From assembly GCA_043228905.1 (NCBI GenBank), contig JBHGNT010000006.1, positions 16,802,001 to 16,866,000 of the forward strand: a DNA stretch of 64,000 nt, written 5' to 3'. The position numbers were made by a program, and so were the translations under genes. Under the pieces are notes generated by a model. It did no database searches and had not been told where the DNA came from. It was given only the letters and a program-made list of their open reading frames with translations. Of this stretch, positions 1 through 64,000 are shown in pieces. This DNA is from Azolla caroliniana. Its lineage: Eukaryota > Plantae > Polypodiophyta. How positions within the stretch are numbered: position 1 is the stretch's first letter; the number at the start of each line of letters is the position of its first letter.

Positions 1-2841
1 AAATCGTCGACCAGGGGATGCAGGTGGGGTTTATGCACCTCGGGTGTTTCATCGAGGAAGAAGGTCGGATAATTGCACAAGGGTGCAGAGAAGGGAGGAT
101 GTTCATCCTCAACACTAATGATGTCGGCACCGCCATGTTTGCCAAAGGACAGAAGATTGAATCGGATATTGATCTCTAGCATAAGCGAATCGGCCACGTC
201 AACTACCGAAGGCTTCAAGATCTGCAATCGAAACAAGTTGTGTTCGGATTGACGAAGTTTAGTGGCTAGGAGGCCCAAATATGTGAAACTTGCCAACTTG
301 GTAAGCAACACCGGCTTCAATTCCCCACTAAACGAAACCAGCGCCGTAACAAGCTTATTCTAATCCCTTCGGATTTATGGGCCCGACCAACACAGAATGT
401 TAGTCTTGGTGGGAGTCGGTATTTCGTCTCCTTCATCGACGACTATAGCCGACACACTTGGATCTATCTCATCGAGTAGAAAAGAGAAGTCTTCGACTGT
501 TTCCGAAACCTTCAAAGCTTAGTCAAAAGGGAAACAGAGAGGAAGATCAAGTGCCCGCTGTCATATGGCAGAAAATAATACTTTTCTGGCCAATTCAACA
601 GTTATCTACAACAGAATGGAATTTGGAGAGAATTCAGCTATAGATACACACCAGAGCAAAATGGTGTGGCCGAAAGGAAGAACCGGTCGATTGTCGACGC
701 AGCAAGGGCAATGCTGGAGGAGAAGAGCATGCCCTAATTCTACTGAGTTGAGGCAGTCCAGAAGACCTACTACATCTAAAACCAAATCAGAGACAAGGTG
801 TCAGCACATGAGTTGTATTTCGGGCATAAGCCAAATTTGAAGCACCTTCGGATATTCGGTAGCATAGCATATGTGCATGTACCGGATGAGAAGCGGAAGA
901 AGCTAGATCTGAAGTGCTATAACCCCCGGACTAAGCAGGTCTGAGTAAGCTGAGATGCCAAGTTTGATGAGACGGCATCATGCTACTCCCTACCGACTCC
1001 AACTCACGACGAAGACCTGATTCCGAAAGATGAGACTAGTGAGCCTGAGGAGGTCCAGGAAGAAGATGAAGACTCCGGCACTCTAGAAGAGAGTTCGATC
1101 TCATTCCGGCTAAGTGGGCCGAATGAGTGGCTGAGTTAGGATGACTAGCCGGATGAAGATCCGGCGAGTAGTGGAGACTCTATTGTGCTCACCCCGCGCA
1201 AGGAACCAAGGAGAAGGGGAAGAAGAAGATGCCAGAATATGATACCGGCAATGAAGGGTCGGATCGGAGAGAATCTGACCCCGGAAAGGGAGAAGGCGGA
1301 TCTTCAGAAAGGAAGTCCGAACCGGCCAAGAAGGACGTTAAACCGGATAACGAAAAGTTACGTCGGTCAACCTGTCAAAAGAAAACCGTCATGAGGTACG
1401 GATATAATGAGTACATGGCGTATCACTATGCGTACATGACTAAGGTGGTGGAAGTGCATGAGCCGGAGAGCTATGCAGAAGCAGCAAAAGACGCAAATTG
1501 GCGTGCTGCTATGGAGGAAGAAATGGGGGCACTAGATGCCAATGACACATGGGACCTGGTTGACCCACCCCGACAGTGCAAACCAATTGGTTGCAAGTGG
1601 GTGTACAAGGTAAAGTACAATGCCGACAGTTCGGTCAACCGGTACAAAGCCCAGTTAGTGGCGAAGGGATACACACAGACCCACGGAATCGACTACGACA
1701 AGACCTTCGCTCCGGTAGCGAACATGACGACTGGTTGTGGTGTTGGCTGTTGTTGCGGCAAGGGGATGGCATCTTCACCAAATGGACATGAAGAATGCAT
1801 TTCTTCAAGGTAATCTTGAAGAACGGGGCTATATGATCCAACCCCTTGGTTTCCAATCAGAGATGAACATGTCAATAGTGTGCCGACTCAAGAAGTCTCT
1901 TTATGGTCTGAAGCAAGCCCCTCGAGCTTGGAATGCGAAGATCACGCACCGGTTGCATAAGATGGGGTTTGTGGCCTCTAAGTCTGACTCTTCATTGTTC
2001 ATCCGGAATGGTCCGGACGGTCTGGTTTACATTTTTCTTTATGTAGATGATTTAGTCATCACCGGACCCAGACTCAATGAAATCGGCCAAGTGAAGTCCT
2101 AGCTGTCGGACGGATTTGAAATGAAGGACCTAGGGGACCTTCATTATTTTCTTGGGATCGAGGATGATCCAAACCCCCGATGGCATATTGCTCTCACAAT
2201 GCCATTATGTATTGGATATGTTGTACAAGTTCAGCATGACTGAATGCTAACCGATCTTAACACCCCTGGACCGGAACCTGAAGCTACGTCCTGACTCCGG
2301 CCCGGCCTGCGATAAGAAATGGTTCCGATAAATTGTCGGAAGCCTCATATACTTGACAATCACTCAACCCGACATGAGTTACCCGGTCGGAGTGATAAGC
2401 CAGTTCATGCAGAAGCCGACCGTCGAGCACCTTGAGTGCGCACACTGGCTACTCCGGTATGTTAGCGACAGGAAGGATTGGGGACTGTTATACTGACACG
2501 GTATAATTGGGAAGCTAGTCAGATATACCGATGCTGACTGGGCTGGTGATGCATCAGATCGCTAATCCACCTCCGGTTACATGTTTTCTCTTGGTAGCAC
2601 GGTTGTTGCAGGGAGCAGCAAAAAGCAGCCAACAGTGGCTTTGTGGAGCACTGAGGCTGAATACCAGGGTGCTACCATTGCCACCTTTGAAGCCATCTAG
2701 CTTTGGCAACTGCTGCGTAACCTTCGGATCGAGGTGCCAACCGCGATCCTGATCTATTGCGACAACATGAGCAACATATAGCTCGCCAAGAACCCAGTGT
2801 TCCATTCTCGGACAAAGCACATAGAAGTGCATTATCACTTT
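1..2841 (+). pseudogene. pol: Copia A pol (INT-RT-RNase H) pseudogene with many stops and frameshifts
   Basis: ORF fragments 1229-1813 (EPESYAEAAKDANWRAAM...CKWVYKVK) and 1737-2102 (HQMDMKNAFL...YVDDL) are typical copia RT. Confidence 0.92.
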
Positions 2842-3315
2842 TGTTAAGAGTCTATTACTAATCAATAGACCAAATCAAGTAAAAAGGAAGAAAATAGATT
2901 GGATAGAAGAACCCGTTCCACCCGACCACCCCCGAGCTATGATCTAGACATAGCCAACCTACCACCGACGTCCCATACCGCCGGATATTAGGATGACTAA
3001 TACCTTGGAAGAGATAAACACGATCGTCGAGACGAAAGCCTAGCCCGCACCACCGGTGTCTACGACAGCAGCCTTCCGACGTGATGATCCCTATGAGGGT
3101 AGCTAAGCCTCATATTTATACCTTTTCCTAGGCCCCTTGAATAGATGTGCCTTTCTAAAAGGCTCTCTATTCATTGGTTGTCTAAATCATGATAGTGCAT
3201 GCACATATCATTCATTCTATCCAATCATTAGTCCCCTTTTTAATAATAGTGAACATACCCTTCATTAATGTAAATATTAGTGACCTACCCTCACCAACGT
3301 TATGTGTACATAACA
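2842..3315 (-). repeat. G1 3' LTR (474 bp)
   Basis: TGTTAAGAG...ACATAACA; about 4 substitutions versus 15647-16120; PPT complement TACTCCCCTACTTC follows. Confidence 0.95.
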
Positions 3316-3322
3316 TACTCCC

Positions 3323-4912
3323 CTACTTCAAAAGATTGCACTCTTGCAATATAAAGTGAGGAAATTGTGCCTTAAGCGAATGCTCGCGTTCCCATGTGGC
3401 ATCATCAATAGGTTTATCCATCCATTTGATCTTGAATAGCCGAATCACTTTAGAACGTAAACGTTTAGTACGAGAATCAAGAATTCGTTCAGGAACATGA
3501 GGTTTGTAAGAAAAATCCTCTAATGTTACAAGATCTTGGATTGTGATGGTGTTATCACTAGAGCCTAAAAATGGTTTTAGACGACTGACGTGAAAAACAG
3601 GATGAATACCAACGTTACGAGGTAAGGCAAGGTGATAAGCAGATGACCCGACTCGCTTAAGGATTTCAAATGGGCCACAATATCGTGGGGCTAACTTAGC
3701 GCACTTGCCCGTAGATAATGACGTAGAATCAGTCGGGACACGCGAAAAAACTTTTTGACCAATAGTAAATGCACGAGGACGTCTATCCTGATCAGCATAA
3801 AATCGAGCACGATCTTGAGCTGTCTTGACATTTTCTTTGGCAATATGCAACATTTGGTTCATGTCTTGCAAAAAATTGCGTGTACTGTCTAATGTATCAC
3901 GATGAATCGTGACATCAACTGGGGCACGTGGCTGAAAACCATACATCAACATAAAAGGACTATATCCAGTGGATGTATGTTTAGAGCTATTATAGGCAAA
4001 TTCTAAGATAGGAAGGTATTGCTCCCACTTAGAAGGGGTTTTTGCTACATAAGCTCGAAGCATGTCCTCAATAATTTGATTAACTCGTTCAGTTTGTCCA
4101 TCAGACTGAGGATGATCTGCGGAACTCATGCTCAACGTAGTTTCTAGTTTCTTAAAGACCTGAGTCCAAAAGTCACTAGTAAACTTGGAATCTCGATCAC
4201 TAACAATATCCATCGGTAATCCATAAAAACGAAATAACTCATCAACAAATTGATAAGCCAACTGTTGAGCGGTTACCGTGGTTTTTGTAGGAATAAGTCT
4301 AGCTAATTTTGTTAGCCTGTCAACGACAACCCATATGGCATCATGACCCCTCTGTGTACGAGGTAAACTAACAATAAAATCCATCGAGATACTTTCCCAT
4401 TTATTGTTGGGAATATCTAAGGGATGTAAAAGACCAGCAGCTTTAAGTCGTTCCGACTTATTAATCTGACATTGTAAGCATTGAGTTACGTATTTATGCA
4501 CGTCAGAGCGCATCTTAGGCCAGAAAAAAGTACACGAGATGAGAACGAGTGTGCGTTGTATTCCAGGATGACCAGCAGATGGTGCATCATGACATTCATG
4601 AAAAATTTTCTGTTTAACATTTGGTAAATCTGAAACACAGACCTTTCCACTACGGTAGAGCAAACCGTTTGTAATGTGAAAGGTCGCCTTCGAGGGTAGG
4701 GTGCTAGTATCGGCATCTAAACCAGATTCGGCTTTCGTCCAGTATTTTGAGAAATAACTGTCATCAAGGTATTTCCCTCGAAGGTGATCTAAAAGATCAG
4801 ATTTTATTTCCGTGAAGCTAAGCATGTTAACTTCTTTAATGCGACTAAGAGCATCAGCAACGGTGTTCATAGAACCCTTGCGATATCGTATGGAAAAATC
4901 AAAATCTTGCAT
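3323..4912 (-). CDS. pol: G1 integrase with C-terminal chromodomain (fragment of disrupted pol)
   Basis: HHCC (H-D-APSAGH...CLQC), DDE core (SMDF, SDRD, QTERVN), GPF motif, chromodomain PERILDSR...KIKW...DATWE. Separated from RNase H by an in-frame TAG at 4952. Confidence 0.9.
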   Translation of the reverse strand: MQDFDFSIRYRKGSMNTVADALSRIKEVNMLSFTEIKSDLLDHLRGKYLDDSYFSKYWTKAESGLDADTSTLPSKATFHITNGLLYRSGKVCVSDLPNVKQKIFHECHDAPSAGHPGIQRTLVLISCTFFWPKMRSDVHKYVTQCLQCQINKSERLKAAGLLHPLDIPNNKWESISMDFIVSLPRTQRGHDAIWVVVDRLTKLARLIPTKTTVTAQQLAYQFVDELFRFYGLPMDIVSDRDSKFTSDFWTQVFKKLETTLSMSSADHPQSDGQTERVNQIIEDMLRAYVAKTPSKWEQYLPILEFAYNSSKHTSTGYSPFMLMYGFQPRAPVDVTIHRDTLDSTRNFLQDMNQMLHIAKENVKTAQDRARFYADQDRRPRAFTIGQKVFSRVPTDSTSLSTGKCAKLAPRYCGPFEILKRVGSSAYHLALPRNVGIHPVFHVSRLKPFLGSSDNTITIQDLVTLEDFSYKPHVPERILDSRTKRLRSKVIRLFKIKWMDKPIDDATWEREHSLKAQFPHFILQECNLLK

Positions 4913-4951
4913 AAGGTCAGCCCAACGGCCTTTACGACCAACAAGATCGGG

Positions 4952-5510
4952 CTAGTCACAAAAATACTTTAATGATTGATGGTCTATTGTAACCACAAAT
5001 TTATTTCCATAGAGATAGTGCCTCCATGTTTTAAGTGCGTGTATCACCGCAAACAACTCTTTCTCTTGAACCGAATACCGAGATTCAGCAGCATCAAGCT
5101 TCTTACTTTCAAAAGCAATAGGGTGACCACCTTGATAAAGAACGGCACCAATAGCATAATCACTAGCATCGGTTTCAATTGAGAAAGGCTTAGAAGGGTC
5201 TGGTAATAGAAGAGTGGGAGCCTGACACACATGCTCCTTGAGTGTCTCAAATGATTTGTCAAGTTGTTCATTCCATGAAATTGGTTTGACAGACTTACGT
5301 GGATGACCTTTTAAAAGGTCAGTTAATGGCGTAGTCAATTTGGAATAGTTACGAATTGATTTTCGTAAAAATCCAACAAACCCTAAGAATGATCTAAGTT
5401 CACGAATATTACGAGGAATGGGCCAAAGTTTAACCTTTTCAATACGAGAAGGTTCAATTTCAACGCCATTTTCTGTAATTAAATGACCTAGGTACACAAT
5501 AGATTTTTTG
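4952..5510 (-). pseudogene. pol: G1 RT thumb/RNase H segment, frameshifted relative to the upstream ORF
   Basis: YLGH, IETDASDYAIGAVL and YSVQEKEL motifs in ORF 4952-5590; frameshift near 5505. Confidence 0.88.
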
Positions 5511-7727
5511 GAAGAAGTCACATTTTGAATGTTTTGCATAGAAAGAGTTGTCACGCAACTTTCGCAAAACAAATCGAACATGTTGAACATGATCTTGCAA
5601 GGTACGGCTATATATCAAAATATCATCCAAGAAGACGACAACAAAATCACCGAGTTGATCTCGGAAAACATCATTCATCGCTTGTTGGAATGTGGCTGGA
5701 GCATTAGTCAACCCAAATGGCATGACTAAAAACTCATAATGGCCATAGCGCGTACGAAAAGCAGTTTTAGGAATATCATCCTCGGCGATGCGAATCTGAT
5801 GATAACCAGTTCGTAAGTCAATTTTCGTAAAATATCGAGCCCCGTGCAAACGATCAATCAAATCATCGGCACGAGGTAATGGATATGCATTCTTAATTGT
5901 CATTTTATTCAAACGGCGATAATTGATACACATTCGCCACGAACCGTCCTTCTTCTTGACTAATAGAACTGGCGCACCCCAAGGTGATTTACTATACCTA
6001 ATGTGGCCCATACTCAAGTATTCCTTAAGTTGTTTAGCGATCTCATCCTCTTCTAATCGACTAAGTCGGTAAGGTGGAATGCTCACAGGAGCAGCCCCAG
6101 GGATGAGTTCAATTTGATGGTCCACATTACGTTTAGGTGGTAAAGTAAGCGGTAATTCAGTAGGAAACACATCTTGAAAATCCTCTAAAATAGAGTCGAG
6201 TAATCGTTGCTCAAAATGTGGTAATTGTGTGGCGTCAATATTAAAATAATAAAATTGAACCGCAGGATCAATTACACACGAATAAATTAATGAACTAGAA
6301 TACTCACTTAAAGATTTAGAAGACACAAGTGAATGAGAAGGAAGTTTGGAACATTGAATAAAATGTTTACAATTATTAAGTTCAAATGTGATTGAGTGAT
6401 TAACCCAATCAATGGACAAAGAAGGGTTTTTATTAAAAAACCAAGGATATCCTAAAATGACATCTGCGGATTGTAATTTCATAACATGAAAGTCAAGCTT
6501 CTCCAAATAAGTATCTATTTGAATTGGCAGTTGACAAACAATGCCACTGATGTATTGAACGTTTCCATTTGCCATGTGAACTTGATAGATATGATCACTT
6601 GCGTTTATGTGGAGCTCCATTTGCTGCACAAAGTGATCATTAAGAAAATTGTGAGAACTACCGGAATCAAACAAGAAATGTGCTTGTGTTCCATTGATAT
6701 ATCCGACTGCTCGGAGTAAATCATTAGGTCCAAGTAAATGTGAAGGAAAAGTGCATTCACATAAACTTAAGTGATTGGTATGAACTTCAACAATATCAAA
6801 AGACTCACCTGTGTGACTCGTAGATTTGTCTTGAGGAGGGGTGTTCATTGACTTCCTCTCAAGACGACGACAGGTATCCTTTGTGTGGCCCCGCTTCTTG
6901 CAATATGCACAGAAGAGGTTCGGTTTCTTTGAGTCGCGGTCAAGAGTGTCACTGGATTGCTTACGTTTCCCAATGAACTTGACATTCGGAGTTTTGGCGA
7001 ACTCAGGTTTATTGTGGTCTTTCTTGGAAGTCCTATGGTATCGCAGCACAATGTTGACGGCTTCCTCGAAAGTTGTGGGGTCCTTGTCATGGACAATCCA
7101 ATGATAATCCCCATTGGGAATACCATTCAAAAAACAAGCGACAAACCATTTCTCACCCGTAAGTCCCGATTTTTGGATCTGGGTCCGAGCGTGATGCACA
7201 TAATCCTCGAGAGAGGTAAATGGCTTACTAGACAATGTGAGCAAGTGTTGCGCTTGTTCGGTTTGAGAAGGTGGCTGCAAGAATTGTTTCTTAAAAACAT
7301 CAACGAAACCTTCCCAAGTTGTGGGTAAGTTTTTTGCGGTCCTTAGGCCACGCCACCAAGCAGCAGCTCGGCCACCTAACTCACGACCGACATAACCAAT
7401 TTTTACTGCATCGGGCTTGGGATGAAGCTCAAAGTGAAACTCCCAACGACCAAGCCAAGTGCTAATAGCCTCCTCGGTTCTTTCTTTCTTATCTCCCTTG
7501 AAAGGCGTGACTACGAAGGAAGGTTCACCTTCTTTCTTGGACTCAATAGTTAATTCTTGGAATTTCTTTTCCAATGCCATATTGGCCTGTCTCATTTCGG
7601 CCAATTGATTCAAGGTAGTAGTGAGCAATTGCTCAATAGTGATCTCAGCTTGTGTGCGAGATGCGGATTGGGGTTGAGAGGTCTCATTTGGAGAGATCGT
7701 TCCAACTGCGTTCAAAACTTGTTCCAT
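5460..7727 (-). CDS. gag-pol: G1 Gag-protease-RT polyprotein (N-terminal part)
   Basis: Zinc knuckle [14 protein letters not shown], protease [12 protein letters not shown] motifs [13 protein letters not shown] and FLDD. Confidence 0.92.
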
Positions 7728-8719
7728 GATGCACGCTGTGGGTATGCAATAAAATAAGGAGGTTCAGAAAATACACAAGCAAAATGAATGCTTGAAATTT
7801 TGATTGAAAGAACTTTATCCAAGAAAGTATCTCATGTCTTTACCCCTCTAGACATATGAGATGTGATTCGAGATCCGATAACTATGGTAACACTATGGTG
7901 TTTTAAAAACCATGGGGGAAAACATAGCTAAGATGTATTTCTCGGATCTCTATCTTGAGTAATCATGGCGGCTCCCCGAGGCTCAACCATGGTTCTTACA
8001 TCAATGAAATTTCCTAGATAGCCTTATATTAATGCCAACCCATCATGTATTATATGGTCGAGAAAGTGTATTACGTGAAAAAACAAGTCCACTCACAAGT
8101 AATATTCTAGTCTTGCGAGCAATAAGCAAACGTGATGATAAAATGATAAAATAAGGCACTACTCATAAGAGTTAAGTAGTGACAAAAACAAGGGTAAAAA
8201 AAAAAGAACCCATGTGTTACCTACGAAAAAAACAATGTCACAAATAAATGGGAAGTGCAAGGTATGCACATATACATCCCAATATGATTGTTATAACTTG
8301 CACAATTGTGACATAAGCCTCAAATTGATACAAGTGATGACGGTGTTGTGCGCAAAGATGTAATACTCAAATCCATGAGTAAAACATCAATAAGGGAACT
8401 CATATGGTTTTACTCGTTTTCTAAGGCTTGATGATAAGAGTTAAACCTAGATGACCCGTTGAAAAAAAAATCGTTGAACAAGCCACTCCATACGAAAAAA
8501 TAGTCTACACGTAAAGGTTACATTAAAAATAAACAATGTAAATACTTTATACATGAAAAGGAAGTGGAAAAAGGAGAGTTAATTGTGGGCGGGTAAATAA
8601 TAATTACTAGAAAATCATATAAGTGAAACAATACTTATGAAATTAAAATTTAATTAGAATAATCAACAATTAGGTGTATGGAATCAAACATGCCCTAAGA
8701 TACGAAACCCTAGGGTAGT

Positions 8720-9165
8720 TGACATGCACCTCCTCAAGACCACCACATATCCCTTGAATCGGCCAAGTAATGGCTAATTAAAAAGGAAAGTGGCATATGT
8801 AAGCTACATATACCTTGTCAAGGCCACAACATCCCATAGAATCGGCCAATTGATGGCTTAATAGAGAGTAGAGTGGCATAGGTAGGCAACATACACCTCG
8901 TCAAGGCCACATCATCCCTTAGAATCGGCCAAGTGATGGCTCAATAGAGGGGAAGAGTGGTATACTCAACATCATATGCAAAACGGCCATGAGATAAGCG
9001 TGTGCGATTAGAGCAAACACGCTCGACCCAATGCACAAGAATAATTATTATCGTAACAGTTCAAGAGAGGAGAGAGTGGGATATATATCGCAATATGCAA
9101 AAGGCCATGAGTTGAGCGTGTGCGATTAGTGCAAACACGCTCGGCCCGATGCATAATAATAAGTA
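8720..9165. repeat. Tandem repeats in the G1 5' leader: 3 x ~83 bp and 2 x ~118 bp
   Basis: GAATCGGCCAA recurs at ~8756, ~8839 and ~8922. ATATGCAAAA...GCGTGTGCGATTAG..CAAACACGCTC occurs at ~8975 and ~9092. Confidence 0.8.
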
Positions 9166-9398
9166 AATCGTAGCATAGTAGGAGGTAGAAAGAAAGAGAA
9201 TAAAACGTAATACCAATTTGATTCGACCATAAAGAACGCATAATAGAAAAAGAGAAGAGATCAAAAAAGAAGAATACCGGGTTTAGAGTGTTGTTTTGAT
9301 CCTGAGAAGATCATGACGAGCCTTGTTAGATCCCCCTCGCTCACACGCAAAAAACATCAAAACAACAAAAAAATTGTTAGTAAAAGCTCTGATACCAC

Positions 9399-9834
9399 TG
9401 TTAAGAGTCTATTACTAATCAATAGACCAAATCAAGTAAAAAGGAAGAAAATAGATTGGATAGAAGAACCCGTTCCACCCGACCACCCCCGAGCTATGAT
9501 CTAGACATAGCCAACCTACCACCGACGTCCCATACCGCCGGATATTAGGATGACTAATACCTTGGAAGAGATAAACACGATCGTCGAGACGAAAGCCTAG
9601 CCCGCACCACCGGTGTCTACGACAGCAGCCTTCCGACGTGATGATCTCTATGAGGGTAGCTAAGCCTCATATTTATACCTTTTCCTAGGCCCCTTGAATA
9701 GATGTGCCTTTCTAAAAGGCTCTCTATTCATTGGTTGTCTAAATCATGATAGTGCATGCACATATCATTCATTCTATCCAATCATTAGTCCCCTTTTTAA
9801 TAATAGTGAACATACCCTTCACTAATGTAAATAT
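9399..9834 (-). repeat. G1 internal LTR copy lacking the first 38 bp of U3
   Basis: Near-identical to 2842-3277; has its own iMet PBS at 9386-9397. Confidence 0.93.
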
Positions 9835-10073
9835 CCAATGCACAAGAATAAAACGTAATACCAATTTGATTTGACCATAAAGAACACATAATAGAAAAAG
9901 AGAAGAGATCAAAAAAAGAAGAAGAAGAATACCGGGTTTAGAGTGTTGTTTTGATCCTGAGAAGAGCATGACGAGCCTTGTTAGATCCCCCTCGCTCACA
10001 CGCAAAATGTTGGGATTTTCGGTCCCTCCGGATGGGATGTCCGGAGATAAATGACGGCAAGCCTGGTTGCGGT

Positions 10074-10265
10074 TACGGAGCCGGATGACGAAGAGCCGAC
10101 TACGGAGCTGGATGATGAAGACCCCGGCTACGGAGCCGGATGACGAATAGAAGACCCCGGCTACGGAGCCGGATGACGAAGACCCGGCTACGGAGCCGGA
10201 TGATGAAGACCCCGGCTACGGAGCCGGATGACGAAGACCCCGGCTACGGAGCCGGATGATGAATG
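10074..10265 (+). repeat. 27-28 bp tandem repeat in the copia B 5' LTR U3 (7 copies; 8 copies in the 3' LTR at ~14901-15120)
   Basis: Unit TACGGAGCCGGATGA(C/T)GAAGACCCCGGC counted directly in both LTRs. Confidence 0.93.
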
Positions 10266-10775
10266 TACCCGGAGAGAGATCCGGATGCGGGGACATATTT
10301 GTGAATATGTTTGCCAAGGGCCCTTGAGGCTATATTTGTAAATAGCCCGAAAGTCATATGTGTATAAATATGACTTAGGGCAAACAGTTTAGTGACTGTT
10401 GCTCATTTTCTGTTTTCCACTTAGAGAGAGTGAAGAGAGCAGCCGAGAGAGAGAGAGAGAGAGAGAGAAAGACGAAGAGGTCGTTGCCTCTGTGTATTAC
10501 CGCCGCCTGTGGCGAAGACAGTGAGCTCAAGGTTGTTGCCTTGTGGCTTCACCATTGTACATCTCTGTTCATAGTGATAGTTGGAGTTTGAGGACTTCTG
10601 TGGTTTTTCCTATTTAGGGTTTTCCACGTAAAACATCCTGTGTATTTTTCTCTCTATTGTCTTCGTGCTTTTTTTTTTGTATTTCCCGTTTTTTCTGTGA
10701 ATCGATCCTACTACTTGGTGGCGGCCGAGCACTGTTGTTCAACAATCTGGTATCAGAGCACGGTTAACACAGAAA

Positions 10776-13700
10776 ATGGAAGGCGGCGGTAGTGGGCCTC
10801 CGGGCATGATGGTGTTGAACTCACCGAACTACGCCGACTGGAAGATAAAGATGGAAGACCTTCTCATCGTCCGAGACCTGTACGAACCGATCGACAATGC
10901 CGAGATACCCAAGGGGGTAATAGAGTCGGAGTGGAAGCTCCTGAACCGGAAAGCCATAGCGACGATCCGACAATATGTAGATGTAAGTGTTCTGCAACAT
11001 GTGGCGAACGACACCAACGCATATGAGATGTGGAAGAAGCTGTCGGGCCTCTACGAGAGGAAGAATGCGTTGAACCGGACTTCCCTGATGAGGAAGATAG
11101 TGAACCTCAAGTACCGGGATGGCGAGAATATGGTGGAACACGTGAGCACGTTCATGGGATTCGTGAACCAGCTTGCGGCGATCAAGTTCCCGTTGGAGGA
11201 TGCAATGCAAGCCATCATTCTGATGTGTACATTGCCGGAAAGCTGGGAGAACTTGGTGGTGACCCTCAGCACCTCCTGCACCGAAGATAACTTGTCTCTA
11301 CAAACGGTAAAGACAAGCATTTTGAACGAAGAAGCGCGCTAGAGAGATAAAGAACCGGTTTCCGATCCGAAGATGCTACTTACCGAATCGGATCGGGGAA
11401 GACAATGGAACCGGAGTCCGCAAAGACGGGAGAAGTCGGGGACCCGGTCGCAGTCAAGAGGAAGACCCACATGCTTCCACTGTGGGAAGCCGGGGCACTT
11501 CCGGAAGAATTGTCGGCATTACCGAAAGGACAACGGAGCCGACGACACTGATTCGAAGAAGTCACCGGAGAGAAACGGTGCATACCGGGGAGCCACGGAC
11601 CGGAGAGGTCCGGATCGGCGAGGGCAGGACCGGAAAGGAACGACGGCACTCGCGGCAAGTGAAGAAGAGATAATGCTCATTACCGAAGAGAGGGAGCTGA
11701 ACCTTGCCGGTGTAGAGATGACCTGGGTGGTCGATTCCGGAGCGTCGTTCCACCTGACCCCGGAGAAGAAATACTTCTCATCCTACACAGCCGGTGAGCA
11801 CGGCTGTGTCCGGATGGGAAATGAAGGCACATGTCGGATTGCCGGCATAGGAGACGTGTGGCTGATGACATTAACCGGATGCAAGATGCTGCTGAAGGAT
11901 GTACGACACGTTCCGGAGGTTCGATTGAACCTGATTTCGGCCGGGAGGCTAGACGATGAAGGCTACACGGGTAGCATCCGGAACGGTGTCATGAAGTTCA
12001 GCAAAGGAAGGTCAACACACTGTACCTGATGAATTCCCGGCTATGTCCGGAGGAGCTGAACGTGGCAACCGATACTGCCGGTGAGCTGTGGCACAAGAGA
12101 CTGTGTCACATGAGTGAGAAGGGGATGAAGAGGCTTGTAGAAGACAACCTTATTCCAGTGAAGCATGTGCACCTGGAGAAGTGCACCGATTGCCTGGCCG
12201 GTAAACAGAACCGAACCTCCTTCCACTCAAGGCCACCGATGAGACGTAGTGTACCATTGGAGTTGGTACACACTGATGTGTGTCAGGTAGAAACGAAGTC
12301 ACATGGCGGAGCCCAGTACTTCGTAACATTCATAGATGACCATAGCCGGAAGCTGTGGACGGCACCGTTGAAGACAAAGGACCAAGTATTGTCCGTCTTC
12401 AAAGAACTCCACGCGAGAGTGGAAAGGGAATCCGGCAAGGAGCTGAAAGCGATACGAGCGGATAACGGAGGGGAATACCGGGGGCAGTTCGAGGAGTATT
12501 GTCGCTCGAAGGGAATCCGGCTCGAGTTTACTGTGCCGAAGACGCCGGAACTGAACGGGCTGGCCGAGAGGATGAACCGGACCATAATGGAGAGGGTCCG
12601 GAGTATGCTGGCGCATGCGAAATTACCCAAGGGGTTTTGGGCTGAGGCAATGTCGACGGCGACATACGTGATAAACAGATCACCCTCAGTACCTTTGGAC
12701 GGAGACACGCCGCAGAGAGTGTGGACCGGTAGGGAAGTATCCTACCGGCATCTAAAGGTGTTCGGGTGTCTCGCATATGTGCATGTGGCAAAGGACCGGA
12801 GAGGAAAGCTAGACCCAAAGACCCGGCCATGCATATTCCTCGGTTACGGCGACGACGAGTTCGGCTACCGAGTATGGGACCCGGTCGACAAAAAGATATT
12901 CCGCAGTCGTGATATCATCTTCATGGAGGACAAGACACTCGCCGACTGGGAGTCGGAGAAGAAGATGAAGAGCTCCAAGTCGTCCGGTGAGGATCAACTC
13001 TACGAGGAGCAGTCCCGACCGGCAGGGGACCGGTTAGCACTCGAGGATCCGGCCGAAGACGGTGAAGAAACAGAACCGGCCGAGGAAGATGAAACTGATA
13101 CCGGAACTGGCCCCGATCCCGAAATGGATTCGGATGAAGAGGAAACGGAGGAGCCGGTTACCGAAGCTCCGGAACGGAGATATCCTCTAAGAGAGAGAAG
13201 GGCCCCCCGGAGATTTCCGGAACCAGAGCACGTGCTGCTAATCGACGAGGGGGAGCCGGAGAGTTTTGAAGAAGCAAAGCTTGACACCCATAGCCGCAGG
13301 TGGTTAAGTGCCATGCAGGAGGAGATGGATTCCCTGCATGAGAACCACACATATGAACTTGTGGAGTTGCCGAAAGGAAAGCGGGCACTTCGAAACAAGT
13401 GGGTGTTCAAGCTGAAACCGGGAGATGCCGGAAACCCCCCGAGATACAAAGCCAGGATCGTGGTGAAGGGGTTTCAGCAGAAGAAGGGCGTCGACTTCGA
13501 CGAGATATTTGCCCCGGTAGTGAAGATGACCTCCATCCGGACGGTGCTGAGCATAGCGGCAAGCATGGACCTCGAGGTAGAACAGATGGACGTGAAGACG
13601 GCATTCCTTCACGGTGACCTCGAAGAAGAGATCTACATGCAGCAACCGGAAGGATTCGAGAAGAAAGGGAAGGAGCACCTGGTATGCCGGTTGAAGAAGA

Positions 13701-14824
13701 GCCTTTACGGACTGAAGCAGGCTCCTCGGCAATGGTACCGGAAGTTCGACTCCTTCATGACCGACGAAGGGTACCACAAAACGCAGTCCGATCACTGCGT
13801 GTTTGTGAAGAAGTTCGAAGGAGGAGACTTTCTAATACTCCTCCTGTACGTGGACGACATGTTGATCGTCGGACGGGACCAGGTCAAGATACAGATGCTG
13901 AAGAAAGCGCTTCACCGAACCTTCTCAATGAAGGACCTGGGTCCGGCGAGGCAAATACTAGGGATGCACATCATCCGGGACCGGAAGAAGAAGCAGTTGT
14001 GGCTGTCACAGGAGAAGTACGTGACAAAGGTGCTTCACCGGTTCAACATGTCGGAAGCAAGACCGGTCGGGTCAACCCTCCCGGCAAACTGCAAGTTGTC
14101 CAGCAAGCAAAGCCCCAAGACAAAGGCTGAGAAGGAGGACATGATGAAAGTACCATATGCCTCTGCCGTCGGAAGCTTGATGTACGCAATGGTGTGTACA
14201 AGACCGGACATAGGATATGCAGTCGGAGTGGTGAGCCGGTATATGAGTAATCCCGTTAAGGAGCACTAGAACGCGGTCAAATGGATACTCCGATACTTAA
14301 AGGGCACTTCGAACATGTGCCTCCGATTCGGCTCCGGTAAACCCGAACTCGATGGATTTACCGATTCGGATATGTCGGCTGATGCGGATACCAGCCGGTC
14401 TACATCTGGGTATGTAATGACATATGCAGGGGGAGCCGTTTCGTGGCAGTCGAGGTTGCAGAAGACGGTTGCGTTGTCAACCACGGAGGCGGAGTACATG
14501 GCGGCTGTTGAAGCCGGCAAGGAAATAATATGGATGAAGGACTTCATTAAAGAGCTCGGTATCCGGCAGGAGGAGTACCGACTCTACTGCGACAATCAGA
14601 GTGCCATCCACCTTGCGAAGAATGCGGCCTATCACTCCCGGATGAAGCACATCCAGCGTAGATACCACTGGATCCGGGAAAGGATAGAAGACAAGGAGTT
14701 CGTGCTGACAAAGATCCACACGGACGAGAACAGGTCGGATATGCTGACCAAGGTACTTACACCCGACAAGCTGGAAGCATGCCGGAAGAGGATCGGATTG
14801 GAGAGACATCCCATGCCGAAGTGA
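10776..14824 (+). pseudogene. gag-pol: Copia B gag-pol with stops (11340, 14267) and a frameshift near 12010-12030
   Basis: CFHCGKPGHFRKNC knuckle, WVVDSGASFH protease, LWHKRLCH and HTDVC integrase, LYVDDML RT, FTDSD and CDNQSA RNase H across four ORFs. Confidence 0.95.
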
Positions 14825-15646
14825 AGGGGGAGTTTGTTGGGATTTTCGGTCCCTCCGGATGGGATGTCCGGAGATAAATGACGGCAAGCCTGGTTGCGGT
14901 TACGGAGCCGGATGACGAAGACCCGGCTACGGAGCCGGATGATGAAGACCCCGGCTACGGAGCCGGATGACGAAGAGAAGACCCCGGCTACGGAGCCGGA
15001 TGACGAAGACCCGGCTACGGAGCCGGATGATGAAGACCCCGGCTACGGAGCCGGATGACGAAGACCCCGGCTACGGAGCCGGATGACGAAGACCCCGGCT
15101 ACGGAGCCGGATGATGAATGTACCCGGAGAGAGATCCGGATGCGGGGACATATTTGTGAATATGTTTGCCAAGGGCCCTTGAGGCTATATTTGTAAATAG
15201 CCCGAAAGTCATATGTGTATAAATATGACTTAGGGCAAACAGTTTAGTGACTGTTGCTCATTTTCTGTTTTCCACTTAGAGAGAGTGAAGAGAGCAGCCG
15301 AGAGAGAGAGAGAGAGAGAAAGACGAAGAGGTCGTTGCCTCTGTGTATTACCGCCGCCTGTGGCGAAGACAGTGAGCTCAAGGTTGTTGCCTTGTGGCTT
15401 CACCATTGTACATCTCTGTTCATAGTGATAGTTGGAGTTTGAGGACTTCTGTGGTTTTTCCTATTTAGGGTTTTCCACGTAAAACATCCTGTGTATTTTT
15501 CTCTCTATTGTCTTCGTGCATTTTTTTTTGTATTTCCCGTTTTTTCTGTGAATCGATCCTACTACTTGGTGGCGGCCGAGCACTGTTGTTCAACACAAAA
15601 AACATCAAAACAACAAAAAAATTGTTAGTAAAAGCTCTGATACCAC

Positions 15647-16120
15647 TGTTAAGAGTCTATTACTAATCAATAGACCAAATCAAGTAAAAAGGAAGAAAAT
15701 AGATTGGATAGAAGAACCCGTTCCACCCGACCACGCCCGAGTTATGATCTAGACATAGCCAACCTACCACCGACGTCCCATACCGCCGGATATTAGGATG
15801 ACTAATACCTTGGAAGAGATAAACACGATCGTCGAGACGAAAGCCTAGCCCGCACCACCGGTGTCTACGACAGCAGCCTTCCGACGTGATGATCCCTATG
15901 AGGGTAGCTAAGCCTCATATTTATACCTTTTCCTAGGCCCCTTGAATAGATGTGCCTTTCTAAAAGGCTCTCTATTCATTGGTTGTCTAAATCATGATAG
16001 TGCATGCACATATCATTCATTCTATCCAATCATTAGTCCCCTTTTTAATAATAGTGAACATACCCTGCACTAATGTAAATATTAGTGACCTACCCTCACC
16101 AACGTTATGTGTACATAACA
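15647..16120 (-). repeat. G1 5' LTR (474 bp)
   Basis: Direct repeat of 2842-3315; PBS complement GCTCTGATACCA at 15634-15645; TSD follows. Confidence 0.95.
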
Positions 16121-16935
16121 ACTTTGTTCATGAGCGGGTCCTGAGCGGTGAAGTTGAACTTCAGTATGTTCACACGGATCGGCAGGTCGCCGACATCTTC
16201 ACCAAGCTGCTCGGATCGGACCAGTTAAGGCATTTTTCGGAGATGCTCGGCATTCAACATCTCGATGTGCTGCACTTGAGGGGGAGAACAGGAACGGGAA
16301 CAAATGGCACCGGACAAGGAGCCGAAGAGGAAGAAAGAATCAAGGGGGGAGATCAGCAGATAAAGGAAGTCGAGCCGACCGAAGGAGTTAGCACATCCAA
16401 ACAAGTCGGAGCAAACGGCAGCGGCGGCAGAGTCAAGAAGGACAAAGCCGACTGGAAGAAGAAGGCCAAGACCCAGATGTGGTCTGATGTGGTGAAGGGC
16501 CTGAAAACCAAAGACAAGTTGGAGAACACCAACTCGAACAAGAGCCGAAACGAATCGGAAGCGATCGATTTGGATAAAAGCTGGAACGAATCGGAGACAC
16601 TCGATTCGGTTCAACAGTTGGATTCGGAAGAGCCGGATCAACTAAAGCCTATGTAGACTAAGAGGTAGCGGAAGTCGACGCCAACACAAAGGAACCGACG
16701 GGTCGACAAGCGCCGGAGGCGCGACAACAAAGGAGTTTACATGGGCCTGCTAAGCAGACAAGCCAACCAAGGAGGTCGAGGTGTGCGGAACCAGACGGAT
16801 TGCAGGAAGCGGAACCAGACCAGACAAGGTGTGCGAGCAAGGCGAGCGAGTGAGAGGAGACGGAGAGGAGAACCGGCTACTATAGAAATTGACACCACAA
16901 TCCGACCTCAAGTTGAGCTTGAGGGGGAGTGTTGA
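16121..16935 (+). pseudogene. Copia A RNase H end plus acidic/Arg-rich C-terminal extension
   Basis: QVADIFTK motif, then an extension in one frame to PQVELEGEC, broken by two TAG codons (16654 and 16666). Homologous to the copia F extension. Confidence 0.8.
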
Positions 16936-17334
16936 GTGAGCAAGCTCAACCGGATCTGAGAACCAGATCGGTGTCCAGATGATATCCGGAACCAGAAGCC
17001 ATATTGGAATGAGGCCATTAGAGAGGCCTACAGATTGAGCCTAGTACGTAGGCATATTTTTGGGAGTCAGTGACAATCGCTCGTATGAGCATTGAAGTAC
17101 CTCCTAGTACTTCTGTCAGTCTTTTATGGACTTGTATAAAAGTGCTCTCTGAGCACATTCTATGTACACAGAATATTGAGAGTATTATTTTGAATAGAGT
17201 TTTATGTTCTGCTCTCTCTGTCTCTCTTTGTCTCTCTCTCGTACGCATACTCTGTTTGTGTTGAGTTTTCCTTTCATCTTTTGTTGTTATCCGGCTCAGC
17301 CGATTTGTCAAATGCTTCCACGCGTTTACTTTCA
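16930..17334 (+). repeat. 3' LTR of copia A
   Basis: Starts TGTTGAGTGAGCAAGCTCAACC right after the PPT, resembling the copia F LTR start. Probable end ...TTTACTTTCA; the right boundary is inferred. Confidence 0.75.
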
Positions 17335-19870
17335 CTCTACCTTCACTCCTATGGGTGGAGTCGGTTAGCCCTGTCCTCTGTCAACAAACTCTGAGTCTGT
17401 CCATTAGTAGGTTCTTTGTGAGCATGTCTGATCCATTGTTGTTAGTATGAATGTTCACAAGCGTAAACTCTCCTTCTTCCACTTTCTCCCGCAACCAGTG
17501 ATACCTCCTCATATATATTTTGTCCGGGAGTGGTACGCAACATTCTTGGCGAGATGTATGGCACTCTAGCTATCACAATGAAGCAAGAACTTCCTTTGCT
17601 TAATTCCCAACTTACTGAGAAAATTTCTCATCCAAATCAACTCTTTGTCGGCCTCTATCGCAGCCATATACTCTACCTTTATGGTCGATAAGGCCACAGA
17701 CTTTTGCAGTCATGACTACTGTGAAAGTGTTTTTAGAATCTAAGCCATTGAACATTAGAAGAATATAAAGTATGGATAATTCACATTTGGAGGCTAAGAA
17801 CACGAACCAAGACCTTAGGAAGAAGTCAAAAGTAAAAGTAAGAGACCAAGAGAAAAGTAAAAATAGAAAAAGCGGACCATAAAAATCAGTAAAAAAGAAA
17901 TGGTCATAACTCCTTCGTTTTTCACCCAACTATTATGTTTAAATATGGGTTAGAAAGCTTGTAAAGAGAGTTATCTATATGATGACTGGAGCTCTGATGA
18001 GGGAGATATGACGATTAGAAGGTCGATGGGTATTAGCTAAAAATAGGAGATAAAAAGCTTCTAAAAATAGCGTGAACGAGGAGGAAGAAGAAAATTATAA
18101 TAGAGAAGGGGTCCTAATAGAAGGGGAGGATTCTTAGGAAGAAGTATCTTAGTGGAAGAAGATGGTTTTTAGGAGGTGGGTTTGAGTGATGGGTAGTAAG
18201 AAGGTCTTTGGTTTTTAAGTTCATTGTGGGGTTTATCCTCTTTGTATTGACTTGAAGTGGAATATTATAACATTCTTATCTCTTTCTCATCTTCCCTACC
18301 TTTTATCTTAATTTCTTGAGTTTTCCTCTCTAAATCGTAGTTACCTAGATTTATATAATTTATTATAATTCACAACTCCATCTAATCGGTTTGATCAAGC
18401 CCTCATATTGTGTACGAGTATCATCTGTCTTTTACACCCTATCAACTGCCATGACATTACTCCCCATGCATAGGTCATCACATATCCTGATATGGACCAA
18501 CTTGAGTCTATGTCCCCCGACATGTTCGAGTCGGTAAAACCTTCGAGCATAGGTTCTCCGATACCATACCTTAGGCATACCCTCGAGGTGCCTTTCAAGT
18601 ACCTGAGTATCCACTTCACCATTGCCTAGTGTTCTCTGCCTGGATTACTCATGTATCGGCTTATTGTACCCACAACAAATGTTATGTTTGGTCTCATATA
18701 GACTATAACATACATTAAACTACAAACTGCCAAGGCATACGGTACTTTCCTCATCTCAGAGTTTTCTTTCTCCCCTCTAGGGAAATGCTTTGCATTCACC
18801 TTGCAGTTGGTCGGCAACACTGAGCCAACTGGCTTTGCTTCCGACATGTTGAATCTTTCTAGGATCTTTGTCACATACTTCTCTTGTGACAACCATAGTA
18901 GTTTCTTAGTTCTATCTCAAATTATGTGCATCCCTACGATTTGTTTGGCCAGTCCAAGATCTTTCATGGAAACGACTTTCCTAGAGCTTTCTTTAAGCTC
19001 ACGATCCTCTTCATGTCTTGTCTGACGATCAACATGTCATCCACATATAACAAGAGAATCAATAAGTCACCTTCATCATACCTTTTGACAAACACACAGT
19101 GATCAGCCGATGTTTTGTGGAACCCATGTTCCAGCATGAAGGATTCGAACTTCTTATACCATTGACGTGGAACTTATTTCAGACCATACATGCTCTTCTT
19201 CAATCGACACACCAAGTTCTCTTTACCTTTCTCTACAACGTCTTTTGGCTACTGCATATAGATCTCTTCATATCTAGCTCCCCATGCAAGAATGTTGTCT
19301 TGACATCCAACTGTTCGATCTCCAAGTCCATACTGGCAACAATACTCATAATAGTTCTAATTGAAGTCATTCTTACGACTGGTACGAATATCTCGTCGAA
19401 GTCGACACCCTTTTCATGTTGAAACCCCTTCACCACAATGTGGGCCTTATATCTGGGTATGCTATCGACTTCTCTAATCTTCACCTTGTAGACCCCTTTA
19501 TTTCTACGTGCTCTCTTACCTTTTGGTAGCTCCACCAAGTCGTAAGTATAATTTTTGTGCAAGGAGTCCATCTTGTTTTGCATTGCACTCAACCATTTTT
19601 CCTTGTGCTCATCGGCAATGGCTTCATCATAACAATCAGGTTCACCTTCATCAGTCAAGAGGATGTATTGACTGGCATATGTCGTCAGTGCTCTCCTTTC
19701 TCTAAGTGGGTATCTCCTTCTAGCCATTGTCAGCTCTGGTTTGGATGTCTCTGCCAACTATTCTCTCGGCTCGGCTTTATACATGTTGCTCAATTACTCA
19801 GGGTCAACAGACTCCAACTCGTTTTCTTCGATCAACTTCAATAGGTTTTCCAACTCCGACTCATACCTCA
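17335..19870 (-). pseudogene. pol: Old copia element C (related to B), RT-RNase H remnant interrupted by a solo LTR
   Basis: ORFs 19233-19757, 18626-18892 and 18395-18622 align with copia B RT/RNase H (RRYPLRERR, SQEKYVTKILERFNM, KWILRYLKGT). A decayed PPT complement at 17335 abuts the copia A LTR. Confidence 0.85.
17720..18444 (+). mobile_element. Old solo LTR (725 bp) inserted in copia C RNase H
   Basis: TGTGAAAG...CCCTATCA flanked by ACTAC/ACTGC (5-bp TSD, 1 mismatch). The copia C frame SWQS..LQKSVALST rejoins across it. Confidence 0.75.
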
Positions 19871-19899
19871 TTTCTTCCACAACGTTGCTTTTTGCTTCA

Positions 19900-20290
19900 T
19901 GTCTCTCGCCCTAAACATGCCATCAAAAGCAATATTTGTTCGAGTTCGTGGAGTCCACCCTGTCCATTAAATCCGTCTTCGTCATTTGGGATGTCATCAA
20001 CCCCATATTCTTCAAGTAAACTTCATTCAAAAGATGACCATTCCAGATTCACATCTTCTAGCTATAGGATCCGGGAGTAAAGGCTTGAAGTTACAATCCT
20101 CGCAAAGCTTACCACTTTTCTCGCCATGGGGACACCATTTTTCCGCATTTTCGCCTTGTAAGCTTCAAGGTATCACGTCACATCTTTCCCATCAAATGGA
20201 GATTGGCCTAGGAGGATTTCCGTGAGTTCCTTCCGCTTGAGCGGATGACATCGGATCGTTATTATGAGTCATTGAATGATAACTTCTGGC
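19900..20290 (-). pseudogene. gag: Degenerate Phygy/Selgy-like gag fragment
   Basis: Manual minus-strand translation gives PFDGKDVT*YLEAYKAKMRKNGVP...EWSSFE*SLLEEYGVDD, which aligns with RFDGKDATKYLASYGAEML...TWEEFEGRLLEKYGLDD of ORF 59142-61295. Confidence 0.8.
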
Positions 20291-20434
20291 AAAGAAATAG
20301 GATAAGCTTAGACAAATAGTCATAACATCATGTCGTGATGTAAACATATCATGGGCCAACATTAATCAATATCATGATCTCATGTCAATACCCCTGTAGA
20401 CGTATGAGATGAGGTTCAAGATCGGGTTACTATG

Positions 20435-21127
20435 TGATGAAGAGATAGAGAAAAATGATAGAGAAGAGAGGAGGAGGAAAAAAGAATGCTTCAATATACT
20501 AATAAGAAAGGAATACAATACTCTTATACTCTAAGAGTAACAAAAACCAAAATAACTACTTAAATATAATATTAGACAAAAAAGTCCTACCTTCTTCACC
20601 CTTTCTTCTACTAAGCTTCTTATAACCCTCTTTTTCTTTCTCCATTCTTCTTGTAGATAATCTATCCTCCCCCCTATTGGTAAGAATACCCTCATATTTA
20701 TAGGTTTCTAGTTGCGTTATTCTTGCTTTTTTCTTTTCTTTTCTTTTACATATGCTCAAGTTTATGTGATGCATTTTTCATATCATTATTTCTATTTTAT
20801 GTTTCTAAATTTATCATAAAGAAAGCTCTTTTTGTTAGCTTTCTTATGAATCATTTTTTTTTAAATTTGGATAAGAGATGCAGAAGTTATGAGCTTTTTT
20901 CTCTGCCCTGCTTTCTCTGCCTTATTATGCGTTTTTTTCCTTCTATCTTTTCTCTTGCTTTTTCTACTTTTGGAAAACGCCTCTAACTTCATATCCCTTC
21001 AATTTTCTTCTTCTCTTAACTCTTGAGCCTTTCACATTGTTCTTTATTCTCATAGAGCTTAGTATTTGATGTATTTGCCATGGTCTTTTCTTACAGCAAA
21101 AATTGACTTCACATTTAGCCCCCCTCC
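20435..21127 (-). repeat. Probable 3' LTR plus PPT of an old truncated element
   Basis: TGATGAAG...CTTCACA (20435-21113) followed by the PPT complement TTTAGCCCCCCTCC. Shares a TCATAACT...AGAAAGCT...AAGAG motif with solo LTR 17720-18444. Confidence 0.5.
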
Positions 21128-21353
21128 TTGCTTCTTGGTGAACCCCAAGCTACTAATAAAACCAAAAATTCTCCTTCGCCTTATTCATGGCTATAGACAA
21201 AGAAGGAGAGAATAAATAAAACAAATTATGTGAGTAAAACCCCCGCTAGTCGGTAGGAAAAATCTCACACTCCTAGACACACACCAACACACACATTGAC
21301 AATTGCAATCACCATCTTTCTCCTTGTCAACACAAAGAAAGAGGTTACCACAA

Positions 21354-21539
21354 TTACTCTGTCTTTGTCAACTCCCCAAACACAAGTAGGGTTATGTGAT
21401 ACATAGCGCTTGAGAGAAGTAAGCATGTCAACATATGAATAAACCTTTTGAGCGAGCGAACCTTTTGCACAAACACCTTCAAAGCTTTGAGACTTGTCGG
21501 AGTTGTCACCTTTTGAATTACTTTGATCTTTGATTCCAC
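21354..21539 (-). pseudogene. Small gypsy-like RT-connection remnant
   Basis: ESKIKVIQKVTTPTSLKALKVF resembles the KV.AI...P.S..EVR.FLG region of gypsy RT; heavily decayed. Confidence 0.4.
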
Positions 21540-21541
21540 GT

Positions 21542-22045
21542 TGTCGTGGACAAAACCGTCCCTAGGAGAAATCGGTGGATGATATGCGTGAACCGGCCCT
21601 TACACACGGGCACATGTTTTGATAGATTTATATACATAGTTAAGTATAGACCGGAGATGTAACTATCCTAGGTAGCACTAGTTCATTAAGTAGGGAATCG
21701 GGGAGAATAACAGGAATTTAACGGTCTATAAACGACTCTCTCCTTGAGCTATAAAGGGAGAGGGAAGGGGCTTCAGTAGGCATCGCATTCTGAGAGGAAG
21801 AAGTGCTATCGGACTAGGAACCGAGCTCTCTCCTCCACCACCGTTGTCGCTTCTGTAGGGATTTGGGTTACGTTGGCAGCTTCTGCTGTGTGAAAGCCCG
21901 CGTGCTTCCGGTAGAGGCTCCACCACGTATTTCAGGGCATGCATTCGTCTGTGTCTAGTTTATCACTGCCTTGCCAATTGTAACTTTGCAAGTTGTAATC
22001 TAAACTGTTATTGGATTCGAATATTTCATTTTCTGTCTCTTGAAG
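21542..22045 (+). repeat. Truncated LTR related to element P
   Basis: Starts TGTCGTGGACAAAACCGTCCCTAGGAGAAATCGG versus the P LTR start (minus strand) TGTCGTGAAGAAAACCGCCCACAAGAGGAATCGG. Contains TATAAAGGG; preceded by ACGT. Confidence 0.65.
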
Positions 22046-22369
22046 GGCCTCCGTGGTTGATAGGGCCGTACACTCTTGAAGTTTCGAACTCCATGATATA
22101 GCACCACCACCATAGGTGAAGATATAGCCACATGGTGACTTTTGATTGTCCGTATTTCCAGCATAGTCGGAGTCAATGTAGCCTTCGACTTCGGCTGAGA
22201 TTGTCAAACCGAAAGTCAATCGTGTACCTTCGGTCCCTCTCAAGTACTTGAAGATGTGCTTGACGGTCTCCCAATGCTTCCATCCTGGGTTTGACATGTA
22301 CCGACACGGCATGTCATGATAACAGTCACATCATGCATCGAAAGGATCATGACACTCACATTATGACTC

Positions 22370-22430
22370 GAAAGGATTTGAACCCACGACCTTGTTGTAC
22401 ACATGTCAAATCGTTAACCATTGTATTAAT
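22370..22430 (-). ncRNA. tRNA-derived Pol III A/B-box module in the T1 LTR (antisense)
   Basis: Minus strand reads TAATACAATGGTTAA...AAGGTCGTGGGTTCAAATCC; A-like and B box starts are 44 nt apart. Confidence 0.6.
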
Positions 22431-22449
22431 ATTCTTATATGTATAGTCT

Positions 22450-22635
22450 CTAGAATATGAAATCTAATATCATAGGAATATTCTATATTACTCTACATTC
22501 TAGAATGACCTAGAATATTCTAGAGTGTTCTATACCACTAGAACCTTCTAGAATACTCTAGAGATCTTCTAGATTACTCTACATTCTCTAGGATAACCTA
22601 GAATATTCTAGAGAGTTCTCTATTACTTATAAATA
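22450..22635 (+). promoter_or_regulatory. Heat-shock element (nGAAn) array and TATA box in the T1 LTR
   Basis: aGAAccTTCtaGAAt (22540-22554), aGAAtaTTCtaGAgtgTTCt (22512-22531) and aGAAtaTTCtaGAgagTTCt (22600-22619), upstream of TATAAATA at 22628. Confidence 0.75.
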
Positions 22636-22872
22636 GGGATCTACCACCCATCCCAAACCTAAATTGGTTCAACGCCATTTTGTAGCCTACTCTTTGTAAT
22701 CCATTTTACGCTTCAATATAATAATTCTCTTTCAATTATCCCTCTATCTCTTTTTCTCTCTCTTTCTCTCTCTCAGTCTTGACAGTTTGAACCAATTTTT
22801 TTCCTTTCATCTCTTCGTCTTCCACAAACCCTAACAAGTTCTCTTCTTCCTTCTCCTCTCCCCTCATAAGCT

Positions 22873-23997
22873 ATGGAGTCCGTGAGCAAACAAGAATACA
22901 TGCGTGTTCTTTCTGAGCTCGACATGCTCACGAATAAATTTGTGGCATTAGAGCATGAGAATCAAAGGCTACTTGGAGATCTACAGCACGTGAGCGCCGA
23001 AAAAGCTCAACAATATGAAGAGTTATCACAGCGGGTTCATCAACTTGAGGCGACTATATTGTCATTACGAGAGCAAGCGTCGGGGGCTCAGAACTCCCCT
23101 AGAGAGCCAAAGATCAGCCTCCTTGCCAAGTTTGATGGTACGAGGTCTTTATTTCGAGGCTTTTTGAATCAAGTTCGTTTAGTTATTCAGCTACATCCCA
23201 ATCGGTATCCAACTGATGCTGCTCGTGTGGGATTAGTGGGAACTTTGCTATGCGGTACGGCGTTAGCATGGTTCGCACCACTTCTCGAGAAGAAATCACC
23301 ATTGCTGGAGGATTTCGAGGCCTTTGTTAAAGAGTTTCAAGCTAGTTTCGGAGACACCGACAGCACTAGGACAGCGATAAACAAGATTCGAAGGCTCCGA
23401 CAAGGAGATCGTCCCGCGTCGTCTTATGCAGCCGATTTCCGTCTCTTGGCATGCGATATCCCTTGGGATGAGGCAGCTTTAATGGATCAATTCCGTCAAG
23501 GTTTGAGAAATGATGTCAAAGATCTTCTTCTTACTTTCCCTGAAGATCCGAAGTCACTTACAGAAGCCATTAGTCGAGCTGTGCGATGTGATAATCGCCT
23601 ATTTGAGCGACGTTTTGAGCGCCAACAAATGTTACGCCGCCAACCTGAACAGACTTACGCTTCCGTAGTCGCAACGCCTCCACAAGTTTCTAGACCCATT
23701 ACAAGGGATGGCCCAACTCCGATGGAAATAGAGTCAACACAACGTTGTGGGCCGTTATCAGATGCTGAGAAGCAACGACGTCGAGCGCATCGCCTCTGCC
23801 TGTATTGTGGTGGTCCAGGACATATAGCTGTAAATTGTCCACATAAACCTAGGCGTCAAGTATACCAAGTAAGTGCCCATGAAAACCCTACATCGAGTTC
23901 TATTGTTACTTCTAATAACATAAATAAGCCTCATAGTCCATGTCATGAGAATAGATTCGATGTCTTGAGTCAATTAGAGGATGTGTTAAACGAGTAA
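22873..23997 (+). CDS. gag: T1 Gag (coiled coil, capsid, zinc knuckle)
   Basis: KFDGTRSLFRGFL, LRQG, PTPMEI and CLYCGGPGHIAVNC motifs; intact 374-aa ORF. Confidence 0.93.
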   Translation: MESVSKQEYMRVLSELDMLTNKFVALEHENQRLLGDLQHVSAEKAQQYEELSQRVHQLEATILSLREQASGAQNSPREPKISLLAKFDGTRSLFRGFLNQVRLVIQLHPNRYPTDAARVGLVGTLLCGTALAWFAPLLEKKSPLLEDFEAFVKEFQASFGDTDSTRTAINKIRRLRQGDRPASSYAADFRLLACDIPWDEAALMDQFRQGLRNDVKDLLLTFPEDPKSLTEAISRAVRCDNRLFERRFERQQMLRRQPEQTYASVVATPPQVSRPITRDGPTPMEIESTQRCGPLSDAEKQRRRAHRLCLYCGGPGHIAVNCPHKPRRQVYQVSAHENPTSSSIVTSNNINKPHSPCHENRFDVLSQLEDVLNE

Positions 23998-26900
23998 GTC
24001 CGGCCAAAATAGGAGCCATTTGGCTGGACCATCCTAGCTATGTAGAGTTAGTTCCTAGTCGTGGTTCCATTTCATCAAATCAAGTGAGTCGAGTTTTTTC
24101 AGCACAAGTCGAGCTTACCACATCTACATGTCATCGAGTCCTAGCCTCTGCCCTTCTAGATTCTGGAGCCAACTCTTGTTTCATGGATCGTGAATTTGCC
24201 TTGTCACAAAACATCCTCTTGAATAAGCTTCCCAACCCAGTAGCCGTAGGAGTCATCGATGGACGTCCCATAGCATCAGGAGATATTGTCGAGGAGTCCG
24301 AGCCAATTAGGATAGTTCTTGGCAATTTGGCAAGCCTAATCTCTTTCAATATTATTCGTAGTCCGGACCACCCAATAGTTCTAGGTCTCCCCTGGTTTGA
24401 ACTCCATAACCCGAAGATTGATTGGATGAAAAGAACAATTGAGGAGACTCGGGAAAAAAGCACAAATCCCGCATCCCTCTCTCCTACATGTGCTAATAGA
24501 TCCCCGGAGTTATCGCCCATCTCTTTACGACAGTTGCGGGAGGAATGGGGGAACGAGGCCATGTTCGTCTTCGCAATAGTAGCAACTCCATCATCCACTT
24601 CACGTGACGCGGATATTAAACTACCAGAGAAATACAAGGAGTTTTCAGATTTCTTTGATAAGGTGAAGGCCAATACATTACCGGAGCATCGGCCATACGA
24701 CTGCCCTATTGACTTACAACCAGGGAAAGAACCTCCATGGGGCCCAATTTATAATCTCTCCCCTGTAGAGCTAGAGACTTTGCGGGAATATATTGATGAG
24801 AATCTGGCAAACGGATTCATTCGGCATTCTAGATCCCCTGCTGGTGCACCCATCTTCTTCGTTAAGAAGAAGAATGGGACTCTTCGGTTGGTCGTGGATT
24901 ATCGAGGGCTAAACAAAGTGACTATCCGAAATAGATATGCTCTACCATTAATCCCGAATCTTTTGGAACGTCTCAGTGGTGCAAAATATTTCACGAAGTT
25001 GGACCTTCGCGGAGCATATAATCTAGTTCGGATTCGCCCGGGGGATGAATGGAAGACAGCTTTCCGCACTCGCTATGGACATTTTGAGTATACAGTGATG
25101 CCATTTGGTCTCACAAATGCACCTGCTGTTTTCCAACATATGGCGAACGATATTTTTCGAGATTTTCTTGATATCTTCACTATAGTTTACCTAGATGATA
25201 TTTTAATCTACTCAAAGACCCAAGAGGAGCATGATGCACATGTTCGTCAAGTACTGTGCCGACTCCGAGAATATGGTCTCTACGCAAAATTAGAAAAGTG
25301 TAGTTTCGGCCAGAATCAAGTGGAATTTTTGGGGTATGTTGTATCGTCAAATGGTATTGCTATGGACCCCATGAAGGTACAGACAATTTTAGAGTGGCAA
25401 ACGCCCCTTTCAGTGCGTGATGTGCAATGTTTTCTCGGGTTTGCAAATTTTTATCGAAAATTTATTAAAGATTATTCCAAGGTTGTGCTTCCGCTTACTC
25501 AGCTCACACATAAAGATCAACCATTTATATGGAGTTCAGATGCATCCGAGGCATTCGAAAGCTTAAAATGAGCATTTACAACGGCACCTATCTTAGCACA
25601 TGTCGACCCAACAAAACGCTTCATCCTCGAAGCCGATGCATCCGATTTTGCACTAGGGAGTGTCCTCTCGCAGACTGGAGATGATGGACAACTACACCCT
25701 GTCGCCTTTCATTCACGAAAGTTTGAAGCTGCAGAGATCAACTACGAGATCCATGACAAAGAGCTTCTTGCAATCGTGGATTCGTTTCAACAATGGCGAC
25801 ATTTCCTAGAAGGTTCTTTTCAACAGATCATTGTCTACAATGATCATAAGAACCTGACTTATTTCCAAAATGCTCGAGTCTTGAGTCGGCGACAAGCCCG
25901 GTGGGCGCAATTTTTGACTCACTTCGACTTTATCATCATATATCGCCCTGGGATGCAGCAAGGCAAAGCAGATGCTCTTTCTCGGCGCTCTTATATGGAA
26001 CTTCGTCCAGGGGAACCTGCTTTTGAGCATCAAAAACAAATCCTTTTGGGTCCTAATCGATTACGATTAATGGTAGTTAACACCATAACAGCTCTTGAAA
26101 ATTCCACTCTTCTTGATTCCATTCGAGATCATATGGCCACTGATGATTTCGTCAAGGATGTTTTGGATCATATCGTCCCGGATCGTGCTTCTTGCTCACA
26201 GTCGAAAAATCCTCGTAATGACTATTGTCAGTTCTATTGGCATGATGGTTTTCTATTTCGACAAAATTTATTGTATGTTCCTGATGGTCCCCCACGACTA
26301 CAAGTTTTGCAACATTGCCATGACTCACCAATGGCTGGTCATTTTGGAGTTCACAAGACTCTAGAATTAATTTCTCGACACTATTGGTGGCCTCGCCTTC
26401 GTCATTTTGTTGAGGAGTATGTTCGGAGTTGTGATATATGTTGTCGATCAAAGAATCCTCGTCACCGACCCTATGGCTTACTACAACCACTTCCCATTCC
26501 GGAAACACCTTGGAAGTCTATATCCTTGGACTTCATTACTGATCTCCCAGTTTCAAAAGGTTTTGATGCAATTATCACAGTGGTTGATCGATTTACCAAA
26601 ATGGCACATTTCTTGCCATGTACAAAGTCGATTACTAGTCAAGAGACGGCTGATCTCGTTATGCGGGAGGTATTTAAGCATCATGGTCTGCCAGATGATA
26701 TTATTAGTGATCGTGGTCCACAATTCATCTCAAAGTTTTGGAAGCACCTATTCAAACTTCTCCACATTTCAGTTAAGCTTTCTTCGGGCTATCATCCTGA
26801 AACAAATGGCCAAACAGAGTGTACCAACCAGACATTGGAACAATATCTTCGTTGTTTCATCAACTATCAACAAGATGATTGGGTTGCATTTTTGCACTTG

Positions 26901-27635
26901 GCGGAATTCGCTTACAACAACTCAGTCCATTCTTCTACAGGATATTCCCCATTTTTCGCAAATACGGGCTGTCATCCTCGATGGACGATGAATGCGCATC
27001 CAGAAGTTCCTACCAACCCTGCTGCCGAGGATCGTCTTAGTCGCCTCCAAGAAATTCAAGCTAACATTCTCCACAATTTGCACGATGCTCAATTTACACA
27101 CAAGAGGCTTGCCGATCGTCATCGTCTAGACTCCTCAAAAAAGTTCCGCATTGGGGATCATGTATGGCTTCTCCAACACAACATCAAGACCACTCGACCT
27201 TGCAGTAAATTGGATTACCAACGTTTTGGCCCTTACATGATCACTGGTAAGATAAGTGATGTTGCATTTCGTCTTGACCTCCCTCCGCACATGCATCTTC
27301 ATCCGGTGTTTCATGTATCCCTTTTGGAACCTTATACTACAAGTTCAATTCCGGGCCGTCTTACGACACCCCCACCACCTGTCGAGTTCTTGGACGGGCC
27401 TGAATTTGAAGTTGCTGCCGTTCTCGATTCTAAAATCGTGCGCAACAAGTTGTATTACTTGGTCGATTGGCTAGGCTATACCCCCAATGATCGAACTTGG
27501 GAACCTGCCACAAATCTTTCCAATGCTGCAGAACTCATCAATGCATTTCATCGCCAATATCCTTGTAAACCAGGTCCTAATACAAACCCTACGACCCGTG
27601 AGACGTGTCGTCGAAGAAGGGGGATAGTGTCATGA
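23991..27635 (+). pseudogene. pol: T1 Pol (PR-RT-RH-INT-chromodomain) in the -1 frame, one internal TGA at 25569
   Basis: LLDSGA, YLDD, EADASDFALG, HHCC/DDE and chromodomain EFEVAAVLDS..YLVDWLGY...TWEP. ORFs 24084-25571 and 25776-27635 share a frame. Confidence 0.93.
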
Positions 27636-30012
27636 TAACAGTCACATCATGCATCGAAAGGATCATGACACTCACATTATGACTCGAAAGGATTTGAACC
27701 CACGACCTTGTTGTACACATGTCAAATCGTTAACCATTGTATTAATATTCTTATATGTATAGTCTCTAGAATATGAAATCTAATATCATAGGAATATTCT
27801 ATATTACTCTACATTCTAGAATGACCTAGAATATTCTAGAGTGTTCTATACCACTAGAACCTTCTAGAATACTCTAGAGATCTTCTAGATTACTCTACAT
27901 TCTCTAGGATAACCTAGAATATTCTAGAGAGTTCTCTATTACTTATAAATAGGGATCTACCACCCATCCCAAACCTAAATTGGTTCAACGCCATTTTGTA
28001 GCCTACTCTTTGTAATCCATTTTACGCTTCAATATAATAATTCTCTTTCAATTATCCCTCTATCTCTTTTTCTCTCTCTTTCTCTCTCTCAGTCTTGACA
28101 CAGCATAGGCTAGGTCGGGCCGGGTCGCCGCCATTGCGTACATGATACGTCCTACGGCCGATGCGTAGGGCATGTTTCCATTAAGCTCTCTCTACTTGTC
28201 CGTTGAAGGAGAGTTTATGTCTGATAGTCGGATCGACATCGGAAGCGGTGTTGGTTTTGGCTTCGCATTTTCCATGTTGAAGTGCCTTAGCACCTTCTGG
28301 ATATAGTCGGACTGGGAGAGTCAGAGAGTCTTGGTTGTCTGATTTTGCTCGATCCTCATGCCCAGTATGTGATGGGCTTGTTCGAGTTCCTTCATCGCGA
28401 ACTTGTCGTGAAGGGTCCGCTTCAGCTTTCCAATCTCTACTTGATTTCTTCCTACAATTAGCATGTTGTCGACATATAGGATCAGGTAAATCCTAGACTC
28501 ATTGGCCAGTTGTCGAACATACATGCATGGGTCGAAGTCGGATCGACGGTATCCAAGCTTCTTGATGTAGGAGTCGAACTTCTGGTACCACATCCTCGGC
28601 GCGTGTTTCAAGCCATAGAGGCTTTTCTTTAGTCGACATACGAGGTGACTTTCCTCCCCTGTCATCGTGAACCCTGCCGATTGAGACATGTAAATGTCTT
28701 CTTCCAGATCTCCGTGTAGGAATGCCATCTTTACATCCAACTACACTAGCTCTAGGTCTTCTGTCGCCACAACTCTTAGTAGGAGTCTGAGGGTGGTCAT
28801 CTTGACAACTGGTGAGAATATCTCGTTGTAGTTGAACCCATGTTCTTGTTTGAACCCTTTCGCAACAAGCCGAGCTTTGTATTTGGGTTCTCTGAGTCGG
28901 ATACATATTTGTATCAGAAAACCCATTTGCAGGTTAGCGGCTTTCTTCCAGCTGGTAATTCAACCAACTCTCATGTCTGATTCTTGTGAATCGAGCCCAT
29001 TTTGGATCTCATGGCTTGAAGCCATATGTCGGTGTTCAGTGTGGCCATAGGTTCGTCATATGTGCCTAGTTCACCTGCATCAGTGTAGTTGACATAGTCG
29101 AGGCCCGATTGATAGAACATTGTCGGCCTTCGAGCTCGTCCAGATCTCTTGGGTGCCAAGATAAGTGGTTCCAATTCTTCGATCAGCTCTGTTGATTGAC
29201 CATTATTTGTTAAACCGTTTGTGCCATGAGTCTTGTTAGGTGACCTGCCCCCATGTTGGGATTTCAACGGTGTCATGGCGTTCTCCCCTATGGGCTTTGT
29301 CGACTCGGACTTGTTCCCAAATCGCATCTTGTTGACTTTTCTTTGTTCGACTCTTGTTGAATTGGCTCTATCTTTGATGGCTTTGTCTTCGAGTTCGACT
29401 ATTGGACTTGTTGCTGATTCGGAGTTGGCAGGTATATTATTCGCTTGTTCGAGTTCGACTGTTTATCGAGTCTCTAAGTCATCCTGGTGGGTCTGTCTTT
29501 CTACGACAACTCTATCATCTTCGAAGGATACCCTTTTACCAACTATTTTTTGTTGGTTCCGTTGAGAGAAGATAGAGTCTTTATTGAAGACTACATCACT
29601 GCTCCGGATCAGTTTCCGGTTCTCTAGATCCCATAGCCGGTAGCCGAAGTCCCCATCGGTTCCATAACCGAGAAATATGCATTTTGTTGCATGGGGTGCC
29701 AACTTGGTCCTTTTCTCCCTGGGGATGAACGCGTATGCTTCGCATCCCGATACACGGAGCCAATCGTAGGTCAGTTGTTTGCTTGACCATAGTGCATCTG
29801 GCACTTCGAGCCTGATTGCTTTCAACGGTGAAAGATTTGCGAGGTATATTGATGTCTACAATGCCTCGGCCCAAAACTCTAGATTCAGTCCGGCTTGTTG
29901 GAGGATTGCAGTCACCCTCTCCTGGATCGTTCAGTTGTTCCGTTCTGCCACTCCATTCTGCATGGGTGTGTAAGGAACGGTGTTGCGATATTCTGCAAGT
30001 ACGTGTAGGATC

Positions 30013-30846
30013 TGTTGGGAGACAGGTCCCTCCGGATGGGAAGGGGGGAAGATCAGTGACGATGAACAAATTCGGCCAAGGCCGATAGGCCGAGGCCGAA
30101 ACCGTATGAGGAGGACCCCGGCTACGGAGAGCCGGATGGTGTAGGCCCGGTTGAGGAGTACCCGGCTACGGAGAGCCGGATGGTGCAGGCCCGGTATGAA
30201 CCGGATGAGGAGTACCCAGTTACGGAGAGCCGGATGGTGCAGACTCGGCATGAACCGGATGAGGAGTACCCGGCTACGGAGAGCCGGATGGTGCAGGGCC
30301 GGTATGAACCGGATGAGGAGTACCCGGTTACGGAGAGCCGGATGGTGCAGACCCGGTATGAACCGGAGGAAGAGACCTATTCGTAAATATGTTTATGAGA
30401 GCCCATTGTGGCTATATTTGTAAATAGCCGAAAAGTCATATTAGTATAAATATGACTTAGGGCAAACTAATAGTTGGTCGTTGTTGTTACTTTTTCTTGT
30501 TGGTGCAAGAAGAAGAGAGAGCACGTAATAGTGTACAGAGAGAGAGAGAGAGAAAGAGGTCGTTGCCTCTGTTGTAACCACCGCCTGTGGCGAAGAGCGT
30601 GAGTCCGAGGTCGTTGCCTCCGAGAACTCACTATTTTGTACATTCATACATAGTGACAGTTTGCAGCCTGTGGGCTCCCGTGGTTTTTTCCCCTAGTTTG
30701 GGGTTTTCCACGTAAACCTCCTGTGTAGTGTGTGTGTGTGTATCTTCCTCTCCTTTGTATCGTGTTTTGTTTCCCGTTTTTCTGTGTGTCATTCTACGCT
30801 CGGTTGTGGCCGAGCGTTGCGCATAAGGAACGTTGGGTTCCCGTTA
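30013..30846 (+). mobile_element. Solo LTR of a copia-B-related family with a 54-bp tandem repeat
   Basis: TSD GGATC at 30008-30012 and 30847-30851. Starts TGTTGGGA, ends TA instead of CA. R/U5 similar to the copia B LTR. About 5 x 54-bp units at 30108-30370. Confidence 0.88.
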
Positions 30847-31719
30847 GGATCTTAGGCAGGACCACAAGGGTCTTGGACTAGGGAGTAGAGGAGAAATGGA
30901 AGTTTAGCCCAAGAGGAGATGAGAAAGAATAAGACATAAACATAGAATAGAATAGATGGAGTCAAGATACACCCACAAGGCAAGAAGATCAACAAGCTAT
31001 ATTAAGAGTTCACAAAATATTACAACCAAGGCCGCATAGGCCACACCAAACGGTATAACAAAACCCTAACCGGATAAGCAAGTAAAGAAGATGAAGAAGA
31101 AACCCTAAACAAACCCTAAAACCGAAATGGGAAACCCTCGACCTAAGTTGTATATCTCTCTCCCTCAAAATAGGCAACCCCTTCCAAAGTGACCCCTCAC
31201 TCCCTTTTATAGTAGTAAGGGGTGAGGCACATTACAAGAGTGGTCAAACCCCCTTCTCCTTTCCAAAGGAGAATATTTGATCTCGATCTTGAGACCGTTG
31301 GCCATAACTCTCACTCCTCTAGCCATCCTATTCAATGCCCATTACTCCCTTCACTTATTCTTCACGTACCTCTATCTAGTCTACCAAGTGCACATCACAT
31401 TTACACTTAACAAACTCCGTGGAGCACCTTTAGCACCTTAGGTTAATGCCCTTCCCCTTTACATTTTGTTATCTTATTTTTATATACAAATGTACAAGTA
31501 TTGCTATGACCGTAGGATCGTGACAAGGAGTGCGAGCGAACTAGCACAACTATTGAGATGATATGGGAAGAGTAAGAAAAGAAATAAAGCAATGATGCAA
31601 GTGAAACTAAGCTGAGTAGGATTAGAGGTGACCAAGAGTAAAAGAGAATGAGAGAATGAGATAAAAGAAGAAGAGAAGAGTGAGTGAGAAAAGAGAAAAG
31701 CTTAAGAAATTTCCACACG

Positions 31720-33738
31720 AACCGTCGTAGCATCCCGTTCCACCATATCCGTCGCACATCCTCGAGCCGTCGGCTCCAACCGATCCACCACGTCCACCGT
31801 GTGTCCCCGAAACATCGACTCCATCCGAACCGCCATATCCACCACACGCGCCTTCCTCCTCGGTCGGTCCTCCCGAACGTCGTTGCCGATACAATCACTC
31901 TTTCTTTGTCCGCCGCGTAGGTCCTCCGATTAGGCCCTCAGTCACCCCATTTGCTCGCCGGATTCTGCCCATGGCGTACCGCATGTGTTCTATCTCCGGC
32001 TCGATCCTCTCTTCGTCTCGAACACCTCGTGCCGATTCCCTCTGTTCCGCGCTCACCTTCCGTAGGCTCTTTCCGTGTGCCATTGTTGTCTCCCGAACAC
32101 ACGCTCGTTCTTCGGTCCCTCGGCGACCTCATTACGCGCTCCTCGCTTCCCCTTTGCTCGCCATGATCTCTCGCCATAGAGAGTACCGTCATCCCGACCT
32201 CCATGTCAGTGTCCTTCGCGACTCTTGTTACCGCTTCACCCCGACTCTCGTCCTCTTGGCCCGCTTGTACTCGCATGTCCTCCGGGACGCCACATTTTCT
32301 CTTCTCGATGTGTAGCCCTTTGTCCTCCGCGCACCATCCTTCGCTCTCGTCGTTCGTTCATCGACCCCAGCACCTCACCGCTCCATCCTCCGTCTCGTAC
32401 TTGCCTCTCAAAGGCTCGACCGGTCCGACGTTGCCGGTCACTCGTTGCCGCTCCTCCAGGTGCATGCTCGTTCTTTGGCCCTCCGCCGGCCATAATGTAT
32501 GCTTCGTGTTACGCCCTTCATCCACCGTAGACCCGCCCTCTGCGTCGGTCTCTTCTTCCCTTGTTGCCATAACCCCTTCCGACTCCGTTTCGCCGTCTTG
32601 GTCCCGCTCACCCATCTTCCCGCACCGGATACCCGCTCCGGTAACCGACTCCTCGCTGCCACCCGCCGTCTCTCCGGTCTTACGTTGATCTGCAACCACC
32701 GAAGTCTCTAGAATAGGTGTGGAGGGTCCCGCTTGTATCCGGTCGTCAACCGAACCGTGGTGATCGTGCCCGATTAGCCTCCTCGTGCTCACCGGCTCGC
32801 ACCACGCGTTGTGGCTTGTATGCCTTGATGTCCAATCATGCCGGCTTGGTCCTTGCCCGGTTCGGTCCCGACCGATCATGTTCCGGTTTGGTCGGCTTCC
32901 TTCCATAATCGTAACCGGCCGGTAAGGGTTCGGCCGAACACTTCCGGTCTTGCCGGCTCTTCTTCGATTCGGGCTCGGTTGACCGGCCCCCGCTTCATTC
33001 TTTTCCCAGCTCGCCTTCCGGTCGTGTTGGTTCCCGACTCTCTCCTTGTTGCCGCTCTCGGCCCCCCCTTCGGTCCTTTCGTATATGCCCGTTTCGGGCC
33101 TCGCATCCTCCTCTTCGTTTCGGTCACCTGCCTTGTTGCCGCCACCATCCGTCACTCTAGGTCTCATACCGACTCTCGGGCCGGATGCCGGAGTCTCTAG
33201 AACCGGTGCGGGTTAGATCCCGGCACCGCCGCTCATTATGTCCGTAGCCACCTCCACCCAGACGTCGTTGTTCGTGCCTACCCCATCTCCGATCGTGGAA
33301 GCCTCGATTATGCTTGTCGCCTCCTCTTCCTCAATCTCCTTGTCTTCTTCTTGGTTGCCCGCCTTGCCACCACCACCGTTCGTCACTCTAGGTCCCACAT
33401 CGGCTCTGAGGCCAGACGTTGGAGTCTCTAGAATCGGTGTGGGTAAGTTCCCAGCACCACCTCTCGTCTCCTCCCCGCTCGATGTTTCGGGCCATCGTGT
33501 CCCGAATCCTCCCCCCACTCTCGAAGTGGCGCTCCCCGCTTCGTAGTCACCGGCCTCATCCATGGCCATCCCTTTTCTGCAAGACGAGAGGGTCGCTTGC
33601 TCCGCACCCTCTCCCACATCGTCGCAGTTGCACGCTCTCCCGGCCTCCACATAGGCCCCATCGTCCACGCATAGGGAGGCTCCGATCGTCTCCGGCCTGA
33701 CTCCATAATAAGCCCTTCTTCGGCTTCAAACTTCTCCT
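31720..33738 (-). pseudogene. Low-complexity extension ORF of element N unit 1
   Basis: ORFs 33213-33668 and 32358-33167 are in one frame separated by a single stop. Recurring (L/S)TPILET motif; homologous peptides in unit 2. Confidence 0.6.
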
Positions 33739-34121
33739 TGTAAACGTAAGTGTTTGCGGAAGTGTAAAACAGAGAACAACAGAGAGAGAGAGAGAGAGCA
33801 GAACACAATTTCAAAATTATATCAAGACTCTATCTACACACTGTGCTAAGTAGCACTATTTATACAAGTCCTCTTGGGACTGACAGAAGTACCATGTACT
33901 TCAATGCTCACATGAGCATCTGACACTTACTACGAGACTATAGCTACCTAGTAGTCTATCCTATACTAGGCTTCCGATTGGACTTCCGGTTACGGATTGC
34001 ACCCGGCCTCCACTGCTTGCCGGTTCGGTTGCTCACCGTCATACCGATCCGTTTCACCCGATCCGTCTCGCTTACCGGCTCCGGCTTATTCAGCCGATCC
34101 GGCTCTGGTTGAGCTTGCCGC

Positions 34122-37100
34122 TCAACACTCCCCCTCAAGCTCAACCTGAGGTGGGGTCGTAGTGTCGACCTCTGTGGCAGTCGGTTCTTCCAACCGACTT
34201 CTCCTGGCGTCACTCCGCCTTGCTCGCGCTCCTCGTCCGGTCCGGTCCCGTTTTCCGCGACCCCTTTGGTTCTGCGCGCCTCGACCCTCTCGGTCGGCAT
34301 GTCTGCTCAATAGGCCCATCTCAGCACTCACGTTGCTATGACTCCGGCGCTTGCCGATCCGTCGGTTCTCCCACGATGGCATCGACTTCCGCTATGTCCG
34401 TGTCCCCTTGGCCTTCAGACGATCCGACTCATCCAAATCCATCTGTTGGTCCGAGTCAACTGTCTCCGACTCGTTCCAGCTCTTGTCCGAATCGGTACAC
34501 TCTGATTCAACTTCCGGCTTCAGGCCTCTCACCACATCGGACCACATCCAAGTCTTGGCCTTCTCCATGCTTCCCTCGGCTTCTTCAGCCGATGAACCAA
34601 AATCGAATTCTTCATTCGACTCCGCATCATGGTCAGTGTCGTCATGATGACCTCCGCACAGCATGCACTTCTCTTCCTGAGTGCACAACTCTTCTTCACA
34701 GCCGCTTGCTCCAACCTGTTCGGATGTGTCGACTTCCTTCGTCAACTCGGCTTTCTTCATCTTCTTGTCTCCTCTTCTTCCGGCTCTCCTCTTACCGACG
34801 GATTCAACAATTTTTTGGCCTTTGCCCATTTCGGTAGAGACTTTGCCCTTGCTTCTCCCCCTCAAGTGCGACACGTCGAGATGCTGAATACCAAGCATGT
34901 CGGTAAACTGCTGCAACTTGTCCGATCCGAGCGGCTTGGTGAAGATATCGGCAACTTGCCGATCCGTATGAACATACCGTAGGTCAACTTCACCGCTCAG
35001 GACCCACTCACGCACGAAGTGGTAGTGCACCTCGATGTGCTTTGTGCGAGCATGGAACACAGGGTTCCTGGCGAGCTGCAGGCTGCTCATGTTATCACAG
35101 TAAATCGGGATCGGGGTCGGTACCTCGATCCGCAAGTCTCGCAGCAGTCGCCGAAGCCAGATGGCTTCACAAGTGGCAACGGTAGCAGCCCGGTACTCAG
35201 CCTCAGTGCTTGACAAAGCCACTGTGGGCTGCTTCTTGCTGCTCCACGCAACGGCCGCGCTACCTATGGAGAACATGTATCCGGAAGTGGAGCGGCGATC
35301 AGACGCATCGCCGGCCCAGTCAACATCTGTGTAACCGACAAGCTCTTCGGGTATACCTCGACGGTATAGCAGTCCCCGGTCCTTAGTGTCGCTGACATAC
35401 CGTAATATTCGTTGAGCGCACTGAAGGTGCTCCACGGTCGGCTTCTGCATGAACTGACTTACCATGCCGACCAGATAGTTGATGTCGGGTCGGGTGATGG
35501 TTAAGTAGATCAGGCTTCCGACAATCTGTCGGAACCGTTTCTCATTGCAGGCCGGTCCGGAGTTGGGACGGAGCTTCTGGTTCCAGTCCAGGGGTGTGGA
35601 GACAAGTCGGCAATCCGTCATGCCGAACTTATACAGCATATTCAACACGTAATGTCGTTGTGAGAGCAATATGCCGTCGGGGTTCCGGATCACTTCGATC
35701 CCAAGAAAGTAATGAAGGTCCCCCAGGTCCTTCATTTCGAATGCGTCCGACAACTGGGACTTGACGCGGTTGATTTCGGGAAGACCCGGTCCGGTGATGA
35801 CTAAATCATCCACATACAAGAGTATACATACCGGACCGTCAGAGCCTTGACGGATGAACAACGAAGAGTCCGACTTAGAGACAGCAAACCCCAGCTTACG
35901 CAACCGGTGCGTGATCTTCGCGTTCCCGGCTCGGGGGGCTTGCTTCAAGCCGTAAAGCGACTTCTTCAGTCGGCATACCGCCGACTTGTTCATCTCCGAT
36001 TGAAATCTGGGGAGCTGAGTCATAAAGACTTCTTCTTCAAGCTCTCCTTGAAGGAAGGCGTTCTTCACATCCATCTGGTGAAGATGCCACCCCCTTGCCG
36101 CAGCAACCGCCAGTACCACACGAACCATCGTCATCTTCGCCACAGGGGCGAAGTTCTCATCGTAGTCGATTCCGTGGGTCTGCGCGTATCCCTTCGCCAC
36201 TAACCGGGTTTTGTACCGGTTAACAGAACCGTCGGCGTTGTACTTGACCTTGTACACCCACTTGCATCCGATCGGTTTACAGTGACAGGGAGAATCAACT
36301 AGGTCCCAAGTTTCGTTGGCATCGAGTGCCCGCATTTCTTCGTCCATAGCGGCACGCCAATTTGCATCCTTTGCCGCTTCTGTGTAGCTCTCCGGCTCAC
36401 GCACTTCTGTCACCTTAGTCATGTACGCATAATGATGCGCCATGTATTCATTGTACCCGTACCGCATGACGGGATCCTTCTGGCGGGTTGATCGGCGCAA
36501 CGCACTGTCGCCTGATTTGAGGCCCTTCTTGGCCAGTTCGGTCTTCGTTGCCGAAGATCCGCCTTTCTCCTTTCCGGAGTCGGATACGCACCGATCCGAC
36601 TCATCGTTGCCGGTTTCGAATTCCGGCATCTTCCTCTTCCCCTTCTCTTTGCGCGTGAACCGTTTCCTCGGTTCCTTGCGCGGGGAGAGCACGGCAGAGT
36701 CTCCACCACTTGCCGTCTCTTCATCCGACTGGTCCAACCGACTCAGTCGCTCGTTCGGTCCACTCAACCGTAACGATTCCGGACTCTCATCTTGAGTCCC
36801 GGCTTCATCATCCTCTGCCAGGGCTGATTCAGGCTCACTGGACTGATCTTCCGGCATTGGGTCAGGATCGGAGGTCGGAGTCGGTACGGAGTACCAGGAT
36901 GCCGATTCATCGAACTCGACATCCCGGCTTACTCGGACTTCCTTCGTCCGGGGGTTATAGCACTTATACCCCTTTTGCTCTTGAGCATAGCCGACTAGGA
37001 TGCATTTTTCCGATTTTGCATCCAGCTTTCTCCACTTCTGATCCGGCACATGCACATACGCTATGCTGCCGAATATCCGAAGGTGTCTTAAGTTCGTCTT

Positions 37101-39912
37101 GCGCCCGAAATACAGCTCATGAGCTGACACCTTGTCACCAATGCGGTTTTGTATGTAGACGGCCGTCCGGACCGCCTCCGCCCAGTAGAACCGGGGCATG
37201 CTCTTTTCCTCCAGCATTGCCCTTGCCGCTTCGACGAGTGACCAGTTCTCCCTTTCAGCCACACCGTTTTGCTCCGGTGTGTATCTGCAGCTAAACTCTC
37301 ACCGAATTCCCTTCTGTTGCAGATAACTAGTGAATTGGCTGGAAAAATATTCCTTTCCGCCATCCGACTGAAGGCATTTGATCTTCCTCTCCGATTCCCG
37401 TTCCACCATCTTCTGGAGGCTCCGAAAACAGTCGAAGACTTCGCTCTTCCGCTCAATGAGGTAGATCCAAGTATGTCGAGTATAGTCGTCGATGAAGGAG
37501 ACGAAGTATCGGCTCCAGTTCCGTTCGGTGGGGAATGGAAGCCGGTGTTGCTTCCCAAGTTGGCAGGCTTCACAAATTTCGGCTCTCCGGCCGCTAAACT
37601 TCGGCAAACCGAAAACAACTTGTTTCGTTTGCAGGTCTTGAAGCCTCTGGTAGTTGACGTGGCCTATCCGCTTGTGCCACAGGTCAATGTCCGACTCGAC
37701 CTTCTGTCGATTCGCGAACAAAGCGGGGCCAAAGTCATTGGTGTTGAGGATAAACATCCTCCCGTCTCTGTGCCCTTGCGCAATGACTTCGCCCTCATCC
37801 TCAATGAAGCACCCGAGGTGCGTAAACCGCACCTGCATCCCCTGGTCGACAATCTGACCAACGGACACCAGGTTCTTCGTGATTGTTGGAACGTGTAATA
37901 CGTTCATCAGCTTCCCTTTCTGTCCGACGTGGCTTAGAGGGACTTCTCCGACGTGCACGATTGGGTGAGGAGTGTCATCTCCGGTTTCGACTACTCCTGG
38001 TTGATCCGGTTTCTCCAGAAAGGAGTACCACTCTTTGTGGCTCGTCATGTGGTTCGACGCTGTCGTAGTGTAGGTTGCACACTATGTGGAAATTATATTT
38101 TTGTCCCTTTGGATAGAAAATGGAGTGCTCGGTGAGAAAAGGAGGAAAACGGCATACCGGCAAGGAGGGAAAACGGCATGCCGGCAAGGAAGAAAACGGC
38201 ATACCGGCAAGGAAGAGCCGGATAAAGAGACATAAATGTAAAAAGAAGGAAATACTCACTACTGCGCAAGGCGTGATTCGAACTCTGCACCTCCGCGTTG
38301 ACAAACCCCAACCTTACCATTACATTAACTTATCTTAAGTGTTCTAAATATAGATTTAATACGTATAAGACCTTTATTTATGCATACCTTTATTAAAAGG
38401 TAAATCGTGTATTTTTTTTAATATATGAAAAAGAAAAACACGAGACACTAAAAATAACTCATGCACATCTAGCGTGCATGAGCCCTATACTTAGGAAATA
38501 AAAAAAGCATCACATGGACATTTAGTGGACATGAACACTTTTTGTAAAAAAAAAAAAAGCATGAAGCCATGCTTAGCTCTTCCTCCCTTATATAAGGAGG
38601 AGAGAAATATGTAAAGGGTTGTTGATTTTTTTGGATTAAGAATTAATCAATACAAAAATTATTCGTGGGATTCACGATTTATACGTCTACTTCTCTCTTA
38701 ACACCCTAAGTACCAATTAATATAGTATACTCGTGTGATTCACGAGTTTCTTATCTTTCTCTTTGCTATTTACTCATAATTAATCTCTATCTCGCGAACT
38801 TCTTTCTCCTAGTCCAAGACCTCTGTGGTTCCCACCCGACTCACGCAACGATCCGGAGCCGAAAGGCACGACAACGCGCCGGAATCAACATACCACGCTT
38901 CCTCCATTTTGGAAGTGGTCTTCTTCATTGAGTTTGCCTTGTGATTCATCACCAAGGCTGGCCCCTTACCGGCCTTTCCGGTTCCGAATCCTCCTGATCC
39001 GTTTGTGTAGTGCGAGTTTTGCCGGCCACCCTTACCGGTCTTGCCGGATCCGGATTTGTCCGAATCGGCACGCTTTCTCCAGCACTCGCTTTCCCTGTGG
39101 CCTTTTTTGCCACACTACCAGCATTCCGTAGCGGATTTGTCTTGCCGGCCTCCGGCACCGCCTTGACTCCCCCTGCTTGTGGAAGTCCCGGAACTGCTAT
39201 CCGCACACTCATAGTGCCTTCGTTCCTGCTCTTGCCGGCCGCCTCCATTGCGTGCCGACCCACCTCTTCCACCACGCCCACGGAGCCGATCCGTTCCCGT
39301 GTACAGCATTCGGTTGTCCGGGGATGCACTGGTAGATGCACCGGCGTGGTTCTCCTCTACAAGGAGCATCGACTGTAAGTCGAAGAATGAGGGGGTATTC
39401 TCCCTTGTACACACCGCAGTCTGGAACGCTCCGAACTTGGACGCCAGGCCTCCGAGACATACCTGCACCATCTCATCTTCCTCTACGGTAACATTGATAG
39501 AGGCGAGCGAGTCGCAGATCTCCTTTATCCGGCCCGTGTAGTTTGCCACAGACATGTTCTTCTGTCGAACATTGCTCAACTCCTGTCTGAGTTGCAGCTT
39601 CCGGGCAGTGGTGCTTGCAGCGAAAACCTTTTTGAGGTTCCCCCAAGCATCCTTCGGTGTCTTGGCGTCATAGACGTGGCTGAGCAGCTGATCGCCGACA
39701 CTGGACGCGAAGCAGTACATCACCCTGCTTGCCGCTTGTTCCCATACCGGGAAGTCCTTGTGTGTCGAGCCGGGCGCCGCATCATTCGCTCCTTCGACAT
39801 AACTCCAGTACCCGTGTCCAAGCAGGTACTGGTGCATCTTGTAAGACCAGGATGCGTAGTTGCTCTTGTCGAGCTTGTCCACCGGGAGCGACGTAGCCAT
39901 GCCTCTATCCAT
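34122..39912 (-). pseudogene. gag-pol: Copia F gag-pol, disrupted by a stop in the zinc knuckle, a solo-LTR insertion and integrase lesions
   Basis: Gag 39115-39912 (ECW*CGKKGHRESEC); protease WYVDSGA|SNHMT split at 38060/38874; INT-RT-RH in ORFs 37299-38048 and 34392-37262. Confidence 0.93.
38061..38873. mobile_element. Solo LTR (813 bp) with 4-bp TSD in the copia F protease gene
   Basis: TGTCGT...ACGACA termini; TSD ACGC at 38057-38060 and 38874-38877; three ~24-bp AAACGGCATACCGGCAAGGA repeats at 38147-38215. Confidence 0.88.
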
Positions 39913-40045
39913 GTCTTCTACTGTGTCTGCTTTCGACCTGTTAGGGTTTTCTTCTCAAGAGTAAATGTCTGCAGCAGAGGTTCTCAACCCTCGCGCTCTG
40001 ATACCATGTAAACGTAAGTGTTTGCGGAAGCGTAAAATAGAGAAC

Positions 40046-40076
<31 letters not shown>

Positions 40077-40408
40077 CAGAACACAATTTCAAAATTATAT
40101 CAAGACTATCTACACACTGTGCTAAGTAGCACTATTTATACAAGTCCTCTTGGGACTGACAGAAGTACCATGTACTTCAATGCTCACACGAGCATCTGAC
40201 ACTTACTACGAGACTATAGCTACCTAGTAGTCTATCCTATACTAGGCTTCCGATTGGACTTCCGGTTACGGATTGCACCCGGCCTCCACTGCTTGCCGGT
40301 TCGGTTGCTCACCGTCATACCGATCCGTTTCGCCCGATCCGTCTTGCTTACCGGCTCCGGCTTATTCAGCCGATCCGGCTCTGGTTGAGCTTGCCACTCA
40401 ACACTCCT

Positions 40409-40916
40409 TCACTCCCTCGCACGCCTCCCATACCAACACCTCTAGGTCGTACTCCTCTAGTTGATCCCATGTCGGGCTCTCTTCCAACGGTAGTGCGTAG
40501 CTGCTCACCGCCCTCTCTTCTCCGCCATTCGCGGATCACGTTGTTGCCGACCGCTCCCTATTGGGTTGCCGGCATACCCACTCCAGTTTCGCGGATCCGT
40601 ATGCCTCCAATAGAGCTCCTTCAAAGGACTCCCACGACCCATGAGCTTCTTGAAGCTTCTTGACCTCTTTGTGCACCGATATGGCCGCCACTCAAAGAAA
40701 ATTTTCTAGCCGCATCGCTTTGTCCACACCCCTCCTCGTCATCTCGGCTTTGTATGCTTCCAAGAACCTCGGGACTTCGTCCCTGTTGAATTGGCTGACT
40801 CGATCGACCACCCTCTCGGCGGCTTGTTGAGCCGCATCTTGCCTTGCCTTCTTCCATTGGGCATCCTTTACAATCTTCGCCATTATCTCCACAAACTCGA
40901 AGTCTTCGTCTTCCAT
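40409..40916 (-). pseudogene. gag: Gag N-terminal/capsid region of element N (frameshifted)
   Basis: AAERVVDRVSQFNRDEVPRFLEAYKAEMTRRGV and SWESFEGALLEAYG align with the Gag of element P. Confidence 0.8.
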
Positions 40917-40940
40917 CTCCGTCCTCTCCCTTGCCGCCTC

Positions 40941-40958
40941 TTCACATCGGGTTCACCA
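40941..40958 (-). promoter_or_regulatory. tRNA-Trp primer-binding site of element N
   Basis: TTCACATCGGGTTCACCA, 17/18 match to the plant tRNA-Trp 3' end TTCACGTCGGGTTCACCA (recalled); 5 nt from the LTR. Confidence 0.85.
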
Positions 40959-40963
40959 AAGTA

Positions 40964-41662
40964 TGTCGCGATATTCCGCGAGAACATGTAGGATCTTAGG
41001 CAGGACCACGGGGGTCTTGGACTAGGGAGTAGAGGAGAAATGGAAGTTTAGCCCAAGAGGAGATGAGAAAGAATAAGACATAAACATAGAATAGAATAGA
41101 TGGAGTCAAGATACACCCACAAGGCAAGAAGATCAACAAGCTATATTAAGAGTTCACAAAATATTACAACCAAGGCCGCATAGGCCACACCAAACGGTAT
41201 AACAAAACCCTAACCGGATAAGCAAGTAAAGAAGATGAAGAAGAAACCCTAAACAAACCCTAAAACCGAAATGGGAAACCCTCGACCTAAGTTGTATATC
41301 TCTCTCCCTCAAAATAGGCAACCCCTTCCAAAGTGACCCCTCACTCCCTTTTATAGTAGTAAGGGGTGAGGCACATTACAAGAGTGGTCAAACCCCCTTC
41401 TCCTTTCCAAAGGAGAATATTTGATCTCGATCTTGAGACCGTTGGCCATAACTCTCACTCCTCTAGCCATCCTATTCAATGCCCATTACTCCCTTCACTT
41501 ATTCTTCACGTACCTCTATCTAGTCTACCAAGTGCACATCACATTTACACTTAACAAACTCCGTGGAGCACCTTTAGCACCTTAGGTTAATGCCCTTCCC
41601 CTTTACATTTTGTTATCTTATTTTTATATACAAATGTATAAGTGCATGTGCAACGTTGCACA
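40964..41662 (-). repeat. LTR of element N (699 bp)
   Basis: TGTCGCGATATTCC...GTTGCACA; near-identical to 30852-31499; several AAACCCTA telo-boxes. Confidence 0.8.
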
Positions 41663-43216
41663 TCCCCATTTTCTTGTATACCTTTCACACTCAAAATAGG
41701 CAACCCCTTCACAAGTGACCCCTCCCTTCCTTTTATAGCCCAAGGAGGCAACCCCTTCACAAGTGCACATGTTGCACACCTCCGACTTGCCCATTCCATC
41801 CCAGTTTCACATCGTAGCCGGAAATCTTCAGAACATCCACTCCCACCAAACCGCACATCCATCGATTTCGGGTACGGTGATCAACCGGGACCTCCGCCGT
41901 CCCGGCACCCGACCACCTTGCCGGCTCCTATTGACCCCGATCCGTCGGATCCAACCGATCCTCCAGGTCCACCGTGTGTCCCCGAATCACCAACTCCATC
42001 CGATCCGCCATATCTAACGTTCGCGCCTTCCTCCCCGATCAGTCCTCCTGGACGCCGTTGTCGACCCGATCACTCCGACTTTGTCCGCCATGCCATGTAT
42101 GCCCTTTGATTGGGCCCCCGGTCACTTCGGTTGTACGCCGGATTTTGCGCCTTGCGTGCCGCGTATGTCCCTCCGTCAGTTCGATCGTCTCCGCGTCCCG
42201 AACACCTCCACGCTCGCCTTCCGCAGGCTCTTCCTGTGTGTTGTTATCGTTCCCCAAATGCGCGCTCGTTCTTCGGTCCTTAGGCCACCCCATTACACGC
42301 TCCTCGCTGCCCCCTGTCTTGTCGTGCTCTCTCTCCGTAGAGTGTACCATCATACCGACCTCCGTGTCGGTGTCCGTCCCAGCTCTTGTTACCGCTTCGC
42401 CTCGACTTCCGCCCTCTATGCCTCACATGTCCTCTGGGACGCCGCACTTTCTCTTCCCAGCCTTCCCAGCGTGTACCCCTTTGTTCTCCGCACACCATCC
42501 TTCTCTCTCGCCGTTCATCCGCCGAACACAACACCTTACCACTCCGTCTCTCGCCGCGTGCTTGCCTCTGAAAGGCTCGACCAGTCCGCCATTGCCGGTC
42601 ACTCGTTGCCGCTCTTCCGGGTGCATGCTTGCTTCTTGGCCCTTCGCCGGCCGTAGTGCATGCTTCTTTTTACGCCCTTCACTCGTCGTAGACCCGACCT
42701 CCGTGTCAGCCTCTTCTCCCTTTGTTGTCGTAGCCCGTTCCGACTCGGGCCCGCTCGTCCATTATTTCATACCGGATACCCGCTCCGGTAACTAACTCCT
42801 CGCCGCCACCCGCCGTCTCTCCGGTCTTACGTTGATCCACAACCGTCGAAGTCTCTCTATAATAGGTGTGGAGGGTCCCGCTCATATCCGGTCGTCAACC
42901 GAACCGTGGTCATCGTGCCCGGTTAGCCTCCTTCTCGTGCTCACCGGCTCCCACCGTACGTTGTGGCTTGTATGCCTTGACGTCCAATCATGTCGGCTTG
43001 GTCCTTGCCCGCTTCGGTAACTAACTCCTCGCCGCCACCCGCCGTCTCTCTGATCTTACGTTGATCCACAACCGCCGAAGTCTCTAGAATAGGTGTGGAG
43101 GGTCCCGCTCGTATCCGGTCATCAAGCGAACCGTGGTCATCGTGCCCGGTTAGCCCCCTTCTCGTGCTCACTAGCTCCCACCGCGCGTTGTGGCTTGTAT
43201 GCCTTGAGGTCCAATC

Positions 43217-46200
43217 TGTTGGAGACAATGTCGTCAATGCGGAAGATCTAGAAGCATTCGATTCTTCTGAATACCTGCGTATGACTGTTTCTATGTCGTT
43301 GCACAGAGAGAGAGTGAGAGAGAGAGACACAAAAGAGTTCTTTATTCATAAACAAGAATACAACAAGCCCAACCTCACAAAGAGGTTACAAGGTCACTAT
43401 ATATAGGGACCGACTTAGGGCAACTGCCCTTTATGCTAATTACATAAATGGCCAGAACGGGATAGTGTGAATACGTCCATTATACACTTGTATTCGACAC
43501 TCCCCCGTAATGGGCGTATACATGGGTTATCTAAGATTACAGGTATAGACTTAGGTTCTCGGACATATCAGCTTTGTTCGAGTCGGCAGGGTCCGAAGGC
43601 AGAAGACCGAACTGGTCGGGTCGGAACAGTTGAAGCCGATCATTAAGGAACTGATGTCGGTTGTCGGGAACCATCCTGCTCTGTGTCCGGCTCTAACCGG
43701 ACTGGTTTGTCGTTACGCCCATCTGATGCCGAAGAGACCGAAAGCGGTCTGCCGAAAGACACTTGGTCATTCCATCTGCGACATTGTTGGTTGTGGATAT
43801 TTTCTCTAGACCGATTTTCCCTGAAATGACGCAGTCCCGAACGAAGTGATATCGAACGTCGATATGTTTGGAGGCGTTGTGGTGAACCGGATTTTTCGAC
43901 AAGGCAACAGCACCTTGACTGTCGCTGTAGACAACTGGAGCCGAGTCATGGTCGACTTGTCGAAACGTGTGCGCCAGCCGACCGAGCCACAAAGCTTCTT
44001 TTGCTGCGTCGGACGCAGCTACATATTCTGCTTCGGTCGTTGAGGTCGCTGTGCACTCCTGAAGTTTCGACTTCCACGAGATTGCTCCATTGCCGAATTT
44101 GAAGCAGTATCCGGTTGTTGATTTCCGACTGTCTATACAGCCGGCGAAGTCCGAGTCAGTGTAACCGACTACGCCTGAGGTTCGGTTCGGACCGAAAAGA
44201 ATGCCGTGGTCTTTTGTGTCAGCTAGATATCTAAACACATGCTTGACTGCGTTCCAATGCGATCGGCCAGGGTTGTGCATAAATCTGCTAACGACTCCTA
44301 CGGCATGAGAAATATCAGGCCGTGTCGCGACCATCAGGTACATAAGGGAGCCGACTGCCGGTGCATACGGTACCGACTTCATATATTCCCCCTCCGGACC
44401 GGATGTCGGGCAGTCTCGCTGAGAGAGCCGAAGATTCATGGGGAGCGGGGTTGAAGCATATTTGGCTGATTGCATGTTGAAGCGTTCCAAGACACGTCCG
44501 ATATAGTCGGTCTGAGACAAAAAAAGATGTCGTTTATCGCGATGCCGACTAATCTTCATGCCAAGTATGTGTCGTGCCGGACCGAGGTCCTTCATGGCAA
44601 ACTTCAACCGCAGTTGCCGAATGAGATCGGCAAGTTCGCCCGCGTGGCGTCCAGAAAGTAGCATGTCGTCCACGTAGATGATGAGGAAGATGGGTGATCC
44701 ATCTTGAGCTGTGTTGGTGAAAAGACAATGGTCCTCATCGCTTTTTGAGAAGCCGATCGATTGGATGAAGTCGTCGAACTTCTTGTACCATTGTCGCGGT
44801 GCCTGTTTGAGGCCGTATAGACTCTTCCTGAGTCGGCAGACTAGATGTTCTTGGCCAGTTGCCACGAAGCCTTTTGGCTGCTCCATATAAATTTCCTCGT
44901 CAAGATCACCATGGAGGAATGCTGTTTTGACATCTAGCTGAATCAGCTCCAAGTTGTCGGCTGCCACTACGCCGAGTAGGAAACGAAGGGTTGTCATTTT
45001 CACCACTGGTGAAAAAATCTCGTCGAAGTCGACGCCGTATTCTTGTCGGAAGCCCTTCGCAACTAGTCTAGCCTTGTACTTTGGGGTGGTCGAATCAGAC
45101 GTCTCTTTTAGTCGATAGACCCATTTGCAAGGAAGAGCACGTCGGTTCCTAGGTAATTCGACCAGATCCCAAGTCTTGTTTGCCCGAATGGAGTGCATTT
45201 CCGACTCCATCGCCAGATGCCAGGTGGCTGAATCGACAGATGTCGATGCTTCCTCGTAAGACGTCGGTTCGCCGGCGTCGGTGAAGAAAATTCCAGGAGA
45301 ATACCTCTCCGGAGGTTGCGACAGTCTCTCGGATCGTCGGGGTATGACTGGACTGGTCGCATCGGGTATCGAGGTCGAATGGTCCGAAAGCGAATCATTC
45401 GGCTGTGCCGAGTCGGAGTTGTCCGAGTCGGGAGTGTAAGGTTCAGCTACCCGTGAAGCTGACCGTGTGTTAAGAGCAGGGCCTTCTTGAAGGGTCGGCA
45501 CATCGGAAAATGTTACCCTTCGGACTTCAATCGGTTTTTCGACTGATGGATTCATAGCCGACTCGTTGAACACAACGTCCGAACTTCGAACGATTTGTCT
45601 GCGTTCGGGGTCCCAGAGTCGGTATCCCATTTCGCCGTCTGATCCATATCCAAGGAAAATGCATTTCCTGGACCGAGGTGCAAGTTTTCGGCGATCATCT
45701 TTCGGAATAAGGGCGTACGCCTCGCATCCGAAGATCCTCAGCTTGTCGTAATTCGGCTTACTGCCGATCCATAGTTCCTGAGGAATTTGAAGTCCTAGAG
45801 GTCTACTTGGCGACATATTGATTATGTGTACTGCCGTGAGTAGAGCCTCTGCCCAGAAGCCATCCGACAGTCCGGAGTGTTGGAGCATGGAAACTATCCT
45901 TTCTTGGATTGTCCTATTCATTCGTTCTGCAATCCCGTTTTGCTCCGGACTGTGTGGTGCCGTAAATTCACGTCGGATGCCGCGTTGTCGGCAGAATTTG
46001 ACGAATTCTTCGGATTTGAACTCTCCCCCATTGTCTGTCCGAAAGCATTTCAGTTTTCGGTCGGTTTGATTTTCTACCATAGCGAGCCACTTTGAGAAGA
46101 TCGAGAAGACCCGATCTTTGGTGCGAATCGGATAAGCCCACACCTTTCGAGTCGAATCGTCAATAAAACTGACGAAGTAAGAGGCACCGCCGAGAGACTG

Positions 46201-48578
46201 ATGCGGCATTGGGCCACAGACGTCCGAGTGGACTAAATCGAGAGGTCTCGTGTCTCTTGGTGCTGATGTCGGGTGTGAGGCGGCTGCTTGTTTGCCATAC
46301 TGGCAATGCTCGCAGAATTGATGGTCCGAGAAGGAGAGTTTAGGGATGTATCCGGCTCTAGATAGGTGCGTAATGCCGGCCTTGCTGAGGTGTCCTAGTC
46401 TTCTGTGCCATAGTGATGACACAGGAATATCCACCAAAAACAGGTTACCCTCTCTGAGCGTAACATGTAACGGATACAGTGAGTGTATCTTGGGTCCTCT
46501 AGCAAGCAGGAGGTTCCCCCTGTGGAGTGTCCACCCTCCCGAAGAAAAACCGGCACGAATGCCGTCTTCATCTAGTTGTCCGACTGAGATCAATGGCCTT
46601 GAGAGCTCGGGTACATGTCGGACATTGTGGAGTACAAGTGTAGAGCCACCTGCAAGGTTGAGCTCTACTGTGCCGATTCCGATGATGTCACAGTGTTGTG
46701 AGTTGCCGACTCGAACTGAGTCGGAGTGACGGATCGTATATTGCCGAAATTGGGATCGATGAGGAGTCACGTGAAATGACGCGCCCGAATCTAAGAGCCA
46801 TGTGCTCGATTCTTCAGTCGTGAGTAGAACTTCTGATCCGACTGGATTTTCGATTGATAGTATATTCGGGTCGTCCGGTAGTACATCAGCTGAGAAGCTG
46901 ACGTAATTGATCTCCTCATGCCGGCCACTCTTCTTGTTGTTCTTGTTCTTGAGTGCGCGGCAGTCGGCTTTGATGTGTCCGGGTTTCTTGCAATAGTTGC
47001 AGATTCGGTTATCCCGTGACTGGCTCCGTCTTCGCTGATTGTTCGGCGGCCGTGAGGAATCTCTACCTCGTATGTTCGATCGGTCTGTCGAACCTTGTAC
47101 TACGTAAGCGTCGTCTGTTGAGTCTTTGGCGAAAGACTTTCTCCGAGCTGCTTCAGTCAGGATTGCGCTCGTGACTTCGGAGTATTTAACAGCCGTGGTT
47201 GACGCGTTGCACACAGTTGTGACAAAAGTTTCCCATGATGAGGGAAGGCTGCTCATGAGTATCATTGCTCTGAGTTCATCCTCGATTGCCGTCCCCTGTG
47301 ACGAGATTTGGGAGCTTATGCTTTCGTACTCATTGAGGTGTGCTTGAACCGAATCAGATTCTTTCATCCGCAAGTTGTAGAGGCGCCGGATCAGAAACAT
47401 CTTCGTTGCAGCGACCTTCTTTTCGTAGGTGTCCGACAGTGTTTTCCACAGTTCGAATGCTGTCGTACACGATTGCACCGTAAAGTATACCGATTCCGAT
47501 AGGTGCATCCGAATCGTGGCGCGGACAATTCTGTCCAGCTTCTGCCACTCAATTGGTTTGTATCCTTCTGGAGGTTCTTCATTTTCGATGGGATCGATCT
47601 GCCCCTTGACTATGAGATAGTCCTGCATTTGTTCCTTCCAGAAGTTGAAGTTCGATCCATCGAACTTTCGTAGACTCATTTCTGACGAGCCGGATGTTGA
47701 TGCCATCAAATTCGGTTTTGGTTGACGAAGCTCGGTTCGGAGTTGACCACGAACCTTGTTGGAGTGCAGCCGGTTGGCTCACCCGATATCGTTGTAGTCG
47801 GATTTGAACCCGAGTCGGTTCGGCTTCGGAACTTGCTCGAATACCGATTATTGAAACCGATTATCTGGACCGATTCTGCTTCGGTTGACTGCAGCAACGA
47901 GAGAGACAGATCCAACTGATCCTCCCGAATGTCGATCAGCCAGATGAAGCACGAATTTGGGTTGTTGTCTTGAGACCGATCTGCACCGAGTGGTTACAAT
48001 GAGCGGCGAGCAGCGTTTGATGACCTCTTCGGATGCCGTTTAACCGAATGGAGCACGATCGTGTCAAAGTTGCACAAGGAGATTTCACCTCGAGCGATTA
48101 CGATCACAAGGAACAGAGTACAACCTGATGGCTTACTCCAAGCAAGAATGATCTAACGCGATGAGATGCAAACCTGGTTTTTCTTCTTCTTCTCTCTTTC
48201 TTCGAATGACGCGAATACTGTGCAGGCCGTGATGAAGTGAAGAACCGAATGCTGTGCAGTCGGTGATGACGGCCGAACCTAGCTCTGATACCAGATGTTG
48301 GAGACAATGTCGTCAATGCGGAAGATCTAGAAGCATTCGATTCTTCTGAATACCTGCGTATGACTGTTTCTATGTCGTTGCACAGAGAGAGAGTGAGAGA
48401 GAGAGACACAAAAGAGTTCTTTATTCATAAACAAGAATACAACAAGCCCAACCTCACAAAGAGGTTACAAGGTCACTATATATAGGGACCGACTTAGGGC
48501 AACTGCCCTTTATGCTAATTACATAAATGGCCAGAACGGGATAGTGTGAATACGTCCATTATACACTTGTATTCGACA
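43217..48578 (-). mobile_element. Intact young Ty1/copia element D
   Basis: TSD CAATC at 43212-43216 and 48579-48583. Identical 283-bp LTRs at 43217-43499 and 48296-48578. iMet PBS at 48282-48293. PPT at 43500. Confidence 0.98.
43693..47709 (-). CDS. gag-pol: Copia D Gag-Pol polyprotein, 1338 aa, uninterrupted
   Basis: CNYCKKPGHIKADC, WLLDSGASFH, LWHRRLGH..CEHC, HSDVCGP/TDNGGEF/NGIAER, IYVDDML, YTDSDFAG. Confidence 0.97.
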   Translation of the reverse strand: MMASTSGSSEMSLRKFDGSNFNFWKEQMQDYLIVKGQIDPIENEEPPEGYKPIEWQKLDRIVRATIRMHLSESVYFTVQSCTTAFELWKTLSDTYEKKVAATKMFLIRRLYNLRMKESDSVQAHLNEYESISSQISSQGTAIEDELRAMILMSSLPSSWETFVTTVCNASTTAVKYSEVTSAILTEAARRKSFAKDSTDDAYVVQGSTDRSNIRGRDSSRPPNNQRRRSQSRDNRICNYCKKPGHIKADCRALKNKNNKKSGRHEEINYVSFSADVLPDDPNILSIENPVGSEVLLTTEESSTWLLDSGASFHVTPHRSQFRQYTIRHSDSVRVGNSQHCDIIGIGTVELNLAGGSTLVLHNVRHVPELSRPLISVGQLDEDGIRAGFSSGGWTLHRGNLLLARGPKIHSLYPLHVTLREGNLFLVDIPVSSLWHRRLGHLSKAGITHLSRAGYIPKLSFSDHQFCEHCQYGKQAAASHPTSAPRDTRPLDLVHSDVCGPMPHQSLGGASYFVSFIDDSTRKVWAYPIRTKDRVFSIFSKWLAMVENQTDRKLKCFRTDNGGEFKSEEFVKFCRQRGIRREFTAPHSPEQNGIAERMNRTIQERIVSMLQHSGLSDGFWAEALLTAVHIINMSPSRPLGLQIPQELWIGSKPNYDKLRIFGCEAYALIPKDDRRKLAPRSRKCIFLGYGSDGEMGYRLWDPERRQIVRSSDVVFNESAMNPSVEKPIEVRRVTFSDVPTLQEGPALNTRSASRVAEPYTPDSDNSDSAQPNDSLSDHSTSIPDATSPVIPRRSERLSQPPERYSPGIFFTDAGEPTSYEEASTSVDSATWHLAMESEMHSIRANKTWDLVELPRNRRALPCKWVYRLKETSDSTTPKYKARLVAKGFRQEYGVDFDEIFSPVVKMTTLRFLLGVVAADNLELIQLDVKTAFLHGDLDEEIYMEQPKGFVATGQEHLVCRLRKSLYGLKQAPRQWYKKFDDFIQSIGFSKSDEDHCLFTNTAQDGSPIFLIIYVDDMLLSGRHAGELADLIRQLRLKFAMKDLGPARHILGMKISRHRDKRHLFLSQTDYIGRVLERFNMQSAKYASTPLPMNLRLSQRDCPTSGPEGEYMKSVPYAPAVGSLMYLMVATRPDISHAVGVVSRFMHNPGRSHWNAVKHVFRYLADTKDHGILFGPNRTSGVVGYTDSDFAGCIDSRKSTTGYCFKFGNGAISWKSKLQECTATSTTEAEYVAASDAAKEALWLGRLAHTFRQVDHDSAPVVYSDSQGAVALSKNPVHHNASKHIDVRYHFVRDCVISGKIGLEKISTTNNVADGMTKCLSADRFRSLRHQMGVTTNQSG

Positions 48579-48909
48579 CAATCATGCCCGGCTTGGTCCT
48601 TGCCCACTCTGGTAACCTCGTCCGCTCCGGTAACTAACTCCTCGCCGCCACCCGCCGTCTCTCCAGTCTTACGTTGATCCACAACCGTCGAAGTCTCTAG
48701 AATAGGTGTGGAGGGTCCCGCCCGTTTCCGGTCTTTCATGGAACCGTAGTCGTAATGCCTGCTTGGCCTCCTTCTTCCACTCATTGGCTCCCACCATGTG
48801 TTGCAACTCTTCTTCCCCGATCTCCAATCATGTTGGCTTGGTCCTTGCCCAGTTCGGTCCCGACCGATCATGTTCGGGTTTGCTCGGCTTCCTTCCATAT
48901 GTCATGATA

Positions 48910-48972
48910 TGGCAAGACTCGAACCGATGACCTTAGGTTATACGGGTCGAGCTCTTGACCATTAGACCATCT
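48910..48972 (-). ncRNA. tRNA-derived Pol III A/B-box module in the T2 LTR (antisense)
   Basis: Minus strand reads TGGTCTAATGGTCAAGAG...AAGGTCATCGGTTCGAGTCT; A box start 48969, B box start 48925. Confidence 0.65.
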
Positions 48973-49044
48973 ATTGTAATACGTAGGATATTATTTTCAT
49001 TTATATTTTATTATAGGAAATTAGTGTATATTCCAGATTTCTCT

Positions 49045-49090
49045 GGAACATTCTAGAAGCTTCAGGATTACTCCTGAAAACACTATAAAA
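49045..49090 (+). promoter_or_regulatory. Perfect 4-unit heat-shock element and TATA box in the T2 LTR
   Basis: gGAAcaTTCtaGAAgcTTCa (49045-49064) and TATAAAA at 49084; repeated in the 3' LTR. Confidence 0.8.
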
Positions 49091-49410
49091 GAGGGCACTA
49101 GGAATTATGTTGAACCAAATTGGTTCAACGCCAGTCTTAAGCCTTTTAGCCACCATTGTATATTCTCTTCATATAATACATATCTTTCTTATCATCACTC
49201 TCTCTCTCTCTCTCGATCTCTCTCTTTCTCTCCGTCTCGCTCACTCCTTCCTTCTCTCGAAGAAGTTCTACACCTCTCATAGTACTAATCCTTCGTTTAG
49301 CACTAATTCCTTCTCTGTCTCAGTACTGTTCCTGACAGTTTGAACCAATTTGCCTACCTTCTATCTCTCTCATTTCCTACTAATCTCTTATTCCTCTTTT
49401 CTTTCATCCC

Positions 49411-52400
49411 ATGGCCACTGTTAGCGCTGAAGAATATTAATCTGTTTTCTCGAAATTTCAATGCTTGAAAGAGAATTTCCATGCTTTGGAACAAGAAAAC
49501 CAACGGTTGCTGGGGGATCTTCAGCAAATCTCCTTAGAAAAGCAGCAAACGCAACAACAGCATGGGGAACTTGCGTTACGCGTGCAACAACTCAAAGCAA
49601 CCATCGTAGCGATGCAACAACAAGGGCCCGGAACACAAGGGATTCATAAAGAACCCAAGATTGGCCTTCCCACGAAGTTCGATGGAACGCGATCGCAGTT
49701 TAGAGGGTTCCTTAACCAGGTACGATTAGTTATCCAAATGCATCCTTCCCGATATCCCACCGATGCATCACGAGTGGGTTTAGTAGGCACTTTGTTAAGT
49801 GGCTCAGCGTTGTCATGGTTCGCTCCACTATTAGAAAAGGAATCTCCGTTACTCAACAATTTTGAAGAGTTTCTAGGTGAGTTTAAAGCATGTTTCGGAG
49901 ATACTGACAGCATCAGGACCGCAATCAACAAAATTCGACGATTATTCCAAGGTGACTGTCCAGCCTCCGCATACGTTGCAGATTTTCGCCTTCTCGCCGC
50001 CGATATCCCTTGGGATGATCAAGCGTTGATGGAGCAATTCCGTTATGGTTTACGCAACGACGTCAAGGATTTACTCTTGACCTTCCCCGAAGAGCCAAAG
50101 TCCTTAACAGACGCAATCAGTCGCGCGATGAGATGTGACAACCGCCTCTTTGAGCGACGTTCGGAAAGACAGCTACAGATGCCGAGGCCAAGATCAGAGC
50201 CCACCTATGCCTCAGTGGTAGCAAGACCTTTTCCGAGGGAGTCATATAATGCGCCTCCAGCGAATACTCCGACTCCGATGGAGATTGACACTACACGTCG
50301 TCAAGGGCCATTATCCGAAGAAGAAAAGCAGCGACGCCGTACAAATCGACTATGTCTTTACTGCGGTGGACCAGGACATATCGCAATAAATTTCCCCCAT
50401 AGGCCAAGAAGACAGGTAAACCAAATAGTCGCTAGTTCTAATTGTACTAAACCCGAGCCTATTTCAGTAGGGATATCTGATAGTCCTAATAGTAAACAAA
50501 TTTGATGTCCTTAGTCAGTTAGAAGAAGAGTTAAACGACTAAGTCCAGCCAAAATAGGAGCCGTTTGGTTGGACAGCCCTAGATCTGTGTAGCCCATTAG
50601 TGGTTCCATTCCCTCTAAGCAAGTTAGTGATGTGTTCGTAGCCCAAGTAATAGTTAGTACTAAAAGTACCCCTCCAGTACATGTCCTAGCACTCCTAAAT
50701 TCCGGAGCTAACTCTTGCTTTATGGATAAGAAATTTGTTCAAGCTCATAAGATATACCTAAGAAAACTCCAGTGTCCAGCCTCTGTAGTAGTCATTGATG
50801 GACGTCCCATTGCTTCCGGAAATATCATAGAAGAGTCAAAGCCCATTAATATTGTCCTAGATAACTTAGCATGTGTAGCATCATTTAATATTATTAGTAT
50901 CCCAGAACATCCTATAGTTTTAGGATTACCGTGGTTCGAGTTACATAACCCAGACATAGATTGGAGAACAAGAGAAATCCGATGTCGACAAACCCAAGGG
51001 ACAACTCAGAAGATGGCAACCATTTCGCTACGTCAGTTGCGTAAAGAAGGGTGCGAGGAGGAAATGTTCCTCTTTGCAATATCAGTAAACCCCTCCAGCA
51101 CCACTAAAGAAGAATCCACCGTTCAACTTCCCGAGAAGTATTGTCATTACGCCGATGTGTTCGATAAAGTACAAGCCAACACACTTCCTCATCATCGACC
51201 GTACGATTGCCCCATCGATTTACAACCGGGAAAAGAGCCGCCATGAGGACCGATCTACAATTTGTCACCAACCGAGCTGGAAGTCCTTCGGGCCTATATC
51301 GAGGAGAATTTGGAAAATGGTTTCATTCGACATTGGAAATCTCCAGCCGGCACGCCCATTTTCTTCGTCAAGAAAAAAGATGGATCGCTTCGTCTCGTTG
51401 TAGATTACCGCGGCTTGAATAAGGTTACAATCAGGAATAGGTATGCTCTTCCCCTTATCTCAAGTCTTTTAGAACGGATCAATGGTGCCAAGTTCTTCAC
51501 GAAGATCGACTTACGGGGAGCATATAACCTCGTACGGATCCGACCAGGAGACGAATGGAAGACCGCGTTTCGCACCAGATATGGGCACTTCGAGTATACG
51601 GTCATGCCGTTCGGCCTCACTAATGCACCGGCAGTCTTCCAGCACATGGCTAATGATATATTCCGAGATCTATTGGATGATTGTTTGAACATCTATTAGT
51701 ACTAATACGACTATTCCGAGATCTATTCCGAGATCTATTCTCATGTACTATTAGTACTAATACGACTTCGAGAACATGGTCTGTATGCAAAGCTGGAAAA
51801 ATGTAGTTTCGGGTGCAACCAAGTGGAATTTCTCGGCTACATCATTTCATCAAAAGGCATCTCCATGGACCCAGCTAAGGTCAAAACGGTGGTAGAATGG
51901 CAAACTCCGCGTTCGGTGCGGGATGTGCAATGCTTCCTAGGCTTTGCCAATTTTTACTAGAAGTTCATACAAGATTACTCAAAGATCGTTCTACCTCTCA
52001 CACAACTTACCAGGAAGGGACAACCGTTCATCTGGTCTGAAGAAACGGACATGGCTTTCGAGAGTCTTAAAAAGTCATTTACATCGGCTCCAATTCTAGC
52101 TCATGTCGATCCGGAAAAAGCATTCATTATCGAAGCTGACGCATCGGATTTTGCATTGGGGAGCATTCTGTCACAACAGGGGAATGATGAGAAGCTACAT
52201 CCTGTGGCTTTTCACTCACGCAAGTTTGACACCGCCGAAATTAACTACGAAATTCATGATAAGGAGCTATTGGCAATAGTGGATTCTTTTATGCAATGGA
52301 GGCATTTTCTGGAGGGATCCTCTCATCCAGTCACCGTATTTAGTGATCACAAGAATCTTGCCTACTTTCAGGATGCTTGCGTGTTGAATCGACATCAAGC

Positions 52401-54120
52401 TCGATGGGCCCACTTCCTCACGCGTTTCGACTTCAAAATTACATATCGTCCAGGGAAGCACCAAGGGAAGGCAGATGCATTATCACGACGTTCGTATCTA
52501 GCACCCCGTCCTGGCGAGCCAGCTTTCGATAACCAAAAACAAGTCATCTTGGGACCGGCACAACTACAAGCAACACATATCTTTGACATGCCCATGGATT
52601 CCCGCGTTATCGATACCATACGTGAAGACTTGAAGACAGATGCGTTTGCCCAAGCTATACTAGCACAAATTGATCCCTCTCGAGCGTCGTCTTCACAGTC
52701 GCAACCACCAGGTACGGACTATCGGCAATTCAAATACCATGATGGATTACTCTTCTTTAAAGAACTTTTGTATGTTCCTAATGGTTCTTGCCGCCTTCGA
52801 GTTGTTCAAAACTGCCATGACACATATACAATTGGGCATTTTGGTAGTACTAAAACATTACATTTAGTACAACGATCATTCTGGTGGCCCTGTATGCGAC
52901 AATTTGTCGAGGATTTTGTTCGGACTTGTGATACATGTTGCAGAGCGAAAATGCCAAGGCATCATCCATATGGTTTATTAGAACCATTACCAATTCCAAG
53001 CAAGCCGTGGCATTCCATTGCTCTAGACTTCATCACAGATCTTCCAGTCTCTAAGGGGTTCAATGCAATTCTAACGGTGGTTGATCGATACACGAAGATG
53101 GCTTATTTCTTGCCATGTACTAAGGAGATCTCCAGTGAAGACACTGCCGAAATTGTCATGCGTGAAGTATGTCGACATCATGGACTTCCCGATAGTATCA
53201 TCAGCGACCGTGGACCCCAGTTCGTGTCAAAATTCTGGAAGCACCTTTTTAACATGCTCAAGGTCTCTTGTAACCTCTCCTCCGGCTACCACCCACAAAC
53301 CGACGGCCAAGCTGAACGAACAAATCAAACGCTGGAGCAGTGTCTGCGGTGCTTTCTCAGTTATCATCAGGACGACTGGGCAGATATTCTCCACTTCGCC
53401 GAATTTGCCTATAGCAACTCTATCCACGCATCCACTAAAGTTACGCCATTTTATGCTTATACGGGATGTCACCCTCGGTGGAGTGTACTTGAAACCCCAA
53501 AGGTGTCCACAAATCCGTGCGCGGAGGATCGTTTGGAGCGGTTATGCAAGATACAAGCGGATTTATCTACTCATCTCCAGCAAGCTCAACAAACACACAA
53601 GGTCTACGCGGATCGTCATCGACTTCCATCCAGTTTTAATATTGGAGATCGGGTGTGGCTGCTACGATGACACATCAAGACTACTCGCCCATGTGAGAAT
53701 TTGGATTATCGGCGATTAGGTCCTTTCCGTATTATTGGACAGATTAATTATGTCGCTTTTCGTCTCGATCTACCTCCTCAACTTCGGATACATCCAGTGT
53801 TTCATAGTTCTCTCCTTGAACCCTACCATGAGAGCACCATCCCAGGACGTCTTATCCAACCTCCACCCCCGATCAAGCTTGAAGATGGGCCGGAGTACGA
53901 GGTTGCCGCCATCCTTGATTCCAAGATTGTTCGCAACAAGCTCTACTATCTAGTCGATTGGCTAGGCTATAGTCCCAGCGAACGTACTTGGGAACCGATC
54001 GATAATGTGACCAATGCTCGTGCTCTTCTTGAAGACTTCCATCGTCAATATCCACACAAATCGGGTCCTCAATCCAAGACGACTCGTGACACTCGTCGTT
54101 TTAAAGGGGGGATAGTGTAA
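49411..54120 (+). pseudogene. gag-pol: T2 gag-pol with multiple stops, protease DSG>NSG and loss of RT YLDD
   Basis: ORFs 49465-50505, 50632-51246, 51262-51699, 52051-53670 and 53701-54120; chromodomain EYEVAAILDS..YLVDWLGY. Confidence 0.92.
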
Positions 54121-55653
54121 TGTTATGGCAAAACTCGAACCCATGACCTTAGGTTATATGGGTCAAGTTCTTGACCATTAGACCATCTATTGTAATACGT
54201 AGGATATTATTTTCATTTATATTTTATTAGAGGAAATTAGTGTATATTCCAGATTTCTCTGGAACATTCTAGAAGCTTCAGGATTACTCCTGAAAACACT
54301 ATAAAAGAGGGCACTAGGCATTATGTTAAACCAAATTGGTTCAACGCCAGTCTTAAGCCTTTTAGCCACCATTGTATATTCTCTTCATATAGTACATATC
54401 TTTCTTATCATCACTCTCTCTCTCTCTCTCTCTCCGTCTCGCTCACTCCTTCCTTCTCTCGAAGAAGTTCTACACCTCTCATAGTACTAATCCTTCGTTT
54501 AGTACTAATTCCTTCTCTGTCTCAGTACTGTTCCTGACACCATAATCGTAATAGCCGATAAGGGTTTGGCCGAACACTTCCGGTCTTACCAACTCTTCTT
54601 CGGTTCAGGCCTGGTGGACCGGCCCCCACTTCATTCTTTTCCCAGTTCGCCTTCCTATCGGGTCGATTCCTAACTCTCTCCTTGTTGCCGCTCTCGGCCT
54701 CCCCTTTAGTCCTTTTGTATATACCTGTTCCAGGCCTCGCATCCTCCTCTTCGTTTTGGTCACCCGCCCTGCCACTGCCATCGTTTGTCAGTCTAGGTCT
54801 CATGCCAGCTCTCGGGCCGGATGTCAGAGTCTCTAGAGCCAGTGCGGGTAAGATCTTGGCACCGCCGCTCGTTATGTCCGTACCCACCTCCATCCGGACG
54901 TCATTGTTCGTGGCTGTTGTACGTTGTCGGGATATTACGCAAGTGCGTGTGAAAATGAGGCGGGACCGCGGGGGTCTCGAACCAAAGAGCAAGCAAGGGA
55001 GGAGAAAGAGAGAGAACCGGCTACGCAGGACCGGGGATACGCAGGGACACGGCCCTTCAGCACGGAGAATGCGAACAGACACCGACACAGACAGATGCGA
55101 ATGACTAAATATGTGTATTAACAAAAATTGGCTAACACGACTACAACCCTCGATGGGGCACAGGTTGGTTACAACCGAACAGGCCGGCGAACAGATGCCG
55201 ATGCCTGTTCGCTTCGACGCACAAACGGGGTAGCAGGCCGGAGGTGCTGCCGGAAGCACTCGGCGTTCCTCGAAACAGCGCGAGCCTCCTCGGAACCCTG
55301 CACAGAAGCTATGGAGCTCGAGAAGGAAGGAAACACAGAGAGAGAGAGAGAGAAGCGTCCAGAAACAGTCCGGCAGCACTTCGTCCTCTCCGCGCGAGAT
55401 CCCTTCTCCTATTCTTCCTCTTCCTTTTATATCCCGTTAAGAGGCCGTTTGGCATTAACTGCATATCAACCGAATCTACCCACCTAGGATCCTCGTATGT
55501 ACTCTTGGCGCGCGTGTGTATAGAGCCGTTTCCCACGCCTTGTTCCTCCGATTCCTCTTGTGGGCGGTTTTCTTCACGACATCCGCCCCCACCTAACCGC
55601 GCATCCACCGGTATGCGCCAAATTAAGTTGGCACGGAGGAAACCGGCCCGCCT

Positions 55654-58600
55654 TTACTCTTCGCCTGCCGGCCCTTCCTCGGCCTCGGATCGGTCGTCGC
55701 TGCTGTCTAGGAGAATTGGGTCGGGTTCGTCGTCGTGCCGCTTCTTGAAAGCTTTGATCCTCTTCCCGGCCACGGGTATCGCTATTCTCGTACCGTCGAG
55801 TTCTGCCAGATGATACGTCCCGTTGTCGTTGGCGCTCTGTACCGTGTACGGCCCGAACCATCTCTGTGCGAACTTCCGCGTTGCTCGGTGCTGGTTGTCG
55901 AGGCTGCTGTCGTAGACGAGCACCCAGTCACCTTCGTCGATTTTCTTCGGTCGTAGCCGGTGCGTTCGGTCGAACCGGGCTTTGTTCTTTGTCCTCGCCA
56001 CCCGGAGCTTCTCTGTAGCCAGTGCCACGTCCTCCGGTCTCCGCTCGAGCTGTCGTATACGCGCGGCCAACAACTCCTCCCGGCTCATCTCGTCCCTCCA
56101 GTCGACCGTTGCCCACGAGGAGATCGTCCGTTCAATCGGCATGATCGGCTTCTGGCCGAACATGAGCTCTGTCGGCATGTACCCGGTTACCGAACTGTGC
56201 GTGGTCCGGTCTGCCCACAAAGCATAAGGTAGGAGCCGCGGCCAGTCACCGATTCGGCCTCCGCATGCCCGAACCAACGCCTTGACGATCGGTCCGTGTC
56301 CGCGCTCCACCTTTCCATTCGCCTCCGGATTGTACGCAGTGGTGAGCGAGAGCTTGACCCCCAGCCGGTCGAACAGCTCCGCGGCTTCTTCGGCGTCCAA
56401 CTCCCCTCGGTCAGCCACGATCTTCCCGACGCACCCGTACCGGCATACCACGTCCTCGATCAGGAACCGACACACGGCCGCGGTCGTCTTGTTCTGAAGG
56501 GCTCGGCCTTCCACCTGGTTCGTCAGGTCTTCCCGCGCTAGGACCAGATACCGCATCTGTCCTACCCCCATCGGCATCGTCACCAGATCTACCATCCATT
56601 TGAAGTGGATAGTCGGAGGGTACGTAGGGCGAAGCCCGTCCCGGTGTCGGACTATCGAGTGCATCTGACAACTCTCGCAAGTCGACACGAACCGATGCAC
56701 GTCCCGGTACAATCCCGGCCACCAGTACTTCCCCTTCAGCTTTTCAAATGTCGCCCACGTTCCACGGTGTCCAGCCCAAGGGCTGTCGTGGTGGGCCGCC
56801 AGTAGCTCCTCCTGTTCTTCCTTCATTGCCACCACCCGGAGCGGGACGCCGTTCCTCTTCTTCGGGTGCTTCCACAAATGCCCATCTCGGAGAAAGAATC
56901 GATATGCTCTCTTCCGGATCCGGTTGGCCTCGTCCTTCGTCCATGACGCATCGGGCGTCATTGTCTTCAAAAACCCGCCGATCTGCAGCCACTCCCCGTC
57001 GTACTTGCTCGCGTCGAACTCGTTAAGCGCCGGAGTGCTCATCCCGTCGGTCGTTATGTATGCCGCCTCGAAGAAATCCACGCCGACTTCTTCGTCTTCC
57101 GAAACCATGCCGCCCTCGTCGTCGAACCTCGCCCTCGAAAGCATGTCGGCCATGGCGTTGTCTTTCCCGGAAATGTGTCGTATTTCCGGGTCCAGGGACT
57201 TGACGTACGCTATCCACCTGAGCATCGCCAGGTCCGGGGTCGCGCATCCGGAAACCATACCGAGAATCGGCAGGCAATCCGTCTCGATGATCACTTCTGT
57301 CCCTATCAGGTAATCTTTGTCGGCCTTAACCGCCGAAACAATACCCCAGAGTTCGCGTTTAACCTGGGCGTATCCTCGCTGTCGTTCACTGAGGACTTTC
57401 GCGCCGAATCGGATCGGAAACCGATTGCCGTCCTCGTCTTCCTGGTTCACGACCCATCCGATCCCGGTCGGACTGGTATCCACCGTTATGAATACCGGGG
57501 TGCCCTTCCCGTATACCGCCTTCCGGAGTGCCGGTGCCGCTGCAAGGGCCTCTTTCAGCTTCCGGACCGATTCCGCGTGCTCGTCTAGCCATTCGAACCT
57601 TCGCCCCTTTTTCAGCAACCCGTACAGTGGCTCCGCGACGTGTGCGTAATGCGGGATCCATATGTGGTAGAACGCACATGCCCCCAGGAATCTCCGTACT
57701 TCCGTGACCGAGCTGCAGTCGGGCTTCATCGCGGAGATGGCTTCTACCTTTGCCGGAGACGGTTTCCGGCCATATGGTCCGCACAGGTGTCCGACCACCA
57801 TGATTTCTGACTGCCCGAAGGCCGACTTCTCCCCGGAGAAGGTGAGTCTCGCATCCTCTAGCCTTTGCAGCACCTTCTCGCAGTCGTCGATGTGCGTCGC
57901 CACGAATCGCCGGCATCCGTCCGGCCCGATCGTCTCGTCCCTTTCTTCCACCGGGCATCCCTTGATCGGGATGTCGTCCAGAAACGGCATGGTGATGTCC
58001 GGGATACAGTCCCTCAGAACCTTGTTCATCGCATTCACCATGTGGGCCACCGAGTTGGTCCCGCCTTGCGGCAGTGTACACATCCGAACTAGGCCGAGGG
58101 GAGTTCGCATCGTCGTAATGTCTCTGCTCTCCACGGCTAGCTGGAACTGGTCGTACCCTGAGTATAGATCCCCGACCGAGTAAATTGACCTTCCGGCGAA
58201 GGCCTCCGCGAACTCGTCTATGGTCGGTCCGATCCCTGCGTTCCGAATGGTCACTCGATTGACCGGCTGCAGGTCCTGGATGAAGCGCAACGAACCGTTT
58301 TTCTTCGGTACGGTAAACCATCGATTCGAATATGGGGCGCTCGACGGCTCGAGAATTCCCATATCAACTTTCTGCCTCAGCAGCTCCATCAACTTCGGGA
58401 TGTGAGCTCTCGGAACCGGGATTGGCTTGAGATTCCATGGTACATGCGGCACCGTGAATATCACCATCGGCTCCACGATCGTCGGGTCAACGCACCCGAT
58501 TTCCTCCGGCGAGAATGCGAAGGCTTTCCCGTGCCTTCCGAGCATTCTCCGAAACCGGTCTTCCTCCGCCGGCAGTAGGAACCCGCCCCCACCGATTTTG

Positions 58601-59145
58601 AGCTCTCGGAGCGTCTCGTCGGTGAAGGTGTGTCCTATGCAGGCCGGATCTCGTAGACTAGGGTCCGATGCAACCCCTTTGATTCTCGACGCGCTGTCCT
58701 CCGGCAGGGGTGCCGCGACTGGCCTTACCTTCCGGTCCACAGTCTTGTACTTGGTGCTTACGTGGGCCGTCCGAACTGACTCGAGCCCTCGACCGAAGTC
58801 CGCGATGACTCCGTACATCTCCTCGGAACACACCGGTATCGTCCGGTCTTCGTTAAGGCCTTCTTCGACTACCTTTCCCAGCATTCCCAAGGTGTCGTCG
58901 AACGAGACCGCCTCCACGGCTCCGTTGATTTCCTCATCCGGGCTGAGAACTCCGCACGCTCGAAGTCTCCCCTCCGCCTTCGTCTTCTCTCGGCCGCCGA
59001 CGCCGACTATCGTACACGCTCCGCTGCCGGAGAACAAAAATTCCCTACCTACGGTACAAGTTTTCTTCGGTTTTATCATACAGGTGTGGGGTTTTCCCGG
59101 GGTGTCCGGACTGTCGCGGCCCCACGCCTTGGCAGCCCTCTCTAA
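55654..59145 (-). CDS. pol: Element P Pol (RT-RNase H-integrase), probably expressed by -1 frameshift
   Basis: DLYSGYDQ, LPQG, FLDD, VDTSPTGIG, HHCC (H..H..CESC), VDL/ADRG/KVERGH and WFGPY. The frame is open upstream to the slippery site. Confidence 0.93.
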   Translation of the reverse strand, partial: LERAAKAWGRDSPDTPGKPHTCMIKPKKTCTVGREFLFSGSGACTIVGVGGREKTKAEGRLRACGVLSPDEEINGAVEAVSFDDTLGMLGKVVEEGLNEDRTIPVCSEEMYGVIADFGRGLESVRTAHVSTKYKTVDRKVRPVAAPLPEDSASRIKGVASDPSLRDPACIGHTFTDETLRELKIGGGGFLLPAEEDRFRRMLGRHGKAFAFSPEEIGCVDPTIVEPMVIFTVPHVPWNLKPIPVPRAHIPKLMELLRQKVDMGILEPSSAPYSNRWFTVPKKNGSLRFIQDLQPVNRVTIRNAGIGPTIDEFAEAFAGRSIYSVGDLYSGYDQFQLAVESRDITTMRTPLGLVRMCTLPQGGTNSVAHMVNAMNKVLRDCIPDITMPFLDDIPIKGCPVEERDETIGPDGCRRFVATHIDDCEKVLQRLEDARLTFSGEKSAFGQSEIMVVGHLCGPYGRKPSPAKVEAISAMKPDCSSVTEVRRFLGACAFYHIWIPHYAHVAEPLYGLLKKGRRFEWLDEHAESVRKLKEALAAAPALRKAVYGKGTPVFITVDTSPTGIGWVVNQEDEDGNRFPIRFGAKVLSERQRGYAQVKRELWGIVSAVKADKDYLIGTEVIIETDCLPILGMVSGCATPDLAMLRWIAYVKSLDPEIRHISGKDNAMADMLSRARFDDEGGMVSEDEEVGVDFFEAAYITTDGMSTPALNEFDASKYDGEWLQIGGFLKTMTPDASWTKDEANRIRKRAYRFFLRDGHLWKHPKKRNGVPLRVVAMKEEQEELLAAHHDSPWAGHRGTWATFEKLKGKYWWPGLYRDVHRFVSTCESCQMHSIVRHRDGLRPTYPPTIHFKWMVDLVTMPMGVGQMRYLVLAREDLTNQVEGRALQNKTTAAVCRFLIEDVVCRYGCVGKIVADRGELDAEEAAELFDRLGVKLSLTTAYNPEANGKVERGHGPIVKALVRACGGRIGDWPRLLPYALWADRTTHSSVTGYMPTELMFGQKPIMPIERTISSWATVDWRDEMSREELLAARIRQLERRPEDVALATEKLRVARTKNKARFDRTHRLRPKKIDEGDWVLVYDSSLDNQHRATRKFAQRWFGPYTVQSANDNGTYHLAELDGTRIAIPVAGKRIKAFKKRHDDEPDPILLDSSDDRSEAEEGPAGEE

Positions 59146-61268
59146 AAATCCTCTCGGTTATCGGAACCGAGGGAGTTGCGGTTACGCTCGTGGTTCGGCC
59201 TGACCGTCAAAAACTGGACCGAATGGCGCCCGTCCTGGCTCTTGACCCGCGCATAGGCCGAACCGTTGTCCAGCACCTTGGTCTCCATTCGAGCCGCCGT
59301 GATGTACGGTTCTCCCAGTATGACGGGGTGCGATGACGACTCCTGCACGAAGAAGTGCTGGTCTATCTCGACATCGCCGATCTTGACCCGTACATTCGGG
59401 CAGGCCCCGTGAAGTTCCTCGGTGGCGCGCGTTGCTGCCCTTATTTTCCACCCGTGCTTGGTGTTGATCGGCCATTTGCCCTTCTTATAGAAGTCCATGG
59501 ACATCAAATTGATCTCCGATCCGTGGTCCACCAAAGCTATCACCGGTTCCTGGACATCGCCGATCTTCACCGGGGTTTCCGTGGTCGCTCGGGCCCAGTG
59601 TGGTCTCGAATAGTGGCTTTCCGCCCACTCGTCTCCCAGCGCCATGTCGTCTAGGTGCGTCGTCCGCACTTCCACCGGTCTTTCCGGTTCTGTCTCCGTC
59701 GACAGCCTCTTCCGTTTCACCAAGTCCACGATGGAGTCGTGGAACTCCTTCTTGGCGATTCCCAGCACCTCCCGTAACGACAGCTCCACCTTGCTGTCGA
59801 GGATCCGTTCCTCCAGGACCTTTCGTAAGTCCGTGGTTCTTTCTATCTCCGTCCCCAGACGGTACCCGCCCTTCTGGGGTTTATCTCGCGTACCGGCCCC
59901 GCCGGCTTCGTCCCGTCGCGGCCCGGACCGGGTCTCGTATCGTTGTGAGGGCCCGGTCGTCCCGGGTTTCCCCACCCGCTTCTCTTCTACCAGAGCCTCG
60001 TAGTTCCGGCAAGCGGCTTCCATGAAGCCCGTCTTCTCCTCGACCGGGTCGCTCCACCCGGTCATCTCCCGTACCCGTTTCTCCGCACGGTCCGATTCCT
60101 CCCTTTTAAGCCCTGCACCGGCAAGGCCTCCCAGCATCGTCGGCCAGAATCCGGCTTCGCTTTCACTTCGGGCCTCGCCACCCCCGACTCGAATGCCGGC
60201 TGACGCCGAGTAGTGGACGGTTTCCGCGTGTCGGGCCGCCGCCTCTTCCATCAACCTTTTCATACCACCCTTTCCGTCGTTTCGGCTCAGGGCCCTTCGG
60301 GTGTCGCTGGCATGCACCCGTCCTTCCCACAGGTACACCACCCTGTTCCTCAGCGCCTCCGCGAAGTCGTCGCAGTCCTTCCGAATGTGGCCGACTTCAT
60401 CGCACCACATGCACCTGTTTCCTGCCGCCGGCCGTCGGTCACGAGCCGGTTCGCCTCCTTCCCTTCGGGCCTGCGCGATTTGGAGGTCCTTTATCGCCTT
60501 CGTCAATTCCTCCAGCGCCGCTCCTCCGGTTGAGCCTGTGACTACGCCGGTCGAAGCCGAACCGGTTTCCAACCACTCTCCGGTCCCTTCCTTTCGCACC
60601 CGTGGCGCTGGTTCGAACTTCCTTGCTGCGACCGAGCCCGACCCGGTCGCACCGTCATCCGCCCATTCTCGCCGTTTGTCGAAACGGCCACAGACCTTCC
60701 TGACAGCCGCCCAGTCGGTAGTGAGCCCGTCTTCGGTTTCTAGCAGGGCGCCCACGTGACTCCGATCCCTCTCGTCAACCGATTTGACGAACAGCAGGAC
60801 CCGGCTTGTATCCAGGACCATCCTGTCAAGCGCCGAAAGGCGTGCGAAGTTCTCCTCGAACTCCCGGAGGAGTGCCGAAGCGTTTCTTCCCTTTCCCGGG
60901 GACTCCACCCATTCCATGAACCTTCGCTTCGAAAGCCGGAGCGCGTCGTCCAGCCCGTATTTCTCTAGGAGCCGACCTTCGAACTCCTCCCAGGTACGGC
61001 TCTCCGTCCGTACCTCGAGCACCTCCGCATGGATGCTCGGCATCGCTACTCGGGGAAATCCGGCCAGACGCCTTTCTTCCGGAATGTCCCGCATCAGCAT
61101 CTCTGCACCGTAGGACGCCAAATACTTCGTGGCATCCTTCCCATCGAACCGGCCGATCGTGCCGACGACCGCCTCAATAGCTCTGTCGAGGGCACCGGTG
61201 CTCTCGCGCGCGTTTACAATCCGATCCACGGCCGAAGCCATGGCCTCTGCGAGATCCGACCCCCTCAT
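59142..61268 (-). CDS. gag: Element P Gag-protease ORF
   Basis: CMWCDEVGHIRKDC knuckle; protease-like ALVDHGSEINLM...VILGEPY. First ATG at 61268 (the ORF track starts at a GTG inside the PBS). Confidence 0.9.
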   Translation of the reverse strand: MRGSDLAEAMASAVDRIVNARESTGALDRAIEAVVGTIGRFDGKDATKYLASYGAEMLMRDIPEERRLAGFPRVAMPSIHAEVLEVRTESRTWEEFEGRLLEKYGLDDALRLSKRRFMEWVESPGKGRNASALLREFEENFARLSALDRMVLDTSRVLLFVKSVDERDRSHVGALLETEDGLTTDWAAVRKVCGRFDKRREWADDGATGSGSVAARKFEPAPRVRKEGTGEWLETGSASTGVVTGSTGGAALEELTKAIKDLQIAQARREGGEPARDRRPAAGNRCMWCDEVGHIRKDCDDFAEALRNRVVYLWEGRVHASDTRRALSRNDGKGGMKRLMEEAAARHAETVHYSASAGIRVGGGEARSESEAGFWPTMLGGLAGAGLKREESDRAEKRVREMTGWSDPVEEKTGFMEAACRNYEALVEEKRVGKPGTTGPSQRYETRSGPRRDEAGGAGTRDKPQKGGYRLGTEIERTTDLRKVLEERILDSKVELSLREVLGIAKKEFHDSIVDLVKRKRLSTETEPERPVEVRTTHLDDMALGDEWAESHYSRPHWARATTETPVKIGDVQEPVIALVDHGSEINLMSMDFYKKGKWPINTKHGWKIRAATRATEELHGACPNVRVKIGDVEIDQHFFVQESSSHPVILGEPYITAARMETKVLDNGSAYARVKSQDGRHSVQFLTVRPNHERNRNSLGSDNREDF

Positions 61269-62916
61269 CTTCTGCTCTTCTGCCGCCTCTTTCACGTCGG
61301 GTTCACCAAATATGTCGGGATATTACGCAAGTGCGTGTGAAAATGAGGCGGGACCGCGGGGGTCTCGAACCAAAGAGCAAGCAAGGGAGGAGAAAGAGAG
61401 AGAACCGGCTACGCAGGACCGGGGATACGCAGGGACACGGCCCTTCAGCACGGAGAATGCGAACAGACACCGACACAGACAGATGCGAATGACTAAATAT
61501 GTGTATTAACAAAAATTGGCTAACACGACTACAACCCTCGATGGGGCACAGGTTGGTTACAACCGAACAGGCCGGCGAACAGATGCCGATGCCTGTTCGC
61601 TTCGACGCACAAACGGGGTAGCAGGCCGGAGGTGCTGCCGGAAGCACTCGGCGTTCCTCGAAACAGCGCGAGCCTCCTCGGAACCCTGCACAGAAGCTAT
61701 GGAGCTCGAGAAGGAAGGAAACACAGAGAGAGAGAGAGAGAAGCGTCCAGAAACAGTCCGGCAGCACTTCGTCCTCTCCGCGCGAGATCCCTTCTCCTAT
61801 TCTTCCTCTTCCTTTTATATCCCGTTAAGAGGCCGTTTGGCATTAACTGCATATCAACCGAATCTACCCACCTAGGATCCTCGTATGTACTCTTGGCGCG
61901 CGTGTGTATAGAGCCGTTTCCCACGCCTTGTTCCTCCGATTCCTCTTGTGGGCGGTTTTCTTCACGACAACGTTTTAGGGTTAGGGTTAGGGTTAAGGAC
62001 GATGATGATTATCAATGACAAAGATAGACATGGCGTAATAGCGAAGATAATGGAGAGTATGATGGTAAGAGAGATTGGCATGAAGATGTTGAGAATCGTT
62101 GAGAAGCATTGTGGGGTGGGGGGTGGTGCCTAGAATGGCTCCACCCTCCTCCCAAGGGGGTTCAACGTTAAGGGGAGGGAAGAGAGAGAGAGAGAGATGA
62201 AAAGAGAGATAGATAGAGAAAAATGATTCATTCATATTTCATTCATTCCCCATAAGGGGTTAAATAGTTCAAGAGGGGGTAGATACATAGGGGTGTAAGC
62301 CCCCTCGAGCATTCATACTGGACACTCACTCACACCTCCTCGTATCCATCCGCATGCACACACGTGTGCATGTGTTCACATACGTATAGACTCACAATTA
62401 CATTTATGTCCCCTACACATACACAACAACATCATGATAACATTCGACCCTCGCTCATCGCACTGACTCTCCGTACATCTCGTACGGGGTAACAGTGGCT
62501 ACCCCATCTCCGATCACGGAAGCGTCGATTACCCTTGCCTCCTCCTCTTCCTCGATCTCCTTGTCGTCGTCTTGGTTGCCCGCCTTGCCACCGCCACCAT
62601 TCATCACTCTAGGTCTTACACCGGTTGTCGGGTCGGACGCCAAAGCCTCTAGAATCGGTGTGGGTAAGGTCTGGGCACCACCGCTTGTCTCCTCCCCGCT
62701 TGATGTTTCGGGCCATCGTGTCCCGAATCCTCAGCCCACTCTCGAAGTGGCGCTCCTCACTTCGTCGTCACCGGCCTCATCCATGGCCGTCCCTTTTCCA
62801 CAAGACGAGAGGCTCGCTTGCTTCGCACCCTCTCCAACGTTGTCGCCATTACACGCTCTTCCGGCCTCCGCATAGGCCCCATTGTCCACGTATAGGGAGG
62901 CTTCTTCCCCTAAAGA

Positions 62917-64000
62917 TGTCGCGATATTCCACGAGCGCGTGTAGGATCCGAGGCGGGACCATAGGGGTCTTGAACTAGGGAGTTGAGGAGAAGGAATAAG
63001 ACACGAAATGGAAGCTTAGCTCAAGAGGAGAGGAGAATGAATATGACATGAAAATTGAACAAGATATGGATGGAGGCAAAATACTCAACAAGTTATATTA
63101 AGAAAACACAAACGAATACAACCATGGCGGCATAAGCCAAAACCCAACGACTACAAGAAACCCTAACCGAATAAGTAAAGTGAAGAAGATGAATAAGGAA
63201 ACCCTAAGAGAAACCCTAACCCTAAACCAAAATGGGAAAAAGAAGAACCCTAGAACTATGTGGTATACCTTTCACACTCAAAATAGGCAACCCCTTCACA
63301 AGTGACCCCTCCCTTCCTTTTATAGCCCAAGGAGGGAGGGACCTTACAATGTGGGATAAATTTCTCCTCTTTATTCTATACACCATTTTACATTGTAAGT
63401 GTGCACATGTTGCACACCGCCGACTTGCCCATTCTATCCCCGTTTCACACCGTAGCCGGAAATCTTCACGACATCCACCCCCACCAAACCGCACATCCAC
63501 CGATTTCGGCTACGGTGATCAACCGGGTCCTCCGCCGTCCCAGCACCCGACCGCCTCGCCGGCTCCTACTGACCCCGATCCGTCGAATCCATCCGATCCA
63601 TCAGGTCCACCGCGTGTCCCCAAACCACCAACTCCATCCGATCCTCCATATCCGACGTTCGTGCCTTCCTCGGACGCCGTTGTCGACCCGGCCACTCCGA
63701 CTTTCTTCGCCATGTATGCCCTTTGATTGGGGCCCCGGTCACTTCGGTTGTACGCCAGATTCTATGCCTTGTGTGCCGTGTATGTCCCTCCGTCGGTTTG
63801 ATCGTCTTCGCGTCCCGAACACTTCCACGTGCCAACTCTCTCCGCTCCGCGCTCGCCTTCCGCAGGCTCTTCCCGTGTGCCATTATCGTTCCCCGAATGC
63901 GTGATCGTTCTTCGGTCCTTAGGCCACCCCATTACACGCTCCTCGCTTCCCCCTTGCTTGTCGTGCTCTCTCGTCGTAGAGTGTACCATCATACCAACCT
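62917..64000 (-). mobile_element. Element N unit 3: LTR 62917-63416 plus adjacent internal region (continues beyond the window)
   Basis: TGTCGCGATATTCC...GTTGCACA (500 bp); 63417-64000 is colinear with 41779-42360. Confidence 0.82.

What the first reader, a model, noticed from the sequence alone, without database searches (positions are those of the whole stretch)
22450..22635. Heat-shock-element arrays in two chromovirus LTRs: candidate heat-activated gypsy family
Seen: the T1 U3 holds ~170 bp of alternating GAA/TTC units, including perfect aGAAccTTCtaGAAt, ending just before the TATA box. T2 has a perfect 4-unit gGAAcaTTCtaGAAgcTTCa 20 bp upstream of its TATA (49045-49064). Known: three or more inverted nGAAn units bind HSF trimers, and the copia ONSEN is heat-activated this way. 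Inference: a stress-inducible gypsy chromovirus lineage that converges on ONSEN and could spread heat responsiveness to neighbouring sequence.
Basis: partly seen in the sequence, partly recalled or inferred. Interest (0 to 1): 0.72.

Follow-up and report, generated by a model that had tools for sequence, protein, structure and literature searches.

The report
Fern retrotransposons carrying heat-shock promoters
In what is likely a fern, most families of one group of jumping genes carry heat-shock-factor-type sequence motifs just before their promoters and one lineage supplies about two thirds of the genome's strongest such motifs, so heat likely switches these elements on, as is known for ONSEN in Arabidopsis.

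Summary
T1's array (22450-22620) is three in-phase blocks with one perfect 3-unit HSE, not 170 bp in one register. T2 has a perfect 4-unit HSE inside an 11-unit in-phase run ending 5 bp before the TATA box. Both are self-priming, Tcn1-like (Tf1/Sushi) chromoviruses in a likely fern host. The trait is clade-wide: 57 of 70 sampled T2-lineage LTRs keep the 4-unit HSE, six of eight other family groups carry HSEs, and eight unrelated LTR types in the window have none. The genome holds 5,872 perfect 4-unit HSEs (reversed control 54); 3,807 are the T2-lineage 18-mer. Two sister families carry CATGCA arrays instead, so the U3 enhancer has switched type at least twice. Best reading: an HSF-driven, heat-inducible promoter (0.7), untested because no RNA run was available. 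Spread to genes looks limited: 65 of 77 flanks are repeats. The mechanism is known (ONSEN, flatworm Ty3, Cryptococcus TCN3); the host, the scale and the enhancer switching are what is new.

The parts
22312..22784 (+). T1 5' LTR (473 bp, TG...CA), 100% identical to the 3' LTR
22476..22618 (+). T1 U3 HSE array: dyad at 22476 and three in-phase blocks (22498-22530, 22541-22563, 22596-22618); perfect 3-unit HSE at 22541-22553; internal duplication of about 57 bp; no CG or CHG site in 22450-22620
22628..22635 (+). T1 TATA box (TATAAATA)
22661..22672 (+). T1 predicted self-primer at the R 5' end, complementary to the PBS
22787..22798 (+). T1 primer-binding site that matches the element's own R region (self-priming type)
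22870..23997 (+). T1 gag (Retrotrans_gag, Ty3_capsid, weak zinc knuckle)
23955..27635 (+). T1 pol: PR-RT-RNaseH-INT-SH3-chromodomain, in a separate frame from gag, interrupted by one in-frame stop at 25569-25571
27628..28100 (+). T1 3' LTR with a second copy of the array, preceded by a polypurine tract; target-site duplication CGGCA/CAGCA (one mismatch)
48900..49337 (+). T2 5' LTR (94% identical to the 3' LTR); target-site duplication CCATA/CCATA
49026..49078 (+). T2 in-phase run of 11 nGAAn/nTTCn units, containing the perfect 4-unit HSE at 49046-49063
49084..49091 (+). T2 TATA box (TATAAAAG)
49116..49128 (+). T2 predicted self-primer, complementary to the PBS at 49340-49352
49441..54115 (+). 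T2 internal region: gag, and pol in several broken pieces; 67% DNA identity to T1
54116..54539 (+). T2 3' LTR with the same 11-unit run (54242 onward)

Best explanation
T1 and T2 are LTR retrotransposons of a predicted self-priming, Tcn1-like chromovirus clade in a likely fern genome, and the inverted nGAAn arrays next to their TATA boxes likely bind host heat-shock-factor trimers, which would make transcription of unsilenced copies rise under heat. Shown: the arrays, their position, their retention across copies and families, HSF genes in the host, and the same HSE core in host sHSP promoters. Inferred: HSF binding (two trimers on the T2 4-unit core, one on the T1 3-unit core plus weaker gap sites); heat-induced transcription from about 33 bp below the TATA box; pairing of the transcript's first 12-13 nt with the PBS to prime reverse transcription; and chromodomain-guided insertion into repeat-rich chromatin. 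The array is likely ancestral in the T1/D/I/T2/H/E/F group and has been rebuilt by local duplication in each family, while some lineages replaced it with a CATGCA-rich array.
For: Above chance. Specific: 0 HSE dyads in the 8 other LTR types examined in the window, including the tRNA-Met-primed chromovirus T3. Retained: 65 of 70 T2-lineage LTRs have a 3-unit and 57 of 70 a 4-unit HSE; 11 of 14 T1-lineage LTRs have a 3-unit HSE; copies were chosen by their PBS, not their HSE. On a 66-copy tree, key and middle HSE positions changed on internal branches at 2 of 22 sites, against 83 of 176 in R/U5 (p=5e-4); terminal:internal changes were 25:4 against 161:90 in upstream U3 (p=0.02). Families with different array layouts keep the register: E 8 of 8 with a 3-unit HSE, F 2 of 2, D/I 4 of 5, A 11 of 14, C 3 of 7; metagenome relatives L153/L154 and L204 (53% pol identity) also carry arrays before the TATA box. 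Host: 10 HSF DNA-binding-domain matches; 9 of 27 orientable sHSP loci have a perfect 3-unit HSE upstream, several with the same TTCTAGAA core. Recent activity: identical LTR pairs in T1 and five T2-lineage copies. In Brassicaceae COPIAs, 4-unit HSEs went with up to 1000-fold and 3-unit with up to 100-fold heat induction (PMC5059998, passages). HSE mutation abolished heat response of a Ty3 LTR in Macrostomum (PMC12801592).
Against: No expression or binding evidence of any kind. The conservation test is modest against the fairest control: 2 of 22 against 35 of 116 upstream-U3 sites, p=0.06; the whole array 9 of 53 against 35 of 116, p=0.09; spacer positions are also conserved, so the signal is not cleanly HSE-shaped. 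In Physcomitrium the main gypsy family RLG1, which may be of fungal origin, is repressed by heat shock, while RLG2 is induced (PMC7466625, passages); I could not see their LTRs. T2 LTRs keep CG and CHG sites (11 and 11; four CHG inside the array), unlike ONSEN, and most copies lie among repeats, so methylation may block HSF. Both window copies have broken pol genes. T1 has only the moderate 3-unit class plus gap types, which were mostly insufficient in Brassicaceae.
Confidence: 0.7

Rival explanations
1. The arrays bind HSFs, but the selected output is not heat activation: they drive expression in another HSF-controlled state (oxidative or drying stress, a developmental stage), or bind repressive class B HSFs that damp transcription, or are now mostly silenced.
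For: RLG1 of Physcomitrium is repressed by heat. The host has 10 HSF matches whose classes I did not determine. Sister families use CATGCA arrays, which points to developmental control as an alternative strategy in this clade. That plant HSFs act in many stresses and that class B HSFs repress is recalled, from no call.
Against: The layout (3-4 perfect units within 20-75 bp of a TATA box) matches the host's own sHSP promoters and both validated cases, which are heat-activated.
Confidence: 0.2
2. The arrays are a palindromic 10-bp repeat (TTCTAGAA) that arose by slippage and hitch-hiked with successful elements, or a site for a non-HSF factor; the HSE match is incidental.
For: T1's array is a degenerate 10-bp tandem repeat with phase breaks and an internal duplication. 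Spacer bases in T2 are conserved nearly as well as core bases. High copy counts come from amplification and are not independent events.
Against: The period is exactly that of the HSE; arrays always sit just before the TATA box; they recur with different layouts in at least seven family groups and in a distant relative; non-palindromic spacers (CC, TC, GC) occur while GAA/TTC are kept.
Confidence: 0.1

Closest known systems
ONSEN/COPIA78 of Brassicaceae (PMC3907296, passages; PMC5059998, passages)
   Same: A cluster of nGAAn units in the LTR; the T2 core is the strong 4P class; growth of the array by local duplication (T1); T1's array has no CG or CHG site.
   Different: ONSEN is Ty1/copia with 8 copies in Col-0 and shown HSFA2 binding. 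These are Ty3/gypsy chromoviruses with thousands of LTRs, self-priming, T2 not free of CG/CHG, mostly among repeats, and untested.
HSE-bearing Ty3 families of Macrostomum lignano (Mag, CsRN1, Gmr1/Osvaldo; PMC12801592, abstract and section 10)
   Same: Canonical HSEs in Ty3/gypsy LTR promoters, in several families of one genome.
   Different: Animal host, clades named as Mag, CsRN1 and Gmr1/Osvaldo, heat induction and HSE need shown by experiment.
Cryptococcus TCN3 and TCN12 (PMC12810828, PMC9942834, passages)
   Same: Fungal LTR elements that move at 37 C and have putative LTR HSEs; TCN3 is Ty3/gypsy and centromere-bound; the RT tree here places T1/T2 among fungal and vertebrate elements.
   Different: The TCN12 HSE is an imperfect step type; the arrays here are far stronger; I did not compare sequences with TCN3 or TCN12.
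Plant Tcn1 clade (PpatensLTR, SM-Tcn1; PMC6317226, PMC2864245, PMC3350952, passages)
   Same: Group I chromodomain with aromatic cage, self-priming PBS, RT close to Tf1/Sushi, LTRs of about 440-470 bp.
   Different: Reported from mosses and Selaginella, and not recovered by PCR from 26 ferns and horsetails; here the host is likely a fern. No HSE was mentioned in the passages I saw.
PHRE1/PHRE2 of moso bamboo (PMC8656106, abstract and passages)
   Same: Plant Ty3/gypsy elements reported as heat-activated through the 5' LTR.
   Different: The terms 'heat shock element' and 'HSE' do not occur in its main text; seed-plant host.

Membership tests
Tcn1 clade (Tf1/Sushi-related plant chromoviruses) | Ty3/gypsy domain order PR-RT-RH-INT with a C-terminal chromodomain | tested here: met
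   for T1; T2 chromodomain inferred from DNA alignment only.
Tcn1 clade (Tf1/Sushi-related plant chromoviruses) | Group I chromodomain with three aromatic cage residues | tested here: met
   By inspection of T1: F in EFEV, W and Y in VDWLGY, against the Y24/W45/Y48 scheme in PMC3350952. No fold was run.
Tcn1 clade (Tf1/Sushi-related plant chromoviruses) | PBS complementary to the element's own R 5' end (self-priming) | tested here: met
   12 and 13 nt of perfect complement; folds with z -3.3 and -3.4; the shuffle z is helped by my choice of ends. Prediction only.
Tcn1 clade (Tf1/Sushi-related plant chromoviruses) | RT groups with named Tcn1 elements inside Tf1/Sushi | tested here: inconclusive
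   The clade has 100% support, is sister to an Ustilago element (84) and lies among fungal and vertebrate sequences, apart from seed-plant elements and T3; deeper nodes are weak (39-49) and no named Tcn1 sequence was available.
Tcn1 clade (Tf1/Sushi-related plant chromoviruses) | Reported host range in plants: mosses and Selaginella (a distribution, not a diagnostic trait) | tested here: not met
   Best named hits of two host genes are ferns (Adiantum, Ceratopteris).
HSE-driven LTR retrotransposons (ONSEN type) | 3P or 4P HSE in the LTR upstream of the promoter | tested here: met
HSE-driven LTR retrotransposons (ONSEN type) | HSF binds the LTR element | not testable with these tools
   HSF genes present; binding needs EMSA or DAP-seq.
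HSE-driven LTR retrotransposons (ONSEN type) | Heat-induced, HSE-dependent transcription and extrachromosomal DNA | not testable with these tools
   No RNA holder listed.
ONSEN/COPIA78 itself | Ty1/copia superfamily | tested here: not met
   Ty3/gypsy domains.
ONSEN/COPIA78 itself | [quoted passage not shown] | tested here: not met
   T1 LTR 6 CG and 2 CHG (depleted: 11.8 and 10.5 expected; none in the array); T2 LTR 11 and 11.

The most novel reading that the evidence does not exclude
A fungal-type chromovirus radiation in a fern divides the host's regulatory programmes among its families by swapping one U3 enhancer cassette (HSE arrays in most, CATGCA arrays in others), and its thousands of strong HSEs, parked in heterochromatin, outnumber the host's own so heavily that they act as a genome-wide sink for heat-shock factor and shape the plant's heat response.
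Probability: 0.15. Interest if true: 0.72.

Novelty: new variant of a known kind. Interest (0 to 1): 0.45.

Why it matters
One paper (PMC12801592) counts only two validated cases of LTR elements using canonical HSEs. This would add a plant Ty3/gypsy chromovirus case, in a plant group where this clade was reported as probably absent. The scale is unusual: thousands of 4-unit HSEs, against 8 ONSEN copies in Col-0. Sister families with and without HSEs in one genome give a built-in control, so one heat RNA-seq experiment can test whether the U3 array sets each family's trigger, and whether transposon-borne HSEs compete with genes for HSF.

Tried and rejected
Expression: no RNA holder listed; four runs laid were all contigs and cannot show level or start; neither counts for or against. 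One search failed on a script error. One search assigned HSE position classes one base off and was replaced (its tree, per-base table and length counts stand). One search did not exclude the same place held under two ids and gave 81 of 93; replaced. My first guess of a moss host was dropped. 'T1 and T2 gained HSEs independently' was considered and not favoured: the RT tree alone allows it (T1 sister to HSE-less L152), but gag groups T1 with D and I, integrase groups T1 with D, and T1's LTR resembles D/I, not L151/L152. No T1/T2 LTR was found within about 1.5 kb of 30 sHSP and 10 HSF matches. RLG1/RLG2 LTR sequences were not in the one supplement I read (figure legends only; three tables not opened). 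Earlier findings: nothing near or by words; the eight genome-wide notes shown concern a different element type. No structure or complex job was run: none bears on a DNA motif.

Full report
Setting. The window is G000:C6:16802001-16866000 in a 523 Mb assembly and is a nest of LTR retrotransposons. The best named relatives of two host genes are ferns: a plastid-type sHSP matches Adiantum (62%) and Ceratopteris (58%) ahead of Physcomitrium (48%), and an HSF exon matches Adiantum and Ceratopteris (57%) ahead of an angiosperm (43%). The host is therefore likely a fern.

The elements. T1 spans 22312-28100 with two identical 473-bp LTRs; T2 spans 48900-54539 with LTRs 94% alike. Pfam gives gag, PR, RT, RNase H, integrase, SH3 and chromodomain for T1, and gag to integrase for T2. 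T1's pol has one in-frame stop and T2's is in pieces. In both, the 12-13 nt after the 5' LTR are complementary to a stretch 32-33 bp below the start of the TATA box, the self-priming layout that Neumann et al. give for Tcn1 and Tf1/Sushi (PMC6317226, passages). An RT tree puts T1, T2 and their relatives in one clade (100), sister to an Ustilago element (84), among fungal and vertebrate sequences; the window's third chromovirus, T3, has a tRNA-Met-type PBS (label recalled) and falls with seed-plant elements. No named Tcn1 sequence was in the tree, so I call them Tcn1-like. Novikova et al. found no Tcn1-like clones in 26 ferns and horsetails (PMC2864245, section 7).

The observation. T1 has one perfect 3-unit HSE and four gap-type matches, all above chance, but in three blocks separated by phase breaks, with a duplication of about 57 bp. 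The eight other LTR types examined in the window have no HSE dyad at all.

Retention across copies. The LTR-end-plus-PBS 16-mer occurs 1,174 times. I used 90 of the 100 places listed; 6 had no TATA anchor and were dropped. Of the remaining 84, 65 of 70 T2-lineage LTRs have a 3-unit and 57 of 70 a 4-unit HSE; 11 of 14 T1-lineage LTRs have a 3-unit and 2 of 14 a 4-unit HSE. On a tree of 66 of 71 T2-lineage copies (5 lacked gag), 62 keep the array's length. Key and middle HSE positions changed on internal branches at 2 of 22 sites, against 35 of 116 in upstream U3 (p=0.06) and 83 of 176 in R/U5 (p=5e-4); terminal:internal counts were 25:4 against 161:90 (p=0.02); the whole array against upstream U3 was not significant (p=0.09). 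This is modest support for selection.

Scale. The genome has 5,872 perfect 4-unit matches against 54 for the reversed pattern (overlapping matches in long arrays may each count). The T2-lineage 18-mer in two variants accounts for 3,807, or 65%, and 14 of 15 sampled 4-unit sites are T2-lineage LTRs. The T1 core 21-mer occurs 398 times. These counts reflect amplification, not independent origins.

Clade-wide pattern. A TATA-to-primer pattern shared by the relatives matches 7,046 times (control 6). I fetched the non-T2 places among the first 100 listed and scored 50 LTRs in 39 loci. With a 3-unit HSE: A 11 of 14, C 3 of 7, D/I 4 of 5, E 8 of 8, F 2 of 2, T2/H 5 of 6; B 0 of 7 and G 0 of 1, which carry CATGCA repeats (the RY label is recalled). 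Family letters are mine. Among 79 metagenome loci, I inspected the 12 with the closest or best-placed LTR regions: L153, L154 and L204 have HSE arrays before the TATA box; L151, L152 and L200 have CATGCA-rich U3s; L182 and L186 have GCCACGT repeats (ABRE-like, label recalled); L155 and L156 have other repeats; L213 and L229 showed no LTR. In RT, gag and integrase trees the HSE-less L151/L152 lie among HSE families, and HSE-bearing L204 is sister to HSE-less B in integrase (99). The U3 type has thus changed at least twice. T1's LTR resembles D and I more than L151/L152, so an ancestral HSE with later replacement, or LTR exchange by recombination, fits better than separate gains in T1 and T2; the trees do not settle this.

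Host machinery. There are 10 HSF DNA-binding-domain matches and 33 sHSP matches. Of 30 sHSP loci, 27 could be oriented and 9 have a perfect 3-unit HSE within 800 bp upstream of the domain match, several with the same TTCTAGAA core. T1's array has no CG or CHG site (3.9 and 3.4 expected), as in ONSEN (PMC3907296, passages); T2's LTR is not depleted.

Spread to neighbours. Of 87 loci examined, 77 gave a clear outer flank; 65 of 77 are repeat-like and 42 hit retrotransposon proteins, against 4 of 80 and 0 for flanks of sHSP and HSF loci. On C1, 43 of 63 PBS hits lie between 10 and 25 Mb of 37 Mb. This fits heterochromatin targeting by a group I chromodomain, shown for MAGGY (PMC3350952, passages). 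One T1-type solo LTR lies about 2.7 kb upstream of an HSF gene, facing away and inside an older element; roughly 0.4 such cases are expected by chance for 10 loci (my estimate from LTR density). Donation of heat response to genes is possible for a minority of copies and is not shown.

Comparison with what is known. HSE-driven LTR elements are established: ONSEN; Macrostomum Ty3 families (PMC12801592, abstract and section 10); putative HSEs in Cryptococcus TCN3 and TCN12 (PMC12810828, PMC9942834, passages); heat-activated gypsy PHRE1/2 in bamboo (PMC8656106, abstract and passages). By the classes in PMC5059998 (passages), T2 is 4P (strong) and T1 is 3P plus gap (moderate). Against the reading, RLG1 of Physcomitrium is heat-repressed while RLG2 is heat- and ABA-induced (PMC7466625, passages). 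Nine searches listed no paper on HSEs in Tcn1-like LTRs or on Tcn1 in a fern. The library lacks most subscription journals, and the data files of PMC8282616, which covers four pteridophyte genomes, were not seen (passages only; PMC13469084 passages), so Tcn1 in ferns may already be on record.

Verdict. It most likely works as ONSEN's does (0.7), with no expression data yet. The mechanism is known; the host, the lineage, the scale and the switching between HSE and CATGCA cassettes are the new parts. Interest 0.45.

Noticed in passing
G000:C3:184636-184995 (L355): A T1-type solo LTR with a perfect 3-unit HSE and a 5-bp target-site duplication lies about 2.7 kb upstream of an HSF gene, facing away, inside an older gypsy remnant; compatible with chance.
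   Followed up: partly
window 49109-49129; also families B, C, G and L151, L152, L200, L204: An inverted repeat spans the predicted transcription start and self-primer in many families (each with its own sequence) but is absent or partial in T1 and D; it may form a DNA or RNA hairpin tied to self-priming.
   Followed up: no
L326 (G000:C1:12594732): Family I joins a gag 91% identical to T1 with a D-like LTR, which suggests recombination between families.
   Followed up: partly
L328, L332: Family A LTR pairs lie only 1.7-2.5 kb apart with no gag or RT hit; possibly short non-autonomous derivatives that keep HSE arrays.
   Followed up: no
G000:C3:23489006-23495002: A tandem run of more than a dozen T1 LTR fragments, most covering LTR positions 1-223 at 377-bp spacing.
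   Followed up: no
G000:C9:17.89-18.26 Mb: A cluster of 16 sHSP matches, many with HSEs 550-730 bp upstream of the domain match.
   Followed up: partly
L182, L186 (metagenome contigs): Related self-priming-type LTRs carry tandem GCCACGT-containing repeats before the TATA box, resembling ABA-response elements (label recalled).
   Followed up: no
window 2842-16120: T3, a chromovirus with a tRNA-Met-type PBS and three LTR copies 99% alike (2842-3315, 9399-9834, 15647-16120), with a copia element (10008-15595) between the last two; no HSE.
   Followed up: partly
window 40644-40663: A perfect 3-unit HSE inside a two-copy 10-bp repeat outside the LTRs that I mapped.
   Followed up: no
window 22307-22311 and 28101-28105: T1's target-site duplication has one mismatch although its LTRs are identical.
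   Followed up: no

Follow-up and report, generated by a model that had tools for sequence, protein, structure and literature searches.

Does the row of LTRs at positions 29981..64000 of a 64,000-nucleotide stretch of Azolla caroliniana DNA (the window) belong to a retroelement that moves without polymerase genes, and if so, on whose enzymes does it depend and how did the row arise? Comparison of the window with further copies in the genome leads us to propose that the family concerned, N, probably borrows reverse transcriptase, integrase and, in most copies, capsid from Phygy-like families, that its long open frame is probably kept for translation, and that the local array probably arose after insertion.

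With the nested insertions removed, the array reads LTR-internal-LTR-(partial LTR)-internal-LTR-internal with every part on the minus strand, the layout given by the first-pass annotation, and a TSD is present for every nested insertion, as had also been claimed. LTR1 (29981..31499), the 3' LTR of unit 1, is of the ~750-bp subtype and lacks its U3 start and PPT; its body differs from LTR2 by 3 substitutions per 655 bp. A fragment of an unrelated repeat Y (31500..31715; 92-100% identity among the best 40 scored matches) replaces the LTR1 end and PPT along with ~150 bp of unit 1. The internal region of unit 1 continues as the decayed tail of the long N ORF (31716..33738) and as a Gag head (40405..40916) that retains the capsid N-lobe only, the C-lobe being deleted in frame, and contains two stops. 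The PBS at 40947-40958, which we take to be of the tRNA-Trp type, agrees with the published Phygy entry and with the earlier annotation of this unit. LTR2 (40964..41675), the 5' LTR of unit 1, lacks its final ~50 bp and is joined at a short (G)TAT microhomology to the partial LTR (41676..41837), the right end of an LTR3-type LTR and 3' LTR of unit 2, with a PPT next to it at 41838. A natural long LTR subtype was ruled out as an explanation of the partial LTR, as no scored match spans 712/713; among the public contig matches listed, none bridges 41675/41676, and the loose ends are two normal LTR continuations.

The internal region of unit 2 (41838..62916) consists of tail only, interrupted by nested insertions, and carries a junction (62895..62916) at which PBS and Gag head are lacking (~570 bp deleted). 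LTR3 (62917..63473; 557-bp subtype, PPT at 63474) is common to units 2 and 3, and the internal region of unit 3 (63474..64000) continues past the window to L011:2464, just before LTR4 (L011:2465-3007), which ends the array. The PBS-less junction recurs in unit 3, so that neither unit has PBS or Gag head, and has 2 matches in the whole genome (units 2 and 3). In public contigs it is crossed by one piece per study in two studies, with no differences and fewer than 31 bases on one side.

The insertions comprise LTR-B, a plus-strand solo LTR of a copia family in LTR1 (30013..30846, TSD GGATC), the minus-strand copia1 in unit 1 (33739..40404, TSD CTCCT) and, in unit 2, the minus-strand copia2 (43217..48578, TSD CAATC, LTRs 100% identical), a plus-strand gypsy element (48900..54539, TSD CCATA, LTRs 97.2% identical over aligned columns) that is 67% like a chromovirus-type element at 22312-28100, and solo LTR X (54915..62494, TSD GTGGC), which hosts element P. 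An apparent age paradox between the LTRs of copia1 (95% by BLAST) and of its host (99.5%) was dismissed, non-CpG divergence being 0.29% and 0.31%.

Satellite family N is real and pol-less. Dispersed copies with their own TSDs and no pol, which the first-pass annotation had proposed to look for, were found: 37 of 39 LTR-to-LTR internal regions (29/31 plus 8/8 further pairs) have no Pol match, and the two exceptions are both explained. N copies carry LTRs, PBS, PPT and their own TSD, which in 32 complete copies (L077 and L032, with mis-called left ends, left out) is 4 bp long, exact in 21, with at most one mismatch in 31 and with a CG core in all 32. We estimate ~1,000 copies; LTR pair identity is 94.5-100% (median 98%), and most elements measure 4.1-5.0 kb, with 1 of 21 pairs below 4 kb. 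The ~2 kb of GC-rich sequence had been described as free of PR/RT/INT motifs, and indeed none of 15 stop-to-stop ORFs from the N-derived and LTR stretches of the window has a Pfam match; however, this sequence is not filler but the decayed tail of the long ORF. The term Gag-only understates the frame, which occupies the whole internal region, and overstates the capsid, which is partial in most copies.

Element P (54925..61969, minus strand) is an autonomous Phygy-like Ty3/gypsy element of 7,045 bp with TSD ACGT and 100% identical LTRs (54925-55581 and 61313-61969), Gag-PR at 59145-61322, Pol at 55654-59157 and, at 61297-61308, a PBS that is presumably of the tRNA-Trp type. Its domain order is RT-RH-INT (gypsy), a chromodomain is absent, and the target sites of its genome copies are NCGN in 20/20 with an exact TSD in 19/20. 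The named relatives of its RT-RH are Riccia sorocarpa proteins (57-70% identity). A 4-bp NCGN target combined with a tRNA-Trp PBS is the Phygy signature in the part of the description available to us (PMC6317226), and the combination is found in N, P and a further family, Q. By target site, PBS and the domain order of P, the lineage of P and N thus appears to fit Phygy, the label that had been suggested. The Phygy elements described there are from Physcomitrella, autonomous and 7.7-10 kb long (7,656-9,968 bp; PMC6317226), compared to 7.0 kb for P, and our literature searches found no non-autonomous member.

N RNA would enter helper particles and use tRNA-Trp as its primer, with P as the candidate present helper and Q as a possible earlier one. 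P had been called the probable helper of its neighbor. Its position proves nothing, since P lies with 100% identical LTRs inside solo LTR X inside unit 2, among the youngest insertions here; at the family level, it is nevertheless the better-matching candidate. N and P share PBS, leader, PPT, LTR tips and the CG-centred 4-bp target site, and the two LTR ends of ~60 bp on which the annotation had based their likeness are indeed 77% identical. Identity to N is 90% for P and 73% for Q in the leader, 77% and 62% in the U5 head and 89% and 86% in the PPT, and the leader and U5 head are P-like in most N copies. The main helper could instead be Q or an unsampled family, a serious but rather unlikely alternative to P. 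It would account for the U3 end, which is 86% identical between N and Q as compared to 71% with P, for the greater age of N (median LTR identity 98%) compared to the P burst (LTRs 99.6-100% identical), and for the heads of LTR2 and LTR3 in the window, which resemble P and Q to nearly the same degree (69/66% and 73/71%). The N capsid is also equidistant from P and Q. Yet N copies with 99.6-100% identical LTRs exist, while among the few Q pairs examined, five of them full-length at 92-96%, none is so young. The N capsid is only 30-43% identical to that of P, Q or a third family, which indicates that P is not the parent of N. Two apparent intermediates were rejected: L046, considered as an N/P chimera, is a P-like element nested in N with a deletion, and L164, placed by the capsid tree as a pol-bearing sister of N, was discarded as the extracted piece is a lobe-deleted N copy.

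N encodes one frame of up to ~1,300 codons that opens immediately downstream of the PBS and extends roughly to the 3' LTR, consisting of a capsid head and a charged repetitive tail, in which nothing matches the nucleocapsid or protease of P. This frame is kept open while the amino acids of the tail drift near neutrally. L030 has 0 stops per 1,219 codons versus 49 and 40, and 22 other copies (L049, L039 and L086, with nested insertions, left out) have 3.2 stops per 1,000 codons versus 37 and 30; the longest ORF in 300 shuffles reaches 302 aa. Shared indels of at least 3 bp are in frame in 45/63 cases in the N frame versus 9/23 in the LTRs, and in-frame lengths are enriched among private indels as well (40/65). 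In the tail, nonsynonymous to synonymous counts are alike for shared (419/187) and singleton changes (653/266; p 0.42), and pairwise dN/dS is 0.63-0.95, as compared to 0.27 in the head, a value from 13 copies chosen for long frames; the shared/singleton test of the head is not significant (p 0.15). Five stops in the tail and one in the head are each common to at least 3 copies, which suggests that a broken frame may not have kept some lineages from moving, or that CpG decay recurred.

The open frame is likely kept for translation itself, not for the protein sequence of the tail: it could shorten the 3' UTR and shield N RNA from nonsense-mediated decay or, alternatively, hold N RNA on ribosomes for packaging. 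It is tempting to propose, if tentatively, that N is a lineage resembling defective interfering RNAs, which outlasted its parent, used successive Phygy-like helpers and was selected for a translatable 3.5-kb frame. If true, this would amount to a rule of translation, not sequence, for retrotransposon parasites, with a drifting product and half of the capsid dispensable. The frame could instead be a relic, a low-complexity Gag extension grown by in-frame repeat slippage and under no present selection. The tail is made of repeats (~222-231 and 522 bp), and slippage between repeats with a period that is a multiple of three would yield in-frame indels without selection; neutral tail amino acids and shared stops are also as a relic would have them. 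We consider this improbable, as stops are depleted across divergent N subfamilies, small indels of 4-30 bp are in frame too (20/29), and shared indels of 1-2 bp number 14/77 in the internal region versus 16/39 in the LTRs.

The other alternative is that the N protein itself functions. The Gag head of unit 1 is homologous to that of P, as annotated (35% over 101 aa, E 4e-19), but its Gag is incomplete through the lost C-lobe and the two stops, and nothing in it matches the P nucleocapsid or protease. The N head had no Pfam match and nothing relevant in a PDB profile search; its capsid identity derives from the homology to P Gag and from its fold. It is modelled as a two-lobe capsid (pLDDT 84.5; Z 10.6 to dArc1), with low confidence when folded from a single sequence (pLDDT 49.5), and Foldseek returned no hit at E 0.001 or better, with Arc, Copia and Ty3 capsids topping the list. 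Only the N-lobe is present in 34/42 capsid-matching loci. In a functional protein, the remaining lobe would dock in helper particles and a disordered, acidic-then-basic tail would take over N RNA binding from the missing zinc knuckle, with a packaging advantage in cis or poisoned helper assembly as the outcome. In favor of this are the low dN/dS of the head, in-frame deletions of two lengths, each lobe-sized and close to where the lobes meet, a tail whose net charge runs from -30 to +30 and six public proteins of the same design; selection can also act on composition where individual sites are not conserved. However, either lobe may be absent: two C-lobe-only copies have TSDs, and copies that lost one or the other lobe in frame still have their own target sites. 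With a tail unconstrained in amino acids and highly variable in length among copies, we regard a functional product as unlikely.

Internal regions of LARD elements are non-coding, whereas that of N is one maintained frame; a size above 4 kb and lack of Pol are common to both. In the portion of the literature on LARD, TRIM and Gag-remnant elements that we draw on, Pol is likewise borrowed, sizes exceed 4 kb, and tandem and rearranged copies are common (PMC13570524). N also resembles TR-GAG, which by the sections of its description used here (PMC4350172) is likewise non-autonomous with LTRs, PBS and PPT and a single ORF with a Gag domain but no Pol. TR-GAG elements are, however, <4 kb with a 5-bp TSD, and the TR-GAG1 Gag has 433 aa and a zinc finger, whereas N elements, 4-5 kb long in most cases, have a 4-bp NCGN TSD and a frame of up to ~1,300 aa that lacks a CCHC knuckle and usually half of the capsid. 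Coronavirus defective interfering RNAs, as portrayed in the excerpted account (PMC8255065), are also helper-dependent parasites that require and retain a long ORF whose product does not have to work, but they belong to another virus class and were shown experimentally, so that N is comparable by analogy only. Pol-less Gag elements and tandem LTR arrays are both already known, and the local array therefore matters little. The N family is of more consequence: it would extend trans-mobilisation to a Phygy-like lineage, with the NCGN target site marking the borrowed integrase, and its natural variants, hundreds in number, differ in whether the capsid is whole or reduced to the N-lobe or the C-lobe and in whether the frame is open or broken. 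These variants bear on the role of Gag in non-autonomous elements and on whether translation licenses RNA packaging or survival.

The local row is likely a rearrangement of dead copies. The array is hosted by two unrelated copia elements in opposite orientation: its left flank, ACGG, lies within the integrase of a minus-strand copia that does not resume inside the window or over the 29 kb that follow it, and its right flank, ACGT, within a plus-strand copia, in its 5' LTR. Two different host flanks and a 5'-most unit without PBS argue against read-through in a single event, one of the two origins that had been proposed for the array. Briefly, one N copy may have lost PBS and Gag after insertion, unequal crossing-over between its LTRs would then have produced units 2 and 3, whose common deletion is found nowhere else, and a later deletion could have joined unit 1, inserted separately, to this pair. 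A single multi-unit cDNA, formed by read-through or by template switching between co-packaged LTR subtypes, would explain the common orientation and the short microhomology, and a clean 3-LTR tandem with matched TSD exists at L077. Tandem LTR retrotransposons with the LTR-internal-LTR-internal-LTR order of units 2-3 and L077 are known, and the passages of that study at hand leave both formation routes open (PMC11899658); those elements are TSD-flanked single insertions, whereas the present array is composite with unrelated flanks. The oppositely oriented hosts, the missing PBS behind the 5'-most LTR and two LTR subtypes that are ~73% alike with apparent ages of 0.3% and 4% make the single-insertion model highly improbable, and it is largely refuted. 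Some observations do sit less easily with the composite model: both flanks are NCGN and only one base apart, units 2 and 3 show more divergence at non-CpG sites (7-11%) than LTR3/LTR4 (4%) and do not group as sisters in the tree, and all three units belong to a single internal subfamily, an outcome not expected from independent insertions.

The array and the adjacent element P are ordinary; what stands out is the long frame and the split capsid of the pol-less satellite family N. The window occupies G000:C6:16802001-16866000 of a 523-Mb plant genome, in which we sampled N as a first set of 40 stretches (37 by similarity to unit 1 and three as right flank), followed by 20 stretches and then 40 around the LTR-end/PPT pattern. 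The first-pass annotation had read N as a non-autonomous retroelement, and dispersed copies with their own TSDs and without pol were indeed found. Among the 32 copies with both ends called, the TSD is an exact 4-bp repeat in 21 and differs by at most one base in 31, and all 32 target sites have a CG core. No Pol match occurs in 29 of 31 LTR-to-LTR rows or in any of eight further pairs; the two positive rows are explained by a 31-aa match and a nested P-like element. LTR identity within copies is 94.5-100% (median 98%). The N-type LTR-end/PPT pattern has 1,896 matches, and because 16 of the first 30 are N-like (two derive from another family and also lack pol, and 12 adjoin integrase), a copy number of ~1,000 is only a rough estimate. 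A genome search with the Gag head gave at least 150 matches, all with an identity of 77% or above.

The long frame revises the earlier description of N as Gag-only: N has a single capsid-bearing frame and no Pol, but the open frame of copy L030 (1,291 codons) spans the entire internal region. Copy L087 has an open frame of 1,208 codons, and the longest frame in 300 dinucleotide shuffles was at most 302 aa. The Gag frame of L030 contains no stops versus 49 and 40 in the other frames; 22 other copies, partly frame-selected in that seven came from the long-frame list, average 3.2 stops per 1,000 codons versus 37 and 30. Of 63 shared indels of at least 3 bp in the internal region, 45 preserve the frame (p 7e-10), versus 9 of 23 in the LTRs, and the bias persists at 4-30 bp (20/29). 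Six long-frame copies have their stop within a span running from 341 nt upstream to 193 nt downstream of the 3' LTR start, and another stops early. The G-, A-, E-, T- and R-rich tail has an acidic stretch followed by a basic one, and amino-acid constraint was not detected in it.

For the head of L087, structure prediction gives a capsid of two lobes (pLDDT 84.5) with the linker at 111-114. The model aligns to dArc1 with Z 10.6 (rmsd 9.7 over 159) and to the Arc N-lobe with Z 8.9 (rmsd 1.9 over 69), and Atlas gives Retrotrans_gag clusters at 0.91-0.93. In a sample biased to N-lobe-only queries, 34 of 42 loci have the N-lobe only and eight have both lobes. Eight complete pattern-picked pairs, seven with a TSD of at most one mismatch, comprise three N-lobe-only, three whole-capsid and two C-lobe-only copies. 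N gave no match to a nucleocapsid or a protease, and P0001 lacks a CCHC motif. Six unnamed public proteins share this design, two of them without the N-lobe; their source may be this plant or relatives of it.

N RNA probably travels in helper particles, and the frame is probably kept because translation to near the 3' end would aid RNA survival or packaging. Some coronavirus defective RNAs are reported to require a long frame regardless of coding content (PMC8255065); for N this is only an analogy. Counting against such a reading are stops common to several N copies, repeat slippage, which favours in-frame indels, and the head, which may be selected as protein.

In Neumann et al. (2019, PMC6317226), Phygy elements target 4-bp NCGN sites and 81% have a tRNA-Trp PBS, and no other lineage is singled out for a target preference. 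P fits this lineage (NCGN sites in 20/20, no chromodomain), with LTR pairs differing by 0-3 substitutions and named relatives in Riccia. It is shorter than the published size range, and we therefore call it Phygy-like. A pol-less element inserting at NCGN most likely uses a Phygy-type integrase. The P copies L097-L116, with pol 99% identical, differ in their LTR U5 heads and in LTR length (657-794 bp); the internal region of L110 is just 4.2 kb.

Q, a second autonomous Phygy-like family (L150, L152-L154, L179, L181, L184, L186 and L189 on contig G000:C1), has Pol ~70% identical to P, NCGN-type sites, LTRs of ~1,040 bp and a longer PBS spacer; its LTRs are older (92-96% identity in five full-length pairs). 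Comparing the cis signals of 30 N, seven P and five Q copies, N is closer to P in the leader (90% vs 73% to Q), the U5 head (77% vs 62%) and the PPT (89% vs 86%), and closer to Q in the U3 end (71% to P vs 86%). The N capsid shares 34-46% identity with the P N-lobe and 31-39% with Q, and the capsid tree gives it a separate long branch; N is therefore not a recent deletion derivative of either family. Since young N copies (LTRs 99.6-100%) are present, P is the better candidate for the current helper. At family level P remains the better match to the proposed helper; its adjacency carries little weight because P is among the youngest insertions at the array, its pattern has 2,424 genome matches, and N and P-like elements are nested in each other at other loci too, as a common CpG preference would produce. 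Three further short elements with Q-type ends (L159, L160, L161) are possibly parallel satellites; two are pol-less with a Q-clade capsid, and one has an integrase end only and a capsid 40% like N.

N works like TR-GAG elements but lacks their size and TSD features (PMC4350172). A literature search mostly outside subscription journals found neither a non-autonomous Phygy-type family nor a frame-kept, sequence-neutral Gag tail.

Self-comparison, ORF lists and sequence reading bear out the initial map of the array, with every N part on the minus strand: LTR1 (29981-31499), then unit 1, LTR2 (40964-41675) joined directly to its fusion partner, a partial LTR (41676-41837), then unit 2, LTR3 (62917-63473) between units 2 and 3, and LTR4 just outside the window after unit 3 (2465-3007 of stretch L011). 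Each of the six nested insertions has a TSD, and Pfam Pol domains are confined to inserted elements, leaving unit 1 without PR/RT/INT as first described. Of the suggested origins, recombination or read-through, the simplest order would include the former: insertion, deletion, unequal crossing-over, nested insertions, then fusion. One insertion is disfavoured by flanks in different copias (left, ACGG within a minus-strand integrase; right, ACGT within the 5' LTR of a plus-strand element) and by units 2 and 3, from which the PBS and the Gag head are missing through a single junction that is present only twice genome-wide, so that they could not be primed as they stand. A search of the window and the following 29 kb did not recover the expected continuation of the left-flank copia. 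LTR2 ends ~50 bp early, and the partial LTR joined to it is a right end of LTR3 type. All three units belong to one N subfamily, and units 2 and 3 show no closer kinship with each other than with unit 1; in the LTR1 head (29981-30012) 5 of 32 bases, mostly at CpG, are unlike LTR2, versus 3 of 655 in the body. LTR tandems are common in plants (PMC11899658 and PMC13570524), and another N tandem (L077:785-9982) consists of two 99.8%-identical units and three LTRs, with the TSD ACGT on both sides. The same 1.15-kb insertion lies in its first two LTRs, and L079 contains a partial duplication. Unplaced contig G000:C834 (L014) repeats window positions 29185-39350 at 97-99% identity and is probably another haplotype of the locus.

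Elsewhere in the window, the N LTRs contain AAACCCTA motifs (41100-41125 and 63200-63225), and TTAGGG telomere-like repeats lie in X, the solo LTR hosting P (61970-61998). LTRs of LTR-B, the copia family with a solo LTR in LTR1, carry 28/54-bp tandem repeats that vary in copy number (30107-30374, 10070-10272 and 14897-15118). A complex structure at 2842-16120 holds three copies of a chromodomain-bearing gypsy LTR (at 2842, 9399 and 15647), two of them followed by a tRNA-Met PBS, with a copia inserted between.

Follow-up and report, generated by a model that had tools for sequence, protein, structure and literature searches.

Outward-facing tRNA-derived A and B boxes in the LTRs of autonomous self-priming chromoviruses, a putative TFIIIC site beside the Pol II promoter

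Introduction

Helenus, Ajax and Cassandra are non-coding TRIMs whose promoters derive from small-RNA genes (PMC10886601; this and the other papers cited here are represented by parts of their text). In Cassandra and Ajax, which are non-autonomous, a 5S-derived Pol III promoter was captured from a small-RNA gene into the LTR and transcribes the element that carries it (PMC10886601). The LTRs of Helenus TRIMs/TRIMp3 (Kojima 2024, PMC10886601), elements of 311-1263 bp, hold tRNA-derived sequence that is conserved around boxes A and B and provides no working tRNA; in the four LTRs examined the boxes lie in sense orientation and are proposed to transcribe the element. The autonomous partners of TRIMs are expected to use Pol II promoters (PMC10886601). 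Other Repbase LTRs also have tRNA-like parts, but analysis was confined to TRIMs (PMC10886601), so that a feature of this type may sit unremarked in databases.

DNA with A and B boxes, or with a B box only, is also bound by TFIIIC outside retrotransposons: tRNA genes and ETC/B-box sites lie next to heterochromatin and, in yeasts, act as TFIIIC-dependent barriers irrespective of orientation (PMC12409998, PMC2040200). Such barriers are fixed host loci; in the literature searched, precedents came from yeasts and animals, with none found for plants and no TFIIIC barrier role found for bryophyte-type genomes. The bipartite primer site of Ty3 offers another parallel, since its U3 holds the complement of the T and D arms of the one tRNA with which this tRNA-primed element pairs (PMC5371799). 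Chromoviruses of the Tcn1 clade have an aromatic-cage chromodomain, are self-priming with no tRNA primer site and measure ~5.7 kb (PMC2864245, PMC6317226); in plants the clade is described from mosses and club-mosses only (PMC6317226).

Here we analyse a 64-kb stretch of DNA (henceforth 'the window'), a nest of LTR retrotransposons in which two chromoviruses, T1 and T2, carry outward-facing A and B boxes in their LTRs. As in Cassandra and Ajax, the LTRs would have captured a Pol III promoter from a small-RNA gene and, as in Helenus, the captured sequence is tRNA-derived; T1 and T2 differ from all three in being autonomous elements of 5.6-5.8 kb, with gag and pol and a separate TATA promoter, and in having boxes that point out of the element. 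In contrast to the host barriers, the putative TFIIIC site of the LTR module would travel with a retrotransposon. The initial annotation knew of no description of such a module in chromovirus LTRs. Our literature search, which covered titles and the openings of abstracts and left most subscription journals outside its scope, found no Pol III boxes in autonomous or chromovirus LTRs either, and the parts consulted of two Tcn1-clade papers (PMC2864245, PMC6317226) hold no mention of them; tRNA-derived LTR sequence in itself, however, is already known from Helenus TRIMs.

Results

Two self-priming chromoviruses in the window

The two elements were delimited as follows.

48900..54539, plus strand: T2, a self-priming chromovirus with gag, PR, RT, RH and INT, pol in several broken frames, 5-bp target duplication CCATA
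48900..49337, plus strand: T2 5' LTR, 438 bp, 94% identical to the 3' LTR
49045..49064, plus strand: T2 heat-shock-element-like array (nGAAnnTTCn repeats), between the module and the TATA box
49084..49090, plus strand: T2 TATA box, predicted Pol II
49116..49128, plus strand: T2 self-primer, 13 nt complementary to the primer-binding site
49338..49352, plus strand: T2 primer-binding site of the self-priming type, without a TGG start
54103..54115, plus strand: T2 polypurine tract
54116..54539, plus strand: T2 3' LTR
22312..28100, plus strand: T1, a self-priming chromovirus with aromatic-cage residues in its chromodomain, pol split by one stop
22312-22784 and 27628-28100, plus strand: T1 LTRs, identical, 473 bp each
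22661..22672, plus strand: T1 self-primer, 12 nt complementary to the primer-binding site at 22785-22798

The Gag and integrase proteins of T1 and T2 are 66% identical. The site directly inside the 5' LTR of both elements lacks TGG and is not complementary to a tRNA 3' end; it pairs with the element's own R region, where the 12-13 nt complement lies ~30 nt past the TATA box, as it does in relatives. The chromodomain of T1 was recognised by Pfam Chromo (E 9.7e-14) with the cage residues F, W and Y visible, and the corresponding region of T2 aligns over 353 of 357 aa, but outside the integrase frame. Self-primers and chromodomain bear out the initial annotation of both elements as chromoviruses and, because T1 and T2 also lack a tRNA primer site, they fit the Tcn1 clade. 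This placement rests on a TTRPCxKLD integrase motif common to SM-Tcn1 (PMC2864245) and the T1/T2 clade and on a similar layout of the LTR ends judged by eye, the integrase tree described below being without a named Tcn1 reference. Unlike T1 and T2, the SM-Tcn1 LTR has no outward A/B module by eye.

Several further observations concern these elements. By eye, the SM-Tcn1 LTR has a stretch complementary to sequence just past the 5' LTR, laid out as in T1 and T2, which contrasts with its published description as having no self-priming site (PMC2864245). Directly before the self-primer, T2 (49110-49129) and three relatives (L032, L035 and L036) have a partial copy of the primer-binding sequence; the copy and the self-primer together make a short palindrome at the predicted start site, which may regulate priming. 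The target duplication of T1 (22307-22311 and 28101-28105) differs at one of five bases despite the identical LTRs. The minus strand of the window also holds a tRNA-primed chromovirus (2842-16120) in which the 5' LTR region is duplicated and which hosts a nested copia element.

Heat-shock elements follow the motif nGAAnnTTCn. Three-unit matches between module and TATA box were found in 14 of the 32 LTRs examined, and these arrays suggest that the families may be heat-inducible. T1 has such an array at 22540-22554, and there are further arrays in many of the relatives L027-L075.

The LTRs of T1 and T2 carry an outward A/B-box module

The A-box consensus is TRGYNNANNGG and that of the B box GGTTCRANNCY. 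Both are found on the minus strand of all four T1 and T2 LTRs, 44 nt apart from start to start and with AGGTC between them, as the initial annotation had read them for the 5' LTRs.

48915..48925, minus strand: T2 5' LTR B box, tRNA positions 52-62, 0 mismatches to the consensus
48929..48933, minus strand: T2 5' LTR AGGTC block, tRNA positions 44-48
48959..48969, minus strand: T2 5' LTR A box, tRNA positions 8-19, 0 mismatches to the consensus
54131..54185, minus strand: T2 3' LTR module (B box 54131-54141, with C61 changed to T; A box 54175-54185)
22374..22428, minus strand: T1 5' LTR module (B box 22374-22384, AGGTC 22388-22392, A box 22418-22428 with one mismatch, G10 to A)
27690..27744, minus strand: T1 3' LTR module

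Sites combining an A box (up to one mismatch) with a B box numbered four in the window, three of them in T1 and T2 LTRs and one elsewhere at a spacing of 53, against 0.23 per window in 100 shuffled windows (0.01 for a perfect A box with a B box). With a scoring matrix trained on 13 families, from which T1- and T2-like sequences were left out, the four T1 and T2 copies reached 40.2-41.5 bits and the best of 200 shuffled windows 21.8 bits; the flanks of T1 and T2 gave no score. T1 and T2 also pass the SINE-Finder pattern RVTGG-N25-50-GTTCRA (PMC7315354), which six other LTRs of the window (that of the third, tRNA-primed chromovirus and five more) fail. Two details of the initial annotation needed correction. 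The module was said to begin the LTR; it does lie near the outer edge, but at a variable distance, the B box being 15 nt from the LTR end in T2 and 62 nt in T1. Nor are the two LTRs otherwise dissimilar, being 72% alike over 123 nt around the self-primer.

A fifth outward-facing module was found in a solo LTR.

38061..38873, plus strand: solo LTR, 813 bp, TGTCGT...ACGACA, 4-bp duplication ACGC, inserted in a copia coding region
38274..38327, minus strand: fifth module, outward-facing (B box 38274-38284 with two mismatches, A box 38317-38327, spacing 43, 31.6 bits)

This module lies in U3, more than 200 nt from the LTR end. The solo LTR probably belongs to the non-chromovirus gypsy lineage of the window, whose LTRs it resembles at both ends and in a 22-nt motif close to the 3' end; this assignment was made from one copy. 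The insertion point is in the copia protease motif.

The module recurs in relatives chosen by integrase alone

Relatives of T1 and T2 were picked by alignment of the integrase C-terminus alone, blind to the module. In the metagenome collection the best 80 of 337 integrase relatives gave 79 loci. The start of the 3' LTR could be placed, with 110 nt or more of sequence, in 65 of the 80 loci examined, to which T1 and T2 were added; nine loci without a usable 3' LTR lacked a polypurine-tract call, the remainder were too short, and one of 84 nt, L080, was added by hand. The integrase tree (60 rows) placed T1 and T2 in clade I (support 100/100). Clade II had support of 100/99, and a third clade joined it as its sister group (support for the join 99/97). 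Within the first 140 nt of the LTR, the full module (a B box with an A box at 43-44 nt) was present on the minus strand in 11 of 16 clade I and 3 of 11 clade II representatives, and a B box (at most one mismatch), with or without the A box, in 13 of 16 and 7 of 11; some of these representatives share a U3 cluster and therefore are not fully independent. In the same 140 nt the plus strand held the full module in none of the 27 representatives, and 200 shuffles gave a mean of 0.0 full modules and a maximum of one.

The distribution is uneven. No full module was present in the four representatives of the third clade, nor in L049, the integrase of which is close to that of L051, nor in L090. The LTRs of L049 and L051 are similar over the first ~20 bases, after which L049 continues without the module, which points to replacement of U3. 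L090 and L059, also close integrase relatives, differ in U3 as well. Together with its absence from the SM-Tcn1 LTR, these cases indicate that the module is dispensable to an element. Module state changes five times on the integrase tree, a pattern that could reflect a single ancient gain followed by losses in several lineages or, alternatively, multiple gains and exchanges of U3. The module of L080 is, by reading, built differently, with a 12-nt A box and six of seven acceptor-stem pairs intact, and is likely to be a separate or younger capture.

Beyond these loci, the viral collection gave no exact-pattern match, two alignment searches in it found no relative, and none of its 23 distant loci scored above 21.5 bits with the module matrix; the genome collection yielded seven distant, contaminant-like contigs. 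The stretch or part of it occurs in 20 runs from 10 studies, including plant or leaf metagenomes; the plant range of the Tcn1 clade would point to a moss as host.

Isolated tRNA-like pieces were seen elsewhere too. In AT-rich flanks outside LTRs, module-like matches near 11552 of L057 (33.6 bits) and near 5119 of L067 (24.4 bits) may be free-standing relics of tRNAs or SINEs. One family group (L038 near 2963; L041 near 1020 and 6344) has a second tRNA-like piece, also antisense, in its protease-RT linker, with 0-2 mismatches in the A box, 0-1 in the B box and a spacing of 42, in frame in three copies; it was absent from the other protease-RT linkers scanned.

The boxes are conserved and the stems are not

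Column counts were made on 16 representatives picked for having the module, which belong to families spanning ~50-77% integrase identity. G18, G19, G45, G46, T47, G53, T55, C56 and A58 were invariant in all 16; A14, T16, T20a, A21, A44, G52, T54 and T60 were kept in 14-15 of them (A14 in 15), as were T8 and C61, each in 14. The conserved columns are tRNA-invariant positions (8, 14, 18, 19, 21, 44-48, 53-58 and 60-61), in agreement with the tRNA-derived origin that had been proposed. Between families (13 representatives), identity was 0.77 at positions 14-22, 0.87 at 44-48 and 0.82 at 52-61, compared with 0.35-0.39 in the flanks, the spacer and positions 49-51 with the T stem, so that the boxes are indeed more conserved than the neighbouring U3 and the proposal that selection retains them gains support. 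Stem positions overall had identities of 0.35-0.48, and pairing stayed close to column shuffles in all four stems (acceptor 0.43 against 0.38, D 0.51 against 0.49, anticodon 0.46 against 0.44, T 0.58 against 0.59). Since the loops are kept and the stems lost, whereas fresh captures would still pair and neutral relics would lose their boxes, the pattern marks selection acting on DNA boxes, and the module is kept as such and not as a tRNA.

The distance between the boxes is also held: in the 16 selected representatives its SD is 0.39, as against 13 for the distance from B box to LTR end. Two further relatives, L094 and L085, keep both boxes at spacings of 50 and 55, and TFIIIC tolerates a lengthened A-B spacer (PMC12409998). 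At the CpG of positions 56/57, the consensus-neutral change G57A occurred in 10 of 30 copies and the consensus-breaking C56T in two; as the copies are related, the p value of 0.04 is only indicative.

Variation within the T2 family was read from 414-1296 contigs per run in four runs, on a 115-nt stretch whose end is too near the B box for that box to be judged. No variant reached 4% in any of the four runs in AGGTC or at positions 15-19; A-box positions 9, 11 and 12 and the spacer vary and, by depth, changes across runs amounted to 0-54% at G10 and 0-10% at A14. The A box is thus weak: only 3 of the 16 representatives keep G10 of the textbook box, and in one run up to 54% of the depth for the T2 family departs from it. 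Plant A boxes keep mainly a 5' T and a 3' GG (PMC11700998), and the same holds for the LTR modules.

The module is not a tRNA gene or an integrase attachment site

ARAGORN found no tRNA genes in the window at its 90% threshold and only noise-level matches below it. The Rfam tRNA model, a covariance check that had been suggested for the tRNA reading, went against it, matching neither T2 nor any of 20 related loci and scoring T1 at 13.3 bits (E 3.5) over the 3' half only. We therefore rejected a tRNA gene, as the module was accepted by no tRNA model and pairing in its four stems does not exceed that of column shuffles. No tail or target duplication that would mark a SINE insertion was seen around the module. 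An integrase attachment site as the cause of B-box conservation was rejected as well, given that the distance from B box to LTR end ranges from 15 to 64 nt across 16 families. The self-primer of T1 and T2 matches the B-box consensus, but pairing of the U3 anti-B-box with the self-primer was rejected as a general explanation, because the module persists in other families whose self-primers are unrelated, the self-primer sequence changing from family to family.

Discussion

Judged by its sequence, the module is a set of tRNA-derived Pol III-type boxes that is under selection in the LTRs of many autonomous elements. Its outward orientation cannot transcribe the element. From the LTR end inward, the order is B box, AGGTY, A box, AT-rich tract, often a heat-shock-element-like array, TATA box and self-primer; AT content is highest (0.82-0.84) 20-40 nt upstream of position 8, and plant tRNA genes are AT-rich in the corresponding upstream region (PMC13578239).

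The reading that we rank first, and to which we give about an even chance, is that the A/B pair is a putative TFIIIC site that forms a chromatin barrier next to the Pol II promoter of the element itself. In this model TFIIIC would recognise the B box and recruit TFIIIB to the AT-rich stretch that separates the A box from the heat-shock elements and the TATA box. The TFIIIC/TFIIIB complex would stand with its back to the Pol II promoter, exclude nucleosomes and delay the spread of silencing from the surrounding heterochromatin, where chromodomain integrases tend to place new copies. If Pol III does transcribe outward, the RNA would be incidental or belong to the barrier, and would not be what is selected. 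The ranking is based on the known mechanism of B-box binding and TFIIIB placement by TFIIIC (PMC12409998), on the orientation-independent barriers of yeasts and on the moss chromoviruses, whose copies lie in heterochromatic islands where only young ones are transcribed (PMC7466625); the functional steps themselves are inferred. The weakness of the A box at G10, the repeated losses and the unexplained invariance of G45-G46-T47 count against the barrier. This invariance and the near-fixed spacing of 43-44 exceed what we found described for TFIIIC, and our searches turned up nothing specific on G45 in TFIIIC binding.

It is also conceivable, if unlikely, that the boxes drive Pol III transcription and that the RNA or the act of transcription is selected, for example as antisense from the 3' LTR that crosses the polypurine tract into the integrase gene and limits the element. 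Such a role would account for the retention of both boxes and the upstream AT-rich tract, and not just of the B box, and in T2 and T1 no minus-strand T4 follows the B box for 898 and 254 nt, respectively. Across 18 LTRs, however, the distance from the B box to the first downstream T4 ranges between 10 and 1026 nt, the T4 being inside the LTR in several, and no T-run terminator is conserved shortly downstream. With such scatter neither the length nor the target of the RNA is conserved, which weakens the earlier suggestion of antisense RNA into pol; no structure is conserved either, and RNA from the 5' LTR would enter an arbitrary flank.

We regard as quite improbable a role at the RNA level, in which U3 RNA, as the complement of tRNA D and T loops, would anneal a packaged host tRNA and so join RNA ends or aid minus-strand transfer. 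Its geometry is that of Ty3, whose U3 anneals to the T and D arms of tRNAiMet (PMC5371799), and a tRNA-gene-like sequence at U3-R of HIV-1 has been reported to promote transfer; a role of this kind would explain why the module is antisense and why it adjoins the polypurine tract, and a G-to-A change at position 9, 10, 52 or 57 would still allow a G-U pair. The same substitution would keep pairing at G18, G19, G45, G46 and G53, yet these are G in 80 of 80 cells. Unlike Ty3, moreover, T1 and T2 prime themselves and offer no site to which the 3' end of a tRNA could anneal, the stem positions that a tRNA hybrid would need are free to vary, and the solo-LTR copy lies far from the LTR end.

Ty3 integrase lands at tRNA genes bound by TFIIIB and TFIIIC. 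An integrase landing at TFIIIB/TFIIIC-bound sites, or a transcription factor on AGGTC, might likewise be what reads the conserved blocks, and G45-G46-T47 is as invariant as the core of the B box, beyond what a textbook promoter needs; but the conserved positions of both boxes are those of a tRNA promoter and are spaced as in tRNAs, the window has no tRNA gene and the T1 and T2 flanks do not score with the matrix, and we hold recognition by another host or element protein to be decidedly improbable. Neutral tRNA or SINE relics, repeatedly captured in outward orientation and now decaying, are very improbable and largely refuted by the conservation and stem data: repeated capture seems real (L080, the second antisense piece in one protease-RT linker) and losses are common, but only the stems and the spacer have decayed, the loops being unchanged across deep divergences, and fresh captures would pair their stems whereas old neutral ones would lose boxes and CpG.

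Returning to the TFIIIC barrier, its general form is a more tentative proposal, which we would put at perhaps one chance in three: that autonomous LTR retrotransposons of non-seed plants repeatedly captured tRNA promoter boxes, always outward in U3, as a portable TFIIIC insulator protecting a heat-shock-type Pol II promoter in heterochromatin. The module extends the capture of Pol III promoters from small non-coding TRIMs to autonomous elements, in which the promoter cannot transcribe the element. Chromoviruses insert into heterochromatin yet need to be transcribed, and a putative outward site for Pol III factors would be a specific and testable answer to this conflict. An outward LTR module predicts many non-tRNA TFIIIC sites in bryophyte-type genomes and, if the proposal is true, very many LTR copies would make up a major set of TFIIIC sites shaping these genomes.

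What the first reader, a model, noticed from the sequence alone, without database searches (positions are those of the whole stretch)
54921..54924. Apparent CpG-centred target-site preference (NCGN) of TGTCG-type elements with 4-bp TSDs
Seen: element P has TSD ACGT; solo LTR 38061-38873 has TSD ACGC; the P-related LTR at 21542 is preceded by ACGT; the N array at 29981 is preceded by ACGG. All four have CG at the two central positions. The 5-bp TSDs of the copia, chromovirus and other insertions (ACTTT, CAAAA, CTCCT, CAATC, CCATA, GGATC, GTGGC) do not. Inference: this chromodomain-less integrase may recognise (methyl-)CpG directly, a different route into heterochromatin. n is small, and only two sites have both TSD copies visible.
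Basis: partly seen in the sequence, partly recalled or inferred. Interest (0 to 1): 0.72.

Follow-up and report, generated by a model that had tools for sequence, protein, structure and literature searches.

The report
Phygy-like retrotransposons that insert at CG
These jumping genes, likely from a moss or liverwort, land with a CG pair at the centre of their four-base target far more often than chance, a real habit already published for the moss Phygy lineage that they likely belong to; whether they sense methylation is untested.

Summary
Element P (54925-61969, identical 657-bp LTRs) has ACGT on both sides and the solo LTR (38061-38873) ACGC on both sides; 21542 and 29981 show one side only (ACGT, ACGG). 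Outside the window, 18 of 23 curated outer LTR flanks in related metagenome contigs are CG-centred against 0.73 expected (P about 1e-24), and three of the five exceptions have CG in homologous empty sites. None is TA-centred, so this is CG specificity rather than general bendability. It is not new: Neumann et al. 2019 print 'NCGN' as the 4-bp TSD of all 186 Phygy elements of Physcomitrella. P matches Phygy in TSD, primer site and lack of chromodomain or extra RNase H. It is slightly shorter than their size range, and I could not place it on a tree with labelled Phygy sequences. CG-centred 4-bp targets are also known for Drosophila ZAM and Ginger1. The likeliest mechanism is recognition by the integrase itself at the sharply bent centre of the target.

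The parts
54921..54924 (.). Left TSD copy of element P, ACGT (the finding's coordinates)
61970..61973 (.). Right TSD copy of element P, ACGT
54925..61969 (-). Element P: complete 7,045-bp non-chromovirus Ty3/gypsy retrotransposon, very recent (LTRs identical)
54925..55581 (-). 3' LTR of P, 657 bp
   Evidence: read contigs begin at 54925 and end at 55581
61313..61969 (-). 5' LTR of P, 657 bp, 0 differences from the 3' LTR
61291..61308 (-). Primer-binding site, 4 nt inside the 5' LTR; same 18-mer as the published miR894/gypsy PBS complement; assignment to tRNA-Trp is recalled
55582..55596 (-). Polypurine tract of P
59142..61268 (-). Gag-protease ORF (zinc knuckle, DUF4100)
55654..59157 (-). RT-RNase H-integrase ORF in the -1 frame; integrase ends in an SH3-like barrel and acidic tail, no chromodomain
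38057..38877 (+). Solo LTR 38061-38873 with TSD ACGC on both sides, inside a copia coding region; LTR of the family of locus L019 (same primer site, pol 63% identical to P)
   Evidence: 88-92% identity over its length
21538..22045 (+). ACGT followed by a truncated LTR starting at 21542, related to the LTR of locus L070 (65% over 392 nt); right end approximate, right TSD lost
29977..64000 (-). ACGG followed by the N array: defective relatives sharing LTRs (starts at 29981, 40965, 62917), interrupted by other elements; far end outside the window
54915..62494 (.). Older solo-LTR-like element with 5-bp TSD GTGGC; P sits 6 nt inside its left end

Best explanation
P, the solo LTR, the 21542 LTR and the N array are relatives that likely belong to the Phygy lineage of bryophyte Ty3/gypsy retrotransposons; they insert with a 4-bp duplication centred on CG, and the integrase itself likely picks that CG without needing it methylated. 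Shown: the 4-bp duplication at two window sites, the CG-centred flanks (18 of 23 outside the window; refined pattern [ACG]CG[TCG]), the shared primer site, and an integrase made only of zinc-finger, core and SH3-like domains. Inferred: the paired active sites cut 4 bp apart, which needs a sharp kink at the central step as in foamy-virus intasomes; a pyrimidine-purine step allows the kink, and base-specific contacts narrow the choice from any such step to CG, as with the ZAM integrase. Accumulation inside older transposons would then follow from selection, from CG-rich young transposon DNA, or from chromatin factors not visible here.
For: [quoted passage not shown] Closest named proteins are from the liverwort Riccia sorocarpa (62% over 93% of pol). 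Own test: 80 related loci; 41 of 80 carry P's primer site (37 exact); outer flanks at <=2 mismatches to the termini library are CG-centred in 18 of 26 raw and 18 of 23 curated, expected 0.73, P 1.4e-24; CG at eight other offsets 0-2 of 22-23. Three exceptions have CG at homologous empty sites. No TA centre in 23. T first or A last in 1 of 46 strand-symmetrised sites, the same avoidance reported for 4-bp-TSD retroviruses (PMC4422553). Best solved relatives of the integrase are PFV integrase (E 6.5e-21) and Ty3. ZAM integrase binds its CGCGCg target directly in vitro (PMC2527525); Ginger1 makes CCGG/CCGT TSDs (PMC2836005).
Against: No experiment on this integrase; independence from methylation is argued by analogy (that Drosophila nearly lacks CpG methylation is recalled). 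No labelled Phygy sequence could be placed in the tree, and P at 7,045 bp is under the published Phygy range of 7,656-9,968. The extra flanks are one-sided, from short-read contigs of collapsed repeats (L014 has different 4-mers at its two ends), mostly from assemblies with neighbouring record numbers, so they are not 23 independent genomes. With looser matching the fraction falls (18 of 29 at <=3, 21 of 56 at <=4 mismatches); many added hits lie in coding regions or lack a full terminus, but I did not curate them one by one. One curated site (L043, TAGG) is unexplained and one (L045, ATGT) has no empty-site homologue.
Confidence: 0.66

Rival explanations
1. The integrase prefers methylated CG: 5-methylcytosine at the central step favours capture or kinking, which steers the element into silenced transposon DNA without a chromodomain.
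For: A review states that cytosine methylation created strong target preferences for avian retroviral integration in vitro (PMC11054761; the original 1992 paper was not held). All four window targets lie in other retroelements. CG transitions between LTR pairs are raised (8 of 274 against 8 of 1150 CHH, P 0.005). Many flanks are CpG-poor (pooled o/e 0.76 in 22 flanks). Phygy is reported nested in Tcn1 in Physcomitrella and enriched at predicted centromeres of a liverwort.
Against: No methyl-binding family at E<=1 in the integrase. The window is all transposon, so location shows nothing. The CG transition excess disappears without one LTR pair (3 of 231 against 8 of 1048, P 0.43). Flank o/e runs from 0.35 to 1.08. 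CG-centred targeting is known in ZAM and Ginger1 with no methylation invoked in the passages read.
Confidence: 0.17
2. A host protein that binds CG or methyl-CG chromatin tethers the integration complex, and local bendability does the rest.
For: Tethering explains regional targeting of many retroelements; the integrase has a free acidic tail.
Against: Tethering gives regional bias, not a base-exact palindromic centre: CG sits at one offset only.
Confidence: 0.08
3. Only general pyrimidine-purine flexibility is selected, and CG merely looks dominant in GC-rich DNA.
For: Retroviruses with 4-bp TSDs enrich central YR steps by about 63%.
Against: 0 of 23 sites are TA-centred and 2 of 23 TG/CA although most flanks are AT-rich with CG at 1-3%; one of those two has CG in its empty-site homologue.
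Confidence: 0.06
4. Chance, or junctions chosen to fit.
For: Only two window sites are two-sided (0.064 for any shared dinucleotide).
Against: Termini outside the window were defined from primer site and polypurine tract before any flank was read; P 1.4e-24; independently published for 186 elements.
Confidence: 0.01

Closest known systems
Phygy lineage, non-chromovirus Ty3/gypsy of Physcomitrella patens (Neumann et al. 2019, PMC6317226; passages, section 9 and Additional file 5 read)
   Same: 4-bp TSD with NCGN, tRNA-Trp-type primer site (tRNA identity recalled), no chromodomain, no extra RNase H, coding region filling the interior, bryophyte relatives
ZAM subgroup of Drosophila errantiviruses (PMC2527525 abstract and Discussion; PMC5408687 passages)
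   Same: Ty3/gypsy integrase with a CG-centred palindromic target; integrase binds the target directly in vitro
   Different: Longer consensus (CGCGCg), env-bearing animal lineage; not shown related to P beyond the superfamily
Ginger1 DNA transposons (PMC2836005, passages)
   Same: Gypsy-like integrase, 4-bp TSD with central CG (CCGG 75%, CCGT/ACGG 24%), TGT ends
   Different: DNA transposon with inverted repeats, no RT or LTRs, animal hosts; first base mostly C whereas P-lineage sites favour A (ACGT commonest)
Prototype foamy virus and other 4-bp-TSD retroviruses (PMC4422553, abstract and two sections)
   Same: 4-bp stagger, central pyrimidine-purine step, avoidance of T first and A last; best PDB match to P's integrase
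   Different: Weak preference for any YR step rather than near-strict CG
TatI lineage (PMC6317226, Additional file 5)
   Same: 4-bp TSD and tRNA-Trp primer
   Different: TatI always carries an extra archaeal-type RNase H, not detected in P, and no NCGN motif is listed

Membership tests
Ty3/gypsy LTR retrotransposon | LTRs with TG...CA ends, PBS, PPT, domain order PR-RT-RH-INT | tested here: met
Phygy | 4-bp TSD | tested here: met
   two two-sided sites
Phygy | NCGN target motif | tested here: met
   4 of 4 in the window, 18 of 23 in related loci
Phygy | PBS complementary to tRNA-Trp | tested here: inconclusive
   PBS found and conserved in 41 of 80 loci and equal to the published miR894/gypsy PBS 18-mer; that this is the 3' end of plant tRNA-Trp is recalled, no tRNA gene was available
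Phygy | No chromodomain, no extra (archaeal) RNase H, no extra ORF | tested here: met
   Pfam scans; model (low overall confidence, mean pLDDT 58)
Phygy | Length 7,656-9,968 bp (descriptive range in one species) | tested here: not met
   P is 7,045 bp; a species-level range, not a lineage definition
Phygy | Grouping with Phygy RT/RH/INT domains in REXdb (the formal definition) | not testable with these tools
   Additional files 1 and 3 too large to read; quick tree shows only one group of P, 30 loci and 5 Riccia proteins apart from chromoviruses
Chromovirus (Tcn1 and others) | Chromodomain after the integrase; mostly 5-bp TSD | tested here: not met
   RT core 26-29% identical to the window's chromoviruses
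TatI | Archaeal-type RNase H domain | tested here: not met
   only the single RT-linked RNase H found at E<=0.001
Methyl-CpG-guided integrase (proposed class) | Preference for methylated over unmethylated CG | not testable with these tools
   no methylome or in vitro data; indirect signals weak

The most novel reading that the evidence does not exclude
The Phygy-type integrase reads 5-methyl-CG at the centre of its target and so reaches silenced DNA without a chromodomain or host tether: a retrotransposon guided by DNA methylation itself.
Probability: 0.17. Interest if true: 0.7.

Novelty: new member of a known kind. Interest (0 to 1): 0.2.

Why it matters
The motif is published, so the finding adds little beyond showing that NCGN holds across many related families (RT core 70-98% identical to P) outside Physcomitrella and narrowing it to [ACG]CG[TCG]. 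Its practical value is that P looks intact and very young (identical LTRs, open frames), so it is a usable source of a sequence-selective plant integrase for the one open question: whether methylation of the CG matters. If it did, it would give a chromodomain-independent route to heterochromatin.

Tried and rejected
No whole genome is held for this window, so the genome-wide TSD logo could not be built. Laying read contigs on the LTR (4 runs; 2 runs) confirmed the LTR borders but showed too few loose ends to count targets; only one contig showed ACGT before a variant LTR start. The viral collection held no relative (54 pattern matches, none confirmed). Cluster look-ups and a gag search gave no organism names beyond Riccia, so no Physcomitrella protein could stand in for Phygy. 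No tRNA gene in the window or 31 of the 80 loci. The AlphaFold model of the whole pol protein is poor (pLDDT 58, pTM 0.32); I used only its secondary structure for the integrase tail and ran no fold search. The tree is the quick version; the careful search did not finish. The LTR start at 62917 (flank TCTT) looked like a counter-example but aligns with the spacer and a decayed primer site, so it is an internal junction. A fungal or flowering-plant host was considered and dropped. Passages of PMC12810828, PMC6839031 and PMC7466625 gave nothing on this motif. Searches found no test of methylation dependence for Phygy; the library lacks most subscription papers.

Full report
Setting. The window is a nest of LTR retrotransposons: copia elements, three chromoviruses and a non-chromovirus Ty3/gypsy lineage. 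CG makes up 5.78% of dinucleotides, observed/expected 0.98. No whole genome is held. The closest named relatives of P's pol protein are from the liverwort Riccia sorocarpa (62% over 93%); unnamed metagenome proteins reach 80%. The host is likely a moss or liverwort (inference).

The observation. P spans 54925-61969 on the minus strand, with two 657-bp LTRs that have no difference and ACGT on both sides. The solo LTR 38061-38873 has ACGC on both sides. Neither duplication extends to five bases. The LTR at 21542 is preceded by ACGT and is truncated; the N array at 29981 is preceded by ACGG, starts TGTTG, and runs off the window. Four of four CG centres have probability 1.1e-5, or 2.7e-4 allowing any shared dinucleotide; the two two-sided sites alone give 0.003 and 0.064.

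Are the four one lineage? P encodes gag-protease and, in the -1 frame, RT-RNase H-integrase. The solo LTR is 88-92% identical along its length to the LTR of locus L019, which has P's primer site and a pol 63% identical to P's. The 21542 LTR matches the LTR of L070 (65% over 392 nt; pol segment 80%). The N array has P's primer site at its 40965 LTR. So the grouping rests on more than the shared ends.

Independent test. A scan of metagenome contigs gave 241 pattern matches, 163 relatives, and the best 80 as loci. I defined LTR ends from the primer site and polypurine tract only (36 and 31 termini), searched all loci and the window, and then read the flanks: 85 internal and 67 outer hits, 11 of the outer ones in the window. 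In the loci, 18 of 26 outer flanks at up to two mismatches are CG-centred. I dropped three (L030, a primer site cut by the contig end; L038, a duplicated terminus beside the primer site; L044:7049, the same site as L043:7143), leaving 18 of 23 against 0.73 expected from local CG content (P 1.4e-24); at eight other offsets CG occurs 0-2 times. Looser matching gives 18 of 29 and 21 of 56. Of the five exceptions, L064 (ACAG) has ACGG at the homologous empty site in the window's chromovirus, L065 (CCTT) has CCGT in 28 of 65 homologous hits including the four closest, and L039 (ACTT) has ACGC and ACGT in two of three; L045 (ATGT) fits CG decay but has no homologue; L043 (TAGG) is unexplained. No site is TA-centred. 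T first or A last occurs in 1 of 46 symmetrised sites. Limits: these flanks are one-sided, from collapsed short-read contigs, and probably from few samples.

What is known. Neumann et al. [quoted passage not shown] Jedlicka et al. 2019 (PMC6911290, passages) report GC-rich centres in 4-bp plant TSDs and Phygy nested in Tcn1. P agrees in TSD, missing chromodomain and missing extra RNase H. Its primer site equals the published miR894/gypsy PBS 18-mer (PMC5846777, passages); that this is tRNA-Trp is recalled. P is about 600 bp shorter than the range. The files with Phygy sequences and individual TSDs were too large to read, so formal membership is untested; a quick tree shows P, 30 loci and five Riccia proteins as one group far from the chromoviruses.

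Mechanism. The integrase has the zinc finger, core and an SH3-like tail, no methyl-binding family at E up to 1, and its best solved relatives are foamy-virus integrase and Ty3. For retroviruses with a 4-bp stagger the target is kinked at its central step, which favours pyrimidine-purine steps and disfavours T first and A last (PMC4422553, abstract and two sections). P's lineage shows the same outer avoidance but a far stricter centre, so base-specific readout of CG is the likeliest addition (inference). Precedents are ZAM, whose integrase binds CGCGCg in vitro (PMC2527525, abstract and Discussion; PMC5408687, passages), and Ginger1 with CCGG/CCGT TSDs (PMC2836005, passages).

Methylation. For: a review says cytosine methylation created strong integration targets for an avian retrovirus in vitro (PMC11054761, passage; original not held); CG transitions between eight LTR pairs are 8 of 274 against 8 of 1150 for CHH, P 0.005; flanks are somewhat CpG-poor, pooled o/e 0.76; Phygy is enriched at predicted centromeres in one liverwort (PMC12885004, passages). 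Against: the transition excess vanishes without one pair (P 0.43), flank o/e runs from 0.35 to 1.08, the window has no non-transposon DNA for contrast, and decay shows that the region is methylated, not what the integrase saw. Searches found no test for Phygy. I put the methyl reading at about 0.17.

Earlier scan notes. One unchecked note (e1-10582392) describes NCGN TSDs in a fungal window and says the habit was not found in print for retrotransposons; Neumann 2019 does print it for Phygy. It led me to Ginger1.

Verdict. A real and strong CG-centred target preference, in likely new members of the Phygy lineage for which it is already published. Interest 0.2; the only open and interesting part is methylation dependence, which needs an experiment.

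Noticed in passing
window 59142-59151, minus strand; 45 loci: The heptamer GGATTTT sits directly before the gag-protease stop codon, where the RT ORF overlaps in the -1 frame; the same heptamer is at this place in 40 of the 45 loci examined, the rest having GGATTTC or GGTTTTT. Likely a -1 ribosomal frameshift between protease and RT rather than between gag and protease; Neumann's table lists Phygy organisation as not determined.
   Followed up: partly
window 61291-61308: P's primer site is the exact complement target of the abundant plant small RNA annotated as miR894, which may be a tRNA 3' fragment able to act on this lineage.
   Followed up: partly
window 29981-64000: The N elements form a tandem array sharing LTRs; the middle LTR (40965-41835) is a chimera of two LTR types. 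Tandem LTR-retrotransposon structures are described in PMC11899658 (passages).
   Followed up: partly
window 54915-62494: P landed 6 nt inside the end of an older solo-LTR-like element (TSD GTGGC) that continues with a few TTAGGG-like units at 61974-61995.
   Followed up: partly
window 22307-22311 and 28101-28105: Chromovirus with identical 473-bp LTRs but a TSD whose copies differ (CGGCA/CAGCA), a CG to CA change in one copy.
   Followed up: no
window 33739-40404: The copia LTR pair has 6 substitutions, 5 at CG and 1 at CHG, a much stronger methylation-type signature than the other seven pairs.
   Followed up: no
L025:565, L065:1488, L034:192: P-lineage LTRs inserted into the coding or leader regions of their own lineage (auto-insertions), in each case at CG-centred positions or their homologues.
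   Followed up: partly
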